Assembly (NCBI GenBank): GCA_963706325.1 | Contig: CAVPLT010000003.1 | Location: 16,910 to 80,909 of the forward strand | Length of the DNA: 64,000 nt | Source of the DNA: an uncultured Nitrospiraceae bacterium | Lineage (GTDB): Bacteria > Nitrospirota > Nitrospiria > Nitrospirales > Nitrospiraceae | Reading direction: 5' to 3' | In this document: piece after piece, positions 1 through 64,000 of the stretch | Layout of the letters: each line of letters begins with the position of its first letter | How positions within the stretch are numbered: the first letter of the stretch is position 1 | Position numbers and translations under genes: made by a program | The notes under the pieces: generated by a model | Told to the model about the DNA's origin: nothing | Databases searched by the model: none | The model's input: only the letters and a program-made list of their open reading frames with translations

Positions 1-366
1 GCAGAGCAACTCATGAACAGGCAAGGAGCAACGAGTGGAATTGATCGAATCCAGACGGCCTTTCACGAGTTTATGCGAGCTGGTTGTGTAAAAAATGGCA
101 TTACCATCCCACCTGATTCCAGTATTACGGCGTTGTTTAAATTGCTGCGCGAGAACCATCCAGCTTTCTCAGCAAGAACGGTAAATAATACGGATTTGCA
201 GCGAGTGCTTAGAGGCATAGCGACGATTGTGGATGCGCTAAACCCATTGCGAAACCGGGCAAGTTTGGCTCATCCAAATGAAGCGTTACTCGACGAGGCC
301 GACGCTATGCTGACGATCAACTGCATCCGTACGCTTCTTCACTACCTTAATGCTCGACTACAATAA
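1..366 (+). CDS. Abortive infection C-terminal (Abi_C) domain protein, 5' end outside window
   Basis: C-terminal motif LNPLRNRASLAHPNE...EADAMLTIN typical of Abi_C family; frame open to the window edge. Confidence 0.75.
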   Translation, partial: AEQLMNRQGATSGIDRIQTAFHEFMRAGCVKNGITIPPDSSITALFKLLRENHPAFSARTVNNTDLQRVLRGIATIVDALNPLRNRASLAHPNEALLDEADAMLTINCIRTLLHYLNARLQ

Positions 367-1023
367 AGATTCGATCTTCGGACATGACGGTCTAGCTCAC
401 CGGGGACATAGCGACTCACGGTTATCGTTTATTCTTGCTGCGAATCAGTTTCCACCCTTTAAGACTGCGGAATGCTGCTATTCCCTGCTCAGATAGTTGC
501 GGTCGCCACGAGTGCTTTACCTGACCGGAGGACTTTGTTCGTCTGGGATAGACGAATCCCCCGTGACTTTCGACGGACGGCTGTGCCGACTATGGTCAGA
601 GCTGCGGAAATGAAGAAATATTTTGAAGACTTCTATCGCAAGCTTTGAGTTCCAAATCGGCGCCTTCCCCACAGCAGATTTCATCACGACCAGCCGCCCA
701 ATCCAATTCGCCGGACAAAACAGCAATTTGGGGGTAAGTCCGATCAGTGGGGTGGGTGGTCTCCACGCCTGACCAATGAAGACCTTAAGCAGTATCCGGC
801 TTTACCGGAGTTCGGAACTCCTAGTATAGAAAGCATGGATTGATAACGCGATCGGCATTGGTATCACAAGCTACCGGCACGCCATGCGAGCTGGCATCTA
901 TGGCACACGTCGCGTCAGCTTCCATGGACGTAATCGCACAAAATGAGGGTAGAGCGGTTCAACAGCAGGAGGTGGCGACGAACCAAGCGTCCGCCGCCGA
1001 CTCGATGCGCTGGTTCGATGCTC

Positions 1024-2043
1024 CTATTCGACAACCTTCTCCATCGTATTGATGCTTACATGCGGCCACTGGATGAGACCTGGGCAGCAGCCGGGGGGCA
1101 ATCCATCCGAGCGCGGGAAGAAGTCCAGCATGACCAGTTGCGAATATTGCAGCCGCAACTTCGGCTCCCCATTCTTGTCTTTCTCCTTCAATTCCTGAAT
1201 CCAGAAGGTAGACTTCACCACCGTCGCATTCGCCTGCCTCACGACGAATGGAATGTTGACCACGCCACCCGTCGGCCGCGTCGAATCAACGTCGAGGACT
1301 GTCGTCTTCTCAATCTCGACCCCTTCGTTGGCTTTTTCGAGCAGATCGTTCGGGCTCACCGGGTTGAACAGTCCCTGAAAAAACTTTTCTGGCTTTTCAC
1401 CAAAGTGTTTGTATGGCGCCAGGTAGGGGTTATTGAGATCTTGATCGACCCCGATCGGCAAACCACTGATATCAGGAATGCTTTGTGCTCCTGAGTGTTC
1501 ACTGCTTCGGCCTAAGGCCAACACCGAGTCGCCATGAGGAATGGTCGCGAGTCGTCCAATATTGAGGCCCTCAGTGATGCCATTCGTCATATGCAGCCAC
1601 AAACCCGGTTCATGATGAATGACATCTCCAGGCGAACCCGCCAGGCCGCTGTTCGGGAAGTCATCACCAGCGATTTGCCTTATTCTCTGTTGATAGTCTA
1701 ATGCCACGAGAAACTGATCGGTATTAGCGGGAGTTCCAGGAACGAGACGGATGCCACGATTCGGTACGGCCTTGTCGACTAGGATAAACTCAAGCTCTTC
1801 GTTGTATTGGTGGAGCAGCAACCGATAATTGAGGGGGAAGGGAACCCCCGGGGGGGGCGGCGCTACAAACGGCAGGGCAATCATATTCCAACCACGACCT
1901 GGTAGGTTCGGCAAGTTCGCCCACTTTCCCGGAAGAAGCTTCAACGGTCCAAGCTCCTGGTCATTCGTCTTAGGTTTTTCAAGCCTTCGCTTTTTATCCT
2001 TGAGCTTTGCCGGTTCCGTTTTCATCGTCTTAAAATCTTTCAT
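1024..2043 (-). CDS. Putative heme-binding beta-barrel protein
   Basis: LGPLKLLPGKW, GWNMIALP, HHEPGLWL, ATIPHG, LQYSQ and WPHVSINT motifs; AAGGAG RBS upstream. Confidence 0.7.
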   Translation of the reverse strand: MKDFKTMKTEPAKLKDKKRRLEKPKTNDQELGPLKLLPGKWANLPNLPGRGWNMIALPFVAPPPPGVPFPLNYRLLLHQYNEELEFILVDKAVPNRGIRLVPGTPANTDQFLVALDYQQRIRQIAGDDFPNSGLAGSPGDVIHHEPGLWLHMTNGITEGLNIGRLATIPHGDSVLALGRSSEHSGAQSIPDISGLPIGVDQDLNNPYLAPYKHFGEKPEKFFQGLFNPVSPNDLLEKANEGVEIEKTTVLDVDSTRPTGGVVNIPFVVRQANATVVKSTFWIQELKEKDKNGEPKLRLQYSQLVMLDFFPRSDGLPPGCCPGLIQWPHVSINTMEKVVE

Positions 2044-2926
2044 CGTAAAAGCTCCTTTTGATTTAGGTGAACCACGCTTGTAGGAACCGATAGGTATTTA
2101 GCCGCATAACCGGAATAGCGAACCGATTAACAAGACACGAGACCAACTACAGCCTCCTTCTCTTGATTCCCCATTCCCTCATAAAGCATGGACCGCACAT
2201 GAGTCCGACGATAGTCCGAGCAGTTCGATTGTTGTCTGGGATTACATTCCTAACAGCAAGCGAGATGCCAGTGGGATCACAAGACGCAGGAACGCCGTGG
2301 TGAGATCGTTGTATTGTTTTACTTTCAGCATTGTAGAGGCCTTGGGAACGGTCATAACCCGCGCGAGACACACCGCACTGATTGACTCGATATGTATTGG
2401 ATGTGATACAGGAGGGGTATCGAATCCGATACTTGCGAAAACAATTGATCAATGTTTATCAGGCGCCGACAACCTACCCCACGGGAAAAGTATGGTACTG
2501 AGATGGCCGCAGATGTGTCTGGGTTGTCCTTTTCAAATAGCAGCGAGGTAGCAGGCACTCCTACAACGGAGGACACATGAAATAATCTTACCGTTTCGAA
2601 CTAAGTCCATCGGACGACAGGAATGTTTTTCGCTTTCTATGAGCCAAGTCATGGAGCGTGAATGACTGTCTGGCACTATGAGGGCGACCCTTTAACCAGT
2701 TTCACCTTCACCCCATTATGATAAGTAAAGTGATCGGCCGCGATCGCAGAGAAGGTCGACCGTCTGCTCGTCATCGGTAGCCTGTGCGTATGTCAACGAA
2801 TGATCTCGCCGGGCTCGGAGCCATGCAGGCAATGGAAAGGGGCAAGGACAGCACGACACGAGTATGAACTGAATCTCTCGGTCGAAACCCTGATCATACC
2901 CGCACGGGTTATTTCCCAAGATGGAT

Positions 2927-3560
2927 GGATGCGGCCGGCCGCCTGCGGTGGTTCTTCCGGTTCTGGCACGAGGAGAAACGTCGACAGTTCGGATCATTAA
3001 CACGAAGACGGAAGCTCGGGAGTTCTATGAAAAGGCTGAACAGGAGCAGAAGCTAGGACAGTTTTTTCCCGAGCGATGCCAGTCGAGCGGGTTTGCCAAG
3101 CTGGAACGGTTCTGGACGAGTTTTCTCGCAGGATTTACCGGGAAAACGAAGCGGGAGGAAATGCGCTTCGCTCGAAATGGAACTCCCTCTATTCGAGGGC
3201 AGGATTAAACGCATTAACCCCCGCCGCACTCAAAAGGCACGTGCGTTGCTGACCGAGGAAGGCCGCACGCTTCGTCGGGTGCTCAACAAGTCGGGCGCCA
3301 CCGAAGGGACGATCGCCGCCCTGCTTCGGCACAGCGGCACGACGCTGGTGAGCGGTATGCGCAACTCGGTCCATCACATCTGCAGCAGAAAATCGAAAAA
3401 CTGTCTTCCTTTGGCAGGAACACACGAGAGGCGAAGGTTCAATCTGATGGGCCAAAAGAGGGGCCGGTGGCTTGGAGGGAACGCGAGATTGGCACTGATC
3501 CAAATGATTCAGGAACGACGGGCTCGTTTGCAACCGTGAGTGAAACCGTGACCCACGCGA
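2927..3560 (+). pseudogene. Decayed tyrosine integrase (family A), paralog of 53514-54767, with internal deletion and frameshifts
   Basis: KTEAREFYEKAEQEQKLGQFFPER and SGATEGTIAALLRHSGTTLV match the intact integrase; the segment between VLNK and SGATEG is missing. Confidence 0.9.
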
Positions 3561-3599
3561 AGTGACTGGGTGCGAGGAAGCGCGAAGTACTGAAATTTC

Positions 3600-3644
3600 T
3601 GGAGCCGGCGAGTGGAATCGAACCACCGACCTGCGGTTTACGAA
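3600..3644 (-). repeat. att site copy 1: 3' half of tRNA-Thr(CGT)
   Basis: Reverse complement TTCGTAAACCGCAGGTCGGTGGTTCGATTCCACTCGCCGGCTCCA gives the anticodon loop, T-arm, acceptor 3' strand and CCA; no 5' half. Confidence 0.95.
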
Positions 3645-4011
3645 TGAGGACAGGACAATTATTGAAATGCTCGGTCATTCAAATGGTTTCCCCACTTTAA
3701 CCGTAAATACCATGACATGGTTGCTTCCCAGGAACTCGATAGATTCGAGAGGAACTGATGGTGCTCAACAGAGTCTAGCCCATATTTAACGTGTCCATTG
3801 TGCAACCAGGGACTAAGGCACGGCAGGAGGAAAGCAATCGAGCGAGAGCAGGTTTCCGACCGCACTCTAGCCGTACAGTGGCAGAGCGTCTCGTGTTATC
3901 GGTCACGTTGAAAACATTTCGTTGGAATGGAAAGCATCACTAGTCCCAGCGTATCGCGTAAATATGACTCCCAGCGATGAACGCATGCTCAGAGAGCGCC
4001 TCCAGAGGAAT

Positions 4012-4848
4012 TCACGGAATGCCCCCAGTCCTACTACGCTTGCCCCATGCGAGTAGTCCCACAAATCCAGAACCGAAAATCAGGAGAGTCATCGGCTCGG
4101 GCGCCGAAACTGATCCCGCTACAGGAATGCCGAAGATTGCATCAGGACGCGTAGCCGTATCATGAAATTCGATCTCAAAGCCCCCATTTCCAATAAGAGG
4201 CCCACTCGATGATTGGTACCCAAAAAGCGGACTGGTTAAGCCCGGTGCCAGTCCCTGTGAGCTTTGCGCTGACGTAAATGCCCAGTCAAGTTGCCTTTGC
4301 GGAATGAGGGCTGTCGATATCGTGACCCGCTGGGCATCTGACACCGTACTCCCGGCAAAGCCCAGTGCTTTGGAGCCGTCGAGATTTTTGCCCGGTCCGT
4401 CTCCCACACACAACGGACCTGAGAGCGAGCAACTCGACTGAGAGGAGGAACCAGTGGCACTCACGGCCAGGCCTTGATCGACAAATCCTAAGCGGAGGTT
4501 ACCATTATCGAACGATCCCACTGTCGTGGCTTTCACCGAATCGGGCCCCACGAAATCGAATACTCGTGGTCCTGAATTATTGGCGATCTGATAGAGGTAC
4601 GTAAATTGATGGGAGTCTAAATTCGTCGCGCCTGTACCGGGTCGGTACGAATCGGACAGGAGGCTAAGAAAAGAATCGCCGGGGGTTAACACCGCAAAGT
4701 TGACGACCACATCCCCACCTCTCACAAGACCTTGACTGTAGCCGGTGAAATCTTCCAGTGCGACAGCGTGGCAAGGTACAGAAAGAGGAGGAGCCAACGA
4801 CAGTGCCATTGATACACAGAATACAGCAACCGGCATTTTGGATGTCAT
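4012..4848 (-). CDS. PEP-CTERM sorting domain surface protein
   Basis: Signal peptide (MTSKMPVAVFCVSMALSL); C-terminal APEPMTLLIFGSGFVGLLAWGKRSR; GGAGGT RBS before ATG 4848. Confidence 0.85.
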   Translation of the reverse strand: MTSKMPVAVFCVSMALSLAPPLSVPCHAVALEDFTGYSQGLVRGGDVVVNFAVLTPGDSFLSLLSDSYRPGTGATNLDSHQFTYLYQIANNSGPRVFDFVGPDSVKATTVGSFDNGNLRLGFVDQGLAVSATGSSSQSSCSLSGPLCVGDGPGKNLDGSKALGFAGSTVSDAQRVTISTALIPQRQLDWAFTSAQSSQGLAPGLTSPLFGYQSSSGPLIGNGGFEIEFHDTATRPDAIFGIPVAGSVSAPEPMTLLIFGSGFVGLLAWGKRSRTGGIP

Positions 4849-5562
4849 GCCTGCACCTCCCGGTTTTGAATCGCAAGGCTGCCAATGGTTCCGGAATACT
4901 AGCATAGTGCCGCCCTATCAATGAATCATCCCCTTTGTGAATAAACGCTAGGGCAAACATATTACTGGTATTCTTGCAGGAAGTAGCGCACATGTTCGGT
5001 AATTATGATGAGTATCCGATAAGTGCAGGAGGCCGGAAGAATCGACGGTACCAGGATCTATCCAGTCCTAATTGGAGCCGATAAGGGCAGACTACAGGGC
5101 GGACTTGCGGTGAATCACGTCTGGTAGCTGCCCCGAGGATGTGAAAGTACGCTTCGATTTTGAGCGACCGGATGTGGGTTGCTGGGTGGCCCCGAGCCGT
5201 TTCGTCGCAAGCTTCGCGCCCTTCACGAGAGCCTGCTTGACTGACTCGCTGCGGCGCGGTTCGGTGACCGCCAGAATTGCTTGAGCTTCAGCTCGTTGGT
5301 CCCGCGTGTAGGAGGGGCCTCGGAGGAGAGGGCGCACAAGACTTCTAGTTCGACGTGGCTTCGGCAAAACCAGCACCCACCTTCTTCTTCGACTGCAGTT
5401 AATTAGTGCATCCCTTGCAAGCCGACTCATCAACCGCGTCACGCGGACTATGCAGACGGCCCATGCTAGACCTTACGTGAAACGGAGGCTGATCAAAATT
5501 GCTCTGTCAGGGGACGGAACCTATGCGGGTTTCCTGGGAATGTGAACTAAGGGAGGAGAGCA

Positions 5563-6219
5563 TCAGTCATGCAACACGATGTTCAAGAGGGAGCTGTGAA
5601 TGTGCAGGCCGCCGCTGTTGTATTGGATTAGGCCAAGCTTTCGGAACTTATTCATGAAGAAACTGATGCGTGACCGCGTGGTGCCGACCATCTCGGCCAG
5701 TGTTTCCTGGCTAATCTTCGCGATGACTGGTTCTGGCTTGCCCTCCTTTCCGAAATGGGCTAACAGCAACAGCACGCGGGCCAAGCGCTTCTCGCTGGAA
5801 TTGAAGAGTTGATCTACGAGGTCGGCCTCGATGCGAGCGTTGCGAGAGAGGAGATACGCCATAAAGAGCTCTGAGAAGGTGGATTCGTCGTGGAGGACTT
5901 GGATCATAGCGGTTTTATCGATACGCACAATCGTTGAGGCGTCAAGGGCCCTAGCGGAAGCCATGCGCAGCGGTTGTCCGGCCAGACAGCTTTCCCCAAA
6001 AAAGTTCGTACGCTCCAGAATGGCGACGACCGCCTCCTTGCCCTTTGCTGAGACCACGGTCAACTTCACCCGTCCCTCCTGAATGTAAAAGACCGAGTCA
6101 GCGGTATCGCCCTGGGAAAACAGGACGTCATTCTTCTTCGAATAGAGAAAAGTCTTTCCGCTGCCCACTTTGGCCAGGAAGGCGGTGGGGTTGAATGCGG
6201 TGGAGGGTGTGCGTGCCAT
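5563..6219 (-). CDS. Crp/Fnr family transcriptional regulator
   Basis: cNMP-binding domain (FFGESCL) and Crp HTH (ISQETLAEMVGTTRSRIS). Confidence 0.93.
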   Translation of the reverse strand: MARTPSTAFNPTAFLAKVGSGKTFLYSKKNDVLFSQGDTADSVFYIQEGRVKLTVVSAKGKEAVVAILERTNFFGESCLAGQPLRMASARALDASTIVRIDKTAMIQVLHDESTFSELFMAYLLSRNARIEADLVDQLFNSSEKRLARVLLLLAHFGKEGKPEPVIAKISQETLAEMVGTTRSRISFFMNKFRKLGLIQYNSGGLHIHSSLLNIVLHD

Positions 6220-6479
6220 ACGTGTCCTGTCTGGGTGGGCGGTAGCTGAATTAAGCTCAGAGTCTCATTTTTTAATGCCTTAGTTAGGTGAGGATATACT
6301 AACTCTGGATCCCCTGTTCTCGCAATAACAGCTGCTACCCGGCCTTCCCCTGCATTTCTTGAAGTGGTCTATTTTGACCAGTCAGTTTGCCCCCGTCATG
6401 GGTAGAATGATGGCGTCAAAACTTCGATCCTGGAGTTAGTCTGAGAGAAAACAGTGACGGATAAGAAGGAGAATCGACC

Positions 6480-6704
6480 ATGTTGTGTGCACGCTGTGGC
6501 GGTCTGCTCATGCAGAACTGGTGGGACTCTAAGGGGAGTGTCCAAGAACGAATGCCGAGTACGCGATGCGTGAACTGTGGCTGCATCAATGACCCGGTAA
6601 TTCTGGCGAACAGGCGGCCGTTGCACCGCGCCCGAATAACGCTAACCCGCGACTGCACGAACTCCGTAAAGTTATCGATACCTTCTCCACAGGGGAAAAT
6701 GTAG
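6480..6704 (+). CDS. Small zinc-ribbon protein
   Basis: CARC...RCVNCG motif; AAGGAG RBS. Confidence 0.65.
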   Translation: MLCARCGGLLMQNWWDSKGSVQERMPSTRCVNCGCINDPVILANRRPLHRARITLTRDCTNSVKLSIPSPQGKM

Positions 6705-6895
6705 CTCTGACATGCCATTCCGAAAGAGTCAAGGGTAGGCAAAATCAGAATACCCTTCAGCAGACTGAGCAGCGGCTGCAAAGGTTTTCTTGCCATCACA
6801 CTGGTCACATTACGTGCCTTCCTAGCGAGTTAATTGCCACGGTGGTCGCTTCCTTGCCCGAATAATAACCAGTATGAAGAAATTCGAGGATAATC

Positions 6896-8215
6896 ATGGC
6901 TGAAGTCACAGTTTCCCCCCAGGTACTCACTCCCGCCCAGCGTTCCGAGTCTCACTTGCTGGCGCAATACGCCATCACCCTGGTCTTGGCAGAGTCCGCC
7001 ACCCTGCAGGAGGCCATTCCGGCCATTCTACGAAGCATAGGCGAAAGCCTCGGCTGGCACTTGACCCTATTTTGGAAAGTGGATGAACAGACGAGTGCGT
7101 TGCGGTTTGCCAGCCTCTGGCATCACTCGAAGATCGACGCATCTGGATTCATTGCAGACAGCCGAGACCGACCCATTCAGCACGAGGGAGAACTGATTGA
7201 ACGTGTCTGGAAAACTGGCAAGCCGTTTTGGGCTCCCGACATTGTCCTGGAAACCGGGTTCCGCCGAGCATCAATCGCGGCCCGCGCGGGTCTCCATGGC
7301 TGGTGCGCCTTTCCGGTTCGAAAAGGCAACCGGATTTATGGCGTCATTGAATGCTTCAGCCCTGAGATCCGCCAGCCGGATCATGCAGTGCTGCATATGA
7401 TGGCCGACATCGGCATTAAGATTGGTCAATTTGTCGATCGTAAGGAGACTGAGGTAGCGCTTCGCATTTTGGAGGCGCATGACGAGGAAGAGGCCCGGTT
7501 GGCTGAAGTGGCACGCGTATTGGGAGACATCGCACACGACATCAAAAATATGCTGATGCCAGTCGTCTCAGGGACGTCCCTTCTGGAGGAGGAACTCAAC
7601 GAGTGCTACGGGCGCATGCCGCAACCGGTGACGGCCGCCGTGACAACGAGCCGTGAGCTGACAAAGGAGCTGATCGAGATGATTCAGAACGGATCCCGGC
7701 GGATTCAACATCGGGTCGGAGAATTTGCCGACTCCATCAAGGGACATACTCGCTCTCCGCACATTGCTCCCTGTCACATGGCCAAGCTAGTGTCGAGCGT
7801 GTATGCCATCCTTCAAATCCCTGCCAAGGAATGCGGCATTACCCTTTGCGTCGAGGGCCTCGACAGATTGCCCATGATTCAAGCGGATGAGAGCCAGCTG
7901 TTCAATGCCTTTTACAACTTAGTTAATAATGCCTTGGCGGAGGTCCCGCCCGATGGCTCAATCACCGTTAAGGGCCAAACGGAACCCGGCGGGAGGAGGA
8001 TTATGGTGTCGGTCGTCGACACCGGAAAGGGCATGCCGCCCGAAATCCGGGAAAGTCTGTTTACCTACCATGCGATTAGCCGAAAGGTTGGAGGCACCGG
8101 ACTTGGAACAAAAATTGTGAAGGATGTGATCGACGCGCATCAAGGGGAAATAACCGTGGAGAGTGAGCCAGGTGTCGGAACCTCGTTCCATATCACGTTA
8201 CCGGTGGGGGGATAG
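6896..8215 (+). CDS. GAF-domain sensor histidine kinase
   Basis: GAF domain, H-box IAHDIKNML, N box NLVNNA, DTGKG and GGTGLG. Confidence 0.92.
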   Translation: MAEVTVSPQVLTPAQRSESHLLAQYAITLVLAESATLQEAIPAILRSIGESLGWHLTLFWKVDEQTSALRFASLWHHSKIDASGFIADSRDRPIQHEGELIERVWKTGKPFWAPDIVLETGFRRASIAARAGLHGWCAFPVRKGNRIYGVIECFSPEIRQPDHAVLHMMADIGIKIGQFVDRKETEVALRILEAHDEEEARLAEVARVLGDIAHDIKNMLMPVVSGTSLLEEELNECYGRMPQPVTAAVTTSRELTKELIEMIQNGSRRIQHRVGEFADSIKGHTRSPHIAPCHMAKLVSSVYAILQIPAKECGITLCVEGLDRLPMIQADESQLFNAFYNLVNNALAEVPPDGSITVKGQTEPGGRRIMVSVVDTGKGMPPEIRESLFTYHAISRKVGGTGLGTKIVKDVIDAHQGEITVESEPGVGTSFHITLPVGG

Positions 8216-8376
8216 GATGCGCAGCTCGCGCGAGGACATCTTCCGCCGTACGCTCTCTTTCCCCTCTTCCTCCCGCTGTCAGCCAGAACCCCCGTTTGAG
8301 CACACCCACAAGTAAGGCATGCTTCTCGGCCTGCCAGGTCTGAAGAAAGCGGGCCAGCCAACCGCCCACGAGTTAG

Positions 8377-8559
8377 TTACTTCTCTTCTCGGATTGCTGC
8401 TTTTACTTTCGCCCTAAGCTCCGGGGTGACCTCCCGAATCCCATGTTGTTTGGCGTGTTCCGCGGCATTCTTGAGCACTTCCTCTTCGGTCTGACCACGG
8501 ACCACATGCTTGCATCCCGACGACGGATCGACTGTGGAACATTCAACAATCTTAGCCAT
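8377..8559 (-). CDS. DUF1059 family small metal-binding protein
   Basis: C...GC..VVRGQTEEEVL....EHAKQHG pattern; GGAGG RBS. Confidence 0.85.
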   Translation of the reverse strand: MAKIVECSTVDPSSGCKHVVRGQTEEEVLKNAAEHAKQHGIREVTPELRAKVKAAIREEK

Positions 8560-8907
8560 GATGACAACCTCCTCCGTGCCATATTTGTGGCCACGAAGGA
8601 TTGTCCGCGAAAAAACGGGGTAGAGTCAATTGTCCATTTCGTCATTTTTATCGGCCAGCTTCGCATCCCGAGAAGGAGATACCGGTTCTGGAAGGCTGGC
8701 GACTGTGGTGGCAGTCCGCTTACCGGCAGAAAGTGTGGGCGCTGGTATCCACTGGAGGACGACCCAAGCGTTCACGATTTTTTAAACGCCCCGGCGGAGT
8801 GGCTCACTCAACGACTCAGTCGGCGCGATGGTCCTGATGAGGGAGAGCATATCAATCATTTGCTGATCCGCGATTTGTTCGTCCCATGTCGGCGTCTCTT
8901 CGTCTGA

Positions 8908-9132
8908 TCACAAATCAGGTCCGGTTCTACCCGGATCCCACAAGGCGACCAGTTTGGCTTTATGGGCAAGGGCGATATGCCGTGCCTCGGACTGAGAGGT
9001 ATAGCCCTCCCGCTGGACGGTCCGGCTGTCGTACGCAACAGTGGGACTCAGAGGCACCTCTGCCTTCAATGTTAGGATGCGATAGTGCCATCTATGTTGC
9101 ACCTGGAATAAATCCAGATCGTATTGAGCCAC
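8908..9132 (-). CDS. Hypothetical protein
   Basis: Co-oriented with the neighbouring minus-strand small-gene cluster; protein-like composition. Confidence 0.4.
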   Translation of the reverse strand: MAQYDLDLFQVQHRWHYRILTLKAEVPLSPTVAYDSRTVQREGYTSQSEARHIALAHKAKLVALWDPGRTGPDL

Positions 9133-9270
9133 GATAGTGTGTCAATGGGTCAGTGATGAATGATATGAGTGCACGGTGCACTTCCCGCCCACGCTATTCC
9201 GAGATGTCCTCCAGGACGAGTCCATCTAGTCTGCGTCTCGCCCACGCTTGCACACAGCCCAACCGCCGCG

Positions 9271-9651
9271 CTAGAAGGCACGATAGACGGCCAGGAGATC
9301 ACTCAGCGCCACCGTCTTCGTCTGGAAGATGACCCGCTGCGCCCCCAACACATCGAGCGCGGCCACTTTTTCGGTGCCTCCCAGGATGGCCTTCGCACCC
9401 AGGGTGAGCACCCGCTCGCATTCTTTTTCCACCTTGCCTTTTACGACTGGGTTCACCTTCAGTATCTCCAGCATTTCTGCCCGAGTTGAGGCCAAATTCT
9501 CCTGAAGTTCTACCTCAGGAGAGTCCTTGCGTACCGTCTCGCTATCGCATCTATCAATGTATTGAGTCAGAAAGACGTACAACCGTACGAAGGTTTCCGC
9601 GATGTTGATGTGTTGCGCAGTCAATTCCTTCTGAAGCATTGGCGCTTCCAT
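9271..9651 (-). CDS. Hypothetical alpha-helical protein
   Basis: 126-aa ORF with normal composition in the cluster. Confidence 0.65.
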   Translation of the reverse strand: MEAPMLQKELTAQHINIAETFVRLYVFLTQYIDRCDSETVRKDSPEVELQENLASTRAEMLEILKVNPVVKGKVEKECERVLTLGAKAILGGTEKVAALDVLGAQRVIFQTKTVALSDLLAVYRAF

Positions 9652-9710
9652 GAGGTGCTGAGGGACGTCGCGGTCAGTTTCGCAGAGTGCTATCGCTGAT
9701 GATTACCGTC

Positions 9711-9959
9711 TTAGAGGTCTTCGGCATAAATCTCAAAAAAGGCATCGACACTTTCGAGCAATTGGGCTTTGATTTGGGCTGGTGTCCCGTTGATGACATG
9801 CACAGCCATCGTTCCTACTGATCCGTTTGGAAGCGTGACGGGGACGTGGGAATGGCTGAATTCTGTGCCCGTTCCCCGATCCAGCCGCATGCCATAGCCG
9901 AGCGTAAATTCCGGCCCGCTCTTGGGCGTTCCGTTCTGTGGGGGTACATCCACGAACAC
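9711..9959 (-). CDS. Hypothetical protein (possibly 5'-truncated)
   Basis: Protein-like ORF with GGAGG just upstream. Confidence 0.5.
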   Translation of the reverse strand: MFVDVPPQNGTPKSGPEFTLGYGMRLDRGTGTEFSHSHVPVTLPNGSVGTMAVHVINGTPAQIKAQLLESVDAFFEIYAEDL

Positions 9960-10190
9960 ACCTCCTTCCAGGTCGATCTATGACCCTTCTCCCTTTTACT
10001 TCTTATAATCGGCTAAAGCCGTCTTGATGGCATCTTCTGCCAATACGAAGCACTGAATCTTGTCCGGCGGCAAATTCAGCTCCTGCAAAATGTCCGTGTT
10101 CTTGATCCGCGCGTCTTCTTCTACGAACTATACGCACGGCTTCGCTTGAAGTGGACAGCCTGTAGTGGAACACTTGGCACCGATCCGGCA

Positions 10191-10409
10191 TTACCGTCCT
10201 CGGTTTAAGGAATTGGATCCTATAAATTCGGCCGGCGCGAGCGAGCTCCGCAGCTCGTCCAGGTGTTCCTGCATCTCTTCCAGGACATGGCCAATTCGTT
10301 TGGCTGAACAGTGACGGAGCTGGTGGAGGTTCCTCCCCGTCCAGATGCGAGGAGCACTGCGGATGGGCGAATGTAAAGTCATTACATACGTCTGCGGTGT
10401 CTTCTTCAT
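10191..10409 (-). CDS. Hypothetical small protein
   Basis: AAGGAGG RBS before ATG. Confidence 0.45.
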   Translation of the reverse strand: MKKTPQTYVMTLHSPIRSAPRIWTGRNLHQLRHCSAKRIGHVLEEMQEHLDELRSSLAPAEFIGSNSLNRGR

Positions 10410-10571
10410 GTCGTCCTCCTTGAAATGGCCCCCTGGATCGGGCCTTTAGGAACATCATTGCGCCCGATTGACCTGGTTTCGAGTCCACGAGTAACGACAG
10501 GAGATCACTCAGGACTATCTATGCTGTTCAAGCTAAGGCATAAGAGCGCTGTTTTGACAGCGTCATAGAGT

Positions 10572-10916
10572 TTAGCTCCAGGTGCGGTGTTGTTCACTCA
10601 CATGCTCGGCACCATCTTTTTTCAGGATGACCCACTCTACGTCATCGGGAATAGTCACGATCTTGAGTTCCGCACAGTGCCCGTTGGCCTCTCCGCGCAA
10701 CTCCTCCACCACTTGCACAAGTCGTTGGTCATCGCGGGGAATCAGCATCCCGCATCGATTGAGACTTGGCTCCTGAGGACTGGCGGCCTCAGGCCAGTAG
10801 GCCCCGTGATCCGTTTCCCTTAAGGCATCCGGCTGCCCTAACTCCCGCAACCGAAGGAATGCCTTATGGCTCACACAAAACCGGTCGTAACTTGTATTGA
10901 TAACGATTTGGGCCAT
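10572..10916 (-). CDS. Conserved hypothetical protein, phage-associated-like family
   Basis: IVINTSY...RDDQRLVQVVEELRGEANG..AELKIVTIPDDVEW...DGAEHVSEQHRTW resembles a motif I recall from uncharacterised phage proteins. Confidence 0.7.
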   Translation of the reverse strand: MAQIVINTSYDRFCVSHKAFLRLRELGQPDALRETDHGAYWPEAASPQEPSLNRCGMLIPRDDQRLVQVVEELRGEANGHCAELKIVTIPDDVEWVILKKDGAEHVSEQHRTWS

Positions 10917-10996
10917 ATGCCACTCTCTTTCTGTTGCTCACACGGAAACGTGTGAGGTAGATCGCCAACATGCCCGACTCTTGATAGGGACCAGGG

Positions 10997-11242
10997 TTAG
11001 GAGGAAGCCAACTCGGGGTCTTTATAGCCGATGTAGTTTCCCGTCCAATGCGAATATCGGCGATTGACCCAGGTGCTCACTTCGTCCTTCTTCGTCTCCC
11101 CATAGCGCTTGAGAACAATGTCGGTAAACGTCGTGAGATTCCCCTGGATCTCTTTGAGATCGGCATCAGTAATTTTCTCCCACTTGGCTTTCAAGGGAGC
11201 CCTTAGCTGTGACCAAAATTGCTGAAACTGTTCTTGTATCAT
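10997..11242 (-). CDS. CsbD family general stress protein
   Basis: QFWSQLRAPLKAKWEKITDADLKEIQGN...KRYG..KDE; AAGGAG RBS before ATG 11242. Confidence 0.8.
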   Translation of the reverse strand: MIQEQFQQFWSQLRAPLKAKWEKITDADLKEIQGNLTTFTDIVLKRYGETKKDEVSTWVNRRYSHWTGNYIGYKDPELASS

Positions 11243-11287
11243 TGCGTGCTCCTTGGGGTGCTGGGTTGCCTCGAAAGGCAACTCGTA

Positions 11288-11584
11288 TTAGAACTGGGGG
11301 GCGCCTTGATCTGTTTTTCTGATCCCTTCCTCTCCTTGACAGGTGCGTTCCGCCAACATGCGCTGTCCAACACTAGCCTTGTCGGGGATTCTCGCGAGGC
11401 AAGCTTTCAGCGTGTCCTCCACGGCCCCCGATGCCACATCGCTGTGCTTGTCCAGGGGAGCGGTAATCATGGCGCCCTTCACGTGCGTATCCTCCGCATG
11501 GGTGCGAAACGGGGAGAGCGAGAATGCGAGCAATAGCACGGATGAGCATAGGATCGACCGTTTTACGAAGACATGAGTTCTCAT
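11288..11584 (-). CDS. Secreted hypothetical protein
   Basis: Signal peptide then GAVEDTLKACLARIP...C pair; GAGG RBS. Confidence 0.7.
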   Translation of the reverse strand: MRTHVFVKRSILCSSVLLLAFSLSPFRTHAEDTHVKGAMITAPLDKHSDVASGAVEDTLKACLARIPDKASVGQRMLAERTCQGEEGIRKTDQGAPQF

Positions 11585-11750
11585 AGCATGCACCTCAATT
11601 CGTGGCCGCGTGTTCACATTTCATAGCGGGCCATTCCATGAAACGAATACAACTTACTTTTGAGATAGACTCGTAAAATCTTGCGTTCACGTGCAGTCAG
11701 AGGAAGGTGATCACGACATTAGGCACTCTAGAGCCGTCCCATAGATTCGC

Positions 11751-11954
11751 CTAGCCCGCGGGGCAAACAACAAAGGATCCCTGACCGTCCGCAATCATCA
11801 ATAATCGATGGCCCAAGCGAAGTTGATTCACTTCCCGGAGGACTTGTTCCCACGTGAACTCTGGAAAGAGGAGCACCAAGTCGTCCATGCGACCTCCTGG
11901 AGCCCGGCTGATCGCCTCGAAAATTCGATCCCCGATGGCCCGTTTAAGTGTCAT
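11751..11954 (-). CDS. Small hypothetical protein, possibly winged helix
   Basis: GGGGAG RBS; FTWEQVLREVNQL helix. Confidence 0.6.
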   Translation of the reverse strand: MTLKRAIGDRIFEAISRAPGGRMDDLVLLFPEFTWEQVLREVNQLRLGHRLLMIADGQGSFVVCPAG

Positions 11955-12171
11955 GGCTGCATCTCCCCACTAGGCCAGCGATACCCACAACCCCAGGCTA
12001 CACCCAGAGCCGCAGCTTGGCTGGTCACTATTGCTCAGTTTTGCAAATAGCTTCGAGCGTAGAATATTTCATCTCATCGCACCCGCAGGCGTAACACAAC
12101 CCAGCGAACTGCGTACTGACGCGTCACTGGCATCGAATTTCGACCTGTGACACAAACCGAAACCACTCAAA

Positions 12172-12698
12172 ATGCTCTTGATTGCCTGCCACCTGGGACA
12201 GCGCTTTAGGGAGATCACCAATTTGATGTGGTATCGGGTTGACCTTCAGCGGGGTTTGTCACTCTCCGTTCGTTCGACACCAAGACGAAAAGGCGAGGGA
12301 GGCTCCGCTTACTCCTGCCGTACGGGAAGTATTGGGAGACCTACCGAAAGTGCGGCGTCTGGATACGAATCACGTCTTTTTGTATGAGGGTCACCCCCAC
12401 CAAGAGCATCAAGGCCGCGTTCAAGAGATCCACACGGCCTTCCAGTGTAGAGGGCTTTCGGTTCCATGACCTCCGGCACTGTGCGGCGACCAACCTACGA
12501 AGGGCTGGAGTCGATACGGCAACCGCCATGCGGATTGTGGGTCACAATTCCGAGAAGATGTGGAAGCGGTACAACGCGATTGACGAGCGGGATCTGACGA
12601 AGGCCGCGTCTCGACTCCACACGTACCTTGAAGCTAACACGCTAATAACAACGTGCCAGCAGTCTCTCCTCAGTGCAATCTGCAAGTGCCTGATTTTG
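12172..12698 (+). pseudogene. Tyrosine integrase C-terminal remnant (family C), frameshifted
   Basis: LGQRFREITNL in one frame; FRFHDLRHCAATNLRRAGVDTATAMRIVGH...KRY in another. Confidence 0.9.
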
Positions 12699-12743
12699 TG
12701 GAGCCGGCGAGTGGAATCGAACCACCGACCTGCGGTTTAGGAA
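12699..12743 (-). repeat. att site copy 2: tRNA-Thr(CGT) 3' half (1 mismatch)
   Basis: tggagccggcgagtggaatcgaaccaccgacctgcggtttaggaa. Confidence 0.95.
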
Positions 12744-13432
12744 TCAGGACAGGACAGTTTTTAAAATGCTCGGTGTTTCAAATGGTTTCCCCGTTTTAAT
12801 TGTGGAAACAAATATTTGGGCGCTTTCTAGGGAATTGATGGATTCAGACAAGTTTCAGCACAAATTTAGCACACGGTTTTGGTGTGAACCCTTCGGGTGA
12901 GGCAGGTTGGAATTGGCACACTCGATGGTTCAATAAATGTTGTTCCTCACACCGCCTCTGTTGCTTCAACCTTCTGTGCTCCTCGCGGCAAAGCGTTTTA
13001 CGGGGGTGGCGCCGCTTGAGCGTGAGTGTACGGCGGATCTATCGCCGCGAGGGATGCTGAAGAGGCGCCTCGTCTCCTTCTCCTAGTCTTTGAGTCTAAA
13101 TAGATCCGAGGTCCCCTCGTGTCCGCTGCTATATACCGGGGCTATGCCCAGTTCACCAAAAGCGAAGTCGGGGCTATAGTCACGGGTGGTGAGCAAACGA
13201 GCACGTCATACAGCAGTGCTCCCATGCCCCCGCTTCCGCGTCGCACCGAGCGGCAACCACGCGGACTCCTTACCTCCTGAGCTTGCAGACGGAACGTCCA
13301 ATTCCCACGCCTATGGTCGAACCTGCAGAGCATTCTATTCGGTTGTCGCGTCAATTCTTCCACGGACGCAAATCCCACAGAGCCTGACGATACCCTTCGA
13401 GTACCAACTCGATCCATTTGAGGATTATATCG

Positions 13433-14278
13433 ATGCAATCAAACTTCATAAACTCGACGCGAACCGACGGTGGCGACATCATCGGCCGCGATAAGTGCCC
13501 CTGGAACCCACTGTCGGTTGATCCGGTGGCAAGCCAATTCTCGTGCTACGCGGCCTTCCAGGACACGACGGTCGTCAGGCCGCTGGCACCCCGCGTACCC
13601 GTCAACACCGAACTCACCGATGCGCACGATCAACTGAGACAACAGATCTGTGGCGATTCCTACTCGTGCACTGGCGCGACCTCTGTGTTCGCCCAAAATG
13701 CTTACCGTTTCGGATTATTCCCGGAACTTGCGTGCGACGGCGCCGTACGTGCCGTCTGCCACGACCTGTATGAATTCTGCCACGAATTCCCGATCATGGA
13801 CGACCAGTTGACGACCTTTATTGCGATGTTCCTGGGACCCGCGATCCAATCAGAACAGCATTTCGAGGATCTGCTTTGGAGACAGCTTCAGGCCATGCAC
13901 GCCATTGATTCCGATTTCTTTGCCTGGGACAAGAGCGTCGGCTCCAACCCACAGAACAACAACTTTTCGTTTAGCATCGGTGGTCGAGCGATGTTCGTCA
14001 TCGGCATGCACCCCAAGGCCTCACGTCTCGCACGAACCTTCAGGTATCCGACCATGGTCTTCAACTTACATGCACAGTTCGAGCGCTTGCGCGCTCGCGG
14101 TAAGTTTGAGACCATGCAGCAGATAATCCGGGCACGCGAGATGGCGCTCCAGGGCTCGATCAACCCTATGCTGAAAAACTTCGGCGAACGTTCCGAGGCG
14201 AGTCAATATTCCGGCCGGGCAGTTTCAGACAATTGGTCATGCCCGTTCCACGCACAACAACAAAGGGATGAGACATGA
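13433..14278 (+). CDS. YqcI/YcgG family protein (GntA-like putative heme-dependent N-hydroxylase)
   Basis: FEDLLWRQLQAMH, FSFSIGGRAMFVIGMHPKASRLAR, VFNLHAQFERLR, SEASQYSGR and WSCPFH; GAGGA RBS before ATG 13433. Confidence 0.85.
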   Translation: MQSNFINSTRTDGGDIIGRDKCPWNPLSVDPVASQFSCYAAFQDTTVVRPLAPRVPVNTELTDAHDQLRQQICGDSYSCTGATSVFAQNAYRFGLFPELACDGAVRAVCHDLYEFCHEFPIMDDQLTTFIAMFLGPAIQSEQHFEDLLWRQLQAMHAIDSDFFAWDKSVGSNPQNNNFSFSIGGRAMFVIGMHPKASRLARTFRYPTMVFNLHAQFERLRARGKFETMQQIIRAREMALQGSINPMLKNFGERSEASQYSGRAVSDNWSCPFHAQQQRDET

Positions 14279-14868
14279 CCACTCAGCAGTGGGCCCGTAT
14301 TCCGCCACAGAGTGGCTGCTCATTCATAATCAAGCGTGGGCAGGTGTTGCGCGTTGTCGATCCCCTAGGCGAGCAGGTATCTGACCTGTTCGCCTTCGAC
14401 GAGCACGATCACCATTGCAGGCTGTCGTCAGGTCGTTCGCTGGACTATGCGAGCCGGATCTACCTGACGACCAACGACATCCTCTACGCCAATAATAGCA
14501 ATCCGATGTTCACCATCGTCGAAGACACCGTCGGGCTGCATGACTTCCTCCTGACGCCCTGTAGTCAAGAGATGTTTCAGATTCTTTATAATCATGAGGG
14601 TCATCATCCGAGCTGTTTTGAGAACCTACTTAATTCGTTAAAAAATTACGGTATCTCCGGACATCAGATCTCGACAACCTTCAACATCTTTATGAACGTC
14701 AAGGTCGATCCGCAGGGAAAATTGACGGTCGGCGTGCCCATGTCAAAGTCGGGCGACCACATCGAGCTGCGGGCCGAGATGGATATGGTGTGTGGACTCA
14801 CAGCCTGCTCCGCTGAAGGTTCGAACAACGGACGCTTCAAACCTATCGACTTCTCAATCCTTGGTTGA
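14275..14868 (+). CDS. Urea carboxylase-associated family protein (DUF1989)
   Basis: GQVLRVVDPLGEQVSD, HDFLLTPCS, HPSCFENL, FNIFMNV and TACSA; ATGA overlap with the upstream gene. Confidence 0.92.
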   Translation: MTTQQWARIPPQSGCSFIIKRGQVLRVVDPLGEQVSDLFAFDEHDHHCRLSSGRSLDYASRIYLTTNDILYANNSNPMFTIVEDTVGLHDFLLTPCSQEMFQILYNHEGHHPSCFENLLNSLKNYGISGHQISTTFNIFMNVKVDPQGKLTVGVPMSKSGDHIELRAEMDMVCGLTACSAEGSNNGRFKPIDFSILG

Positions 14869-15118
14869 CGCCTCGCAGGCCGCCAAATTTCGCCGCTTCT
14901 AGGGGCCGGACCAATAAGTCGATGTGGCACCCACAATGTCCGAAATAAACGACAATTCTTGCTCGATAGCAATGCAAATCGCGGCGGACGAAACTAAGTA
15001 AGGGCACGGTTATTTTGCCATAGAAATTCGCGACATGATGGATGCAGTAAAGGCGAGATTAGGCCAAGAAGATTCTCAAGGTTAAAGAAGGGGAAGTGGC
15101 GGCTGGGTGTTATCGAGG

Positions 15119-15713
15119 GGCTACAGCGGCATGCGGTTGGGTGAAGTGTGCTCGCTTCAATGGCGGCAGATTAACTGGATCGAAGGCAATGTGTTCCTCC
15201 AAGCTGAAGACACCAAGACCAAGACACCACGGGTGCTCTATCTGACCGGAGACCTGTATAGGGTCCTGATGGCTTGGAAAACCCGTTGCGAGATTAAGTG
15301 GCCGGCCTGTTCGTGGATCTGCCATCGAGGTGGCATTCGCCTCCAGGGCCTGAAACGCTCCCAGCGTAAAGCCTGTGGAGCGGTCGGGCTTGAGAGAATG
15401 GTGATGGATGAGAAGAAAAAGCGGCTCGTCTGGGATGGAAGAATTCCACATGACTTCGGGCGCACAGCGGTGCGGAACATGGTCCGGGCTGGAGTACCGG
15501 AAAAGGTGGCTATGACCATTTCTGGCTATAAAACCAGGAGTGTCTTTGCCCGGTACAATATCGTGAATGAACGGGACCTCGAACAGGCTGCGCGGTCCCT
15601 CTCGGCTTACTTCGAGCAGCAAACGATTACACTCGCGGTTACACTGGCAGAATTGAAGGGTGAGAGCAGTGGTGTCGCAAACCGCCAACAGGTTGAATCA
15701 TCAATTAGATTTC
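15119..15713 (+). pseudogene. Tyrosine integrase C-terminal remnant (family B), catalytically mutated
   Basis: YSGMRLGEV; HDFGR and SGYKT where the paralog at 21.5 kb has HDFRR and SGHKT; N-terminus missing. Confidence 0.9.
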
Positions 15714-15758
15714 TGGAGCCGGCGAGTGGAATCGAACCACCGACCTGCGGTCTACGAA
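15714..15758 (-). repeat. att site copy 3: tRNA-Thr(CGT) 3' half (1 mismatch)
   Basis: tggagccggcgagtggaatcgaaccaccgacctgcggtctacgaa. Confidence 0.95.
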
Positions 15759-16089
15759 AACCATTTCCACAAGAGCCCATCATCCCCAAACTCCCTACTC
15801 CACCAAAGGGAAACGAAGCGCAGCGCGATGGCTAGCAGCTTAACTACGTTGCAGTGGGTTGCGTGGAGAGTGACGGTTCCGCGCTCAGGAAGGACACACT
15901 CACGGGCACACCGCCACGAGCAGGGAGTGCCTGGCGTTCACTTTATCCATACACCTAACTGTGCAGTTCCCTTCCCACCCCCGCCCTCCACTTGGTCACA
16001 CCCTGCCACCGTCATTTGGTCGGGTCCCATACCCGTCATGTGCGGTGAAAACAAAAGGGCAGCTTTAGGAGGAGGCAGGTATTGAGCCG

Positions 16090-16278
16090 CTAGCCACGGT
16101 GATACTTAGCCCGGGGCAGAGGGATCGGCTTGGGACGTTTACCAGACAGCTCCGACCTTAGGACGAACGCCAGTATGATTCCCCCAACGACCAGTCCGGC
16201 GGACCCGCCGTAGAGCATCGCGGACTCAAAACTCAGCGGGAAAAGTGACGGAAGTCCGTTAAGCCATAAGTCAGCCAT
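16090..16278 (-). CDS. Small membrane protein
   Basis: Single hydrophobic segment followed by a basic tail. Confidence 0.5.
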   Translation of the reverse strand: MADLWLNGLPSLFPLSFESAMLYGGSAGLVVGGIILAFVLRSELSGKRPKPIPLPRAKYHRG

Positions 16279-16585
16279 GCCCTAAACACACCACAGGGTG
16301 GGAATGAAGTCAAGGCTGCAAAGCCGGACCCACGACACAGCTCTGGCTAACGGCTGCCACCCGCCCGCTGGGCTCGGCTACGTCCCGCGAGATTTCGTGT
16401 GGAGCACCTCCTTCCCATCAGCCGTACGTGGGTATAAGCCAAGCCAGGAGTATTCCTAGTTACGCGGCGATGGCAGAAGCACTAGGATCACGGTCAATTG
16501 AGCACGACTCGGCCTTTAATTCGGTTAATGGAGGCAGCAGATGTGGCACATGCAGGAGGTCTTACAAAGGAGCAGCGGTGTGCGA

Positions 16586-16860
16586 ATGGCGTTCCATGGA
16601 ACCCTGCTCATGGCGGTATGGAGCGTCATGCCCGTCATGCTGTCGGCTGCGTATGCGCAGCCCAAGGAGCCAGTGCCGGCATCAGGAGTTCCGCCAGGAG
16701 GGATAGATGCTGACTGTCGCGTTGCCCTTGGGAAACTTCCCTGCCAGGGCATTAAGCAGGGCAGCGGTCGCATCCGGACGTGTTATGAAGACAACAAAGG
16801 CCAACTCACACCGTCATGTCGCCAGCAGGTGGAAGAACATATGTCTGAAGCCAGTGCCAT
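16586..16860 (+). pseudogene. Secreted cysteine-rich repeat protein fragment
   Basis: Signal peptide plus DCRVALGKLPCQGIKQGSGRIRTCYEDNKGQLTPSCR; reads into unrelated sequence. Confidence 0.5.
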
Positions 16861-16935
16861 TATGCTTATGCCGGCGGCGGCAGGGGGGCGGCGGCGGCAG
16901 GGGCGGCAGCCGAGCCGATCATTGAACACAAACGT

Positions 16936-17577
16936 GTGCGCCCCAGCGAAACCTACGTCGCCGGGTTTGGGGGGTACACGTTTGGCGGAAAGTTGAATAA
17001 TGTGGAGGGCCCCGGCTTGCTGCCCGGTGGGAATGTCGGTGATCGTGATCTTGCGGATTCGGCGGTCTACGGCGGAAAGCTCGGCCATTTCTTTGGCGAC
17101 CGCATGGATTGGCTCGGCGTGGAGATGGAAGCGTTCAACACCACGCCCCACGTGGAGCAGCAAGGACTGACGCCCGGAGCCCATTTGCGGGTTACGACCT
17201 TGGCTTTCAATCTCATCGGGCGGCTGAAATTCGGCTGTGAGACAAAACCGCTGCGCACGGAGGCACGGACGGAGGGAGAGAAACGCTATGAAACCCACTA
17301 TGAGCGGGAGTTCTGCCGGGTGCAACCCTATGGCGGGGTGGGGCTGGGCGTCTTTTTTGCCAACCTCTCGAACAATGGCACCAGCGCGTCCGATAATGCC
17401 GTGCCGGGCCTCAATGCCTTGGCTGGCCTACGCTATTACTTCAACGAACGGGTGGCGCTGTTCGGGGAATACAAATACAACCGGGCGGCGCTCGATTTGA
17501 CGAATGGTCCCATCGGGGGACTCAAAGGCGATTACGAGGCGAATCATCTGGTCGGAGGGCTGTCGTTCCACTTCTAG
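16936..17577 (+). CDS. Outer-membrane beta-barrel protein (5' end/signal peptide apparently lost)
   Basis: Amphipathic strands, QPYGGVGLG, LFGEYKYN and C-terminal GLSFHF. Confidence 0.8.
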   Translation: MRPSETYVAGFGGYTFGGKLNNVEGPGLLPGGNVGDRDLADSAVYGGKLGHFFGDRMDWLGVEMEAFNTTPHVEQQGLTPGAHLRVTTLAFNLIGRLKFGCETKPLRTEARTEGEKRYETHYEREFCRVQPYGGVGLGVFFANLSNNGTSASDNAVPGLNALAGLRYYFNERVALFGEYKYNRAALDLTNGPIGGLKGDYEANHLVGGLSFHF

Positions 17578-18096
17578 GCTGTGCCTCGCGCCGGCGAGGG
17601 ACACCAGTCCGGCCTGTCGCGCAGGGGCCCGGAGCCAGATCTTTTGCCCACAGGGGGGCCAGAGCCATGCTAAAACGGGGGTGCCCGGGCGGTGCGGGAG
17701 GGCGCAGTCGAATGACCCGCGATTGGTTTATTTTCTGCCGTTCGAATGATGGACACGAAAGAGAAAAGTCTGTTCAGAATCTCGCTGATTGTGTATCAGC
17801 ACGAAGCGGAAACGCGTGGAAAACGCAGTGATCTTTAGGGCGGGTGCCAAGGTGGTGCCATTAAGGGCGAACACATAGCCCATGGGCTCACGACTGGGCA
17901 CTCGCGCCACTACACCGGTTAGGGCCAGGTTTTCCCTTCACATCTAAGTCGCCGCCTCGTACCAATTCCATTCGTTTTGTCCCTATCCTTCACACTAGGC
18001 TAGCACCAGCTCCCTACCCCCACGTGGCGCATCCCCCTACCGTCAATCGGTAGGTACCCTATCGGGAAATGTGCGGTCGCACCTCGTAGGCACGGT

Positions 18097-18417
18097 TCAT
18101 GGGACCTCTTCCCTGGCCCCATACCCTGCTCTCCCAAGTGGTTCGGTCGATGACGGTTTCCGCTGGTCGCGCAATTTCAGAATATTGAGGAAATGACCGT
18201 ACTGATGGCTCAGGAACGTGGCCTTTCGCAGCGAACATCCATGCGTGACGAAGTAATCACGGATGGTCCATGCCGGCGGCATCATTTCCTGCTCGTGCAC
18301 AAATAAACAAATTTCATAGAGGCCTTTCCAATTGTCCTGCTCCAATGGGTCGTCCTCTGGGCACAAGCGGACGAACTCCTGAAGCAGTATCTCGAGATGC
18401 GGGTCAACCTGTTCCAT
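18097..18417 (-). CDS. Hypothetical protein
   Basis: GGAGGG RBS before MEQVDPHLE. Confidence 0.55.
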   Translation of the reverse strand: MEQVDPHLEILLQEFVRLCPEDDPLEQDNWKGLYEICLFVHEQEMMPPAWTIRDYFVTHGCSLRKATFLSHQYGHFLNILKLRDQRKPSSTEPLGRAGYGAREEVP

Positions 18418-19479
18418 GTGCCCTCCCTCCGTACGAGTGATGCACCGGACTATAGGACACCCTCTCCTCAGGGCAACATCCCGCAAAGATATAGTTGGGC
18501 TAGCTCCTTCGAGAGTCGAAGGGGCCGGTCTCACGCCGCACGTTCTTTAGAGCATCTCGACTGATGAGTTCCAGCGGAAAGACAAACGGTGGAAGTTATG
18601 GTCTCGAACTTATTAATTGCCTCCATGCCGTCGACCGCTTCCACGACGACTTTCAAACGCGGGATGCACGTCGAGGCCGTCCGGCAGGACCGTTGTCCGG
18701 CATCCCAGAGAGTTCGCCTCACGAGTATGGAGATAGGGAGAGGAGCGCTGAACCCCTCATCGTCTTCCTAAATGGGTTTTTAGGCTGGGAATGCACGAGG
18801 CCACGAAAAAAATGAGGTCTACATTGGTGGGTTTGAGACATATGCGGTGCACTTCAACCGCTTTATCCCATCCACTTTAGCGTGGCTGCTCGGCGACTAT
18901 CATCGCCGTAAGTCAGCCCGCAAGTCCATCTAATGAGCGACCTGAGACGGGAATCTTCGTTGATGCTGGGTGCCCAGGAGTCAGGGAGTCAGGCGAGCCA
19001 CCAGACCCACGTGAAGGTAAGAATAGAAACAGGGTGGTCATGGGACCAGCAACCAGGGCGAGGTCATGGATCCTTTCCCACAGGAGGATGCCGGTCACAC
19101 GATGCACTTGGGTTTCTCACTTCCCGGGGGTTCACCCCCTATGCGCAGCTACGGGACCGTTCCTCCGCGGTCCAGGCTAACTGTTGCACAGTGGGTTTGG
19201 GAAGCCAACGACTTGGCGTGCGAACGATGAGACCTAATCTTCCGGCGCGAGACGAAGCAATCTCATGACGGCCTTCCCGTAAAGACATTCCAAACCGACT
19301 TGCTCGCAATGGACCTGTTTCGGTTTTCATCACGTACCTCCCAACATCGGAGTGAATTGGCGTCAGAGGAAAGCCTACCGCGTTCCCTGTCGTCCGGCAC
19401 TGGGAAACCCCCTAGTCCATCGAACCTTCACGTCCTCAGTTAATAGAACCGAGGGAGTCTTCCTGGGAGCGACTGATCG

Positions 19480-20325
19480 GCCACACGGTCAAGCCGCGCA
19501 CGTTGGCGCGCTATGCTGAGATACTCAGGCTCCACCTCTTACCCCGCTTCGGGAAGGTCCCCGTGCGCGACATGGACCGCGGGCGCATCAAACTGTTCCT
19601 CACCGATAAGCTGGCCACAGGGCTTCGCGCGAGAACGGTGCTCCATATTCAGGCGGTGCTGCGCACCATGCTCAATGCGGCCATGGAGGATGGCGTGATC
19701 GCATCGAACCCGGCCGCCAAACTGGGGCGCACCCTGAAGCTCAATCTTTCGCGGGCTACCACCCAGGAGGAGATTAAAGCGATGACCCAGTCGCAGCGCC
19801 ATCTTTTTCTCGCCACGGCGTTACGGGTCGCACCGCGCTACTATCCCCTGTTTTTCGGCCTGGCTGGAACGGGGATGAGACTCGGCGAGGGATTGGCGCT
19901 CCAGCCTGAAGACGCCGACTACTCAGGGAGGACGATCCGCATTGTTCGGGCCTTTTCAGAAGATGGCGCACTTGAGACCCCGAAATCAGGACACGGGCGC
20001 ACAGTCGATCTCTCGGAGGCCCTTGTTGACGTCCTACGCGCTCATGACCGGACACGAAAGCAGGACGCGCTCAAATATGGATGGGTGGCGCTCCCGCCGT
20101 GGACGTTTGTGACGAAAGCAGGCACCCCGGTCAACCCTGCCAATGTCCGCCGAGCGATGCTTAGAGTGTTGAAAGCCGCGGGGCTGCCGCAACACTTCAC
20201 CCCACACTGTTTGCGTCATACCTACGCATCCCTCTTATTGGCGGACGGAGTCAGTCCCGTCTACGTGCAGGAGCAGCTTGGGCATGCGACAATTGAATTG
20301 ACCATGTCAACGTATGGACGATGGT
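19480..20325 (+). pseudogene. Phage-type tyrosine integrase (fourth family), truncated at both ends
   Basis: GTGMRLGEGLAL, TPKSG, FTPHCLRHTYASLL and QLGHATIELTMSTYG, then runs into unrelated AT-richer DNA. Confidence 0.85.
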
Positions 20326-21100
20326 CGTTACTGAGCTTCTTAGTAATCGAGGATTTACGCTTGAATGGTATACGGCAGAAACAGGTGGTATTCACTCAAC
20401 ATCTGGGTATAGGACACACTTTGGACTTAATTCTTCTGACCAAATTACTGTCTATGCTTTTGATGTCGCCCGCCTTGCCTCATGGGAACAACATATTTGG
20501 GCCGCACATAACGTTGCCCCGGAAGGGAAAGTGTCTAATGAGTTGTTAGCTGCGCAGTCAGATCTCGGCCGGCATCCACACATGCCGTTGAGGGCTTGCT
20601 ATTCCAGAGTATGCGAATGCTAGAAGCGGGGTTTCAGAAAGAACACCAAATCTCGCTGTTCACTCATGACATAGACGATGGTGAAGCTATGCAGCAGATT
20701 TCTCGTTTCGCGAGCAAGGATCATGCGTCATTGCTAAGACTGGCGAAAGAGCTTGTCCGCGTTTTCTCGGATCGGCTCAATATTCGCGACCTTCGTAAAC
20801 TTTCAACCCACGCAGAGGAAGATAAGCTTGGTTCAAATAAACTTCTGCAAGATATATTGTCACAGAAAGTTGGAGTCGATAAGGCTCACCAAGTCTTTGC
20901 CCAAATTGCTGGCGCCTATGACATGCGCGTCGGTGATGCACATCCGACCGGATCAAAAATTACAGAAGCCATCAAGCTTGCTGGTATAGACCAGCGCAAT
21001 TCGTTCCTAAGACAAGGTGAGCAACTAATTCACAACTTCGGGCGATCCATTTGGTCTATAGGTAAATTTCTCTCTGGACAATCTAGAGATTGGATTCCTC
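20326..21100 (+). pseudogene. Fragmented hypothetical gene of lower GC
   Basis: Consecutive ORF pieces 20321-20623 and 20596-21150 in different frames, between two integrase remnants. Confidence 0.5.
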
Positions 21101-21114
21101 AAGCGGATGTTCCG

Positions 21115-21852
21115 ATTAGGTTTCCAACAAACTCCGCAACTCGTCGCTAGGATTCCCCATATTCCCCAGTTCAAGGAGCACAATATCCGTTCTGGCTTCT
21201 TTGAGCATGAGGATTTCCTGGCGCTCCGTGGTGCCCTGCCCGACTATGCCCAAGTGGCCGCCACGCAGGCCTACTACAGCGGCATGAGAATGGGCGAAGT
21301 CTGTTCGCTCCAATGGCGACAGATTAACTGGACGGAAGGCAAATTGTTCCTCCAAGCTGAAGACACCAAGACCAAGACGCCACGGGTCCTCTACCTTACT
21401 GGAGACCTGTATAGAGTCCTGCTTGCCTGGAAAACTCGCTGCGAGAACAAATGGCCGGCCTGTTCATGGATCTGCCATCGAGGCGATTCGCCTACAGTGC
21501 CTAAAACGCTCCTGGCGTAAAGCCTGCGAAGCGGTCGGACTGGGGCGTATGGTGATGGATGAGAAGAAAAAGCGGCTCGTCTGGGATGGACGAATCCCTC
21601 ATGACTTTCGGCGCACGGCTGTCCGGAATATGGTCAGGGCTGGGGTACCAGAAAAAGTGGCCATGGCCATTTCCGGCCACAAAACCAGGAGCGTGTTTGA
21701 CCGGTACAACATCGTGAACGAACGGGACCTCGAACAGGCCGCACGATCCCTCTCGGCCTACTTCGACAACCAGACGGTTACACTGGCAGAATTGAGGGGT
21801 GAGAGCAACGGTGTGGCAAACCGCCAACAGGTTGATTCGTCGGGGATATTTC
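21115..21852 (+). pseudogene. Tyrosine integrase remnant (family B), 5'-truncated with frameshift near 21483
   Basis: [47 protein letters not shown]; closely similar to 15119-15713. Confidence 0.92.
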
Positions 21853-21897
21853 TGGAGCCGGCGAGTGGAATCGAACCACCGACCTGCGGTTTACGAA
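21853..21897 (-). repeat. att site copy 4: tRNA-Thr(CGT) 3' half
   Basis: Exact 45-bp match to copies 1 and 5. Confidence 0.95.
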
Positions 21898-22418
21898 AAC
21901 GATTCCGTCGGGAACTGCATACAACAGCAGGACACGCTATGCCACTGCAAACCTACGACTATCAAGAACTTCTGTGCACAGCGTAATCTAGCGTTTTACA
22001 GCGTTGCGTCCCCTAACCGTGACTGAAACCGTGACTGTACTGCGGGTCTTTGATCGCCGCGGGGGACGCTGAAGAGGCGCCTCGTCCCCTTTACCTCGTC
22101 CCTGAGTCTAGTAGATCCGAGCTTCCTCTTAGCACTTGAGAAGCAGCGCTCAGCCTATATGTCTGACCCCGCCTGGAATGTCGACCCGCACCCGCCCGCC
22201 GAGATCCGTTCACGGTCCCACCGCTCGGGTTGCCAAGGCAATCAGTGGACGAACGGATAAACGTACTTCTGGCCACCATCGTCGAAATCTTCCTGGTCCC
22301 CTTTTTGCTTCTTGCGCTCCCATCTAACCTGCCTTGCGTCTCACAAACTCGGCGCTTATCATTTGGCATTGCCTTCTAACCGACCATTTTCCAAAAGGTC
22401 GACGCGTCGATTTGTGAC

Positions 22419-24113
22419 ATGGTCTCACCAGCTCTACAGCTGTGTGCGCAGAGGAGAGTCATCCAGCTCCCAGTTATCCTGTGCGGTCTCGTCTTGCTCT
22501 ATATCCTCGCCGGGAAGTTTGGCCTTCAACTTGCTGTGTTTCACCCAAGTGCGACTCCGGTATGGCCTCCAGCTGGAATCAGCTTGGCGGCCTTTCTTCT
22601 ATTAGGATATTGGGTGTGGCCCGCAATCTTTCTCGGGGCCTTTGCTGTCAATGTCACTACAGCTGGTTCGATTGCCACCTCTCTCGGTATTGCGACCGGT
22701 AATACGTTGGAAGGGCTCCTGGGCGCATTTCTTGTCAACCATTTTGCCCACGGCCGAGAAGTTTTTGCCCAACAACGCGATGCGCTGACGTTTGTGCTTC
22801 TGGCTCCTATGCTTAGTACGACCGTGAGCGCAACTTCCGGCGTCACGAGTCTCTCAGTGGGGGGGTATGCTGACTGGGAGCGGTACAGTGCGATTTGGAT
22901 CACCTGGTGGCTGGGTGATGCCGTAGGGATTCTGATCGTCACGCCTGTTATTCTTCTCTGGGCAACGGACCATGCGATCAGCTGGAATCGCTACCAACTG
23001 CTGGAACTAGGTGTGTCGTTCACCCTCCTTTGCCTAGTGGCACTGTTTGTCTTTCAGAGCGGCCAGGCGATGATTGGTCCCAACTATCCACTCGGCTTCG
23101 TCATTCTCTCTATTCTGATTTGGGTCGCAGTCAGGCTCGGGCCACGGGAAACTTCAACGGCCGTCCTGCTGTGTGTAGGAATTGCAATCTGGGGAACGTT
23201 GCGGGGGGCCGGCCCTTTCGCTCGGGGCGGCCAAAATGAAACCTTGCTGCTGTTACAGGCCTTCATGGCTGTGATAGCCGTCACCGCATTAGCGTTAGCC
23301 GTCGGGGTCTCCGAACGAAGGCGCGTCGAGCAGGAACTGGAGCAGTTGAATCAGACGTTAGAACGACGGATTCAGGATCGAACGAGCACTCTTCAAGCGA
23401 CCGTCGAACAACTTCAAGAGTTCGACCGGCTGAAAAATGCCTTCGTCAGCATCGTCTCGCATGAACTGAGGACACCGCTGACCGCGATTAAGGGGTTCGT
23501 GGAGAATTTGCTGCAGGGATTGATTGGTCCTCTGAATGAGAAACAGAATTACTACCTTACCCGGATCCAACTCAATGCAGACCGTCTGACACGAATGCTG
23601 AATGAACTGCTGGACTTGTCAAAAATTGAGGCAGGGAGCATGGAGCTGTGTCCTACTTTGTTGTCCATCCAAGAGATACTCACTGATCTTCTAGAAGGGT
23701 TTCAGCCTCTCGCCCAGCGGAAATCGATCATGATGGAAGTGTTTGCTATGGAGAGTATGCCAAGGGTTCACGCTGATCGGGACAAATTGTATGAAGTGCT
23801 CGCGAATTTGTTGGAAAATGCGATCAAGTTCACGCCATCTGGTGGGCGCGTCCAGATCGACGCAGAGGTCCTCGATGATCGATACGTCAAAATCGGTGTT
23901 TCGGATACCGGTTGTGGGATCTCGGAAGAACATTTGCCGAAAGTCTTCGACAAGTTCTATCGAGTGCAACCGGGTTCTGGACATGCTGCGGGTGCTGGCT
24001 TAGGGCTGGCAATTGCGAAAGGGCTAATTGAGTTGCATGGGGGAACCATGGCCGTGGAAAGTTCATCGGGAAAAGGGAGTCATTTCTACTTCACCCTCCC
24101 TTACGCCACCTAG
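22419..24113 (+). CDS. MASE1-domain sensor histidine kinase
   Basis: PVWPPAG and WWLGDAVG (MASE1); VSHELRTPL, NLLENAIKF and GAGLGL. Confidence 0.93.
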   Translation: MVSPALQLCAQRRVIQLPVILCGLVLLYILAGKFGLQLAVFHPSATPVWPPAGISLAAFLLLGYWVWPAIFLGAFAVNVTTAGSIATSLGIATGNTLEGLLGAFLVNHFAHGREVFAQQRDALTFVLLAPMLSTTVSATSGVTSLSVGGYADWERYSAIWITWWLGDAVGILIVTPVILLWATDHAISWNRYQLLELGVSFTLLCLVALFVFQSGQAMIGPNYPLGFVILSILIWVAVRLGPRETSTAVLLCVGIAIWGTLRGAGPFARGGQNETLLLLQAFMAVIAVTALALAVGVSERRRVEQELEQLNQTLERRIQDRTSTLQATVEQLQEFDRLKNAFVSIVSHELRTPLTAIKGFVENLLQGLIGPLNEKQNYYLTRIQLNADRLTRMLNELLDLSKIEAGSMELCPTLLSIQEILTDLLEGFQPLAQRKSIMMEVFAMESMPRVHADRDKLYEVLANLLENAIKFTPSGGRVQIDAEVLDDRYVKIGVSDTGCGISEEHLPKVFDKFYRVQPGSGHAAGAGLGLAIAKGLIELHGGTMAVESSSGKGSHFYFTLPYAT

Positions 24114-24498
24114 CTACCGAGTTGCGGAAGTGAGGGCACCCGCGACTTCACGCATCAGAAAAACACGAAGGCCCCCGAAGGCGCTATCACCGGGGCCAGG
24201 TCGGTAACAGATGTTCCTGGGGATCCGCTTTATTGTTCCATAGCGTTGCTGCAAAATACTGAGTCAGCCGATTGCCGCGCGACCGCTGAAATGCTCGTCG
24301 GCGGTTCATCGGATTCACGTTCAGGTACCATCGTACGGATTGTTCCGATCTACTCATCCGAGGAGTGGAATACAATCTTCGATCGGGGCCCTCATCGAAG
24401 AACAGATTATTCCGGTGCATTGACTCCTTTCCGATGAGACAACTGCTCGTGAGTGATGCCGGCATCTCACCACTGTCACTCTTCTAAGACGTTAGCCG

Positions 24499-24714
24499 CT
24501 AGAGATAGAACCAAATGAGGAAGCCCGCGGCCAGCGCCGCGCTGACACCCCATAACAGCGCCAACCCACGTTTCGTCCGTCGCTCCATCTCGCGCTGTGC
24601 CGCTCGGCGAAAACCGGACACCGGATTCTGGCCGGCGATCCAGTCACGCAGTTGTCGGTCTGCAAGCGCCCTAAGACTGTCCTGGTCCCGACGGTGAATG
24701 TGCATACGACACAT
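24499..24714 (-). CDS. Small membrane-anchored hypothetical protein
   Basis: Basic region followed by a C-terminal TM helix. Confidence 0.45.
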   Translation of the reverse strand: MCRMHIHRRDQDSLRALADRQLRDWIAGQNPVSGFRRAAQREMERRTKRGLALLWGVSAALAAGFLIWFYL

Positions 24715-24797
24715 TCTGGCTTACGCTGCATCAATTGCTACCAATCGTACTGGGGCTCCACGGAGTGCCCTTCAGTCTCATTGTTGTACCGTTCCTG

Positions 24798-25211
24798 CTA
24801 CGGGTTGGTCGGTACCTGATTTTTGCGGAGCCCGTGGAGCCGGACGCAGACTCGCACGGCATTGAGCAACTTCTCCTGTGACACCGGCTTGATGAGATAG
24901 TCGCAGACGCCCTGCTTGGCGAGGATTTCGTTGAGGAGAAAATCCCGGTCGGCCGTCAGGACTACGAAGGGAACGGTGGGGTGGTGGGCTCTGAGGTGCG
25001 CGATCACTTCTGCTCCGTTAATTTTGGGCATTTGGAGATCACAGACGATCGTCGCGATGTCCCCCGCCTGGCTGGAATTCTTCAGCCAGGCAATAGCGGC
25101 CTCGCCGTCGGAAGCTTCCACCACCTGATACCCGGCCTTCGTCAGCATCAGGCGGACGACACGCCGGATATCGGTATCGTCGTCTATGATCATCACGCTC
25201 GCGGCGGCCAT
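24798..25211 (-). CDS. Single-domain CheY-like response regulator
   Basis: IIDDD, CDLQMPKING, LTA and YLIKP; GGAGG RBS. Confidence 0.9.
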   Translation of the reverse strand: MAAASVMIIDDDTDIRRVVRLMLTKAGYQVVEASDGEAAIAWLKNSSQAGDIATIVCDLQMPKINGAEVIAHLRAHHPTVPFVVLTADRDFLLNEILAKQGVCDYLIKPVSQEKLLNAVRVCVRLHGLRKNQVPTNP

Positions 25212-25632
25212 CGATACCTCCGAGAAGGCGACACTAGGTTTAACAGCATAGACTGTCAAGCCTCCCTCGCTTGGTCCAGTGAAACAATAATGCCACTATT
25301 TCCCCCTCGTACAGCCCAGGCGGAAGCATCGCTGGGAATACGGTCAGAGCACGAAGGAAAGTAGCAGACGAGCCACTAACTTGGTTGAGTCAGGTAGGCA
25401 TTACAACTGAGGATGTTCCTAGAGTCCAGTTGCATAGACCCGGCACTTTTGTGCTAACCCTATGAGTATGCGCTCGGCGCTGATAGAGGTTGGCGGTGGG
25501 TGGAGGTCGCTACCTGGTAGGTTGGACAAGGAACTGCATGTAAAATTGCGAGCTGTCGCAAAGATGTAACCTCCCACCCCCGATCGATAAATCCGCACCA
25601 TGACACTGCTCGCATTCATGCTCGCCCGGCGT

Positions 25633-26319
25633 TCAATCCTCCTCGCCCACGCCCAGCACGATCAGAACTGCATAGTCCTGTTTCGCGCAGCCCTCAACGC
25701 GAGGCATCGCTCCCCCGGGCGCAACTGGGAACACAGTCTTCGGCGCATGTTCCGGCGAGCACGAACCACCACCTGCTGCCGGTGTATAGCGCGCAGAGCG
25801 GCACGCCAGGTGCGTCACGTCATAGAGTGTCGCACCCTTCTCGAGTTCCCAGCGGGTGTCGCCATTCCTGTCGGCAGGATGAATGGTCAGCACAGCCGTC
25901 ACATCGCGGGCGCCGGTGACCAGGTATCTGCCGGGAGGGAGCGGAAAGGCCGGCTGCTCCATAATCAAGCCGTGCTCCTCCAGCCACCAGTCCATGCTGT
26001 CGAATTTCCAGCGCGCCGGAGCGAGGCCGCCTGTCTCCTTCAACCGTTGATAGTTCTGCAGCTTGACGCCCCGAGGACCGGGGTCCAGAGGCCACAGACC
26101 CCAGAATTGCGCGCCGCTCCCAGAGGTCGCACCCGGATCGCCCAACGCCGCGATGTACTGTGTCGAAATGGTTTGGAACTTCGGTTGAGTTCCGCCTGCG
26201 GCGTGGGCGTGGCCCCGACTCAGATGAAATGCGGAGACCTCAAACAAACCAAGCAGAATGAGAACTAGGATGAGCAAAGAACAGGTACGGGAAGAAGAAC
26301 CACCCTCGTGTTTTGTCAT
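25633..26319 (-). CDS. Secreted hypothetical protein
   Basis: Signal/TM segment then QYIAALG, WGLWPLDPGPRGV, WWLEEHGLIME and LYDVTHLACRSARY. Confidence 0.75.
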   Translation of the reverse strand: MTKHEGGSSSRTCSLLILVLILLGLFEVSAFHLSRGHAHAAGGTQPKFQTISTQYIAALGDPGATSGSGAQFWGLWPLDPGPRGVKLQNYQRLKETGGLAPARWKFDSMDWWLEEHGLIMEQPAFPLPPGRYLVTGARDVTAVLTIHPADRNGDTRWELEKGATLYDVTHLACRSARYTPAAGGGSCSPEHAPKTVFPVAPGGAMPRVEGCAKQDYAVLIVLGVGEED

Positions 26320-26521
26320 CTTCGCTCCTGTGTTACCGTCGCCGGTAACGAACTGATAATTTAAGGCTGCATGGCGTGGGCTTCGAAACAAAGGAGGCTA
26401 CGACCTCATTCCCAATGCAACTTGCACGCGGAGATCAAACGGTTGGCTCCAATCGGATTCGCTGACACAAACGCGGGCTCAGAAGTCCCGCCGCTTAAAG
26501 GGGTGGACTCGCCGAAGGAGA

Positions 26522-26926
26522 TTACGAACCGGTGGCAGCACCGCTCTGACGTGGCTCCCGATAGCAAATCTCCAGACGGTTGCCGCTGGGGTCTTCAAAG
26601 AACACGGCATAGTAACCTGGCTCTTCATACAGCGGGCCTTCAATATTCCGAGCCCCCGCTTTGACTGCCATCGCAGCCAGCCGCTCGACCTCCGCATGGT
26701 TATCCGCCCAAAAGGCGATGCGGCATTCGTTGGCCACATGGCGCGGCGACTCAGTCAGGCCAAAGAACACCGGGACCTCGCTTCCCCCCGACGCTTCATA
26801 GGTCACCCATCCCGCTATTCCCGCCTCATGTGTAAAGCCGAGGGCCGGCAGCATTACCTCATAAAAGGGCCGCGCCGCAGCCAGGTCATGCACGCGCAGG
26901 TCGATGTGATCAAAATGCCGTGGCAT
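26522..26926 (-). CDS. VOC/glyoxalase family protein
   Basis: FDHIDLRV...YYAVFFEDPSGNRLE. Confidence 0.92.
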   Translation of the reverse strand: MPRHFDHIDLRVHDLAAARPFYEVMLPALGFTHEAGIAGWVTYEASGGSEVPVFFGLTESPRHVANECRIAFWADNHAEVERLAAMAVKAGARNIEGPLYEEPGYYAVFFEDPSGNRLEICYREPRQSGAATGS

Positions 26927-27772
26927 GGCTTCACTCTACACGACTCGATAGACAAGTAGGAAGTCGTGGAAGTCCTGGCATCAGCGCCGAGAATGGAACG
27001 GCGTGGTCAACGCGGCCTGATGGTGAGCCTGGGCCGTCTCGCTGATTTTCGCTTTGGGATACCGCCTGAGACGAGCTGTTTCCACCGGATTCAGGCTGAC
27101 AAGACGAAGGCCGTACTAGAGTCTTCGTGCCCAACAGACCGAGGCGGTGTTCGCGAGCACCGGTTTGACCGGATCAGGAAAAAGGATGAACAGACCCACG
27201 GTCAAGACCGGGGCGAGGGAGTGCTCTGTGAGGAGTGACCGGTGTCGTCGCGAGACATTACTGAACTCGCTCATTCAGACGCCGCCAACTCGACAGCTCG
27301 GCTTCGTCAAAGGTGACATGCCTGTCCATGGGCGTCCACCACGGTGATGCGTCCGCCAGCTAGTTATTCGTTTCTCTCCGCCACAACTGGCTCATAATCT
27401 TTCCGGTTTCATACTGCCTTCAGGGGCTGTCAGCGAAGAATTCCGGACGCTTGAGCAAGTGAGGTGCCGCGCCACGTTCTTCTGTTAAGAAAACCGGACT
27501 TCCGGATAAGACACCACGAGAAAGAGCCCCTATAGTGGGACGTGTCGTTGGGGAGCGATGTGTCGATGTACGAGGGGACTACCAGAATATCCGGTCCCAT
27601 CACGATGCAGGCCATCATTTTGGATGATGCGCGAGTGGCACATCGCCGGAGCAACGTGGGAATGGAGCCATGATCGCACGATTGTCCGCATTCTCTTTAC
27701 GGAATAGCTTTCAATGGGATCACTCCTCTTCAATCCAACCACATCCATTCGGCGTTCAGAAGGAGGCATGTT

Positions 27773-29407
27773 ATGACACTCACCCACATCATCGGATTCG
27801 CCGCAGCTGTTCTGCTCGCCAGCGCGACGCCAAGCTCAGGCACGGGATCGACCGTGGCGCCGGCGCCGTCCGACACGGTCCCGCTGTACACGAACCTCGG
27901 TTCCCATCACAAACGTATCTCCACCAGAGTCCCGGCCGCACAGCAGTACTTCGACCAGGGCCTCCGACTCGTCTACGGATTCAATCACGCGGAGGCGATC
28001 CGCTCGTTCACACACGCCGCCGCGCTCGATCCCACCTGCGCGATGTGCTATTGGGGGATCGCACTGGCCTACGGCCCGCACGTCAACGCCCCCATGGACG
28101 CCGCGAGCGGAATCGCTGCATACACGGCGGCACACAAGGCGCTGGCGCTCACGTCCCACGCCACGGCATCTGAGCGCGCGTACATCGAGGCAGTCGGGCA
28201 GCGCTACGCGGAGGTTCCGCCGTCTGATCGTGCCCAGTTGGACACGTTGTACTCGAGGGCGATGGAACGGGTTACCCACACGTATCCCAAGGACCTCGAT
28301 GCCGCAACCCTGTACGCCGAATCGCTCATGGATCTCCGCCCGTGGAACTACTGGCGACCCGACGGCACTCCCTACCCAGGCACCAAGGACATCGTCCGCC
28401 AGCTTGAGAGAGTTATCTCGCGCAACCCGAACCATCCTGGCGCGTGCCATTACTACATCCACGCAGTCGAAGCGGTGAACCCGCAGGCCGCGGTGCCGTG
28501 CGCTGAGCGGCTCGCTCGGCTGATGCCGGGCGAAGGGCACATGGTTCACATGCCCGCACACATCTACATCCGGGTCGGACGGTGGAATGACGCCGTGCAG
28601 GCGAACCAACACGCCATCCACACTGACGAGGCGTTCATCGAAGGGCAGCACCCCACTGGCGTCTATCCGCTCGCGTACTATCCCCATAACATCCACTTCC
28701 TCGCCTTCGCCTCCACGATGGGAGGCCGCAGTGCGCAGGCGATCGAGGCGTCGAAGACGCTTACCTCCAAGGTGAACCTTGATGCCGCCCGCCAGGTCGG
28801 GCTGCTACAGGAGATGCTGCCATACCACGCGCTGACGCTTACGACGTTTGGAAAATGGGACGCCGTGCTTGCCGAACCGCTTCCGCCGGAAGACATCCGC
28901 TTCTCATATGCCCTGGCGTCCTATGCGCGCGGCGTGGCGCATGCCGCCAAGGAACAGTGGGCGGAGGCTCAGACCGCGCTCGACACGGTGACGGAAATCA
29001 ACGCCGCGACGCCCGACGGGGCCGAGGGCAAGACGGCGCTCGCGATCGCCGTGCACGCGCTGGCCGGCGAGATTGCCACACGCCGCGGCGAGCTTGACGC
29101 GGGTATCAACCACTTTCGGAAGGCCATCAAGATTGAGGACGCGGGACTCTACTTCGAACCACCCAAGTGGTATTACCCGATTCGGCATTCACTCGGCGCC
29201 GCCCTGTTGAAGGCGCGGCGACATGCCGAGGCCGAGAAGATGTATCGAGAAGACCTCCGGCGGTTCCCCGAGAACGGCTGGTCGCTCTTCGGCCTCGCGC
29301 AGGCGCTCCGGGCGCAGGGGAAGAACACTGAAGCGGCCGCAGCGGACGCGCGCTTCCGCCGAGCGTGGGCAAGCACGGACATGATGCTGACAGCATCGAG
29401 GTTCTAG
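27773..29407 (+). CDS. Secreted tetratricopeptide-repeat protein
   Basis: Signal peptide; AQQYFDQGL..YGFNHAEA, HPGACHYYIH, HMVHMPAHIY and PENGWSLFGL. Confidence 0.9.
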   Translation: MTLTHIIGFAAAVLLASATPSSGTGSTVAPAPSDTVPLYTNLGSHHKRISTRVPAAQQYFDQGLRLVYGFNHAEAIRSFTHAAALDPTCAMCYWGIALAYGPHVNAPMDAASGIAAYTAAHKALALTSHATASERAYIEAVGQRYAEVPPSDRAQLDTLYSRAMERVTHTYPKDLDAATLYAESLMDLRPWNYWRPDGTPYPGTKDIVRQLERVISRNPNHPGACHYYIHAVEAVNPQAAVPCAERLARLMPGEGHMVHMPAHIYIRVGRWNDAVQANQHAIHTDEAFIEGQHPTGVYPLAYYPHNIHFLAFASTMGGRSAQAIEASKTLTSKVNLDAARQVGLLQEMLPYHALTLTTFGKWDAVLAEPLPPEDIRFSYALASYARGVAHAAKEQWAEAQTALDTVTEINAATPDGAEGKTALAIAVHALAGEIATRRGELDAGINHFRKAIKIEDAGLYFEPPKWYYPIRHSLGAALLKARRHAEAEKMYREDLRRFPENGWSLFGLAQALRAQGKNTEAAAADARFRRAWASTDMMLTASRF

Positions 29408-29877
29408 CGGATGAAGTGACCTTTTGGTTCACTCCTGGCCGGCTTATACGCGATAACCCACGATAAGAAAGCGAGGCCTACGATGACACAGCATGAATGT
29501 TCGGACCATGAATCAGCGACTAGCAATGTACGACGGCCGGCCCATCCGTCTGCAGGCCTCGTGGCACGCGCATATATGTAATTCTTCCGGTGCAGGCTCA
29601 GCTGCAGAGGCGACAATATCAGAAAGGTACACCATTAGGCCGAAGGCCGCAGGTGAATATTGCTCACTTTCAACTGAAGACGGCGGGATCACTAGATCTC
29701 AAACAACTATTCCTCGTTAAGGCAGGAGACGCAGGCCGTGACTCTAGTTCTGAGGGTAGCCCTTTTATTGCAACGCTTTTAGAATTGCTCGGTGATACGT
29801 GTTCGGTGTCATCGTAACCGTCGCATCGGCCGCGTATTAAGGCCTAAGTCTTCCTCTGCACGACCCACTCGCTTTCA

Positions 29878-30907
29878 TCAGAAATGATAATCGCCTCCAA
29901 TCGAGACAATCGTGTCATTGAAATCCCTCAGCGCATTCGTCGAGATACGTTGCGTGCGCTGGAAGCTTAGGAGTGCGGACCCTTTGGCAGTCAGTTGATA
30001 GCGGAACGTTGCCATTCCCTGATGGGTGAAATCCTCGCGCCCCTGATGCGTGTCCCCCGCAAGGCCGCTGGTGAATGTCTTTCGCACATGGAGATACACT
30101 AAGTCGAGGGAGAGCTTGGTGGCCACCCGTAGCTCTGTCCCGAAGGACAGGAGGTGAATTATAGTAGGACACGTCATCCATGAACTGAGGTTCCTCCCGA
30201 CCATCCGCGAGACCGCGTTCATACAGGTACCCCATGGAGAACTTTACCCAGGGGGTCACCCGGTAGTCGAACCGCGGGCCGGCTGCGTAGAATCGTGTGT
30301 CACGTTCAGCGAAGGGTTGGTTGTACAACCGCAGCCCATACCGGGTCACAAAGGTGGCAGCGACGTGCTCGTTAAGTTGTCGCTGGAGTTCCGCTCTCCA
30401 CGTGTGAGACGTGACCCGTTCATCGGTGAGTGATTGGCTGCCGCTTCGCCGCTCAACATTCGGCCCAAGAAAAAGGTTCGGCACATAGCGGTACCGTAAT
30501 AAAACGGATGTGTCCGGGTTCAGCCACTGGCGGTCCTGAATACGAAATTCACCATGATTGAAGATTGGCTTGTCGGTGTAGATGTACCCGTGGGCTTTGA
30601 CTGATAGTTCATCCAGGCCCACATGGTTCGAGTCGGAGCGAATAACCTCGACCGTCGGTTCCCAAATCACGTCTTCCGACTTGTCTAAAGGCACCACCGT
30701 CGGCTGCGAAGGATCCTCACTGAGAGCGAGCCGGCGGGCGGAGGAAAACTGGAATGCGTCGGTCGTGTAACTTGTCCGCTGTTCCGCGATGGCCGACCAT
30801 TCTCCCCTGGCCGGCTGGCAGACCGACAATGACGCAACCACGACTGCACCAACAAGAAGAATACCTCGACCGCATGTCGCAGGATGTCCCCTCAGCCCTT
30901 GCCACAT
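29878..30907 (-). pseudogene. Outer-membrane beta-barrel protein with one frameshift near 30157
   Basis: The N-terminal frame breaks after DVSYYN; a second frame continues HLLSFGTELR...IGGDYHF with a terminal Phe. Confidence 0.75.
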
Positions 30908-30910
30908 GGC

Positions 30911-31393
30911 TCATTGCTTGCCGAAAGACCGGACGTACAGCAGCACCTGCCACGCCTCTTCTTCGGTCAGGACTAAGGGCACAAAGGATGCCATATCCGT
31001 TCCCGGGCTTCCGTTTTTGAGAATCCAGAACAGCTCCCCGTCTGATCGGGCCGCCTGCCAGATATGATCGGTAAAGTTTCTGGGCAGTTTTCCACGCAAA
31101 TCGGGAATATCGGCTAAACCCCGCCCATCCTGCCCATGACACGTCGCGCAAAAGGCCTTCCCCTGGAAGATTGCCTTCCCCCTTGCAATGTTCTCAGGTG
31201 TCGCCTCGAAAGGGTTCGTCCATTGGCGGGCTCCGTCAATGAGGTGAGCTGGCACCCTCGGGCGCAAGATTTCTGCGTCACTCCCGAGGGTGAGACGAGG
31301 CCATGCGGCCGCTAGCACCGTGGCTGCCACGATCAAGGACCTGCTCCCCACGTGGGTTCCGCACATGGTGCGTCCTATTTCATTCTTAGCCAT
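30911..31393 (-). CDS. Periplasmic monoheme cytochrome c
   Basis: CATCH heme motif; SDGELFWILKNGSPGTDM with distal Met. Confidence 0.92.
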   Translation of the reverse strand: MAKNEIGRTMCGTHVGSRSLIVAATVLAAAWPRLTLGSDAEILRPRVPAHLIDGARQWTNPFEATPENIARGKAIFQGKAFCATCHGQDGRGLADIPDLRGKLPRNFTDHIWQAARSDGELFWILKNGSPGTDMASFVPLVLTEEEAWQVLLYVRSFGKQ

Positions 31394-31408
31394 GGTCAGG
31401 GCCCGACG

Positions 31409-31930
31409 CTATTTGTCTGCGTAACCTGGAAATTTGTGCCCCAGCGATTGCGGGAAGGTGACAGTGCCGTCGGGGAATTCCTGGCCTTTCTGCCACAGAT
31501 GGTAAATCACGCCATCGGTCTTGGAGGCGACGTCCGCGACGGCCTTGGCTTGGTCCTCAGGCATATCGAGTATTTGAACCCGGCCAGTGGCAATCTCCAC
31601 CTTGTGGTCATGGAAATGCCGATGCCACTGGATCGCCGGAAGTTTTCTGGTGAGATCTTTGGAGACAAAGTATTCAATCGCCACGAGCGGCGCTTTGGGA
31701 TGGGTGGATTCAAACAGCAAGCATTGCAAAATTTGATCGGAAATGCCCTTGCAGTAGTGATGATAGGGGCCGCCGGGGGTTCCATCGGGCATCATGTGCG
31801 GAGCCTGCACATGTATGTCATATCCGAAGGCCGGTGACGCATCTGTGGCCGTTACCGGCCTGGGGAACATCCCCACGACCACGAGTCCTGCAAGTAGGCA
31901 CATAGGGATTAAACGCCTGACATCACACAT
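31409..31930 (-). CDS. Secreted DUF1264/OBAP-family His-rich protein
   Basis: HHYCK, QCLLFES, LVAIEYF and FHDHKVEI; signal peptide; AGGAGG RBS. Confidence 0.8.
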   Translation of the reverse strand: MCDVRRLIPMCLLAGLVVVGMFPRPVTATDASPAFGYDIHVQAPHMMPDGTPGGPYHHYCKGISDQILQCLLFESTHPKAPLVAIEYFVSKDLTRKLPAIQWHRHFHDHKVEIATGRVQILDMPEDQAKAVADVASKTDGVIYHLWQKGQEFPDGTVTFPQSLGHKFPGYADK

Positions 31931-32285
31931 AGCGACCCTCCTTTAAGAACTTACTGCCGTTGATAATGTGGAACACTCTAGTTGAGGCACTTGCAGGGTC
32001 CCATCGGTAGGTACGACGAGTGGCCTATACAAGTTTCGTGAGGCGCGCATATGGCCTCGCTCACTGGAGAATAACGCCGCCAGGGCGGCTTTGAGAAAGG
32101 TACACCCTGAGGCCGAAGCAGACTGGTCACAATTGCTCATAATCGCTCTCACGGACATCGCGTTTGGTTCCGGCGGTTATTGCGGTCACGGTCGTTCTAG
32201 CCTTAGAATACTCGGAAATATGAAAGGCATAAAAAAACGAGCACATGGGTCCCCTCCAGCTCCCGCCCACCCCGACCAGCGACGT

Positions 32286-32357
32286 ATGGCGCGCACACCC
32301 GCCACCGTATTTAACTCCACTGCCTTCCTGGCTCAAGTGGGCTGGGGAAAAACCACG
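32286..32357 (+). pseudogene. 5' fragment of a Crp/Fnr regulator (paralog of 5563-6219)
   Basis: MARTPATVFNSTAFLAQVGWGKT vs MARTPSTAFNPTAFLAKVGSGKT; upstream DNA also homologous. Confidence 0.85.
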
Positions 32358-32668
32358 GTGTACTACTCCAAGCCGAGCATCATCAACAACTTCGATGCTT
32401 CCTGTGGTCTAGCACCTCACGCTGCGTTACCATCTAACCGTGACTAAAACCGGATGGTTCAGGCCAAGCCTGTGCCGAGGGGACGAGTACTGCGATATGA
32501 TCGAATAAGGGTTCTGCGCCCTGTCTAATGATTTTAAAATCCTCAGGGCTGTGGCTGGAAAATCCATCTTTGCGTTTAAGGGCACCCCCCCATAGGCCCG
32601 CTGTGGAGACGGTCGCGGGGACCCCATACACGCCCCCAGGTCACTCTGCTCCATTGCTTGAACGAATT

Positions 32669-33067
32669 TTAGGCCTTGATATGGGGATGGCCTTGATCAG
32701 GCCCGAGTCGTAATTTTCCACTGAGGAAATACCGCTCTACGGCGTAGCTTGCGCCTCCCCGATTAGTCACTGTCCTTTCGTCCCACTCATCACTGTATCG
32801 ATTCTGTATCGCGAAAACGTCGACGAGATTTATTCGGCTCTCGCCCTGATCGTACCTCCAGGTGCCGGATGCCCGTAGGACGTCCGATCTGCCTTTGACT
32901 TTAATCTCTTGTATATAGGTGCCATCAGACTCGAGTTTGAGGGTGTCGGTTCCAAAGTCAAACTCGGCCACGTAGGTTCCGGGTATTTCTTTCGGGTCTG
33001 GATGCAACAGACATCCGGATGTCAGTACAACAAATGCTACTGGGGCAACTAGGTGCCACAATGTCAT
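32669..33067 (-). CDS. Putative lipoprotein
   Basis: Lipobox-like LTSGC; GTYV...LESDGTY...GTW beta-rich pattern. Confidence 0.65.
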   Translation of the reverse strand: MTLWHLVAPVAFVVLTSGCLLHPDPKEIPGTYVAEFDFGTDTLKLESDGTYIQEIKVKGRSDVLRASGTWRYDQGESRINLVDVFAIQNRYSDEWDERTVTNRGGASYAVERYFLSGKLRLGPDQGHPHIKA

Positions 33068-33329
33068 TGCTGGTACCTTCGCCCATATTCGAATGGGCGC
33101 CCTCCGTATGAACCAGCGGATGCCCTCCGAACTATAGAGCAACCTGTCGAGGTTTGATGCTTTTCAGTGATGCGCCTCACAGCCGGGGTGATCGCAGGGG
33201 CATGAAGCAGTGCCCTCGGGTGTGGTCGCGGCAGTTTCGCATTTAGTGCCACAATACTTCTGTCCGTCAAACTTGGCATGAACAGGATGAATGTGCACAT
33301 TTAGAAGCTGTCATGTCTTCCTCCTATAC

Positions 33330-33720
33330 GGGGGAATCTACAAGAAAGCAGTTCCGAAGTTCCGGTGTCTCAAGCACGTGATCGCGAGTCGCCGTCTCGA
33401 TATGCGAGCGATTCGGCCTGCCGGGCGCGACAGGCGAGAGTCCACCATAATGCGGTTCTCAAGTTGCGTCACTCGGGCACCGTCGTGGCGAGTTTGGTCG
33501 CCAAGCCCTTGCCTTCCTACGTGCTGACGATGCCATGCAGGACCACATGGCCATCATTCACCTGGACCGACAAAGTGTTCCATTGAATATCGTCTTCAAG
33601 CCGTAAGCGCCTCTCGACTCTCGACTTGGTCTCATAGTCCGAACTCCTGGACCCCATCGTCTCGTGCCGCAGAGCGTCCTCGCCCTTCGTCACTTTCACC
33701 TGGCCAGCCATGACTGGGCT
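33330..33720 (-). pseudogene. BON-domain protein remnant
   Basis: KSRVERRLRLEDDIQWNTLSVQVNDGHVVLHGIV followed by an in-frame stop. Confidence 0.65.
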
Positions 33721-34253
33721 CCAGAGGGCGAACACGGCAATCTGAACTCCCGTGCAAGGTTGTAAATGACCTCTGTCTATATCCAGGTCCGACCTCCTTT
33801 CGTTTAGACGGCTCCGCATTGACTTCCCTGAAAATGGCCCTCAATCACCAGCCTCCCCCTTCGCTAGGTATCCTCAGGATATTCTCTTCTATGCCACTTG
33901 AGCACGAGGCCTGCAAGGCTAGTTGAAAACCTCCACCCCTTGCTGAACACATTCTCAAGCTGGGCTGTGTGGTCCACACCTGACCATTTTCATGGATATT
34001 GTGCCCTTACGGGAACTAGCAAATGGCGATAGACTGCATGGCAAAGTTACTAGGAGAGGAAATAGAGGTAGCTTGAGGGGGGCACTCGTATATGCGGCTG
34101 CAAATCACCTCTTCTCCACGGCCACAATTGAGAACAGAAGCGAAGCCTCTCCAATTTGGCACTGCGCTAGGGGGATTGCCAGAGGACTTGTTGAGCGGAG
34201 ACTTGTTATGGTGAGCAGTAGGATGCAGTTCGTTTCTAGATACAAGGAGCACT

Positions 34254-35204
34254 ATGCCATTTTCGTTAAAGAACTCTTTCATTGTTCTTCAAACACTCCT
34301 TCTCTCGGTATTTGCCCTTTCCTGTTGGGCGGGTGATACGGAGCTCTATAACGAGATTGATGTCACAAACGGAGGTTCGATCCGGGGGAAAGTAAAGTTT
34401 GCAGGGAAAGTTCCAACACCTAAAGGATATAACCTGACCACTCTGCCGGATCCGATCTACTGCGGGCGGATATCCGATGGAAAAGGTTGGCGTCTCTTAC
34501 AACCCTTCGACGTGGGACCACAAGGCGAGTTTCGACAAGTCGTTGTGCGTTTGCAAGGGATACACAATGGAAAATCTTTCGCGTCCGGCAAGCCCCCTCG
34601 TATTCAAGCGATTGACTGCCAGTTCCTCCCGTTCATTAATGTCGTGCGAGATCAACAAGAAGTGGTGGTGGTTAATTTGGATCCAGCGATGCACGACATA
34701 CAGGCCTATGAAACGTCGCAGCTCGGGCCTCGGGTCTTGTTCAATATTCCGTTACCGATTAGTCCGCGTTATCCGAATGAAGTCCGTCTGAGCGCACATT
34801 TTCATAAACATTTCGAGGGACCCCCGATGACACAAGCCGTGAGAATGACAAAGGGACGACGTGTGTTTACCATGCAATGCGGTTTCCATGCGTTTATGGA
34901 GAGCTGGGCTCTGACGGTGGAGAACCCTTACTTTGCGGTGACTGATACGGAGGGACGATTCGAGATTGAGGACATACCGCCAGGGACCTATAAATTATCT
35001 GTCTGGCATCCATATCTGCGCGACGTCTATGAACAAATAATCGCGGTCACTCCGAAGGCGTTACAGGACGTGCAATTTGAAGTCGCAGCTCCAACGGGGC
35101 GACTATACGCCAACCAAATGGTCGAGAACGCCTATAATCGCTATACGATTACAGAAGACGTGCAGAGCGAGATTGTTCCAACCGTTGAAAAGCAAAGCTA
35201 TTGA
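34254..35204 (+). CDS. Secreted carboxypeptidase-regulatory-like (cupredoxin-like) domain protein
   Basis: Signal peptide; NGGSIRGKV, DCQFLP, QCGFHAFMESW, NPYFAVTD and IPPGTYKLSVWHP. Confidence 0.85.
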   Translation: MPFSLKNSFIVLQTLLLSVFALSCWAGDTELYNEIDVTNGGSIRGKVKFAGKVPTPKGYNLTTLPDPIYCGRISDGKGWRLLQPFDVGPQGEFRQVVVRLQGIHNGKSFASGKPPRIQAIDCQFLPFINVVRDQQEVVVVNLDPAMHDIQAYETSQLGPRVLFNIPLPISPRYPNEVRLSAHFHKHFEGPPMTQAVRMTKGRRVFTMQCGFHAFMESWALTVENPYFAVTDTEGRFEIEDIPPGTYKLSVWHPYLRDVYEQIIAVTPKALQDVQFEVAAPTGRLYANQMVENAYNRYTITEDVQSEIVPTVEKQSY

Positions 35205-35517
35205 GACGGCAATCTCACTCCAGTCGATCAGATGCGGCGTGAAACGCTTACACTGGCGATCACCAAGGCTTCCACCGAATCGTGCATCGTAGATCGCCGT
35301 CATCAGTGAGAGGTAAATCGGTCCCAACAAGCGGTCTTGGACGTCAAGCCCAAGATGGCTCTCCCACGGAGAAGGAAAGGCATCGGTTAGCAGAGTACGT
35401 GGAGCGCAACGTAAGCCGCCACCATATGGGACCGTGTCAGGACGAGCCTATGGTTCGTCCCCAGCATTATGGTGACTGGCGCCCTCGTCCTCGCCCTAGG
35501 TACCCGTGCAGCGGATT

Positions 35518-36043
35518 TGTAGGAGAGAAGCCTGATCAGAGGTGTCTTGCATACAACAATGCGTTCACTCTGTCAGGGGCGTCCTGTCTCCCATCGGTTA
35601 AGAAGCGCATCTTTAAGGCCGGGAGGTCGGGTGGGAAGTGACATCGTAGATTCACAGTACCGACAAAGACTCTCAAACCACCAGACTTCCTGCGGATCCA
35701 AGTCATACAGCTGCCGGGCAACGGATTCCTCCATCCAGGCTTCTCTGGATGTCACCGTTCTCTGTGGGAGCTGTCTGCGGCCGCATTTTTTGCAGTGAAA
35801 CCAGACCGCCCGACCCAAGAACAGGCCTGATTCATTAACGGCTGCGTCTCCGGTCTCGTCGCCCGGGCCGTGCTCTTGCTCGTAATCATGCATTGCCCGT
35901 TTATAGGGCAGTCTGCTGAAACCTGGAACTCGTAAAATGTGAATGTTTTTGCGGAAAGTTTACGAGGCACGTGATAGGGTAAGGGAGAGCTGAATGAGGG
36001 CCATCAGCGCCGATTATAAGGGCAACAGACCATGCATCAGGGC
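35518..36043. repeat. Direct repeat, copy 1 (left flank of nxrAB cassette)
   Basis: Colinear with 42606-43140; shares gtgaatgtttttgcggaaagtttacgaggcacg exactly. Confidence 0.9.
35573..35893 (-). CDS. Small Cys-containing hypothetical protein (repeat copy 1)
   Basis: DAAVNESGLFLGRAVWFHCKKC...LDPQEVWWFESLCRYC; paralog at 42571-42984. Confidence 0.55.
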   Translation of the reverse strand: MHDYEQEHGPGDETGDAAVNESGLFLGRAVWFHCKKCGRRQLPQRTVTSREAWMEESVARQLYDLDPQEVWWFESLCRYCESTMSLPTRPPGLKDALLNRWETGRP

Positions 36044-36148
36044 CATTACAGGGGCTGGGGGACGCTTACCACGGGGGCACTTGGGATTGCCTTGCATACA
36101 GACTCATGGGTCTGAGTAACTACTGAATCTAGGGCTAGATCCACATAC

Positions 36149-36424
36149 TTACACAGGAGCTGTACGATTTTTATCGACAATAGCCCAGGCTATTAGGCCA
36201 TATGAAATGAATCGCAATATATAAATGAAGGGGTCTTCCTCCGATGACGCAGCCATAAGTGCCATACAAATACGACTCACCACTTCCACAAAGAATGCGA
36301 GCGCGAAAAATAAAAACAAACGGTCGCCGCTCGTCCTCCAGAATCGCAAAAAGAATACACCTGCCATCGAAGTTCCCAACGTAACCGCCCCCAGCAGCCA
36401 TTCTTTCAGCCCCAATATTTCCAT
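36149..36424 (-). CDS. DUF5985 family small membrane protein
   Basis: FFLRFWRTSGDRLFLFFALAF...AIVDKNR. Confidence 0.85.
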   Translation of the reverse strand: MEILGLKEWLLGAVTLGTSMAGVFFLRFWRTSGDRLFLFFALAFFVEVVSRICMALMAASSEEDPFIYILRFISYGLIAWAIVDKNRTAPV

Positions 36425-36687
36425 TAGTCCACCTCAGTCCGCATGATGAGCCCGTAGAGGAGTAGGCTGATGGCAAGGAGTGCAATGATATGTCGCCAGA
36501 TACTTAGATCTATCAGGGGAACCACGAGTTTATCTGCAATAAGCAAGACGTTGTTTACGGTCTGAATGCTAAAAAATACGCCGCTCCAGAAGATGAGTCT
36601 ATTATTCCCACTCCGATAGGCTCTGAGAAGGAGCCACGCGCATAACAATGCGGTCGCCGCACAGAGCGTATAAATAAGACCAGCCAT
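36424..36687 (-). CDS. DUF5985 family small membrane protein
   Basis: IYTLCAATALLCAWLLLRAY...RLIFWSG...NNVLL..D. Confidence 0.85.
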   Translation of the reverse strand: MAGLIYTLCAATALLCAWLLLRAYRSGNNRLIFWSGVFFSIQTVNNVLLIADKLVVPLIDLSIWRHIIALLAISLLLYGLIMRTEVD

Positions 36688-36689
36688 GG

Positions 36690-37076
36690 CTATTCTTTCT
36701 TCTTCAATCTAAATGCATCCGCCATTTCCGCGAGATCCCGTCGAGGCTTCTGATGTATGAGGTTGGTTACCGGTACGAGATATTTGGAATAAGTGTCTGC
36801 CAATTGATTGATGGATGCAGCAAGGTCCTGATTCTTGGGCTGGTAGTAATACAATCTGGGCTCCAGCGTTTCGGTTTCAATCAACTCACGCGCCACCAGC
36901 TTCCCGAGAACCGCTGCAGTTTCCTTCTCAGTCATGTAAATCCGTTCGGCAACGCCGTTGCAAGTCCATTTGTGCTGTGGATGAGTACGAAACAGTAGTA
37001 GGGCTTCGAGTTGGGCAACGGAATCAATGTTGGCGAGAATGAATCTGCGAACTTCATCGGGGATGCGATGTTGCAT
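36690..37076 (-). CDS. Winged-helix-like protein associated with DUF5985 genes
   Basis: IPDEVRRFILANIDSVAQLEALLL...VTNLIH..ADAFRLKK. Confidence 0.8.
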   Translation of the reverse strand: MQHRIPDEVRRFILANIDSVAQLEALLLFRTHPQHKWTCNGVAERIYMTEKETAAVLGKLVARELIETETLEPRLYYYQPKNQDLAASINQLADTYSKYLVPVTNLIHQKPRRDLAEMADAFRLKKKE

Positions 37077-37480
37077 GATTTCTTTTTAATGGGGGAAGCA
37101 AAATTAGACGATCCGGGTGCGGCACCAGCAAGTCTGCACGCCCTCAGGTATGGGGGGGGTACTCTCAGCTAAAGCTCGTACAGACTACTTATTTGAGAAA
37201 AGCTCTGTCAATACGCTTCAACCGATAATGGTCCTGACAATAGTTCCTACCAGGTTACTATCTTCCAATCGCGATGAAGCATTTGCTGCCTTATTAGCCC
37301 GTCGGTCTACTCTTCTATTCCTCTCTCCCAGAGACATAGGGATCATACCTCCGAGAATGGCCTTAGCGTGATCCGCAGCGGATTGGGCTCCTCCATGAGG
37401 TCAGTGTAAGTGAAGGGATACTTCCTCGATGAGAAGAGTCAGCGCGTCGGGCTGTGGAATAAGTAGGAGATCATTAAGAC

Positions 37481-37567
37481 GAAGGCAGGAGGCCCTTTCG
37501 AGCTTCCTGCCTTCATTCCTGCTCATTCTCTTCACAGGAGAAAAAGGCGAGGCCTTTTTCCCCTGTG
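37481..37567 (-). terminator. Two stem-loops downstream of nxrB (terminator or stabiliser)
   Basis: gaaggcagga/tcctgccttc (37481-37514) and cacaggagaaaaaggc/gcctttttcccctgtg (37533-37567). Confidence 0.7.
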
Positions 37568-37573
37568 TGAGTC

Positions 37574-38863
37574 TTACAGCCAGTTCACGCGTTCGGCCGG
37601 CCGAATGTAGATCGGCTCTTCGACCTGGATGCGCGCCACTTCCTTGCCCGACTTGTTGAAGCCCAACACGGTATCGTTGTACATATCGAACCGCTTCCCG
37701 TGGATCTGGGTTTCAAACACTTTCGGACCCGGAATGACGTCGTACCGGAAGATGATCTGCTGGCTCGCTCTCCAGAGCTGGAGGACGGCCAACAGTTCCC
37801 GACTCGGCACAAGATACTTCTCGATGGCGTTGTCCACGCCCGGGCCGAACATCTGCCGCGCATACCCACGCGGGCTGTGTCGCGGCGGAATGTAGAAGCC
37901 GTTGGGCTCGGTGCCCCACTGTGGATACAGGGGCAAGGCCACCTGCTCTACGCGAATCGCGTAGTACAGGGGATGCCAGCGGTCTTCGGCCCACAGGCCG
38001 TCCTCGCCGATCCGCATCAACGACTGCATGCGGATCTTGCCCACGCAGGCCGCCATGCAGCGCGTTTCCATCGGCTCGCCGCCCGTCAGCGGATCCTTGC
38101 CTTCGATCCGCGGATAACAGGCGATACACTTCTCCGACACCCGGGTCGTGCCCCGGTACATCGGCTTCTTATAGGGACACTGCTCCACGCACTTCTTGTA
38201 CCCGCGACATCGGTTCTGGTCGATCAACACAATGCCGTCTTCCGGCCGCTTGTAGATCGCCTTCCGCGGGCAGGCCGCGAGGCAGCCCGGATAGGTGCAG
38301 TGGTTGCAGATCCGCTGCAGATAGAAGAAATACGTCTCGTGTTCCGGCAAGCTTGAGCCGGAGAGCCGCCACGGTTCGTCCCGCGTAAAGCCCGACTTGT
38401 CGATGTTCTCGACAATGGCCCGCATCGACGTCGCCGTGTCTTCATAAATGTTCACGAACCGCCATTCCTGGTCGGTCGGAATGTACCCGATCGCCGCCTG
38501 GCCCACTTTGGCCCCGGCGTCGAAAATGGTCATCCCTTCGAACACCCCGTACGGCGCATGGTGCTTGCGGCCCACGCGCACGTTCCACACCTGCCCGCCC
38601 GGGTTCACTTGCTCGACGAGCTGCGTGATCTTCACGTCGTAGAACTGCGGATACCCGCCGTAGGGCTTGGTCTCCACGTTGTTCCACCACATGTACTCCT
38701 GCCCCTTCGAAAAGAGCCAGGTCGACTTGTCGGCCATCGAACAGGTCTGACAGGCCAAACAGCGATTGATGTTGAACACAAAGGCAAACTGCCACTTCGG
38801 ATGCCGCTCCTCATACGGATACAGCATCTTCCGTCCCAGTTGCCAGTTATAGACTTCTGGCAT
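37574..38863 (-). CDS. nxrB: Nitrite oxidoreductase beta subunit (Nitrospira type)
   Basis: MPEVYNWQLGR start; Fe-S motifs CLACQTC, CNHCTYPGCLAACP, CVEQCP and CIAC; 429 aa. Confidence 0.98.
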   Translation of the reverse strand: MPEVYNWQLGRKMLYPYEERHPKWQFAFVFNINRCLACQTCSMADKSTWLFSKGQEYMWWNNVETKPYGGYPQFYDVKITQLVEQVNPGGQVWNVRVGRKHHAPYGVFEGMTIFDAGAKVGQAAIGYIPTDQEWRFVNIYEDTATSMRAIVENIDKSGFTRDEPWRLSGSSLPEHETYFFYLQRICNHCTYPGCLAACPRKAIYKRPEDGIVLIDQNRCRGYKKCVEQCPYKKPMYRGTTRVSEKCIACYPRIEGKDPLTGGEPMETRCMAACVGKIRMQSLMRIGEDGLWAEDRWHPLYYAIRVEQVALPLYPQWGTEPNGFYIPPRHSPRGYARQMFGPGVDNAIEKYLVPSRELLAVLQLWRASQQIIFRYDVIPGPKVFETQIHGKRFDMYNDTVLGFNKSGKEVARIQVEEPIYIRPAERVNWL

Positions 38864-38902
38864 GACTCGCTCCTTTCAGTCTCGATAGGTCGATCGTTGT
38901 TC

Positions 38903-38931
38903 GTGACGCCCGCCGCCCGACGGCGCGTCAC
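38903..38931 (-). other. Intergenic stem-loop between nxrA and nxrB
   Basis: gtgacgc...gcgtcac inverted repeat with a GC-rich inner stem. Confidence 0.5.
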
Positions 38932-38946
38932 AGACGAACCCACACC

Positions 38947-41900
38947 CTAGACCTTGATCTTGATATGTTCCCCTTTGAGCCACTTGATCATGAACTCGTT
39001 TTCCTGACCCGGCGTGAACCCGGTCCGGACTGGTTCCCAGGGCCCACGGGCTCCGATGCCGCCGTCTTCCGCCTTCGTGATGCGGATCAAGCATTCCTTC
39101 GGGGTTGTGTTGACTCCATGGTGATCGATGGCATAGCCCCACTTGAACTTCCAAGCAACCGTATGTTTGCCCGGCAATGAGTCCGTCTGGTGCATCGGCA
39201 TCAACCAGCTTCTGGTAAACGACTGTTGGGCGCCGTACCGGAAGTTGGACTGATAGCCGGTATCGACCGCGATGGCACGTCCGTCCGGCCGCGTCTCGTG
39301 GCCCTTCACCGACTTGGCCGTCGACACGTACGGAGCATGTTTCGCCATCGTGACGTGATACGGATAGGCTGGATTGTACTTAGCCCGGATCATCAAACGG
39401 GACACTTTGTAGAACGGATCCGAAGGTTTCCAGCCACGATAGGGCCGGTCCACCGGGTTGCCGTCGACAAAGACGTAGTCGCCGTCGTTGATACCGCGGT
39501 CTTTCGCCGCTTGCGGATTAATGTGCAACTGGTGTTCGCCGACACCCGGCGTCCGTTTGTCCATGCGGTACGGATCGCCGAAGTTCGACTCATAAATCTG
39601 CACCCAGTCGTTGACCGACCATTGGCTGTGCACCCGGTGCCGGGTCTTGGGCGTCACACAGTAGAACTGGTAGCCCTTTTCCCACAATGGGTTCGGATGC
39701 CGCTTGATTTCCTGCCACGGCAGCTTGATGTTGCGCACGTGCTTGTCATCATGGTGCTGCGCGGTGATCGGAATCCCGTAATCGTCCGGCCGAATGAACG
39801 GATTGTTCGAGAAAATCGCATTCGGCAAGTACGGCGTACACTCTGGGCCTTCCCGGTGTACGATGAAGTTTTCCCCGTACTCGATGGCTTCCGGCTCAAT
39901 CCGGTAGGTCTCGATGCGGCCTGACCGCGTCCACTGGGGCTTCGACTCGTTCGTCTCCTCCCACAGCGGATGCCGCGGATAGGTCCTGGTCATGACCATC
40001 CAGCCCTTTTCCGACTTCAACATGACATCCGCGCTGTATCCGTAACAGGTGGCGCTAGCATCCAGCATCCGCTGCGGATAGACATCGACGCGGTTCATGT
40101 AGACGAAGTGGAACACGCCACGGAACCGGGCATCTCCGGTCACCTCCGCCAGCTTGGCGGCGACGCCGGCGAAGGTGTCCGCATCGTTCCGGGTGTCGTA
40201 CAACGGGCGGATTCCGCCTTTCCAGATCTGCACCCACGGATTGGAGACCGTAGCGGTCATCTCCGGATAGGTGAATTCCATCCACGAGTTACAGGCAAAC
40301 GCCACGTCCGCATGGTTGACGTCCGAGGTCATCTCGATGTCTTGCGTGACGATCATCTCGATGTTCGGATCGACGTTCTTCACCATGTCATAGTGGTGTT
40401 TGGCGTTGTTCAGAATGTTCACGTTGGTCACCCAGCGCACTTTGCTGGGGCTCGGCATATGGGTCTTGCCGGTGAACACCTTGCGCCCGTACTTCGGCGT
40501 ATTGACGATCAAGGCCGTATCCCCATGGTTCCAGTACCCGACCTCTTCACCATAATAATACGATTTGGTCTTGATCTCTTTGCCATGGGCATTGGGATCC
40601 AAGGTCAGGTTGAACGGATCCTCACCGGTGTGGACCGCGAGTCCCCCGCCGGACCACGGCACCGCGTTCCAGATCCCGGCTTTGTAGTTGCCGGACCAGG
40701 TATGGCAGCCCGTGCCGAATTTGCCGATGTTGCCCGTGATGGTCATCACCAGCGCCGCCGCCCGACCCATTGCCGTCATGTGGAAATAGTGACAGACGCC
40801 TTCGCCGTTGTGCATCGCGGCCGGCTTGATCGTGCCCGAATCACGCGCCCAACGGACCAGCAGGTCTTTCGGCGCCCGGGTGATTTGATGCGTGGTATCG
40901 AGATCATAGTCCTGAAGGTGGACTTGATACATTTGGTAGATCGACATGACGTCGATTTCGCGACCATTGACCAGCTTCACCCGGAACGTCCCGGTCAAGG
41001 CCGGATCGATGCCGCTCTCCTTGAAATGGAAGCCGACCTGCTCCCGGTGCAGAGGAACCGCTTTCCCCTTTGCCAGGTCCCAGACCATCATGCCGCCGAG
41101 TCGTTCGATTTGCTCGGGCTTCAAGGATTGGATGCGCCCCGAATAGCTCTTCGAGAAATCCGGGAATTTGTAATCGGCCACCACATCGCGCGGATCGAGA
41201 TACTGGAGAGTATCGGTCCGTACAAGTAAGGGCAGGTCGGTAAATTCCTTGATGTAATCAATATCCTGCAAATTCTCGTCGAAAATGATTTTGCAGGCAC
41301 CGAGGAAGTTGGCGCCGTCAGTTTCCGGCCGCAGAGGAATCCAGTAATCGGCCCGGTAGGCCGTCGGATTATATTCCGGCGTAATGACGACAATACGCGC
41401 GCCGCGCTCGATCGACTCGAGCTTCCAGTGCGCTTCCGGCATCTTGTTCTCGACGAAGTTCTTGCCCCAGCTGGTGTTCATTTTGGAAAAACGCATATCG
41501 GCTAGATCCAGATCGCAATTCTGGGTGCCGTTCCAGAAAGGATGGGACGGGTCCTGGTCGCCATGCCAAGTATAGTTTGAATAGTACTTTCCGCCTTGAG
41601 CCCTATCGGGACCGACTTTGCGAATCCACGAGTCCAGCAAAGGCAGACACCCATTATTAAAGCGGGTGTTCATCATTTTGCCCACGATGCCGAGCACCGG
41701 CATACCTGCCCGATGCTTGAAGCAGCGCACGCCCGCGCCCTTCATCATTTCGATCATTTCCGGCGCATAGCCCTGCTCGCGGAGACGGCGCGCTCCGGCT
41801 TCGCCGCTGTAGCGAGTGGCGATGAGCACGCAGGCTTTTGACACATAGGTAAACGCCGTGTCCCACGAGACCCGGTTGAGGTCGTCGAGGAAGCGGCTGT

Positions 41901-42390
41901 CGAATTTATACTTGTGTTTGACATCCGGCGTGAGTTCCGGTGATCCGTCGTCCATCCATTGTTTCCAGCCCTTCCGCATCAAGGGACCCTTCAAGCGATA
42001 GGGACCGTACACGCGGCGATGGAAGGTGAATCCCTTCAAGCACATGCGCGGGTTATGCGCGAAGGTACCGCGGTTGCCATAGAGATCTTCGTAAGTTTGA
42101 TGATCATAATTTTGTTCGACGCGCATGACGACGCCATTCCGGACGAACGCCCGGACTCGACAGCCGTGGGTATCGTTCGGCGAGCAGCACCAGGTAAAGG
42201 ACGAGTCATACCGGTATTGATCGTGATACACACGCTCCCAGGACCGATCCGGGTACTCACCCAGCGGGTTCCCAACCTCGATGACCGGCTGCAGCGCGGT
42301 CAACGCGAGGACTTTGTCCGCCACGGCCACGGCCGCGACGGTTCCTGCTGAAATTTTGAGAAACTGTCTCCGTGAAACGGAAACCAGCAT
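38947..42390 (-). CDS. nxrA: Nitrite oxidoreductase alpha subunit (periplasmic, Nitrospira type)
   Basis: TAT motif SRRQFLK; CSPNDTHGC...PRMCLKG Fe-S motif; WHGDQDP; AAGGAGGT RBS before ATG 42390. Confidence 0.98.
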   Translation of the reverse strand: MLVSVSRRQFLKISAGTVAAVAVADKVLALTALQPVIEVGNPLGEYPDRSWERVYHDQYRYDSSFTWCCSPNDTHGCRVRAFVRNGVVMRVEQNYDHQTYEDLYGNRGTFAHNPRMCLKGFTFHRRVYGPYRLKGPLMRKGWKQWMDDGSPELTPDVKHKYKFDSRFLDDLNRVSWDTAFTYVSKACVLIATRYSGEAGARRLREQGYAPEMIEMMKGAGVRCFKHRAGMPVLGIVGKMMNTRFNNGCLPLLDSWIRKVGPDRAQGGKYYSNYTWHGDQDPSHPFWNGTQNCDLDLADMRFSKMNTSWGKNFVENKMPEAHWKLESIERGARIVVITPEYNPTAYRADYWIPLRPETDGANFLGACKIIFDENLQDIDYIKEFTDLPLLVRTDTLQYLDPRDVVADYKFPDFSKSYSGRIQSLKPEQIERLGGMMVWDLAKGKAVPLHREQVGFHFKESGIDPALTGTFRVKLVNGREIDVMSIYQMYQVHLQDYDLDTTHQITRAPKDLLVRWARDSGTIKPAAMHNGEGVCHYFHMTAMGRAAALVMTITGNIGKFGTGCHTWSGNYKAGIWNAVPWSGGGLAVHTGEDPFNLTLDPNAHGKEIKTKSYYYGEEVGYWNHGDTALIVNTPKYGRKVFTGKTHMPSPSKVRWVTNVNILNNAKHHYDMVKNVDPNIEMIVTQDIEMTSDVNHADVAFACNSWMEFTYPEMTATVSNPWVQIWKGGIRPLYDTRNDADTFAGVAAKLAEVTGDARFRGVFHFVYMNRVDVYPQRMLDASATCYGYSADVMLKSEKGWMVMTRTYPRHPLWEETNESKPQWTRSGRIETYRIEPEAIEYGENFIVHREGPECTPYLPNAIFSNNPFIRPDDYGIPITAQHHDDKHVRNIKLPWQEIKRHPNPLWEKGYQFYCVTPKTRHRVHSQWSVNDWVQIYESNFGDPYRMDKRTPGVGEHQLHINPQAAKDRGINDGDYVFVDGNPVDRPYRGWKPSDPFYKVSRLMIRAKYNPAYPYHVTMAKHAPYVSTAKSVKGHETRPDGRAIAVDTGYQSNFRYGAQQSFTRSWLMPMHQTDSLPGKHTVAWKFKWGYAIDHHGVNTTPKECLIRITKAEDGGIGARGPWEPVRTGFTPGQENEFMIKWLKGEHIKIKV

Positions 42391-42570
42391 GATAGCTACC
42401 TCCTTGTTGGCCCATGAGTCCCTCATGCACCTGTTCGTACGACTTCCCTGCAGTTCCTAAAATGCGATTCTGGTTGATATACCCCCTTCCCCTGTATCGA
42501 ATTGGAAATATGGAGCGATCGAACGTCGCATACGAGATGGCGGTGGTCTCTGGCTCAATAGATGAGAGTA

Positions 42571-42984
42571 TCAAGGCTTTTGGGACCATGCGCCTTGTCC
42601 AAGTCTGTAGGAGAGAAGCCTAATTAGATGGGTTGTGTATACAACGATGCGTTCAGTCTTCCCACTGTCGTCTTGCGTTGCATAGGACACGAAGAGCATC
42701 TTAAGGCCAGCAGGTCGCGTCTGAAAGGAAATCGAGGTTTCGCGGTGCCCACAAAGAGTGTCCAACCAGCAGACTTCCTGAGGATCCAAGTTATGCCGTC
42801 GGAGGGGGACCGATGCCTCTTCCCAGCTTCCTTTGAATTTCGCAGGTCTGCTTGAGATATGTACTCGTCTGCTTCTCTTGCAGTTAAACCAGAGTGCCCG
42901 ACCCAAGAACTCGCCTGATTCATCAACGGCCGCATCCCAGTGTCCGTCGTCCCAAGGATGCTCCTCTTCGTGGGTTTCATGCAT
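42571..42984 (-). CDS. Small hypothetical protein (repeat copy 2; Cys pairs degenerate)
   Basis: DAAVDESGEFLGRALWFNCKRS...LDPQEVCWLDTLCGHR. Confidence 0.5.
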   Translation of the reverse strand: MHETHEEEHPWDDGHWDAAVDESGEFLGRALWFNCKRSRRVHISSRPAKFKGSWEEASVPLRRHNLDPQEVCWLDTLCGHRETSISFQTRPAGLKMLFVSYATQDDSGKTERIVVYTTHLIRLLSYRLGQGAWSQKP

Positions 42985-43140
42985 GGCCCATCTATAGAGC
43001 ACCCTGCAGAAGTTCGGAACTCGGAAAACGTGAATGTTTTTGCGGAAAGTTTACGAGGCACGGGGAGGAATAAAGGGAGGAGACGAATAAGCTACCGTCA
43101 ACGCCGATGACTAAGGGGTCAACAGACCATGCGTCAGCGC
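42606..43140. repeat. Direct repeat, copy 2 (right flank of nxrAB cassette)
   Basis: Colinear with 35518-36043. Confidence 0.9.
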
Positions 43141-43752
43141 ATATTTGATAAGTTCTGCAGTGGTCCGCAATCCAAGCTGCTCCATGGCTTGTGCCTTATG
43201 AAATTCAACAGTCCGCGTCGAAATTTTGAGTCTCACGGCAATGTCCTTCACCGCTCGTCCCTCGGCCAGTAGTTGGAGGACCTCTCGCTGACGAAAGGTG
43301 AGTGGCTTTTTGTGTCGCAACTGCTCAGCCCCAGGAGCAAGTAAGGTGTCAATGAGCTCCTTGGCGATCAACGGCGTGACGTAGGTGTGCCCCCCCCATA
43401 CCACTTTTATCGCCTGCTCCAGCTCATCGACAGCTGACCGTTTCAGCAAATAACCTGACGCGCCTGCTTCGAACGCCGATCGAACATAATCAACATCGGC
43501 ATGCATGGTCACGAAAATAATCTTGATCGAGGGCTGCCGCTTCTTTAGCTCCGTGGCGGCATCGATGCCGTTCAGTAAAGGCATCGACACATCGAGAATG
43601 ACAATGTCGGGCTGCGCGCGTTCAGCGGCTTCAATAAGCGCTCGCCCATCTTCGACCATTCCGACCAGCTCGCATTGCGCATCGAGAATGCGCCGGAAGC
43701 CTTCGAGCACCAACGAATGATCGTCTGCCAACAGGACGCGCGGCCTAAGCAT
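43111..43752 (-). CDS. NarL/LuxR family response regulator
   Basis: LADDH, LDVSMPLLNG and LTFRQREVLQLLAEG...TVEFHK. Confidence 0.95.
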   Translation of the reverse strand: MLRPRVLLADDHSLVLEGFRRILDAQCELVGMVEDGRALIEAAERAQPDIVILDVSMPLLNGIDAATELKKRQPSIKIIFVTMHADVDYVRSAFEAGASGYLLKRSAVDELEQAIKVVWGGHTYVTPLIAKELIDTLLAPGAEQLRHKKPLTFRQREVLQLLAEGRAVKDIAVRLKISTRTVEFHKAQAMEQLGLRTTAELIKYALTHGLLTP

Positions 43753-44920
43753 GTGACGCTCCTACCCAAGGAACTTGGACTTGCATATGCGTCCCCTGCC
43801 CCGGTGCCGTGACGACGTCCAGCGTGCCATGTACGAGCCGCGCCCGTTCTTTCATGCTCAGCAATCCGAGGCGCGGGGAAGTCTGTGCCATCTGCTCGAG
43901 ATCAAACCCGATGCCGTTGTCGCGGATCGAGAGACTGATCAAATCTTCCTCGCAAATCAGTTCAACCTCCACTTCAGTGGCCCGAGCATGACGCGCTACA
44001 TTATTGAGACTTTCCTGTGCGATCCGATAGACACATGTAGCGAGATCGGGGGGTACAGGACTGACGGAATCGTCATGAACATACAATGCCTCCAACCCTG
44101 TACTCGCGGAGAAATCATCCACGAGACGACGCACGGCCTTGGTGAGTCCAAGGTCATCCAGAATAGAAGGGTGGAATCGATAGGCCAGTTGCCGCACGTC
44201 ATCTGAAACCTTGCTCAAACGTCCGGTGATCGACCGAGTCAAATCCCAGATAGCCTTGTAATCGGTCATCTCGTCCTTTTCAATCCGGCGGAGATCCATT
44301 GCCAGCATCGCCAACCGTTGATTCACGTCATCATGCAGGTCACGAGCAATCCGGCGGCGGTCCTCTTCTTGAGCGGTCAGCAGTTGTCCCGCCAGTGCCC
44401 TCAGTTCTTCGCGACTCCCTCGCAGTTCCTCCTGGCTGGCGCGGAGCGAGGTCTCGCTATCGCGAAGCGATCGCTCGGTCTCTCGCCGTTCGCCGATCTC
44501 TTCAAGGAGGGCCTGATTGACCAAGGCCAGTTCACTGGTGCGTTCCTGCACCCGGGTCTCCAATTCGCCATGGGCTCTCCGAAGCGCTTCCTCATTCTTC
44601 CGATGCTGCAAAAAATAGGCAACCGGCCCCCAAATTGCGGTGAGACAAAGCAATCGATTGCTCACGCCAATCCAGAGCGGCACATTCGGGATGGTGGGAC
44701 CCAGGAAAATATCGGATATGGCGAGAACGGAACAGATACTCGCCGCAATCACAGCGGTTCTTCGTCCGGGGAGGGAGAAGGAAAGGACTACCAGACCGCC
44801 GTAGAGCACGCCATTGCCGACGCCAAGAGGAAGATAGAGATCTAAGACATACAGGCCGATACCTAGGATGACTATCGTAAGAAGGAGCCATCTGTGGGAC
44901 GGTAGAGTCATGGGAAGCAA
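43745..44920 (-). CDS. Membrane sensor histidine kinase (HisKA_3, NarX/UhpB-like)
   Basis: N-terminal TM helices; EEDRRRIARDLHD, QESLNNVARH, DNGIGF and LGLLSMKER. Confidence 0.93.
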   Translation of the reverse strand: MLPMTLPSHRWLLLTIVILGIGLYVLDLYLPLGVGNGVLYGGLVVLSFSLPGRRTAVIAASICSVLAISDIFLGPTIPNVPLWIGVSNRLLCLTAIWGPVAYFLQHRKNEEALRRAHGELETRVQERTSELALVNQALLEEIGERRETERSLRDSETSLRASQEELRGSREELRALAGQLLTAQEEDRRRIARDLHDDVNQRLAMLAMDLRRIEKDEMTDYKAIWDLTRSITGRLSKVSDDVRQLAYRFHPSILDDLGLTKAVRRLVDDFSASTGLEALYVHDDSVSPVPPDLATCVYRIAQESLNNVARHARATEVEVELICEEDLISLSIRDNGIGFDLEQMAQTSPRLGLLSMKERARLVHGTLDVVTAPGQGTHMQVQVPWVGASHA

Positions 44921-45242
44921 TTATCCCCTCTTCGCAGAGGATGGGCAAGCCAGCATTTCGTCTTAACGTTGACGGGTCACGACTATGCCGCGCCCAGCTA
45001 TTCTTTTCGGGGGTCCGTCTTTCTGAGGTAAACTTAGAGAAGCATACAACTCCGGCGGGGCTTGCGGTTTCATGGCAGAGAGGAGGACGTCACAATCAAA
45101 AATAAAAGGGATGATCTCCGTGTGATAGGTGTGCTCCATGCAATGTGGGTCCGCCTATTACTGCTTCAGAGGGCGCTTTCGGACGAGCTCATCTTCGCGT
45201 CTAAAATCCCATTCGCCAAACCCAGCAGCGCGAACGCACGTT

Positions 45243-45986
45243 CTAGCGGAGATCGAAGTCTAGTGATCCAGAGACGACTTGCATCCTCTTTTCCATCGTA
45301 AGCCTGCTGTGCCGCAATTTCTCTGTAGGCTTTTGCCCGAGGGAGCTCACGACTAATAAGATGCGCTGTAGCAACCGATCCAGAATCATCCCCTGCTTCA
45401 TCTGTACAAGACCGATACCTTGGAGTGCTATATCTTTCCGGAATGGAGCTTGGATGTGCTGCGCCATTTCAATGGCATGAGTGATGTTTCCAGATTCAGC
45501 TTCTGTGAGAGCGATACGCATTAAGATTGTACTTCGATTGACTTCTGTCGGAATGAGGTGAGCCGTGTTAAGAGCGCCTTGGCGGTCACCGGCAGCCAGT
45601 TGTGCCAACGCAATCGATACCATGGCTGCCGCGCGATCGGTTCCGTCGTCGATTTTGTCGACTGTTTGAAAGGCCGCCTTAATATGATGTGATTTCGCCT
45701 GTACTTCCGCGATCTCGACCAGTATGAGGTTCCTATCATCACGTTTCTTCATTGCTAACACAATGTCCAGCGCATTTTTTGGATTGTTGGTTTTTGCCTC
45801 GGCGACAGCAATGTCTCGCAGCGTATTCACTCGCAAATATTCGTTCCCAATCTCGTCGGCTTCTTGTTCGGCTTCCCTCAGTAGGTTCCCAGCAATGTCC
45901 TGGTCTGCCCTCAGAATTGTACTGGGAACCGATACAAGTACGATGATAGAGAGCGTCAAAAGTGCAACTTTGTTGGCATTGTGCAT
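45243..45986 (-). CDS. Secreted alpha-solenoid repeat protein, probably 3'-truncated
   Basis: Signal peptide; repeated IA.A.A..G....A units; aberrant C-terminus. Confidence 0.65.
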   Translation of the reverse strand: MHNANKVALLTLSIIVLVSVPSTILRADQDIAGNLLREAEQEADEIGNEYLRVNTLRDIAVAEAKTNNPKNALDIVLAMKKRDDRNLILVEIAEVQAKSHHIKAAFQTVDKIDDGTDRAAAMVSIALAQLAAGDRQGALNTAHLIPTEVNRSTILMRIALTEAESGNITHAIEMAQHIQAPFRKDIALQGIGLVQMKQGMILDRLLQRILLVVSSLGQKPTEKLRHSRLTMEKRMQVVSGSLDFDLR

Positions 45987-46439
45987 TTCCGGCCTCTCGT
46001 TCTAGCGTGTCGTTCCGGATCGATCATGCATGACATACACTGGCTTTTGTATCGCAGAATCCGTTCTGTGGCTGAGAATATATCCCAGCCCAGGAGGGGC
46101 ATCATTCTAAGGCGAGTCTGTGATGGGAATCGACCTGAGCATTATGTAGGTCATTCGTGCTCCCATGGAACTAGTAAATGGCGATAACATGCATAGTAAA
46201 GTTACTAGGACAGGATGTCGGAGTAGCGTTAGTGGAGGCCTCTAGCGTATATGGCTCCAGTCAATTCTGATCCGCACCGAGCAATTGAAGAACAGATATT
46301 TCCCAGAAGTGAGGTTCGAAATCGAAGCCACGCTAGGGGGGATCACCACAGGATTTGTTGAATCAAGACTTTTATGTTAGTTACCGCCTGAAGGGATGCA
46401 GCAACCCTGCAGCTTGTTTCTAGATTCAAACGAGCATCA

Positions 46440-46570
46440 ATGCGGTCTTTCTTAAAGCACTCTATCGTTTTCACATTATTCCTGCTCTCGTTCTTTGCAG
46501 GTTCGTGTTGGGCAAGTGATACGGAGACAAATAGGGAGACTGAGGTAGTAAATGCAGGTGTGATTGTGTC
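46440..46570 (+). pseudogene. 5' fragment paralogous to 34254-35204
   Basis: MRSFLKHSIVFTLFLLSFFAGSCWASDTETNRETEVVNAG vs MPFSLKNSFIVLQTLLLSVFALSCWAGDTELYNEIDVTNGG. Confidence 0.75.
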
Positions 46571-46726
46571 ACCACGCTTGGCGTCACGCATCCATCTGCC
46601 TGATCTCTCGCATTTGGCCCTAGATCGTGGTCAGCTTTTACTGATTCCATTAAAGGGTATTGATCCGTAACCCCTGACCCGTCTCAACCGACGGCCCAAC
46701 ATTTGTTCCTGTTTATGCGTGACCCG

Positions 46727-46975
46727 ATGGTGATTGCTCAGAGCAGAAAGCTTCTTCTTGCACTTGCGGTGCTCGGTTTTTTGCGCTGCGCTCCAGAGGT
46801 TCAGTACACAAAACAAGGGGCAACGCAGGAGGAGCTTGACTGGGACCGGTATGAATGTATTTCTCCTCGGGGAGCAAGAATGGATCGTCCCATGCCCGAT
46901 TCCAATCAACTCGATCGGTGCTTAGCGGCCAAAGGATGGCGGAGAGCCAGTACCAATTCTCGGTCAGCGCACTGA
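46727..46975 (+). CDS. Small putative lipoprotein
   Basis: Signal + C, KQGATQEELDWDRYEC...DRCLAAKGW. Confidence 0.6.
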   Translation: MVIAQSRKLLLALAVLGFLRCAPEVQYTKQGATQEELDWDRYECISPRGARMDRPMPDSNQLDRCLAAKGWRRASTNSRSAH

Positions 46976-47786
46976 TGGGCCGAAAGAGAAAGGTGACATG
47001 GGAGATTTAAGCCCAAGCACTCAAGCAGTCCTGGGCCCCGTGATCGTTCTTGCCGTGGTCGTTGTGATCATCTTCGTGGTGCTGAAAGTCAACGCATTCA
47101 TTCAACGAATCTGGCGAGAGTAACGTCTGAAATTGCACTCGGCGACAGAGTGCACCATACGATTGGTATTCAGTTATCGCACCGCCCTGGTTTTTTGGCG
47201 ATCTCTTGTCGTTCCGTCCAAGTGTTCGAGCAAGTCTACCTGTAATGATGGAGCTCTTATGCGTCACCTCCATACAACCGTAGTTACTGAGCCATGGTTG
47301 CAGCAGGCTACGCCAGGTCCACCTACAGAGCATTCACTCTCCGTATTCATCCTCGGACGGCAGGGTGACGCGCTTTGGGCCGATATCTGCACCTAAGACT
47401 TCCCACTAGGATTCGCATCATCAGGTAGAACAAGACATCCGGATTGAGAGAGGGCAATGGAGATACCGCCAGATGGATCTCGCCGCTGTCACCAGCCCTG
47501 CGGCCAGTGCTAAGATTCCAGTGGTTATTCCAATCACATGAGTGTTCCCGCCTTTTCGTCACTCGACATATAGGAGTGACCATAGGTCGTGCCCCGAGCG
47601 ACGGTTTTGCGCCAAGCTATTGGAGGTGTAGAAAGCGCTGCTTTCAGGCGAGCCTCTCAAAGGCTCTCGTGTCATTTTGAAAGGGTCTCGTCCGCAGGTA
47701 CTAAACAGACTGCCTATTTGGTCAGAGCATTAACCTTACGGATAAGAGGTCCGCATCCGTGCGCGACGTGAACCTAAGGAGCAACA

Positions 47787-49046
47787 GTGCCGCCCACGAG
47801 TATACAAGTAATCGGAACCGTCCTGTTTGCCGTCGCGATCCTGCACACGTTCGCCACCTCATTCTTCGAACACCTCGCCCATCGTCGTCCTACACATGCA
47901 GCGATCTGGCATCTCTTGGGCGAAGTCGAAGTTGTCTTCGGCTTCTGGGCCTTCATACTCGTGATGGCCATGTTTGTGACTGATGGCCCGGTGGCAGCCA
48001 CGCACTATCTCGACTCCCGCAACTTCACGGAGCCGATGTTTGTGTTTGTGGTCATGGTCATTGCGGGGACGCGTCCCATCCTGCACATCGCGCGATTCTC
48101 GGTTCACCTCCTGAGCGGAGCTCTTCCTCTCGCTGGGCCAATCGCGTTTTATTTTGTGGTCCTGACCCTCGTGCCTCTATTAGGTTCCTTCATCACGGAA
48201 CCTGCCGCGATGACGCTGGCCGCGATTCTTTTGCGAGACCGATTTTTTCGACAGGGCCTTTCCAGCCCTCTGAAGTACGCGACGCTGGGTGTGCTGCTGG
48301 TTAACATTTCGATCGGTGGGACACTCACGCCATTTGCTGCACCGCCCGTCCTGATGGTGGCCGGTACATGGGGATGGGACCTAAGCTTTATGATATGGGC
48401 GTTTGGCTGGAAAGCGATGATTGCCGTGTTGGTCAATGCATTGATCGTCACCTTGCTGTTTCGAAAGGAACTACGCGCGTTGCCCTCAGATGTCGAGTCC
48501 ATGAATGCTGTGAAGCCGCCAATCAGCATCATTGCTTTCCATATATTGCTGCTTATTGGGGTCGTCGTGTTTGCTCATCATCCGAGGATGTTTGTGGGGA
48601 TTTTCCTGCTATTCCTTGGTGTGACGCAGGCCTATGAGCGCCATCAGGATCAGTTAATGATTCGAGCGGGTCTGCTGGTGGCACTCTTTCTGGCCGGTCT
48701 GGTCGTCTTGGGTGGACAGCAACAGTGGTGGCTTCAACCCTTCTTGATCGGAATGAGCCAGGAGGCAGTCTTTTTCGGCGCCACGATCCTGACGGCATTT
48801 ACTGACAATGCGGCGCTGACCTACTTGGGGTCCCTGGTCGAAGGACTCTCGGAGGGATTTAAGTATGCGTTGGTTGCCGGTGCCGTGACGGGTGGCGGTC
48901 TTACGGTCATAGCGAATGCACCGAATCCCGCCGGCTTGGCAATCCTCAGGGGACAATTCGAGGACGAGGCCATTCATCCCACCCGATTATTTCTCGCCGC
49001 CCTGCCACCGACGGTCTTCGCAGCTCTGGCCTTTCGTTTTTTATAA
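47787..49046 (+). CDS. Putative Na+/H+ antiporter (DUF1504 family)
   Basis: HLLGEVEVVFGFW, GSFITEPAAMT, NISIGGTLTPFAAPPVLMVA and AGAVTGGGLTVIANAPNPAG. Confidence 0.92.
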   Translation: MPPTSIQVIGTVLFAVAILHTFATSFFEHLAHRRPTHAAIWHLLGEVEVVFGFWAFILVMAMFVTDGPVAATHYLDSRNFTEPMFVFVVMVIAGTRPILHIARFSVHLLSGALPLAGPIAFYFVVLTLVPLLGSFITEPAAMTLAAILLRDRFFRQGLSSPLKYATLGVLLVNISIGGTLTPFAAPPVLMVAGTWGWDLSFMIWAFGWKAMIAVLVNALIVTLLFRKELRALPSDVESMNAVKPPISIIAFHILLLIGVVVFAHHPRMFVGIFLLFLGVTQAYERHQDQLMIRAGLLVALFLAGLVVLGGQQQWWLQPFLIGMSQEAVFFGATILTAFTDNAALTYLGSLVEGLSEGFKYALVAGAVTGGGLTVIANAPNPAGLAILRGQFEDEAIHPTRLFLAALPPTVFAALAFRFL

Positions 49047-49832
49047 ATATTCCTCCGATTAGCCGTCGCTAAAATTTAAGATCCGAAGGTGCATCAGTCA
49101 TCGCGCTCTGTAACTCGGTGAGAGCAGCGCACTCATTGCTGTCCGGGGCGCGCAAGTTTTTTCTTTGCCGCTTTTTTACGGTGCCAGGCGGTCGATCGAC
49201 AGGTTGAACTTTCAAAGCAATATATCGAACTCGTCCTCTGATGACTGATATCGGCGCCACAAGTCGCGCAAGACCGGAAGCGCCGCATGACCATCAACAA
49301 TCACGTTAAGGGGGAAATGATGCCATCACTGAGGGAGCGTTTCAGGGTCATGGCGTATCTCTCGCTCATCCATATCTAAGCTTACCTCGTTACGGGGACG
49401 GAACTGCGGTGGGCCGGTCCAGATAGTCGGCCCAGGCTTCCTTTTTCCGCCAGGTACCGCGACCCGTTGATATTGAGGCGTGGGCGCAAGTGCGTGAAGC
49501 CCAATCCGAGCAGGTCTCTCGGCGGTCACCTAACGGCTGCCTCGGTGGTTGCGTGTGCGGCCCCGTCCACCGCATAAATGTTGTGAACATTTCAGGGCGA
49601 ACGATTGTTATCGTACGACCAGCGGCCGAGACAAAACTGGTCACTATTGCTCAGCGGCAGAGCTCTGTGCGGAGCATTATGCTGACAGCGGTGGGGTGGT
49701 TCGGTTCCTGTCCGGCTGTGCACACGTTGCGTCAAGCAGCTCCAGCCACTTGTTGGCGGACCTGACATAAACAAAGATTTGCCACCATCCGTGGTCGCAC
49801 TGACTTTTTAACGTCCTCGAAAGGCCATTATC

Positions 49833-50336
49833 ATGATTATGCTCATCACTCAGCACCATGAACTCGGAGAACAACTAAGCGAGGCTCTCAAGCACAGAGG
49901 CCACCAGGTCGCGATCCCTGCGCATCGAGAGAACATGCTCAGCATGCTCGAGGACGCTCAGCCCAGCCTTATCATCCTGGATCTCCAAGTATCCGAGCCC
50001 AGTGGAACCGAGGATTTGGGAATGATTCGTGCCCGTGGCTATGTGGGGAAATTCATTGTCTTATCGACGCAGTCCATGATGTCGGTCCTCAGTGAGACAT
50101 ACGCCAGTGGCGTGGATCGTGTTGTGCAAGCCCCTATCATGATCAACGGACGGTACGACCTGGGGCCGCTGCTATCCACGGTTCAGTTGTGCCTTCAGGA
50201 CCCCGCTGTGCGCGCACGCCGAGCCGATCACGGCGCCGTCGCACGACGTGCCTATGAATTGTACGAGGCTGACGGCCGTCACGATGGCTCCCATCTGCAG
50301 GATTGGCTCCAGGCGGAACGAGAGGTCATGCGATAG
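49833..50336 (+). CDS. Atypical receiver domain fused to DUF2934
   Basis: PSLIILDL; C-terminal VARRAYELYEADGR.DG..LQDWLQAERE. Confidence 0.8.
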   Translation: MIMLITQHHELGEQLSEALKHRGHQVAIPAHRENMLSMLEDAQPSLIILDLQVSEPSGTEDLGMIRARGYVGKFIVLSTQSMMSVLSETYASGVDRVVQAPIMINGRYDLGPLLSTVQLCLQDPAVRARRADHGAVARRAYELYEADGRHDGSHLQDWLQAEREVMR

Positions 50337-50452
50337 CACTGGGGCCTAAGGTTGATAGGCAGAACCTTCGGGCACCTCGTTCGACGAGAGGGGGCAAACA
50401 GGTCGGTCACGCATCGGCCACGACGTGAGTCCTTCTCCAAAGTTGGTACACC

Positions 50453-50650
50453 ATGACGACCCTGGCAGGCATGCAGCAATTTCTATCGCAAGACCTGTGG
50501 CGAATCGACTCCTCGGCCCTCTCTTTGCCCCGCCGCATCGGCATGCATGGGCTCGCGATTGCGGTGGCAATGGAGTTCCGTCACCGCTTGCTCGACGCCC
50601 GGGCTGCCGGTCTGGTCTATACGACCCTTCTCTCGCTGGTGCCATTTCTG
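50453..50650 (+). pseudogene. YihY/BrkB family N-terminal fragment
   Basis: LLDARAAGLVYTTLLSLVPFL, then truncation. Confidence 0.8.
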
Positions 50651-50907
50651 TTCATCGACAATCATCTTCAGGTGCTCCACATGGCGTATCACCAATGGAA
50701 GACGAAGCACAAAACGGATTAGGCCAAGCCCTCGGGCCTCGTGACGCGAGGCCTACCCTCGTAGTGGGCTCCTACTAGACAAGCGCCACGTCTATCAACT
50801 CGATGATATTCCCGTTAATTGTGCATTGGGAAACCAGGAACTGGCTTAGGCAAAACCGGCCGGTTGTCGAGAATAAGCGTGAGGAGGTATGATTCGAATC
50901 ACTCACT

Positions 50908-51870
50908 GTGGCGCAACATAAGAAACAGCATTTTGTCCCTGCTTGTTATCTCAAGGCGTGGTGCGATCCTAATGCACCTAGACACCATACTCCTTTTGTT
51001 TGGATTTTTGATAAAGACGGCAGTAATCCCCGTCGGAAGGGACCGGAAAATATTTTTCATGAAAGGGATATGTATACAATCCAGACTAAGGATGGAAGAC
51101 GGAATCTAACCCTTGAGCATGGACTGCAAGAGCTTGAGGCTCAATTCTCGCGCATTCGTAAGAAGAAGCTCGAACAGGACCGCCCTTTAGACCAAACCGA
51201 ACATTTCATGCTATGTGCTTTTATTGCGGCCTTAAATTTTCGAACGCCTGCGATGCGTGAGCATCATCGCGAACAGTGGGAGAGGCCATTACGCAAGATG
51301 GAACAGATGATGGAGTGGGCTGAGACTGCCACTGATGAAGAAAAACGTCAGGCAGCAGTTTTCTTGCCGTCTTCAATGTCTGACGAAGGTCTAAGCTATG
51401 AAGAGGTGAAAGCGCTCCACAAGAATCCCACGCAAAGTATGATAGGGACTGTTGTCGAAATGGTGACTCCGATGTTGGCGATGTTAGACATGGCTGTCTT
51501 TAGGTCTTCCGACGAAAACCTACCTTTTATAACATCCGACCATCCATGCGTTTGGTATGATTCAGCGGCATACAGGTGGCCTCCGCTTTATCGCTCTGCA
51601 GAGCTTGGGTCCAAAACGATAGAGGTAACCCTTCCCATTTCTCCTCGCCAAATTATTTGCCTTAATCGAATGAGAGTAGCGGGATACCGCGATGCCAGTA
51701 CGGCAGTTGTGGATGAGTTCAACCGGCGTACTAGATTTCAGGCAGACAAGCATTTTGTCGTTAACAGAAACGAGACGAAGCAGTTCTGGTTCGATCCCGG
51801 TGTTGAACCTGAAGACTCATGGGAGAAAGTGCGTGCACGAAACAAGACCGACAATGAAAGCAGCTTATAA
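50908..51870 (+). CDS. DUF4238 domain protein
   Basis: KKQHFVPACYLKAW, LPFITSDHP and LPISPR; lower GC. Confidence 0.9.
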   Translation: MAQHKKQHFVPACYLKAWCDPNAPRHHTPFVWIFDKDGSNPRRKGPENIFHERDMYTIQTKDGRRNLTLEHGLQELEAQFSRIRKKKLEQDRPLDQTEHFMLCAFIAALNFRTPAMREHHREQWERPLRKMEQMMEWAETATDEEKRQAAVFLPSSMSDEGLSYEEVKALHKNPTQSMIGTVVEMVTPMLAMLDMAVFRSSDENLPFITSDHPCVWYDSAAYRWPPLYRSAELGSKTIEVTLPISPRQIICLNRMRVAGYRDASTAVVDEFNRRTRFQADKHFVVNRNETKQFWFDPGVEPEDSWEKVRARNKTDNESSL

Positions 51871-52016
51871 ATAAATCGTCAGTTCGACGAGTAGCCACTA
51901 GCCTCTTCTTCTAATGAGGCTGAACTAGTCCTTAAACTAGCTACCTTAACTAACTTTTCCGCGAAGAAGCAGCTTCGCCACCACGGCAGACACGCGATTT
52001 TCATTTGATCGGGCAT

Positions 52017-52721
52017 CTATTGCGCTCCCACTGCCCCTGCTATAGCGCGAGACCTGGTCCACATGAAAAACCCGACGCTGAGCATCCAGACAAGCAGGAG
52101 CATGCTCGACGGCATACTGACCGCCATCGCCATTCCCGAGAAACCCGTATGTGCCATCAGCACACCCGCCCCTACCAGCGGGAGTCCACCCGCAAGCCCC
52201 AAGACGCCGAGCCATATCGCATAGCGGCGGTCAACCATGATTGCGATCCCATAAACTGCTACCGTGATGCCGAACAGCATGCTCCCGAAGGCAGCCAAGC
52301 CTATCTCAACCTGCCTCACTGCAAAGGCTGTTTGAAACACAACCGTCTTTTCACTCTCCGGTGCCGCCACCCAGGTATCGACCATGACCTTCAACGCGAC
52401 TCCATCAACCGCTCGAAGGGCTGAAGTCACAGCCACACTACCGATCGCGCCGGCAATCCCCAGATAAGCCCAATGCGCAGCAGGTCCATTGGCCATCGTC
52501 CGAGATAGGAGGACTAATGCGCCTACCATGAATACGACACCGAAGAATTGTGTGAAATGCGTTCCTACCCAAAAATAATTGGCGGCATATTCAGCAAACG
52601 CCTCAGGGGCATCATTCGGATCTGCCTTCGACGGGTGAAGATACGTTGCGACGGCTAGGAGGAGCGCCCCGCTGATCGCACCAATCGCGCCGATGCGACT
52701 CTCACCATGCTCTTGACCCAT
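52017..52721 (-). CDS. Multi-pass membrane protein (DUF4386-like)
   Basis: YLHP...WVGTH...AVDGVALK; about six hydrophobic segments. Confidence 0.75.
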   Translation of the reverse strand: MGQEHGESRIGAIGAISGALLLAVATYLHPSKADPNDAPEAFAEYAANYFWVGTHFTQFFGVVFMVGALVLLSRTMANGPAAHWAYLGIAGAIGSVAVTSALRAVDGVALKVMVDTWVAAPESEKTVVFQTAFAVRQVEIGLAAFGSMLFGITVAVYGIAIMVDRRYAIWLGVLGLAGGLPLVGAGVLMAHTGFSGMAMAVSMPSSMLLLVWMLSVGFFMWTRSRAIAGAVGAQ

Positions 52722-52724
52722 CGA

Positions 52725-53153
52725 CTAGCCTCCCCTGGACGTTTTTTGCAGCTCATTCCGGCTAGGACGATAAAGGCTCATCACCCACACCCCCAGCGGC
52801 ACGTCAACGCTGGCGCAAAACAGTGGCCACCAGGAGGGGACACCTGGGTTCGGAATGATCACAGGGTGGACGAGGTCAAAAAGGCCGTGCGCAGCAATGA
52901 CGGCCCCGGCGAGCAGTGGGACACGCGAAGATCCGAAAACGCCAATCGCCGAGAAGGCAACGGCAACAGCCGATTCCCAGAAGAGCGCGTGACGTGAATC
53001 TCCTAGAATAGCGAAGAGGATATAATAGGACGCGATAATGATGAGAATGGTTGGATAGAAACTGCGGTCCTGCTCAAATCGTGTGACCCTGCCAAAAGCG
53101 GCAATCCCAACCGCAAGGAGGACTCCCGCTATGAAAGGAATTAATTCCATCAC
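52725..53153 (-). CDS. Membrane hypothetical protein
   Basis: DRSFYPTILIIIASYYILFA...AAHGLFDLVH...NPGVPSWWPLFC. Confidence 0.8.
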   Translation of the reverse strand: MMELIPFIAGVLLAVGIAAFGRVTRFEQDRSFYPTILIIIASYYILFAILGDSRHALFWESAVAVAFSAIGVFGSSRVPLLAGAVIAAHGLFDLVHPVIIPNPGVPSWWPLFCASVDVPLGVWVMSLYRPSRNELQKTSRGG

Positions 53154-53221
53154 CTAGGTAAAGCGGCGCTAATCTGCCTAGGACAGCGAAGCGACCAGGC
53201 ATATGGTGCAGCGTCCTAGCG

Positions 53222-53407
53222 TTACTTGCTCTTAGGCAGAATGCCCTTCCGCTCCAGCTCCTGAATCCTGATCCTCGCTAACTCGATCAGAAATTCCTTC
53301 ACGGTCTTGCCTTCGTGAGCAGCCGCCATTTTGACCATCCGCATCAGGTCGCGGGGGATGTCGCGAAAATTCCATGCGCCAGTGCCTTCTGGTGGGGTGC
53401 GTACCAT
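53222..53407 (-). CDS. Small ribbon-helix-helix-like regulator divergent from the integrase
   Basis: WNFRDIPRDLMRMVKMAAAHEGKTVKEFLIELA strand-helix-helix pattern. Confidence 0.75.
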   Translation of the reverse strand: MVRTPPEGTGAWNFRDIPRDLMRMVKMAAAHEGKTVKEFLIELARIRIQELERKGILPKSK

Positions 53408-53440
53408 AGTGGCCGGAGCCTAGCACCGTTCAGACCCTGC

Positions 53441-53510
53441 GTCAAACGTCACTTGACAGGCATGACTATCATATGATATTTAGCTCACATTACCACAGAC
53501 AGGAGGGGCA
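53441..53510 (+). promoter_or_regulatory. Divergent promoter region of integrase/RHH
   Basis: TTGACA at 53453-53458 with an inverted GTCAA just upstream; AT-rich -10-like segment; AGGAGG RBS. Confidence 0.5.
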
Positions 53511-53513
53511 GCC

Positions 53514-54767
53514 ATGGCTCGAGCGGGACGAAAGGATCGCGGGTTGTTCGCGAAGAAGGATGCGGCGGGCCGACTCCGGTGGTTTGTCCGCCTCTGGCAC
53601 GAGCGGAAGGATCGGCAATTCGGCTCGTTCAATTCCAAAACCGAGGCGCGGGAGTTTTATGAAAAGGCTAAACAGGAGCAGCAGCTGGGACTCTTCTTTC
53701 CCGAACGGTACCAGCGGTGCGGGTTTGCCAAACTGGACGAGGTCTTGAAGGAATATCTCGCAGGCTTTAGGGGGAAGACGAAGCGGGACGAAATACGCTT
53801 CAGCCGCAAATGGACCATCCTCTTTCCAGGCGCAGGACTAAACGCACTGACGACAGCCACACTCGAACGGGCTCGGACGTTGCTCACCGAGGAAGGTCGA
53901 ACGCCGCAAACGGTGAATCGCTACATGGCCTTCCTCCGCCAAGTGCTGAACAAGGCGGTTCGGGATGGGAAGATCGCCACTAATCCGGTGAGCCGCCTGA
54001 AGATGGTACGGGAGTTCGCAGGGAAAACACGTTTCCTGACACCTGACGAAGAGCAGCGGGTCTGCGAGGCGTTGGGGCCAGAGTATGCCGTCTGGGTCCG
54101 AATCGCCCTTCTAACCGGCATGCGGCAACTGGAGCAGTTCAGCTTGCGCTGGACGGACGTCGATCTGATGCGCGGGCTGATTACTCTGCCGGAGACGAAA
54201 ACCGGCGGGGTGCAGTACGTCCGGCTGAACGAGGAAGCGAGCCTGATCTTCCGCACGCTCCATGAGAAGGCGCTCAAGACGCAGGCGGTTGCCGAGGCCG
54301 AAGCGATCGCGCAGGACAAAGTGGGAGGAAGCCCCTGGTCAGAATGGGTGTTTCCGAGTAAGAATCCGACCACGCATGTCGATCCCCGGAATTTTTACCG
54401 GCGGGTCTACGTGCCGAAAGTCCTGGCACTCGGGCTTCAAGGGGTGACCTGGCATGCACTCCGGCATACGTTCGCTTCTCGCTTGGCGATGTCGGGGGCG
54501 ACTGAAGGCACGATCGCGGCTCTGCTACGCCATAGCGGCACGACGCTGGTGAAGCGGTACGCGCACTTGAGCCCATCGCATCTGCAGCAGGAGATCGAAA
54601 AACTCTCGTCCTTTGGCAAAGGCACGCCACCGCCGAAGTTTCAACACGAGGGGCCAAAGGAGGGCCCGGCGGCGGCGAAGGAACCCAGGATGGGGACCGA
54701 AACGGATGATTCAGGGCGGACGGGCTCGTTTCCAACCGTGAGTGAAACCGTGACCTATCCACGGTGA
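53514..54767 (+). CDS. Tyrosine recombinase/integrase (family A), intact
   Basis: Catalytic R (TGMR), K (TKTG), HxxR (HALRH), H (LRHS) and Y (KRY) all present; N-terminal arm-binding-like region. Confidence 0.95.
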   Translation: MARAGRKDRGLFAKKDAAGRLRWFVRLWHERKDRQFGSFNSKTEAREFYEKAKQEQQLGLFFPERYQRCGFAKLDEVLKEYLAGFRGKTKRDEIRFSRKWTILFPGAGLNALTTATLERARTLLTEEGRTPQTVNRYMAFLRQVLNKAVRDGKIATNPVSRLKMVREFAGKTRFLTPDEEQRVCEALGPEYAVWVRIALLTGMRQLEQFSLRWTDVDLMRGLITLPETKTGGVQYVRLNEEASLIFRTLHEKALKTQAVAEAEAIAQDKVGGSPWSEWVFPSKNPTTHVDPRNFYRRVYVPKVLALGLQGVTWHALRHTFASRLAMSGATEGTIAALLRHSGTTLVKRYAHLSPSHLQQEIEKLSSFGKGTPPPKFQHEGPKEGPAAAKEPRMGTETDDSGRTGSFPTVSETVTYPR

Positions 54768-54802
54768 GTCCGTGCGGAGGACCGCGAAGTGATTGAAAAT
54801 AC

Positions 54803-54847
54803 TGGAGCCGGCGAGTGGAATCGAACCACCGACCTGCGGTTTACGAA
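54803..54847 (-). repeat. att site copy 5: tRNA-Thr(CGT) 3' half
   Basis: Exact 45-bp match; the flank is not the tRNA 5' half. Confidence 0.95.
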
Positions 54848-54936
54848 AACCAATGGACAAGGGGATGCCCATATCCCGAAGACCCGCCTACTCCACCACT
54901 GGAACGCGAACAGCAGCGCGACAGTTAGTCCTCCCG

Positions 54937-55132
54937 CAACATTGCGCTGAATTGCGTAGCGCGTGACGGTTCTGCGATGACGCGGTGCACACTTCCGGTC
55001 ACACTGTGACGACTTCGCGCCCGGGTCCAGCGCCGCCCCCGGGGGTAGCCTTGCGCGGACCTCGCTCAGCGAACAGGCATACATGGGACCCGCGTGTTGG
55101 GCTCTTTTTTTTCTGAAAAAAATCAAAAAGGG
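54937..55132. repeat. Conserved non-coding element, copy A
   Basis: Homologous to 60737-60908 and 62503-62611. Confidence 0.85.
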
Positions 55133-55716
55133 TCATATACCAGTGGAGAGGTACGAAGCGATCCGACGTTAGCAAGGTAGTGCACTGCACTTCTGGGTCG
55201 CTTTGTCCAAGAAGTAGTATCGGATCAGATACCCCGAATAGATTACAAACACACTTGATCCCTGGTATCCATTTAGATACGTCAATTATCTATTTCGATA
55301 CATGTCCGCCTATAAATAAGAACAGTGACCCAATCAAAGTACTATCAGTAAGCGAGTGGCCCTCGATTGGCACATGTTGCTTTCATCTGGTTAAAAAGTT
55401 GCAACACACGGGCTACAAGGGGACATTCACATCAGCGCCCAATCCTGTTGCGACGTTGTCTAACAATGAACAGAAAGGGATTTTCATTATGCCAGACGAA
55501 GTACTACAAGCTGTCGGCGGCTCCTAAAGGGCAAAGGGAGACCAAACGGCTCTAGAGCTGGTGACCGGTACCTTTATCCTACCAGCGGTGTCTGTTTGCG
55601 GCTTGAAGCCAACAAAATGTGGAGCAACAGCCCACAGCGCGATCCGTGACCCACTATAGTATGTCTTTTGCTACCATTCGAGACGCTGGAACAGCCAGCA
55701 CTGAAGAGGTGTCTGA

Positions 55717-57978
55717 ATGTCTTTGTCACGACGACAATTGTTCAAGGTCTCGGCCGGGGTGGTGGCTGCGGCGATCGCCGATAATGCGTTACCCCTGATG
55801 GGAGGGGAGACGAAAGATCATCTTAATACCACGCTACTTAAGACCTTTAGTTCCGTGCCAGTAAGGACGGCCCGGAAGTGGACGAATGCCCTCGTTCCAA
55901 AGCTAGGTGGCGGGTTCAATCATATCGTTCAAAGTGAGACATATGACCGGACAATCGAGGGCCGGGTTGCGGCTCACCACGTTAACTGGATCATCACTGA
56001 CGTCAAGACTGGGCAAAGTACTCAGTTTTCCGCCTATCGACATCGTGCCTGACGAGAGTAGTCGTGCGACCCATGTTGCGCTCTCCATCGATAATCAACT
56101 TTTAGCCCCCAATGGGAACTGCTTCTTCCCTGGTGCTTTCACTCACATCGCCGTCTACGATCACCGCACTGAAAAAGTGATCCAGCTCCCGCAGGTTGGG
56201 GATCCGACGAAGCATAAGAACTTCTACACCCACGTCTTCTCCCATGATGGCCGCAAGCTGTACTGCGGCACCGAAACCACCAAGCGCGACTTCTTACCCA
56301 TCATCTGTGAGATTGACACGACGGTTGACCCGAGTGAGATCCGGCCTCGGGTGATTGGCCCCGTTGGGTCAACACGAAACAGCTTTTCGTACGCCTACGA
56401 ACTTCAGATCGATCTTCCCTGGCTCTATGTCGTTGTGGGCCAGAATCCCTGGGAACTGTGTGCACTCAATGTTCATACGGCCGAAATGAAAGTCCTCCGG
56501 GTCAATGTGGATGAAGAGGATGAAGAGCGGAAGAAGACGAAAGGAATCTCGCTAGGACTCCACCCCGAAGGTAATCCGAAGGGTATTGTCGCCCACTTTG
56601 GGCAGGCAAAACGTGGTGTGCCTGATCAGTGGCTAAAAGGTGGCGCCCTCGACAAGGACTGGATCAGAGATGCTGATGCGCCACCGTTCGCACACGACGT
56701 GAAGCCTTTCAAAGATCGCCTTGCACTCCTCACCGCACGATGGATTGATGATCGGCCGCCGTTTGGGGCCTTCAGAGTGAACACTCGAAAACTCCAAAAC
56801 GATCCACACGAAGCAGGGACTACCGTGAACATCCGGTTCCGCACTTCGAACCTTGTCTAATCGAATCCTTAGTTGAACTCCCCGACGGGACCGTACTGGG
56901 CAACGTGAAGAATTACCAGGGCTTTTTTAGGTTCAATGTTAAGGGTATTCCCCGGCCAAACACACGCGTCCCCAACCCCATTACGTGGTTTGGTCCCTGG
57001 GGTGGAAGACCGTATGATGACGGAGGGATTAGTCAGTGGCCCCAGGCTCATGGTTGATCGGGACTGTCTGGATGGCTGGATACCCCAATGGGGTGCTCTA
57101 TTCGTATAATCCGAACGAACGATGGAATCCATGGTTTACTGAGCCTGTTCTTCATCCACCCCCTGCCCCCATTAATCCGACACACCACAGAAATTTCTCA
57201 GCCAAGAAAAAGAATGGGACATTAATAAAATACGCACACTTCTTGGTTTATTCTAGGGCACTTAATAGACTGTACTGCCTAGGCCGACGAGAGCGTGATG
57301 GCTTTGGGACTGGGCTTGGTTGGTATGATCTCGGGAGCATGCCAGATAACTTTGACGGGACGGACAAAGATCTGGAGACACTTAATCCGGCGGGCCTCCT
57401 TGTGATGGATGAGGTGGATAAACTTACGCTTGGCTAGGTGGCGTGAGCCAGAGCAGTCAAAGACAAATCGGATCAAGACTCAGAAGCGAGGAGAGTCTCA
57501 ATGAATCGGAAGCTGACCCCAGAGACTAGCTCGATCAATCGATTCAGATTCGCGAGGCCAGCTAATTATCTACTCTATGGATCTTCAGGAACAGGAACGA
57601 AGGTTTGTGGAGATAGGAACGACCAGGCTGACCAACACGGGGTTCTTGTTTCGAACCAATAGCCGAGGAGTCTTCGTCGGTTTGTCAACACCGAAAAAGA
57701 AAGGGACAGGGCCAACCATTCTCTATCGCTACGATGTAAATGCGCAGCCCCCAATCACCCTTTCTCCTGTCGTAATTGAGGAAGCAGTGGGCGAGCACTG
57801 CCAGCACCCGGACCGGGCAGGTACTCTCGGGATTGGCAATATGCTGTGCACGATCAATCTGTCGACGTTAGCGAGAACGCAGATCGAATGTCACCTGGAG
57901 GCAAATAGATTTATTGTAAGCGGGAACACCGTGATTTCTGCTAACGGAGCAACGCTTGAAGTGTATGAGAAAAGTTAA
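55717..57978 (+). pseudogene. Frameshifted TAT-exported beta-propeller-like protein with NxrA-like leader
   Basis: Consecutive ORFs 55717, 55907, 57036 and 57577 in changing frames; MSLSRRQLFKVSAGVVAAAIAD leader; FSHDGRKLYCGT and GYPNGVLYSYNP. Confidence 0.65.
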
Positions 57979-59335
57979 AACCCTTTTCCTCCTGCAATCC
58001 TACCTCGGCCAACTAATGGCAGACTTCCGCTCTCTGTCGCCTTCAGAGAGAATTGATGTATGCAGGAAGGACAGTTGTAGGTTCGCATCTATCTCAGCGT
58101 TAGGGAATTGATAGGGATTAGCTTGCGGCTTATCCCATGGTACGTGGGACCAGTTCCAACTCGCAAACATTCCCGCCAATCCATTGGGACAGACTGGCCA
58201 TGGTGGTGATAAAGGGATGGCTAATATTGCTGAGTATGAACAGTTTGCTTTCCAGGGATAATGATCGTCGTACCCCCGAAGAGTAATGTCCACTGAATGG
58301 CGCAGTAACTCTCTACCGCTCTGTTGAAGGTAAACGGCTTCTGTTTGTACTAACCCTAGAAAGGATTCTTTAACATGCCTGCAGACAGCCATTCCACCAA
58401 CCTGTTCGGAGCCTCAATGAAGGGGACCTCGGGATGCCCGCTTCCGAGCGCGGTATTGGCGGAAGAACTCCGACTTCTTAGGCGGTCGTCGAATATTCGG
58501 CGGGATCGCAAATACGGATGCGGCGATGAAAAAGCGTTTAGATAAAACGTCTTTAAGCATGGCAGGAGGATTCCAGGCACTGCGAGTTGTGAAATGAGTG
58601 GGAAAAACCTGATCGCCGCAGGTACGGCCGGCTTTTGCGAATCTCCTCGCAATAGAAAAAGGTATTCCATCTGACAATGGCATTGAGACAGACCTCGCGC
58701 TGGCAGACGTTCTTCTCAATGACCTATCCGTCTTCAAGGCCAGGATCTCGGCGTTGCGGCACTGTAGACCACCGGTACGCAAGGATGTCAGCGGATAAGA
58801 TCTTCGCTCGTGATGCGTCGTCATATCAGCGTTGTTATTCTGCTGCGTCATAGTACGGGACAGCTGCTCCATAGAGACCACACCTGGCGCAGGTTCCTTG
58901 GTTGTTGCAGGAGTTCGACCGCCGAGGAGTGCGGTGAACGTATCTGAAGAGTGGCGTCCAACTTCTTCGCCGTTCGTGTCTTCGGGTGTTGGTGCCATCG
59001 CCACAAGGATTAAACATTTCCTACAGTAGGCAATGGGATGCATGGTCAGGAAGGTCAGGGAATCGGTAACGTGTGGAAGAGTTCGACGAGGCTCTTGGCA
59101 GGATGCACCTCAGAGTTTCAATCTTGACCACTTCGTAATGCAGGCCCAACTAGGAGCACCTACGCAGTCGAGGCTGCAGTGTATGGTTTTGCCTACAGTA
59201 AGCGGTTTGACGTAGCCAGTCAATGGTTCGCCTGGGCCATCGAAGGAAGATCGTGTGTAAATACGACCGATCATTGCGTAGTTCTTAGGGGGAATGACAC
59301 AAGGGAACGTGCATCTAGAGAGGGTCCCCAAATTC

Positions 59336-59585
59336 TGTGGATAACTCTGGGGACAATCACCCACAGGGCCTCGGCGACCCCACAGAGATGCGGCAGCTCG
59401 CAAGATGCCTAATTTATGTGCAGAGGAAGCTCAGTCAGAGAAGCACCCCAATATCTTGTGGCTTGACAGGATTTTTCTTCTTTTCTGCACTACTGGCAAA
59501 GGCGAATAGACTAGGGGAAGCCCGAGCCTACGTAATCCATCTAGGGCTGCCTATTTGCGAAAATTCCTTGACAGAGTTATACACA
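59336..59585. promoter_or_regulatory. Cluster of DnaA boxes, an NrdR-like box and -35 hexamers
   Basis: TGTGGATAA 59336-59344; TTATACACA 59577-59585; CCCCAATATCTTGTGG 59446-59461; TTGACA at 59463 and 59568. Confidence 0.55.
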
Positions 59586-59781
59586 GCACCCGTATGAGCC
59601 GCATGTTCGCGCTGCCCTTCTACTTCTGACAATCCTCCTCCCACGAGGCCAGGCCGATCGACGACAAATTATCCCTTGGTGTATGTGGCAAGTGGAGTCC
59701 ATACTCCCGTGATGTGCTGCGTTCCCAAGTATTCTTTCTTGGGAGATGGTCATGATCCGTGTCTCACAACAAGGAGGTTGT

Positions 59782-60543
59782 ATGATCTCGTATAGGAAGA
59801 AGCCGGCGTTGTTCGCATTGAGCCTGCTGGCGATAGGCATCAGCCTTGTGCCCATGCCCGCATTGGCCAATCCCGAGTTGGTAGAGAGTGGACGTCTGTT
59901 GGCGATTTTGCTAGATGCTGGTCGAGGAACCGTCGCCGCCAATCAGCCGCTCATTAATGATGCCGGCAAGGGGGACAAGGGTTTCACACCAGACGTATTT
60001 GAAAAAGAGTTGATTGAAAAATTCAAAGGACGTTCCGGCGTCGATTTACGCAATATCAAAGCGGCGGCTGTCCCGGAAACCGCGAAGAGCCTCCTGTCGG
60101 AGCTCGTGGCGGCCTCAAAGAAAACCGTGGCCGACAATCAGGCGAAGATTAATCAGAAAGACCTCGCGTATAAAGGCTTCACGCCGGCACATTTTGGCAC
60201 GCAGGCCGCCGCGCAATTTAGCACCAAGACCGGTGTCTACCTCAAACAGACCACACAAGACGGGCTCTTGCGGAATCCCCAGAACAAAGCCGATGAGTTT
60301 GAAGCTGGCCTTCTAGCGAAACTCGCCGATGCGTCCTATCCTCGACAGGGCGACAAAGCCATGAGCGAGACGGTGGATGGCGGGAAGGCCGTGCGCCTTC
60401 TGTTGCCGCTCTACTATGGAAAAGGCTGCTTGGGCTGTCACGGAGTACCGAAGGGCGAGACGGACGTCTCAGGCTATAAAAAAGAGGGTGCGAAAGAAGG
60501 GGATCTTGGAGGAGCGATCAGCGTCAAGCTCCCTGTAAAGTAA
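59782..60543 (+). CDS. Secreted DUF3365/Tll0287-like c-type heme protein
   Basis: Signal peptide; LRNPQNKADEFE, CLGCH and GAKEGDLGGAISV; AAGGAGG RBS before ATG 59782. Confidence 0.9.
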   Translation: MISYRKKPALFALSLLAIGISLVPMPALANPELVESGRLLAILLDAGRGTVAANQPLINDAGKGDKGFTPDVFEKELIEKFKGRSGVDLRNIKAAAVPETAKSLLSELVAASKKTVADNQAKINQKDLAYKGFTPAHFGTQAAAQFSTKTGVYLKQTTQDGLLRNPQNKADEFEAGLLAKLADASYPRQGDKAMSETVDGGKAVRLLLPLYYGKGCLGCHGVPKGETDVSGYKKEGAKEGDLGGAISVKLPVK

Positions 60544-60736
60544 CTGAGCTGATGGGCTCTGCCGGTTGTGTGAGGAAACCAGCGAATCAAGCGTCGAACT
60601 TGATGTCGGTTCCTGCGCATCGAATCAGGACCGATTCGCTATCATATAACGCTCTGCTCTTTTTCGTTGTCTGGAATAGGTGATGGTCAGGATGGCCCCC
60701 TTTCGGGCAATACGAGAATGCTCTTGCTAGATTTGG

Positions 60737-60908
60737 CAACATTGCGCCGAATTGCGTTGCGCGTGACGGTCCTTCGCTGACACGGGGCACACTGCCGGGC
60801 ACGCTGAACAAATTCTATACGCAATCCGCAAGACACGCCGACGCCACCGGGGGGATAGCTTTGCGCGGCTTGCCCTGTCACTGAAACGGGCTTACATAGG
60901 AGCCGCGT
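60737..60908. repeat. Conserved non-coding element, copy B
   Basis: caacattgcgccgaattgcgttgcgcgtgacggt...ggggatagctttgcgcgg...tacataggagccgcgt. Confidence 0.8.
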
Positions 60909-61128
60909 CCCTGCTCCCGCTTTTAATCGAAGATTCTCTTCTCTTCTCCTCTTTCGAGTTTTCAGAAAAACCCTGAACTCTGACAATCCGCTCATCGAGA
61001 GAAGAGGCCCAAATTTGTGCAAGAACTCTAGTCATAATCCACTGTACGAACCTCTCGAGCGGCACAGAGGAGGCTAGCTACTTTTGAAGCAATCCGAAGG
61101 AATCAGAAGGAATTCACATATAGAACGA

Positions 61129-62079
61129 TCAGCCCAACCGTCGACGTGTTTGTACGTCTTCGGCTAATTGTGTCCGTAATTTACTACAGTAACCTCTTAT
61201 TAAGTCATAATGATCACCAGAAAGACGGCCCTCGGATTTTTCCAATTCAGAGAGGTGGTCTTGCAAGGCACTGTAAGCAATGTGGGACTCCCTGGTCAGG
61301 TATAGCCCCCCTTGATCTTTAAAGTACCAGTCCCGAAGAGCGAGACTCAATTCCTCTAATTTTTTATATGTTACATTTTTGTTTTTTGGCCATTTAGGAA
61401 GGACTTCTGTCATTTGCCATAAGCGGGAGTATTTTTGTAGCCTTTGTCTTAAAATAAGCATTCTAAAACGCTCGTTGTCTGCCACCGTGTTTCGTTTTTC
61501 TTCTATTAGCGCATTTATACCGCCAGATTTTTCATCGAAAAACGCCAGGCCAGGAGCTGAACTTGCCGATTGTGCGCCCTTATCGTGTGGTACTTTTTTC
61601 AATGACCCTCCGCTGATAGTGTTAGAGTTGAGCGCATTTTCAATCTCCTTTGTTGCCTCAACATAGAGCTCCTCACGGTCCGCCGGTCGCATATTACCCA
61701 GCGGTTTTTTAGGGTCATTAAGGGCCTGTAGGTCAGCAAGCCCCGGACTTATATCGTACCTACATGGCCAGGTGATGATAGCAAGAAGCAATGTGCCCTC
61801 TGCTTTACTCTTTGAAAGCAAGACCGGAAGTTCATTCTGTGCAATGAAGTTTGACGCAAGGAAATGACGACTTACAAATAACACCGCAACCTTTGCTGAG
61901 GTGATAGCCTGTTCGATCTCCTTTTTCCATTTTTGTCCCGGCCGAATATTTTCATCACTCCAAAAGTTAACCAGACGGTGTCTTTCCAAGTGGACCAGAT
62001 GCTCTCGAAATTCTTCTAGGAACTTTCTGTCCTTATGGCTATAGCTGATAAAGACTTGAGCTTGTATCGACGTGTTCAT
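61129..62079 (-). CDS. TIR domain protein with C-terminal helical domain of unknown function
   Basis: VFISYSHKD, WSDENIRPGQKW and VSRHFLASNFIAQNELP; AT-rich. Confidence 0.9.
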   Translation of the reverse strand: MNTSIQAQVFISYSHKDRKFLEEFREHLVHLERHRLVNFWSDENIRPGQKWKKEIEQAITSAKVAVLFVSRHFLASNFIAQNELPVLLSKSKAEGTLLLAIITWPCRYDISPGLADLQALNDPKKPLGNMRPADREELYVEATKEIENALNSNTISGGSLKKVPHDKGAQSASSAPGLAFFDEKSGGINALIEEKRNTVADNERFRMLILRQRLQKYSRLWQMTEVLPKWPKNKNVTYKKLEELSLALRDWYFKDQGGLYLTRESHIAYSALQDHLSELEKSEGRLSGDHYDLIRGYCSKLRTQLAEDVQTRRRLG

Positions 62080-62502
62080 TAGGCACTCCGATCTTAGATG
62101 AAGAACGGTGGCTGACCATGTTAGTGGAGTCTTAAAAAGAGCTCTATAGACTCAACAATACAAGGCTCCGAATAGGAAGCCCCCTGCTATCCGATGCAGA
62201 ATAATAATTTTTGAAACACACCACTACGTAAAGTGATTTCTGGTGCATCAGCCAACGATTGCTTAGGTAGGTGATGGTGCGACCGCCTAGAGCATCTGAA
62301 AGTTCTCATTTTGGCCATTTTTACTCCTTTGCCAGCATGCCCGGACCTCTGCGGCCGCATGCTTAGCACTCGACTAAGGAGACTAGGAAATACCCTCTGA
62401 AATGCGCCGTCCAAAACAGTGGCGTCACTCAAGTGACAAACAGCGTCCGATATTATGCCTTTTCAGCGAGGGTACTCAGAGGGATGGAGAACTCGTCAAT
62501 AT

Positions 62503-62611
62503 CCCGGGTCGGAGGGGGGTAGCCTGGCGCGGCCTTCCATCTTCGCCGAACAGGCATACATAGGACCCACGTGTTAGGGTCGCAGCTTTTTTTCTGAAAA
62601 ATCAAAAAGGG
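62503..62611. repeat. Conserved non-coding element, copy C (3' part)
   Basis: gggggtagcc...gaacaggcatacat.ggaccc.cgtgtt...ttttttctgaaaa.atcaaaaaggg shared with 55040-55132. Confidence 0.85.
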
Positions 62612-62741
62612 ACTGCCTTTGATGTTCACTCATCGCCTTGCATCCTTAGATGTTCGTGCAGATATCAGGTCGGAAATTTGTCAACGAAGGAAATCGCCAG
62701 AACCCTAACAGACCAACCGTCGCATATGTACGTCTCTTCAT

Positions 62742-63707
62742 TTACTGTTGATGGCACCCCATGCAGGAGAACTCCGAGTTGATCATCATCCCTGACCTTG
62801 GCGTCCCATCATTCGAGTTGAGCACTGCGACGTTAGCCTGAGCGTGGTTGACGCGCTCTTCGAGAACGCCCTGATACTTCCAGGAGGCGTAGGTTCGTGA
62901 GAGTTTGGCATTCGCATAAATCTTTTGTCCGGTCTGCCAATCTCCTGACTTGACGAGCATGTCTCCCATATTGAGAAAGAATCCCTCGAAGTTGTGCGGC
63001 GCAATCCACGAGTTCCAACAGACTCGCTTCGTGCCTTCTACCGTTTCCTTCACCATGTACTGGGTATAGTCAGGATTCACGCGATCAAGGGTGCCATCAA
63101 TGCACCTGTCCAGCGTGTCCCACTGCCATTCTAGACCGTCCCGAAATTGCGGGGAGTCCGCGGGTAACCTGCTCATCACGTAGCCGCCCGTAAATAAATT
63201 GAACTCCGGCCACGCCTTAATGGCATCGAGCATCATGAAGTACCCCTCCCGAGTCAGCCGTTCATCCTTGTGCACAGTGCCCTCGGCCAATGTTTGACCC
63301 GCGAGAAACCCGAGGTAGCGAGCATCCGAGGGGTCCAATGTGACCGCCTCTCGAAAGTACCGTCGTGCGAGGATCATATCGTCCGTGATGGTGGCAGGGA
63401 TTGCGTCCATCCGAACTCGTTCCGCCATTCGCCAATTATGCAACCAGGCGATATGTGCTGCGGTTTTGGCGTCGTTCGGCGTCCGAAGATAGGCTGCGGT
63501 CAGCACCTCGAGCGCGGCCTGGATATGAGTGTACTGACCGTTATGGAATGTCTCCCAGAACACCTCATCGGCCTTGGATGCAGCCTCTCCTCGGGTGGAG
63601 ATCGCCTGTTTTTTCGGCGCAGCGAGAACGGCGATTCGATCCCATAACGCCCAAGCTCCTATGCCCATGACTAACGCAATCAGTAAAATAGCAATGAAAG
63701 GCTTCAT
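62742..63707 (-). CDS. Secreted helical protein with extreme C-terminal CxxCH (putative c-type cytochrome)
   Basis: Signal/TM segment; WPEFNLFT, APHNFEGFFLNMGD and terminal CMGCHQQ. Confidence 0.8.
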   Translation of the reverse strand: MKPFIAILLIALVMGIGAWALWDRIAVLAAPKKQAISTRGEAASKADEVFWETFHNGQYTHIQAALEVLTAAYLRTPNDAKTAAHIAWLHNWRMAERVRMDAIPATITDDMILARRYFREAVTLDPSDARYLGFLAGQTLAEGTVHKDERLTREGYFMMLDAIKAWPEFNLFTGGYVMSRLPADSPQFRDGLEWQWDTLDRCIDGTLDRVNPDYTQYMVKETVEGTKRVCWNSWIAPHNFEGFFLNMGDMLVKSGDWQTGQKIYANAKLSRTYASWKYQGVLEERVNHAQANVAVLNSNDGTPRSGMMINSEFSCMGCHQQ

Positions 63708-63760
63708 AACACCCCGGTGAAGTCATTCATTCAAAAGCAAAGTCTATCGCGATGCCTCAT

Positions 63761-63961
63761 TCATGACACAGGTTTCGGCGAGGTTACTGTGTAATGTGCG
63801 CAGTGTTTGCACAGGACGGAAAAATAAAAGTCGGGGTCATAGCGTTCGTGGATGTGATCTTTTGGAGTCTCAGGTGGCGGACTCAGCTTCGAGAGCCCAA
63901 TCACGATTTTCCACCTGCATGCTGGATTCTCGCACTTCACGACCTTCTGTCTTTTCGTCAT
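63761..63961 (-). CDS. Small zinc-ribbon-like protein
   Basis: CENPAC...CKHC; GAGGGAAG upstream. Confidence 0.5.
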   Translation of the reverse strand: MTKRQKVVKCENPACRWKIVIGLSKLSPPPETPKDHIHERYDPDFYFSVLCKHCAHYTVTSPKPVS

Positions 63962-64000
63962 GGATCTTCCCTCAATACATTTGGAGGAAGCATAGGTAGA

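Follow-up and report, generated by a model that had tools for sequence, protein, structure and literature searches.

The window analysed here, a 64,000-nt stretch of an uncultured Nitrospiraceae genome, contains five copies of the 45-nt 3′ half of tRNA-Thr(CGT), all on the minus strand and 3-33 kb apart, and each has the 3′ end of a plus-strand integrase gene directly to its left (one intact, four relics). The copies, referred to as att cores, and the integrase genes are as follows.

3600-3644, minus strand: att core 1, tRNA-Thr(CGT) 3′ half with 0 mismatches (45/45)
12699-12743, minus strand: att core 2, tRNA-Thr(CGT) 3′ half with 1 mismatch, carrying the Arg(CCT) anticodon loop
15714-15758, minus strand: att core 3, tRNA-Thr(CGT) 3′ half with 1 mismatch, in the loop
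21853-21897, minus strand: att core 4, 0 mismatches, attR-like left boundary of the nxrAB element
54803-54847, minus strand: att core 5, 0 mismatches, attL-like right boundary of the nxrAB element
487-606, plus strand: family-B integrase relic (3′ part), a DNA repeat with no core beside it, 40-45% to family B by tblastn
2906-3556, plus strand: family-A integrase relic, internally deleted and frameshifted, with an A-type arm motif at 3532-3552
12157-12665, plus strand: family-C integrase relic, C-terminal half, frameshifted; nearest relative in the same genome at tRNA-Arg(CCT)
15063-15713, plus strand: family-B integrase relic, 5′ end and residues about 109-242 gone
19482-20321, plus strand: integrase of a fourth type (X), both ends lost, PF00589 at E 1e-21; nearest relative in the same genome at tRNA-His
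21080-21852, plus strand: family-B integrase relic, 5′-truncated, with one frameshift
53514-54767, plus strand: intact family-A tyrosine integrase of 417 aa with its catalytic motifs; an A-type arm motif lies at 54734-54754

The original prediction had all five copies starting exactly at the anticodon loop; the five copies stand, but the match to the tRNA begins at the first base of the loop in only two of them and one base earlier in the other three. Both core mismatches fall in the 7-nt loop, and the crossover position in all five cores appears to be the anticodon-loop site (site A in the Islander definition). A scatter of the 45-mer across the genome was ruled out by a genome-wide search: apart from the five copies on this contig (C3), the one near-full core is the tRNA gene, and there are two degenerate fragments with element arms (C1:673152 and C4:912054-912099). 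The reversed-pattern control for the search gave 0 matches in 61 genomes, and Rfam gave 0 matches in the window.

The integrase scan bore out the expectations that an integrase 3′ end precedes every core (5/5) and that all integrases left of the one at 53514 are decayed, each being truncated, internally deleted or frameshifted. Three integrase families, as first proposed, are too few, given the type X gene, the core-less family-B relic at 487-606 and, immediately to the left of the window, a D-like relic. In an integrase tree, from which the reference rows G027 D and G035 B-like were left out because they had been read in the wrong frame, the relics at segment ends fall into four clades.

An intact tRNA had been predicted to the right of the window, in minus-strand orientation. 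It was found in that orientation on a different contig: the tRNA-Thr(CGT) gene forms the last 72 nt of C1, where the contig break falls inside the repeat, and the right end of the window is the end of C3, with an unsequenced gap between the two. Joining C1 and C3 by end overlap was attempted and no overlap was found. The DNA on the 5′ side of the tRNA matches the C1 end in 16 of 16 relatives examined, and 8 of these 16 also match the start of C5 on the other side; all 81 kb of contig C3 therefore most likely sit 3′ of tRNA-Thr(CGT), across the assembly gap. With five cores on one strand in an orientation fitting the C1 end, the locus has the apparent layout of a tandem tDNA array. One relative, G017, has a family-A integrase (67% identical) adjoining its intact tRNA-Thr(CGT).

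Beside the cores, the element ends can be typed by their family-specific arm motifs.

3645-3710, plus strand: eroded D-type element end, 81% over 64 nt to the D arm, with no D integrase in the segment
12744-14868, plus strand: D-type end (motif at 12855-12872) with YqcI/YcgG and DUF1989 genes, homologous to the start of the D element of G027
15759-15913, plus strand: E-type end; its motif is a B-like variant and has the offset found in B ends
22015-22035, plus strand: A-type arm motif, matching the motif in the end of the intact integrase gene
54848-55140, plus strand: E-type end of a further element toward the tRNA
60736-60806 and 62515-62611: partial E-type copies

The segments 3645-12698 and 12744-15713 each start with a D-type end and finish with a C or B integrase, so that whole junctions have likely been deleted. 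The strict A motif has four sites genome-wide (3532, 22015, 54734 and one on C4), and a search for the cognate integrase of the E end returned partial matches in 4 of 200 other genomes of the family. Every array member comes with its own integrase and tRNA fragment, as the Islander definition asks, the older segments being composite by arm type. The array appears to be a tandem accretion of tyrosine-integrase islands, a process already known. Read from its arm motifs, the stack would be a lossy record of at least five element types and about ten inferred insertions, its older segments fused by deletions. One segment does not equal one element, which overturns the earlier count of six elements from three families. 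The proposed chronology survives in part: the order would roughly follow age, but core decay is unrelated to position (the leftmost core is perfect), junctions have likely been lost and the intact integrase does not adjoin the tRNA.

The arrays of relatives, whose comparison had been suggested at the outset, have the same layout of tRNA, integrase, cargo and fragment, with variable cargo. Among their two-ended segments with an arm and an integrase, the types agree in 12 of 13 (9 D-D, 3 B-B) with one untyped and no mismatch, a count for which 2 of the 12 matching relatives supplied the D and B labels and in which the relatives are akin to one another. Three further segments lack an integrase. 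The underlying junction table comprises 62 rows, of which one, a false match with 9 mismatches, was left out.

Repeated near-identical cores, a single intact integrase and cargo that varies among relatives could also be expected of an integron-like array, in which one master integrase would add and reshuffle cassettes, in a strict order of time, at att sites that are equivalent. This reading is largely refuted, and we regard it as very improbable: the segments end in their own integrase relics of four clades, the arms are family-specific and paired with their own integrase in relatives, A-type arms flank one segment only, and, with 44.7 bits, the intact integrase falls far below the integron-integrase cut-off of 265 bits. 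The label of a cassette array, used in the original prediction, hence fits only loosely.

The segment flanked by A-type arms is also the one whose cargo the earlier reading overlooked, namely an nxrAB operon inside a self-consistent element.

21853-54847, no strand: family-A element, 33 kb, the sole segment where both ends and the integrase agree
35518-36043 and 42606-43140, no strand: repeat pair, 73% identical, bracketing the nxrAB block
37574-38863, minus strand: nxrB, 429 aa, protein 100% identical to both chromosomal copies
38947-42426, minus strand: nxrA, unbroken, longest frame 1159 aa with the likely start at 42390, twin-arginine signal, 98% to host copy 1
43111-44920, minus strand: LuxR-type response regulator and HisKA_3 kinase upstream of nxrA, with a putative link to nxr control
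53222-53407, minus strand: 61-aa gene in divergent orientation to the integrase; conserved among family-A elements, with a ribbon-helix-helix-like regulator as its predicted product

The segment has an unbroken tyrosine integrase and, at each end, the arm motif that goes with it, as would be expected of an element able to excise itself. Since a relaxed A motif is also present at 32437, the segment could be composite too. No excisionase, primase, relaxase or packaging gene was recognised in the element by Pfam and module-protein searches, and no HTH_17-type gene was found in C3. For the replication module, 17 module proteins of family-A relatives gave 0 matches against C3 and Pfam gave none among 87 ORFs; the same searches found no small terminase or capsid gene. 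Relaxase, coupling protein and type IV secretion genes were likewise absent by Pfam from the 87 window ORFs and 17 to the left (mostly at least 90 aa). By these searches the element has neither the replication module and small terminase or capsid of a satellite nor the transfer genes of an ICE or IME.

Among 22 metagenomic family-A loci examined, 7 have the motif at both ends, 6-11 kb apart and behind a displaced tRNA-Met 3′ half; all 7 carry primase or helicase-type genes and one a small terminase. Judged by gene content, the relatives of the integrase appear to be satellite-like elements whose replication genes the element of the window lacks. With their integrase, primase or helicase and HTH_17 genes, these relatives resemble phage satellites of the PICI-like kind; unlike them, the element of the window is 33 kb long and keeps only the integrase and the small divergent regulator.

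The NxrA encoded on the island matches the solved NXR subunit A (7b04_B, 1586 bits) and is 97% identical to that of Ca. N. defluvii (L190). Its twin-arginine signal and N-terminal Fe-S motif, followed by nxrB, are those of periplasmic NxrAB of the Nitrospira type. The operon appears intact and under purifying selection, with a dN/dS of 0.010/0.22 for nxrA against host copy 1, and its activity is predicted. No sigma-54 motif was found upstream of island nxrA, nor upstream of host copy 1. Divergence from host copy 1 is uneven: dS is 0.56 over the first 349 codons, and 0.008 and 0.02 in two inner stretches, the stretches having been picked after identical runs had been seen. For comparison, host copy 1 differs from the nxrA of two other species by dS 0.42 and 0.72. 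The island operon would accordingly be a mosaic, with species-level divergence at the 5′ end and otherwise near-identical to the host copy. Island NxrA has 14 residues, beyond the signal start region, that occur in none of nine other aligned copies.

It could be that the stack is real but dead, nxrAB having been copied from host copy 1 into a fixed island by ordinary recombination and never moved by the integrase. Several findings are in keeping with this account: island nxrA is sister to host copy 1 in the tree (support 99/99), so that capture in place also fits; homology to the host operon is confined to an operon-sized block (37480-42511) bracketed by the diverged repeat pair; the neighbouring regulator pair is found without nxr in G035 and G011; the replication genes are missing; and off-site nxrA copies in G009, G023, G030 and G036 have no integrase nearby (a count that omits three G019 matches, whose contexts repeat two canonical loci). 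The 5′ third of nxrA, however, diverges from host copy 1 at the between-species level, and there is no break in the integrase, in either core or in either arm motif, whereas all other integrases of the contig are decayed. We consider the dead stack rather unlikely.

An assembly or binning artefact, in which the third nxrAB or C3 as a whole stems from a co-occurring Nitrospira strain, is improbable. In its favour, the assembly is split into 8 contigs and has 2% contamination; part of C5 recurs at the start of C4, where the tRNA-Arg end is a different one; island nxrB and the two host copies have an identical run of 1256 nt in common; and the nxrA of host copy 2 is assembled out of frame. Against such an origin, both host copies lie on C7 with canonical flanks, as in G004 and G007; since they hold both canonical flank sets, the remaining two flanks must pair together. 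Moreover, C3 fills a synteny gap, 5% of bases differ between island nxrA and copy 1, and the 5′ sequence peculiar to island nxrA was matched in a metagenome run with 0 differences. Near-identical contigs, including the island-type nxrA 5′ end and the integrase, were found in four metagenome runs from four studies, covering 25, 25, 28 and 20 of 30 bins of 35001-55000; one of these runs may be the source sample. The junction between nxr and its flank is bridged by none of the 32 listed metagenome contig pieces. Neither a circular excised form, an unoccupied site nor a transcript was observed.

Integrase traces were seen near 3 of 78 other nxrA loci and 0 of 20 in a second set, with windows too small to catch this genome's own case. 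Neither a second genome with the element nor another nxrAB in an att-bounded element was found among these 78 and 20 loci, and 0 of 4 candidate viral contigs with nxrA were confirmed. The search for amoA (comammox) gave no match and carries no information, its control having matched nothing either.

Taken together, the window probably belongs to a deletion-pruned stack of integrative elements located 3′ of tRNA-Thr(CGT), whose one self-consistent member at 21853-54847 carries a third nxrAB and would be excisable by its own integrase. The stack would have grown as tyrosine integrases repeatedly inserted elements at the anticodon loop, and deletions would have followed. An incoming element would cross over in the 7-nt loop and restore the tRNA with its own 3′ half, pushing the old half and earlier elements outward, so that order roughly tracks age; deletions that took out whole junctions would have joined D-type ends to C or B integrases. 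The 33-kb element may come from a satellite-like family whose replication genes were lost, and would need a helper for replication or cell-to-cell movement. Its nxrAB would have been acquired as a copy the size of the operon, with another lineage I Nitrospira as the probable donor, and would since have been partly overwritten by conversion with the host copy. As a tentative generalisation, which we hold to be possible, satellite-derived tRNA-targeting elements may carry whole nxrAB operons between Nitrospira lineages, after which gene conversion blends incoming and resident copies.

By itself, the stack is a long instance of something already known. The most widespread nitrite oxidisers have nitrite oxidoreductase as their core energy enzyme, and such an element might let nitrite-oxidation genes move between sites or cells. 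According to passages of PMC6606698 and PMC12342949, Nitrospira has several nxrAB copies with different regulators, nxrA and nxrB being co-located without nxrC, and recombination between nxrB paralogs has been seen in culture; the latter also calls the history of NxrA "puzzling", its tree being discordant with the species tree. These passages mention no nxr copy inside an integrative element of the kind found here. Passages of PMC5596200 likewise contain nothing on nxr islands, and no report of nxrAB on an att-bounded element was found in the literature searched. An nxrAB that is unbroken and lies between matched att ends, together with an intact integrase, points to a candidate vehicle for this discordant history. 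If the generalisation above holds, such elements would also account for variable nxr copy number and would be a mobile module for nitrite oxidation that can be induced. The finding is also relevant where nxrA and nxrB serve as markers for taxonomy and counting.

Among known systems, the tandem tDNA arrays described in passages of PMC4383910 (Islander) share tyrosine integrases, displaced 3′ tRNA fragments at island ends, anticodon-loop crossover and several islands per tRNA. Strict rules applied there to 3919 islands gave 125 tandems of at least two and 4 of at least three; the present array differs in having five cores and no fewer than five types of end or integrase, most of its segments being composite. 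The Dehalococcoides ssrA islands with vcrABC/rdhA, in the passages of PMC3146451, also lie in tandem downstream of one RNA gene with the newest next to it, carry a respiratory enzyme operon, include older members with lost modules and were proposed to depend on a helper for transfer. They rely on one serine recombinase family at tmRNA, whereas several tyrosine integrase families act at a tRNA here, and the cargo here, unlike theirs, duplicates the host's core energy enzyme. Prochlorococcus tycheposons of the cargo and PICI-like kinds, as presented in passages of bioRxiv 10.1101/2020.12.28.424599, target tRNA genes, are linked to phage satellites and carry a nitrogen-metabolism cluster, which in their case duplicates and moves. 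Mobility was shown there for nitrate assimilation cargo, whereas the cargo of the present case is for nitrite oxidation.

Arm-motif typing offers a simple way to read tandem arrays correctly and reveals the cross-use of tRNA genes with a common anticodon stem. This stem is identical in Thr(CGT), Thr(TGT) and Arg(CCT), so that several families could use one site. The CCT loop in core 2 was likely left by an element also using tRNA-Arg(CCT), and the D element may be the source of this loop at 12699. In G027, tRNA-Arg(CCT) holds a D element that is complete and has this arm and cargo, the homology between its start and the segment from 12744 being 84% over 2.5 kb. That the C relic and the D element arrived as one block from an Arg(CCT) array was considered and is not supported by the identities of the C tail, which is 86% identical to the host's own Arg(CCT) integrase and 82% to that of G027.

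What merits following in this window is an unbroken nxrAB pair within the only element that has matched ends. The surrounding array is marked by five 45-nt 3' halves of tRNA-Thr(CGT) (cores, left as att copies), whose identity with the tRNA starts either with the anticodon loop or a single base earlier, each with an integrase end on its left:
3600, minus strand, core, 0 mismatches
12699, minus strand, core, 1 mismatch
15714, minus strand, core, 1 mismatch
21853, minus strand, core, 0 mismatches
54803, minus strand, core, 0 mismatches

The original observation that all integrases left of the intact one are decayed is borne out: the sole whole integrase is that of family A at 53514-54767, in which the tyrosine recombinase catalytic motifs are present. 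An intact tRNA had also been expected beyond the right end of the window. The window, C3:16910-80909, stops where contig C3 stops, and in the assembly (8 contigs, completeness 96%, contamination 2%) the tRNA-Thr(CGT) gene forms the final 72 nt of C1, which is broken off within the repeat. In every one of the 16 relatives examined, the sequence 5' of this tRNA matches the C1 end, and in 8 of the same 16 its far side matches the start of C5, so that the 81-kb C3 most likely separates the tRNA from the backbone. Synteny thus favors the expected neighborhood; the link comes from relatives and not from the assembly. The core is present in 31 of 36 same-genus genomes (1 to 5 copies each), making the site a genus-wide hotspot. 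Several families probably share it because the tRNAs Thr(CGT), Thr(TGT), and Arg(CCT) of the source genome, which we take to be a lineage I Nitrospira, have identical anticodon stems and differ in their loops.

Lambda-type integrases need arm-type sites at both ends of the element. A comparison of junction flanks revealed a doubled, family-specific motif common to the integrase tail and the far element end. The junction table had 62 rows, of which relatives supplied 57 and one was spurious. Among 16 two-ended segments of relatives, nine paired a D end with a D integrase and three B with B, one was untyped, three lacked an integrase, and none was mismatched; two of the 12 matching segments had supplied the type labels, and kin are not independent. 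The window reads as follows:
3645-12698, opens with a D end, closes with a C integrase
12744-15713, opens with a D end, closes with a B integrase
15759-21852, opens with an E end (B-like variant), contains an integrase relic of another, fourth type (X), closes with B
21898-54802, A motif at both ends and A integrase, the sole matching segment

The strict A motif lies at 22015 and 54734 and, elsewhere in the genome, just at 3532 and one site on C4; its relaxed form (chance about 1 in 1000 per 200 bases) is also present at 32437. Counting integrase relics and orphan ends, the window would hold about ten insertions, and the array goes on to the left, with a D-like relic near -1600. The array had been proposed to be a chronological record working like a cassette array. 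Its order should roughly track age if the tRNA is always the target, but parts of the record have been lost, and the core farthest from the tRNA is a perfect copy. The cassette analogy finds no support; the array is an extended example of known tandem accretion in which several families take part. Anticodon-centred sites and tandem arrays at tRNA genes are already catalogued (PMC4383910), and in Dehalococcoides tandem islands carry a respiratory operon and their position serves as an age proxy (PMC3146451, crediting accretion to Pavlovic 2004). Two family-B integrase frames (15107-15835, 21423-21986) run through the att core, so the protein tail depends on neighboring DNA; a similar overlap is described for Dehalococcoides dsiB. 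A 90-nt stretch after the arm (13021-13110 vs 22030-22120) is 83-86% identical in two different element types.

The matched element encloses a third nxrAB:
37574-38863, nxrB, unbroken
38947-42426, nxrA, unbroken

Island NxrA scores 1586 bits against the solved NXR subunit A and shares 97% identity with its counterpart in Ca. Nitrospira defluvii (locus L190). At the protein level, NxrB is identical to both host copies. These chromosomal copies stand head to head, ~27 kb apart, an arrangement common to relatives G001, G004, G007, G018, G020, G027, and G032. Homology to host copy 1 is limited to 37480-42511, with dN/dS for nxrA of 0.010/0.22. In stretches picked after the fact, dS is 0.56 (first 349 codons), 0.008 and 0.02 (two inner stretches), and 0.21 and 0.14 elsewhere; identical runs, to which polishing artefacts could contribute, reach 1256, 350, and 346 nt and so exceed the shuffle maximum, whose 99.9th percentile is 226. 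The whole-gene tree places island nxrA as sister to host copy 1 (99/99), the 5' part being unresolved. This pattern is compatible with the overwriting, by conversion, of an old duplicate or of a copy that came from another lineage I species. A LuxR-type two-component pair lies upstream, and its closest relatives occur without nxr. In the assembly, host nxrA copy 2 (C7:709591-713092) loses its reading frame close to the 3' end, leaving a frame of 993 aa; should this be real, the island copy would be one of just two whole nxrA genes.

Both host copies keep canonical flanks, which counts against a mis-join; none of the metagenome pieces listed bridges the nxr-flank junctions. The region 35001-55000 occurs in contigs of four soil metagenome runs from four studies (25, 25, 28, and 20 of 30 bins covered), one of which may be the source sample, and many listed pieces, among them ones with the integrase and with the 5' end of the island-type nxrA, show 0-3 differences. 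In one contig, 35494 is connected to 42316 through 39 different letters, which hints weakly at a variant lacking most of nxrAB.

The nxrAB pair is shown to lie within this element, whose mobility is inferred from its anatomy in one genome. A 67% identical integrase adjoins the intact tRNA-Thr(CGT) in relative G017, and of the 34 metagenomic family-A loci scanned, 15 carry the integrase next to an intact tRNA (14 Met(CAT), 1 Pro(TGG)). Of the 22 loci in which the motif was sought, 7 show both ends, 6-11 kb apart, a displaced tRNA half preceding the far motif. Among 47 of the 75 ORFs listed from these seven and G017, primase- or helicase-type genes were found in 7/7 two-ended loci, an HTH_17 gene in 2/7, and a small terminase in 1/7; such genes gave no match in C3. 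A divergent 61-aa gene beside the window integrase is kept, 80-92% identical in 20 metagenomic loci, and its product resembles ribbon-helix-helix proteins. The element looks like a cargo-swollen satellite descendant, which might excise yet would be unable to replicate alone. Defence-like cargo in and at the edge of the window comprises a ThsB-like TIR-domain protein (61129-62079), DUF4238 (50908-51870), and an Abi_C/AbiJ-like gene that reaches into the window from the left (stretch L001:16484-17275).

Off-site nxrA copies occur in G009 and G030 (both ~2.3 kb 3' of tRNA-Ala(CGC)), G036, and G023, and the three with long flanks show no integrase nearby. Integrase traces lie within 10 kb of nxrA at 3 of 78 other loci and 0 of 20 in a second, overlapping set, a distance that would miss the present case (11 kb). 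At 33 of the 78 (L185-L262), tRNA-Gly(GCC) lies close upstream and points away from nxrA, so nxr is on the non-island side. Published sources describe a Prochlorococcus nitrogen cluster moved by cargo and satellite-like elements (10.1101/2020.12.28.424599), multiple nxrAB paralogs and nxrB recombination in Nitrospira (PMC6606698), and a puzzling NxrA tree (PMC12342949). No report of nxr on an island or mobile element was found in the literature searched, at abstract level and with most subscription papers outside coverage.

The core at 12699 carries the loop of tRNA-Arg(CCT); within the genus, 16 of 30 D-end matches follow a CCT loop, this core being one of them. In G027 a complete D element occupies tRNA-Arg(CCT), and 12440-14891 is 84% identical to the end and first cargo genes of that element. 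On the simplest reading, a D element that had occupied an Arg(CCT) site would have entered the Thr(CGT) site with one mismatched base in the loop; a point mutation in the core is possible. Transfer of a larger block from the Arg(CCT) array found no support in the comparison. At 13418-14868, a YqcI/YcgG gene (270 bits vs a 145 cut-off of the NCBIfam model named GntA) is paired with a DUF1989 gene, possibly with a guanidino-compound role; Rfam found no riboswitch there. D elements carry the pair as cargo in G011, at Thr(CGT), and in G027, at Arg(CCT).

Shorter arrays of the same kind lie at C4:1003515-1018532, C5:334396-349249, and C4:667830-686590, at tRNAs Thr(TGT), Arg(CCT), and Pro(TGG), where A-, B-, and C-type ends recur. 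The start of C4 (1-1780) repeats C5:347471-349249 in part but ends in a different tRNA-Arg(CCT) 3' half, which suggests two population variants of that array. Fragments of the Thr(CGT) core, accompanied by E- and A-type ends, lie within other tRNA-linked regions (C1:673152, C4:912054-912099), so that pieces of the array seem to travel as cargo.

What the first reader, a model, noticed from the sequence alone, without database searches (positions are those of the whole stretch)
21853..54847. Nitrite oxidoreductase nxrAB carried on a ~33-kb tRNA-Thr integrative element with an intact integrase
Seen: full-length nxrA and nxrB lie between two identical 45-bp tRNA-Thr 3'-half repeats. An integrase with all catalytic residues abuts the right repeat, and matching paired AACCGTGA repeats lie inside both ends. 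Established: Nitrospira carry variable numbers of nxrAB paralogs, and tyrosine integrases using the anticodon loop duplicate exactly this part of the tRNA. Inference: the key energy enzyme of nitrite oxidation is cargo of a possibly still excisable island, giving a mechanism for nxrAB copy-number change or transfer.
Basis: partly seen in the sequence, partly recalled or inferred. Interest (0 to 1): 0.9.

Follow-up and report, generated by a model that had tools for sequence, protein, structure and literature searches.

The report
Nitrite oxidase genes on integrative island
A Nitrospira genome carries an extra, apparently working copy of its nitrite-oxidising enzyme genes inside a 33-kb island with its own integrase, inserted at a threonine tRNA hotspot, which would be one route for changing the copy number of this key nitrogen-cycle enzyme.

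Summary
Window 21853-21900 and 54803-54850 are identical 48-bp copies of the 3' part of tRNA-Thr(CGT). An intact 417-aa tyrosine integrase ends 35 bp from the right copy. The same paired AACCGTGA motif lies just inside both ends. Full-length nxrA and nxrB lie between.

- The window holds five such att copies in one orientation, and none is a whole tRNA.
- The only intact tRNA-Thr(CGT) sits at the broken end of another contig.
- In two relatives the DNA downstream of this tRNA matches the left part of this contig, so at least 65 kb here is an inserted tandem array.
- In 17 of 38 other genomes of the genus the att core occurs twice or more, so this tRNA is an island hotspot.

The island nxrAB is a third locus. 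Relatives have two, and no island fetched from relatives carries nxr. The island nxrB is identical to a chromosomal copy over 1256 bp, and nxrA is a mosaic, so the copies exchange sequence by gene conversion.

The 2.85-kb integrase module recurs at 99.8% identity beside different cargo in another assembly. Excision is untested, and I found no excisionase, conjugation or phage genes.

Verdict: a real genomic island with new cargo. Whether it still moves is open.

The parts
21853..21900 (-). Left att copy (distal, attR-like): 3' part of tRNA-Thr(CGT). It also abuts the remnant of a different integrase (type B, 21107-21986) that belongs to the neighbouring decayed island.
   Evidence: Identical to 54803-54850. 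Aligned to the intact tRNA of C1. Remnant: Pfam Phage_integrase fragments, 83-94% aa to integrases in G052, G020 and G006.
22015..22035 (-). Left arm-type repeat pair, GTCACGGTTTCAGTCACGGTT on the tRNA strand, 114 bp inside the left core. I take it to be an integrase arm-binding site.
   Evidence: There are only 3 perfect occurrences of the motif in the genome.
22419..35204 (.). Left cargo: MASE1 histidine kinase (22419-24113), receiver protein (24798-25259), glyoxalase (26522-26926), TPR protein (27773-29407), cytochrome c (30911-31393), DUF1264 (31409-31930), a CarboxypepD_reg-like protein (34254-35204) and unnamed ORFs.
   Evidence: Pfam and NCBIfam. Relatives hold only scattered homologues at 64-89% nt.
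35518..36043 (.). Downstream copy of a roughly 530-bp direct repeat that brackets the nxrAB unit. It holds a small CxxC ORF (35573-35893) and a 24-bp remnant of the response-regulator 3' end.
   Evidence: Repeat families D1, D2, D5 and D8, 70-88% identity, spacing about 7090 bp. The ORFs are 46-47% aa alike.
36171..37076 (-). Three small ORFs downstream of nxrB: 128 aa, DUF5985 (87 aa) and 104 aa.
   Evidence: Pfam. In this genome they occur only on C3.
37574..38863 (-). nxrB, the iron-sulfur subunit, 429 aa.
   Evidence: Fer4_11 4e-23; DMSO-reductase type II beta subunit 1.2e-68. Identical to a chromosomal copy over 1256 bp; all three genomic copies are 99.8-100% alike.
38947..42426 (-). nxrA, the molybdopterin subunit, 1159 aa with a TAT signal.
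   Evidence: 98% aa and 95.0% nt to C7:682961-686419. Mosaic identity. 134 synonymous against 25 non-synonymous differing codons.
42606..43140 (.). Upstream copy of the roughly 530-bp repeat that brackets the nxrAB unit.
43111..44920 (-). LuxR-type response regulator (43111-43752) and histidine kinase (43745-44920). This is the genome's only full-length copy of this pair.
   Evidence: Found in 31 of 38 other genomes of the genus, where G020 and G052 show it beside a conserved block.
45243..51870 (.). Right cargo: a 247-aa ORF, a Na+/H+ antiporter (47787-49046), a receiver/DUF2934 protein (49833-50336), DUF4238 (50908-51870) and unnamed ORFs.
   Evidence: Pfam. The antiporter is about 70% nt to the chromosomal copy on C6 and to relatives.
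52003..54802 (.). Integration module: two predicted membrane ORFs (52017-52721, 52725-53153), a 61-aa ORF that looks ribbon-helix-helix (53222-53407, -), a conserved promoter/palindrome region and the integrase.
   Evidence: 99.8% identical over 2846 bp (52003-54847) to G055:C17:8611-11456, where the cargo differs. The region upstream of the integrase is conserved in 4 relatives. The RHH reading rests only on sub-threshold Pfam matches, TacA1 0.028 and ParD 0.13.
53514..54767 (+). Tyrosine integrase, 417 aa, intact.
   Evidence: Relatives at 50-71% aa lie convergent with a tRNA gene in 19 of 49 loci.
54734..54754 (-). Right arm-type repeat pair, GTCACGGTTTCACTCACGGTT, 48 bp inside the right core.
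   Evidence: The same motif lies at the same distance beside att3600, next to remnants of a related integrase.
54803..54850 (-). Right att copy (proximal, attL-like). It is flanked on its 5' side by non-tRNA DNA, the end of the next island (54851 to the contig end).
3600..3647 (-). Further att copy (0 mismatches in the 45-bp core) beside remnants of a related integrase (2903-3559).
12699..12746 (-). Further att copy (1 mismatch in the 45-bp core) beside an integrase remnant (12384-12740).
15714..15761 (-). Further att copy (1 mismatch) beside a type-B integrase remnant (15107-15835).

Best explanation
Window 21853-54850 is one integrase-type genomic island of about 33 kb. It entered by site-specific recombination between an attP, which carries the 3' part of tRNA-Thr(CGT), and that tRNA locus. 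It now sits as one unit in a tandem array of at least five such insertions downstream of the single tRNA-Thr(CGT) gene of a Nitrospira genome.

Its cargo is a mosaic of Nitrospira-type accessory genes and includes a complete third nxrAB locus that has evolved under purifying selection.

Inferred mechanism: the integrase binds the 46-bp core and the paired GTCACGGTT arm sites on both sides of attP, and recombines within the tRNA-identical stretch. That leaves direct repeats at both ends.

After arrival, the island nxrAB has been exchanging sequence with the chromosomal copies by gene conversion.

Shown: the anatomy, the insertion at an otherwise empty or differently filled site, the third locus, the conversion tracts, and the recurrence of the integrase module in another context.

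Inferred: the order of events and the role of the arm sites. I put the chance that the element can still excise at about 35-40%.
For: Att repeats: identical 48-bp cores with 0.00 expected by chance.

Integrase: intact, with R, HxxR, H and Y in place. It belongs to a family that lies next to a tRNA gene in 19 of 49 related loci: tRNA-Met 17, tRNA-Pro 1, tRNA-Thr(CGT) 1.

Arm motif: present inside both ends. It is perfect only 3 times in 4.2 Mb, and the third copy lies at the same offset beside a decayed relative.

Insertion: the genome's only tRNA-Thr(CGT) ends contig C1. The downstream flank of this tRNA in G001 and G021 matches C3:15371-15782 (2 of 9 loci tested, the rest being short or holding other islands).

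Hotspot: the 45-bp core is present in 33 of 38 other genomes of the genus, and twice or more in 17.

Third locus: three nxrA in this genome. Six contiguous relatives show two divergent copies about 27 kb apart. The three matches in G019 fall on the two canonical loci. There were no NxrA or NxrB hits in 20 island stretches from 14 relatives, nor in 49 integrase loci.

Same cell line: nxrB is identical to the C7 copy over 1256 bp, against a longest tract of 246 in 2000 permutations. Some nxrA segments are 99-100% identical to the C7 copy, where other species are about 88-96%.

Selection: 134 synonymous against 25 non-synonymous differing codons.

Recent movement or exchange of the module: 99.8% identity over 2846 bp beside other cargo.

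Independent presence: island-specific pieces at 95-100% identity in soil metagenomes of four studies.
Against: - No read-level proof of the assembly, and no test of excision. The laid runs are contigs that stop inside the core.
- No excisionase was recognised. A small ORF that sits directly upstream of the integrase in 4 relatives is missing here.
- No conjugation, relaxase or phage genes were found.
- G+C barely differs from the genome: 55.5% against 56.8%.
- The island does not adjoin the intact tRNA, and three att copies are equally perfect, so the pairing of these two ends rests on the arm motif.
- The AU test does not reject an origin of the island nxrA within this genome's own lineage (p 0.384), so a foreign origin of nxrAB is not shown.
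- The junction of nxrA upstream DNA with island cargo had no exact match in JGI metagenome contigs.
Confidence: 0.8

Rival explanations
1. Assembly or binning artefact. The contig is chimeric, for instance threaded through the 1.26-kb stretch of nxrB that is identical between copies or through the shared integrase module, or contig C3 belongs to another organism. In that case nxrAB would not really lie in the island.
For: - The genome is a metagenome assembly of 8 contigs, and C1 breaks inside the tRNA.
- A contig holding the identical integrase module (G055:C17) changes from 55-60% to about 70% G+C at about 12 kb and looks chimeric.
- nxrB is identical to a chromosomal copy over 1256 bp.
- No laid contig is shown bridging 42511.
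Against: - The nxrA on C3 is a distinct third sequence: 95.0% nt to copy 1, with its own unrelated nxrA-nxrB spacer.
- Island-only DNA lies on both sides of it.
- The conversion tracts tie C3 to C7 of the same genome.
- C3's left part is syntenic with the relatives' tRNA-Thr flank.
- Every junction falls exactly at an att core, with integrase remnants in the expected orientation.
Confidence: 0.07
2. The segment is not a single element. It would be a composite made by serial insertions, loss of internal att sites and homologous recombination, so nxrAB was never moved by this integrase as part of one 33-kb unit.
For: - Five att copies and three integrase types sit at this locus.
- Only 2.85 kb of the island recurs elsewhere, beside other cargo.
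- The cargo is a patchwork with very uneven matches to relatives.
- The nxrAB unit is itself bracketed by roughly 530-bp repeats.
- The regulator pair next to nxrA is chromosomal in relatives.
Against: - The motif specific to this integrase type lies at both ends.
- No further core-like sequence with up to 6 mismatches lies between the ends.
- None of the cargo is found at the tRNA-Thr locus of relatives.
Confidence: 0.13

Closest known systems
tRNA-integrated genomic islands with a tyrosine integrase (metabolic or fitness islands; P4-type and HP1-type integrases). The examples are recalled, not tested here.
   Same: - An integrase lies at one end.
- Direct repeats are made of the 3' part of a tRNA gene.
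- Accessory cargo, tandem accretion at one tRNA hotspot, and decayed neighbours.
- The catalytic domain aligns to HP1 integrase.
   Different: - The cargo is the organism's central energy enzyme, already present in two chromosomal copies.
- No excisionase or transfer genes were recognised.
- The G+C content is close to that of the host.
Multiple nxrAB paralogues of Nitrospira and their recombination
   Same: - Variable copy number and near-identical nxrB copies.
- Recombination between paralogues. PMC6606698 (passages read) reports loss of one nxrAB copy in N. moscoviensis by recombination between two nxrB genes.
- PMC12342949 (passages read) calls the history of NxrA in the order puzzling.
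   Different: Those copies are described as chromosomal loci. Neither paper's main text contains 'genomic island', 'integrase' or 'mobile' next to nxr. Here the extra locus lies inside an att-bounded element.
Suspected horizontal transfer of nxr in other nitrite oxidisers
   Same: - The Nitrotoga preprint 10.1101/317552 (passage read) notes transposase and integrase genes on contigs around nxr operons.
- PMC9562985 (passages read) infers horizontal acquisition of nxr by an archaeon.
   Different: No element boundaries were defined there, and PMC9562985 found no identifiable island. Here both ends, the target site and the integrase are defined.

Membership tests
Integrase-type genomic island at a tRNA gene | Tyrosine recombinase with the catalytic residues | tested here: met
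   Pfam Phage_integrase 9e-21 and PHROG integrase 1.7e-61. R203, H314xxR317, H340 and Y349 seen in the alignments to HP1 integrase and XerA. The Lys is inferred only.
Integrase-type genomic island at a tRNA gene | Direct repeats at both ends that copy part of the target tRNA | tested here: met
   48 bp identical, 46 of them identical to the 3' part of the genome's tRNA-Thr(CGT).
Integrase-type genomic island at a tRNA gene | The site is empty or differently occupied in relatives | tested here: met
   16 of 38 other genomes have a single core copy. The downstream flank in G001 and G021 equals C3:15371-15782. The islands at this site in 14 relatives carry other cargo.
Integrase-type genomic island at a tRNA gene | Excision to a circle and re-integration | not testable with these tools
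   Only k-mer contigs of public runs were available, and they end inside the core. A joined attP sequence may not be typed for a search.
Integrase-type genomic island at a tRNA gene | Recombination directionality factor (excisionase) | tested here: inconclusive
   No Pfam or PHROG match. One small ORF that looks RHH lies divergent from the integrase, with sub-threshold matches only. A second small ORF present in 4 relatives is absent here.
Integrative conjugative or mobilisable element, or prophage | Relaxase, coupling protein and type IV secretion genes, or virion and packaging genes | tested here: not met
   None found among 54 ORFs scanned against Pfam, 30 against NCBIfam and 29 against PHROGs. 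Apart from the integrase, the only PHROGs match is a family of unknown function to the DUF4238 protein.
Periplasmic Nitrospira-type NxrAB | Full-length TAT-signal molybdopterin alpha subunit and 4Fe-4S beta subunit that cluster with Nitrospira NxrA and NxrB | tested here: met
   1159 aa and 429 aa without stops. 95-98% aa to the type-1 copies of 10 genomes of the genus. On the nucleotide tree it sits inside the type-1 clade.
Periplasmic Nitrospira-type NxrAB | Expression and nitrite-oxidising activity of this copy | not tested
   No RNA run was laid. No promoter was recognised upstream. Purifying selection is the only indirect support.

The most novel reading that the evidence does not exclude
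The island is still mobile and moves a working nxrAB between Nitrospira strains that share the invariant tRNA-Thr(CGT) site. Once resident, the island copy and the chromosomal copies trade segments by gene conversion. Islands would then act both as vehicles for copy-number change and as a reservoir that spreads NXR alleles across species, which could account for part of the puzzling NxrA phylogeny of the order.
Probability: 0.3. Interest if true: 0.75.

Novelty: new member of a known kind. Interest (0 to 1): 0.62.

Why it matters
Nitrite oxidoreductase is the only energy-conserving enzyme of nitrite-oxidising Nitrospira. Its copy number differs between species, and its evolutionary history is described as puzzling (PMC12342949, passages read).

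A third nxrAB locus inside a delimited, integrase-bearing island gives a concrete and testable route for gaining or losing copies. The target site is identical in 33 of 38 other genomes of the genus, so the same route could in principle move copies between strains.

It also shows that an accessory copy is kept in step with the chromosomal ones by gene conversion. That matters for nxrB- and nxrA-based diversity surveys and for counting cells from gene copies.

Five full-text searches turned up no paper describing nxrAB inside an att-bounded element. The library holds open-access papers and bioRxiv only, and I did not read supplements.

Tried and rejected
- Excision test with public reads. The four laid runs (X1, X5, X7, X9, soil metagenomes of four studies) are k-mer contigs that end inside the 48-bp core, for example a 1379-nt contig covering 53452-54830. 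They cannot link the two sides. The loose ends at the core in X5 (the tRNA 5' half, and 21901-21930) fit attL, attR or attP equally, so they decide nothing.
- Exact 28-mer across the junction of nxrA upstream DNA and island cargo in JGI metagenome contigs: no match.
- Foreign origin of the island nxrA. In the 5' segment (alignment columns 200-1000, 87% to copy 1) the island copy does not group with copy 1. However, the AU test does not reject that grouping (p 0.384), so I dropped the claim.
- G+C as an island signal. The difference is too small to use.
- The idea that G019 has a third locus. Its three nxrA contigs map to the two canonical loci, and two of them cover the same region, which points to strain duplication.
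- The idea that the regulator pair next to nxrA marks the segment as displaced core chromosome. The pair is missing in 7 of 38 relatives. The island version is closest (78-82%) to copies in G011, G054, G013 and G050, and G011 also has the standard copy.
- The small-ORF family that brackets nxrAB as a trace of where nxrAB came from. In this genome it occurs only on C3.
- Promoter scan upstream of nxrA: nothing useful.
- Earlier notes of this scan: none for this genome.

Full report
WHAT IS THERE

The window is G000:C3:16910-80909, the right-hand 64 kb of an 80.9-kb contig in a 4.24-Mb, 8-contig assembly. A genome of the same genus (G017, contig length 29,844) is titled 'Nitrospira sp.' in the public record, so I call the organism a Nitrospira.

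The repeat is real.
- 21845-21900 and 54795-54850 are 56 nt at 95% identity.
- The inner 48 bp are identical, and none were expected in 100 shuffles.
- Read on the minus strand, the repeat runs from the anticodon loop (TTCGTAA, anticodon CGT) through the T arm and acceptor stem to CCA.

- Integrase: 53514-54767 (+), 417 aa, stopping 35 bp before the right core. It matches Phage_integrase (9e-21) and PHROG integrase (1.7e-61). R203, H314xxR317, H340 and Y349 are visible in the alignments to HP1 integrase and XerA.
- nxrA: 38947-42426, minus strand, 1159 aa, with a TAT signal and a molybdopterin domain.
- nxrB: 37574-38863, minus strand, 429 aa, with a 4Fe-4S dicluster. Both are uninterrupted.
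- The paired AACCGTGA motif stands at 22015/22027 and 54734/54746.

The repeat is not a pair. The window holds five copies on one strand: 3600, 12699, 15714, 21853 and 54803. Within the 45-bp core they carry 0, 1, 1, 0 and 0 mismatches.

None of them is a whole tRNA.
- ARAGORN gives only an odd 95-nt call with a four-base anticodon.
- Rfam finds nothing at gathering score, and the best match is 19.1 bits against a cut-off of 47.
- The genome's only tRNA-Thr(CGT) is at C1:1247631 onward and runs off the end of that contig.

On the low-coordinate side of each copy lies an integrase or its remains.
- 2903-3559: fragments 53-64% identical to the intact integrase.
- 12384-12740.
- 15107-15835.
- 21107-21986.
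- The intact gene.

This is the picture of serial integrations at one tRNA, each leaving a 3' tRNA fragment.

IS IT AN INSERTION?

In G001 and G021 the DNA downstream of tRNA-Thr(CGT) matches C3:15371-15782 at 83-84%. This was 2 of 9 loci tested. The other loci were too short or carry their own islands. So C3 from about 15.8 kb to its end, at least 65 kb, lies between the tRNA on C1 and the conserved flank.

The site is a hotspot across the genus.
- The exact or near-exact 45-bp core occurs in 33 of 38 other genomes, and twice or more in 17 of them.
- Spacings range from about 3 to 62 kb.
- Several contigs of relatives break at this tRNA.

At least three integrase types use the site:
- a common type about 30% identical to ours;
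- a second type that equals the remnants at 15107 and 21107;
- ours, whose only neighbour at this tRNA among the relatives is in G017 (67% aa over 414 residues).

DO THE TWO ENDS BELONG TOGETHER?

On the tRNA strand the motif GTCACGGTTTCA(C/G)TCACGGTT lies 48 bp inside the right core and 114 bp inside the left core, in the same orientation. It is perfect only three times in the whole genome. The third copy lies at the same offset beside att3600, next to the decayed relative of this integrase.

On a circularised element the two pairs would flank the core, which is the usual place for arm-type sites of tyrosine integrases. That role is an inference; no binding was tested. No further core-like sequence (up to 6 mismatches in 48) lies between the ends.

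THE INTEGRASE FAMILY

Relatives at 50-71% aa identity were found in 49 loci from genome and metagenome collections. ARAGORN called a tRNA in 19 of these loci; where I checked the coordinates it lies just past the integrase 3' end. The tRNAs are tRNA-Met(CAT) in 17, tRNA-Pro in 1 and tRNA-Thr(CGT) in 1.

The 260 bp upstream of the integrase are conserved in four relatives. They hold a 61-aa ORF on the opposite strand and a palindrome, ACTATCATATGATA, next to a TTGACA box. The ORF has only sub-threshold matches to ribbon-helix-helix antitoxin families. A second small ORF that overlaps the integrase start in those four relatives is absent here.

A RECENT SECOND CONTEXT

The stretch 52003-54847 covers two membrane ORFs, the small ORF, the integrase and the core. 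It recurs at 99.8% identity over 2846 bp in G055:C17, a MAG labelled Chloroflexia. There the DNA on both sides is different:
- RND efflux and sigma-54 activator genes on the cargo side;
- beyond the core, a sequence like that next to att3600.

That genome has no NxrA match. The contig has 55-60% G+C for its first 12 kb or so and about 70% after that. It is probably a chimeric join of a Nitrospira piece to another genome.

Either way, the same module exists next to other cargo, which argues for recent movement or modular exchange.

THE nxrAB COPY

The genome has three nxrA:
- the island copy;
- C7:682961-686419, 98% aa identical;
- C7:709585-713030, 85% aa identical, read in three frames.

Similarity between the island and C7 is confined to 37480-42511, which is the two genes plus about 90 bp on each side.

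Six contiguous relatives have two divergent copies about 27 kb apart, as on C7. The three matches in G019 fall on those two loci. No NxrA or NxrB hit was found in 20 island stretches from 14 relatives, nor in the 49 integrase loci.

The island flanks (21901-37479 and 42512-54802) occur in the other 38 genomes only as scattered gene-size matches of 64-89%.

On the nucleotide tree the island nxrA is sister to the genome's own copy 1: 95.0% identity, against 89-90% to other species. The likeness is patchy.
- Alignment columns 1000-1600 and 2400-3100 are 99% identical and sister with 99-100% SH-aLRT support.
- Columns 200-1000 are 87% identical and unresolved.
- nxrB is identical to the C7 copy over 1256 bp, while the longest tract in 2000 permutations was 246.
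- The 84-bp spacer between the genes is unrelated.
- All three nxrB copies are 99.8-100% alike.

This is gene conversion. It also ties contig C3 to the same cell line as C7.

Whether the island copy began as a duplicate of copy 1 or came from another Nitrospira stays open. The AU test does not reject the clade of the two in the divergent segment (p 0.384).

Of 159 differing codons, 134 are synonymous, so the gene has been kept under selection.

HOW nxrAB SITS IN THE CARGO

A unit of about 7.1 kb, made of nxrA, nxrB and three small ORFs, is bracketed by direct repeats of about 530 bp. These are 35518-36043 and 42606-43140, at 70-88% identity. Each holds a small CxxC ORF.

In relatives the neighbouring kinase-regulator pair is followed by one such ORF and no nxr. 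In G020 and G052 the pair lies beside a block that equals G000 C1:110-116.6 kb.

G000 has no chromosomal copy of the pair, and neither do 7 of 38 relatives. The island version is nearest (78-82%) to copies in G011, G054, G013 and G050, and G011 also has the standard copy.

The cargo is therefore accessory Nitrospira DNA, and the nxrAB unit looks like a secondary insertion into it. How that insertion happened is not resolved.

OTHER SAMPLES

Twenty public runs from nine studies, almost all soil metagenomes, hold part of 53500-55500. Laid on 36000-55999, runs from four studies carry island-specific pieces at 95-100% identity and low depth, between 42.9 and 54.8 kb.

Contigs end inside the core, so they say nothing about circles or empty sites. 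Loose ends at 42508 in two runs are the upstream DNA of the chromosomal copy. An exact 28-mer across the junction of nxrA and island DNA was not found in JGI metagenome contigs.

WHAT IS MISSING

- No excisionase, relaxase, secretion or phage genes.
- G+C is 55.5% against 56.8% for the rest of the genome.
- No promoter was recognised upstream of nxrA.
- The assembly itself could not be checked with reads.

LITERATURE

Five full-text searches were run, and passages were read in seven papers.

Known from these:
- variable and recombining nxrAB paralogues (PMC6606698);
- a puzzling NxrA history (PMC12342949);
- transposase and integrase genes near Nitrotoga nxr contigs (10.1101/317552);
- a search for an island around a horizontally acquired nxr that found none (PMC9562985).

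None of the papers listed or read describes an att-bounded element carrying nxrAB. I did not read supplements.

VERDICT

This is a real tRNA-Thr genomic island with an intact integrase and a selected third nxrAB locus. It is embedded in a tandem array at a genus-wide hotspot, and the island copy exchanges sequence with the chromosomal copies.

It is a new member of a well-known kind of element with notable cargo. Whether it still moves, and whether it moves between cells, remains to be shown.

Noticed in passing
L131-L136 (G055:C17:1-109757): A contig of a MAG labelled Chloroflexia has a Nitrospira-like first 12 kb or so (55-60% G+C), including the integrase module at 99.8% identity. The remaining 98 kb are about 70% G+C. 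It is probably a chimeric contig, and less likely a cross-phylum insertion.
   Followed up: partly
G000:C7:709585-713030 (outside the window): The second chromosomal nxrA reads in three frames, with shifts near C7:712450 and 712575. It is either a pseudogene or carries indel errors of the assembly.
   Followed up: no
window 35518-36043 and 42606-43140: Direct repeats of about 530 bp (70-88% identity) bracket the nxrAB unit. Each holds a small CxxC ORF, and the downstream one also holds a 24-bp remnant of the response-regulator 3' end. This suggests that nxrAB entered the cargo by recombination at this sequence.
   Followed up: partly
window 43111-44920: The LuxR-type regulator and kinase pair on the island is the genome's only full-length copy. 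31 of 38 other genomes of the genus have it. In G020 and G052 it lies on the chromosome beside a block equal to G000 C1:110-116.6 kb.
   Followed up: yes
G000:C4:667830-669097 (outside the window): A frameshifted integrase 52-68% identical to the island's lies next to tRNA-Pro(TGG). Nearby C4:660-665 kb shares 88-93% stretches with the right end of C3 and with G055:C17. This looks like a second site for the same element family.
   Followed up: no
window 54851-64000 and 1-366: The neighbouring array units carry defence-like genes: a TIR-domain protein (61129-62079), a Tll0287-like protein (59746-60543) and an Abi_C fragment (13-366).
   Followed up: no
window 53408-53513 compared with L122, L123, L126 and L128: Four related elements have an extra ORF of about 51 aa (MKMVR...) that overlaps the integrase start. 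It is missing in this element and in the identical module of G055. It could be a regulator or a directionality factor.
   Followed up: partly
window 34012-34087 / 46167-46242 and 29621-29666 / 32094-32139: Two further short direct repeats inside the island, 76 nt at 76% and 46 nt at 78%, remain unexplained.
   Followed up: no
window 3648-21852: The older array units share genes at 60-94% aa with islands at the same tRNA in G052, G011 and G013. Examples are a Crp-type regulator (5563-6219), YqcI/YcgG (13418-14278) and DUF1989 (14275-14868). Parts of the array therefore predate the split of these species or circulate among them.
   Followed up: partly
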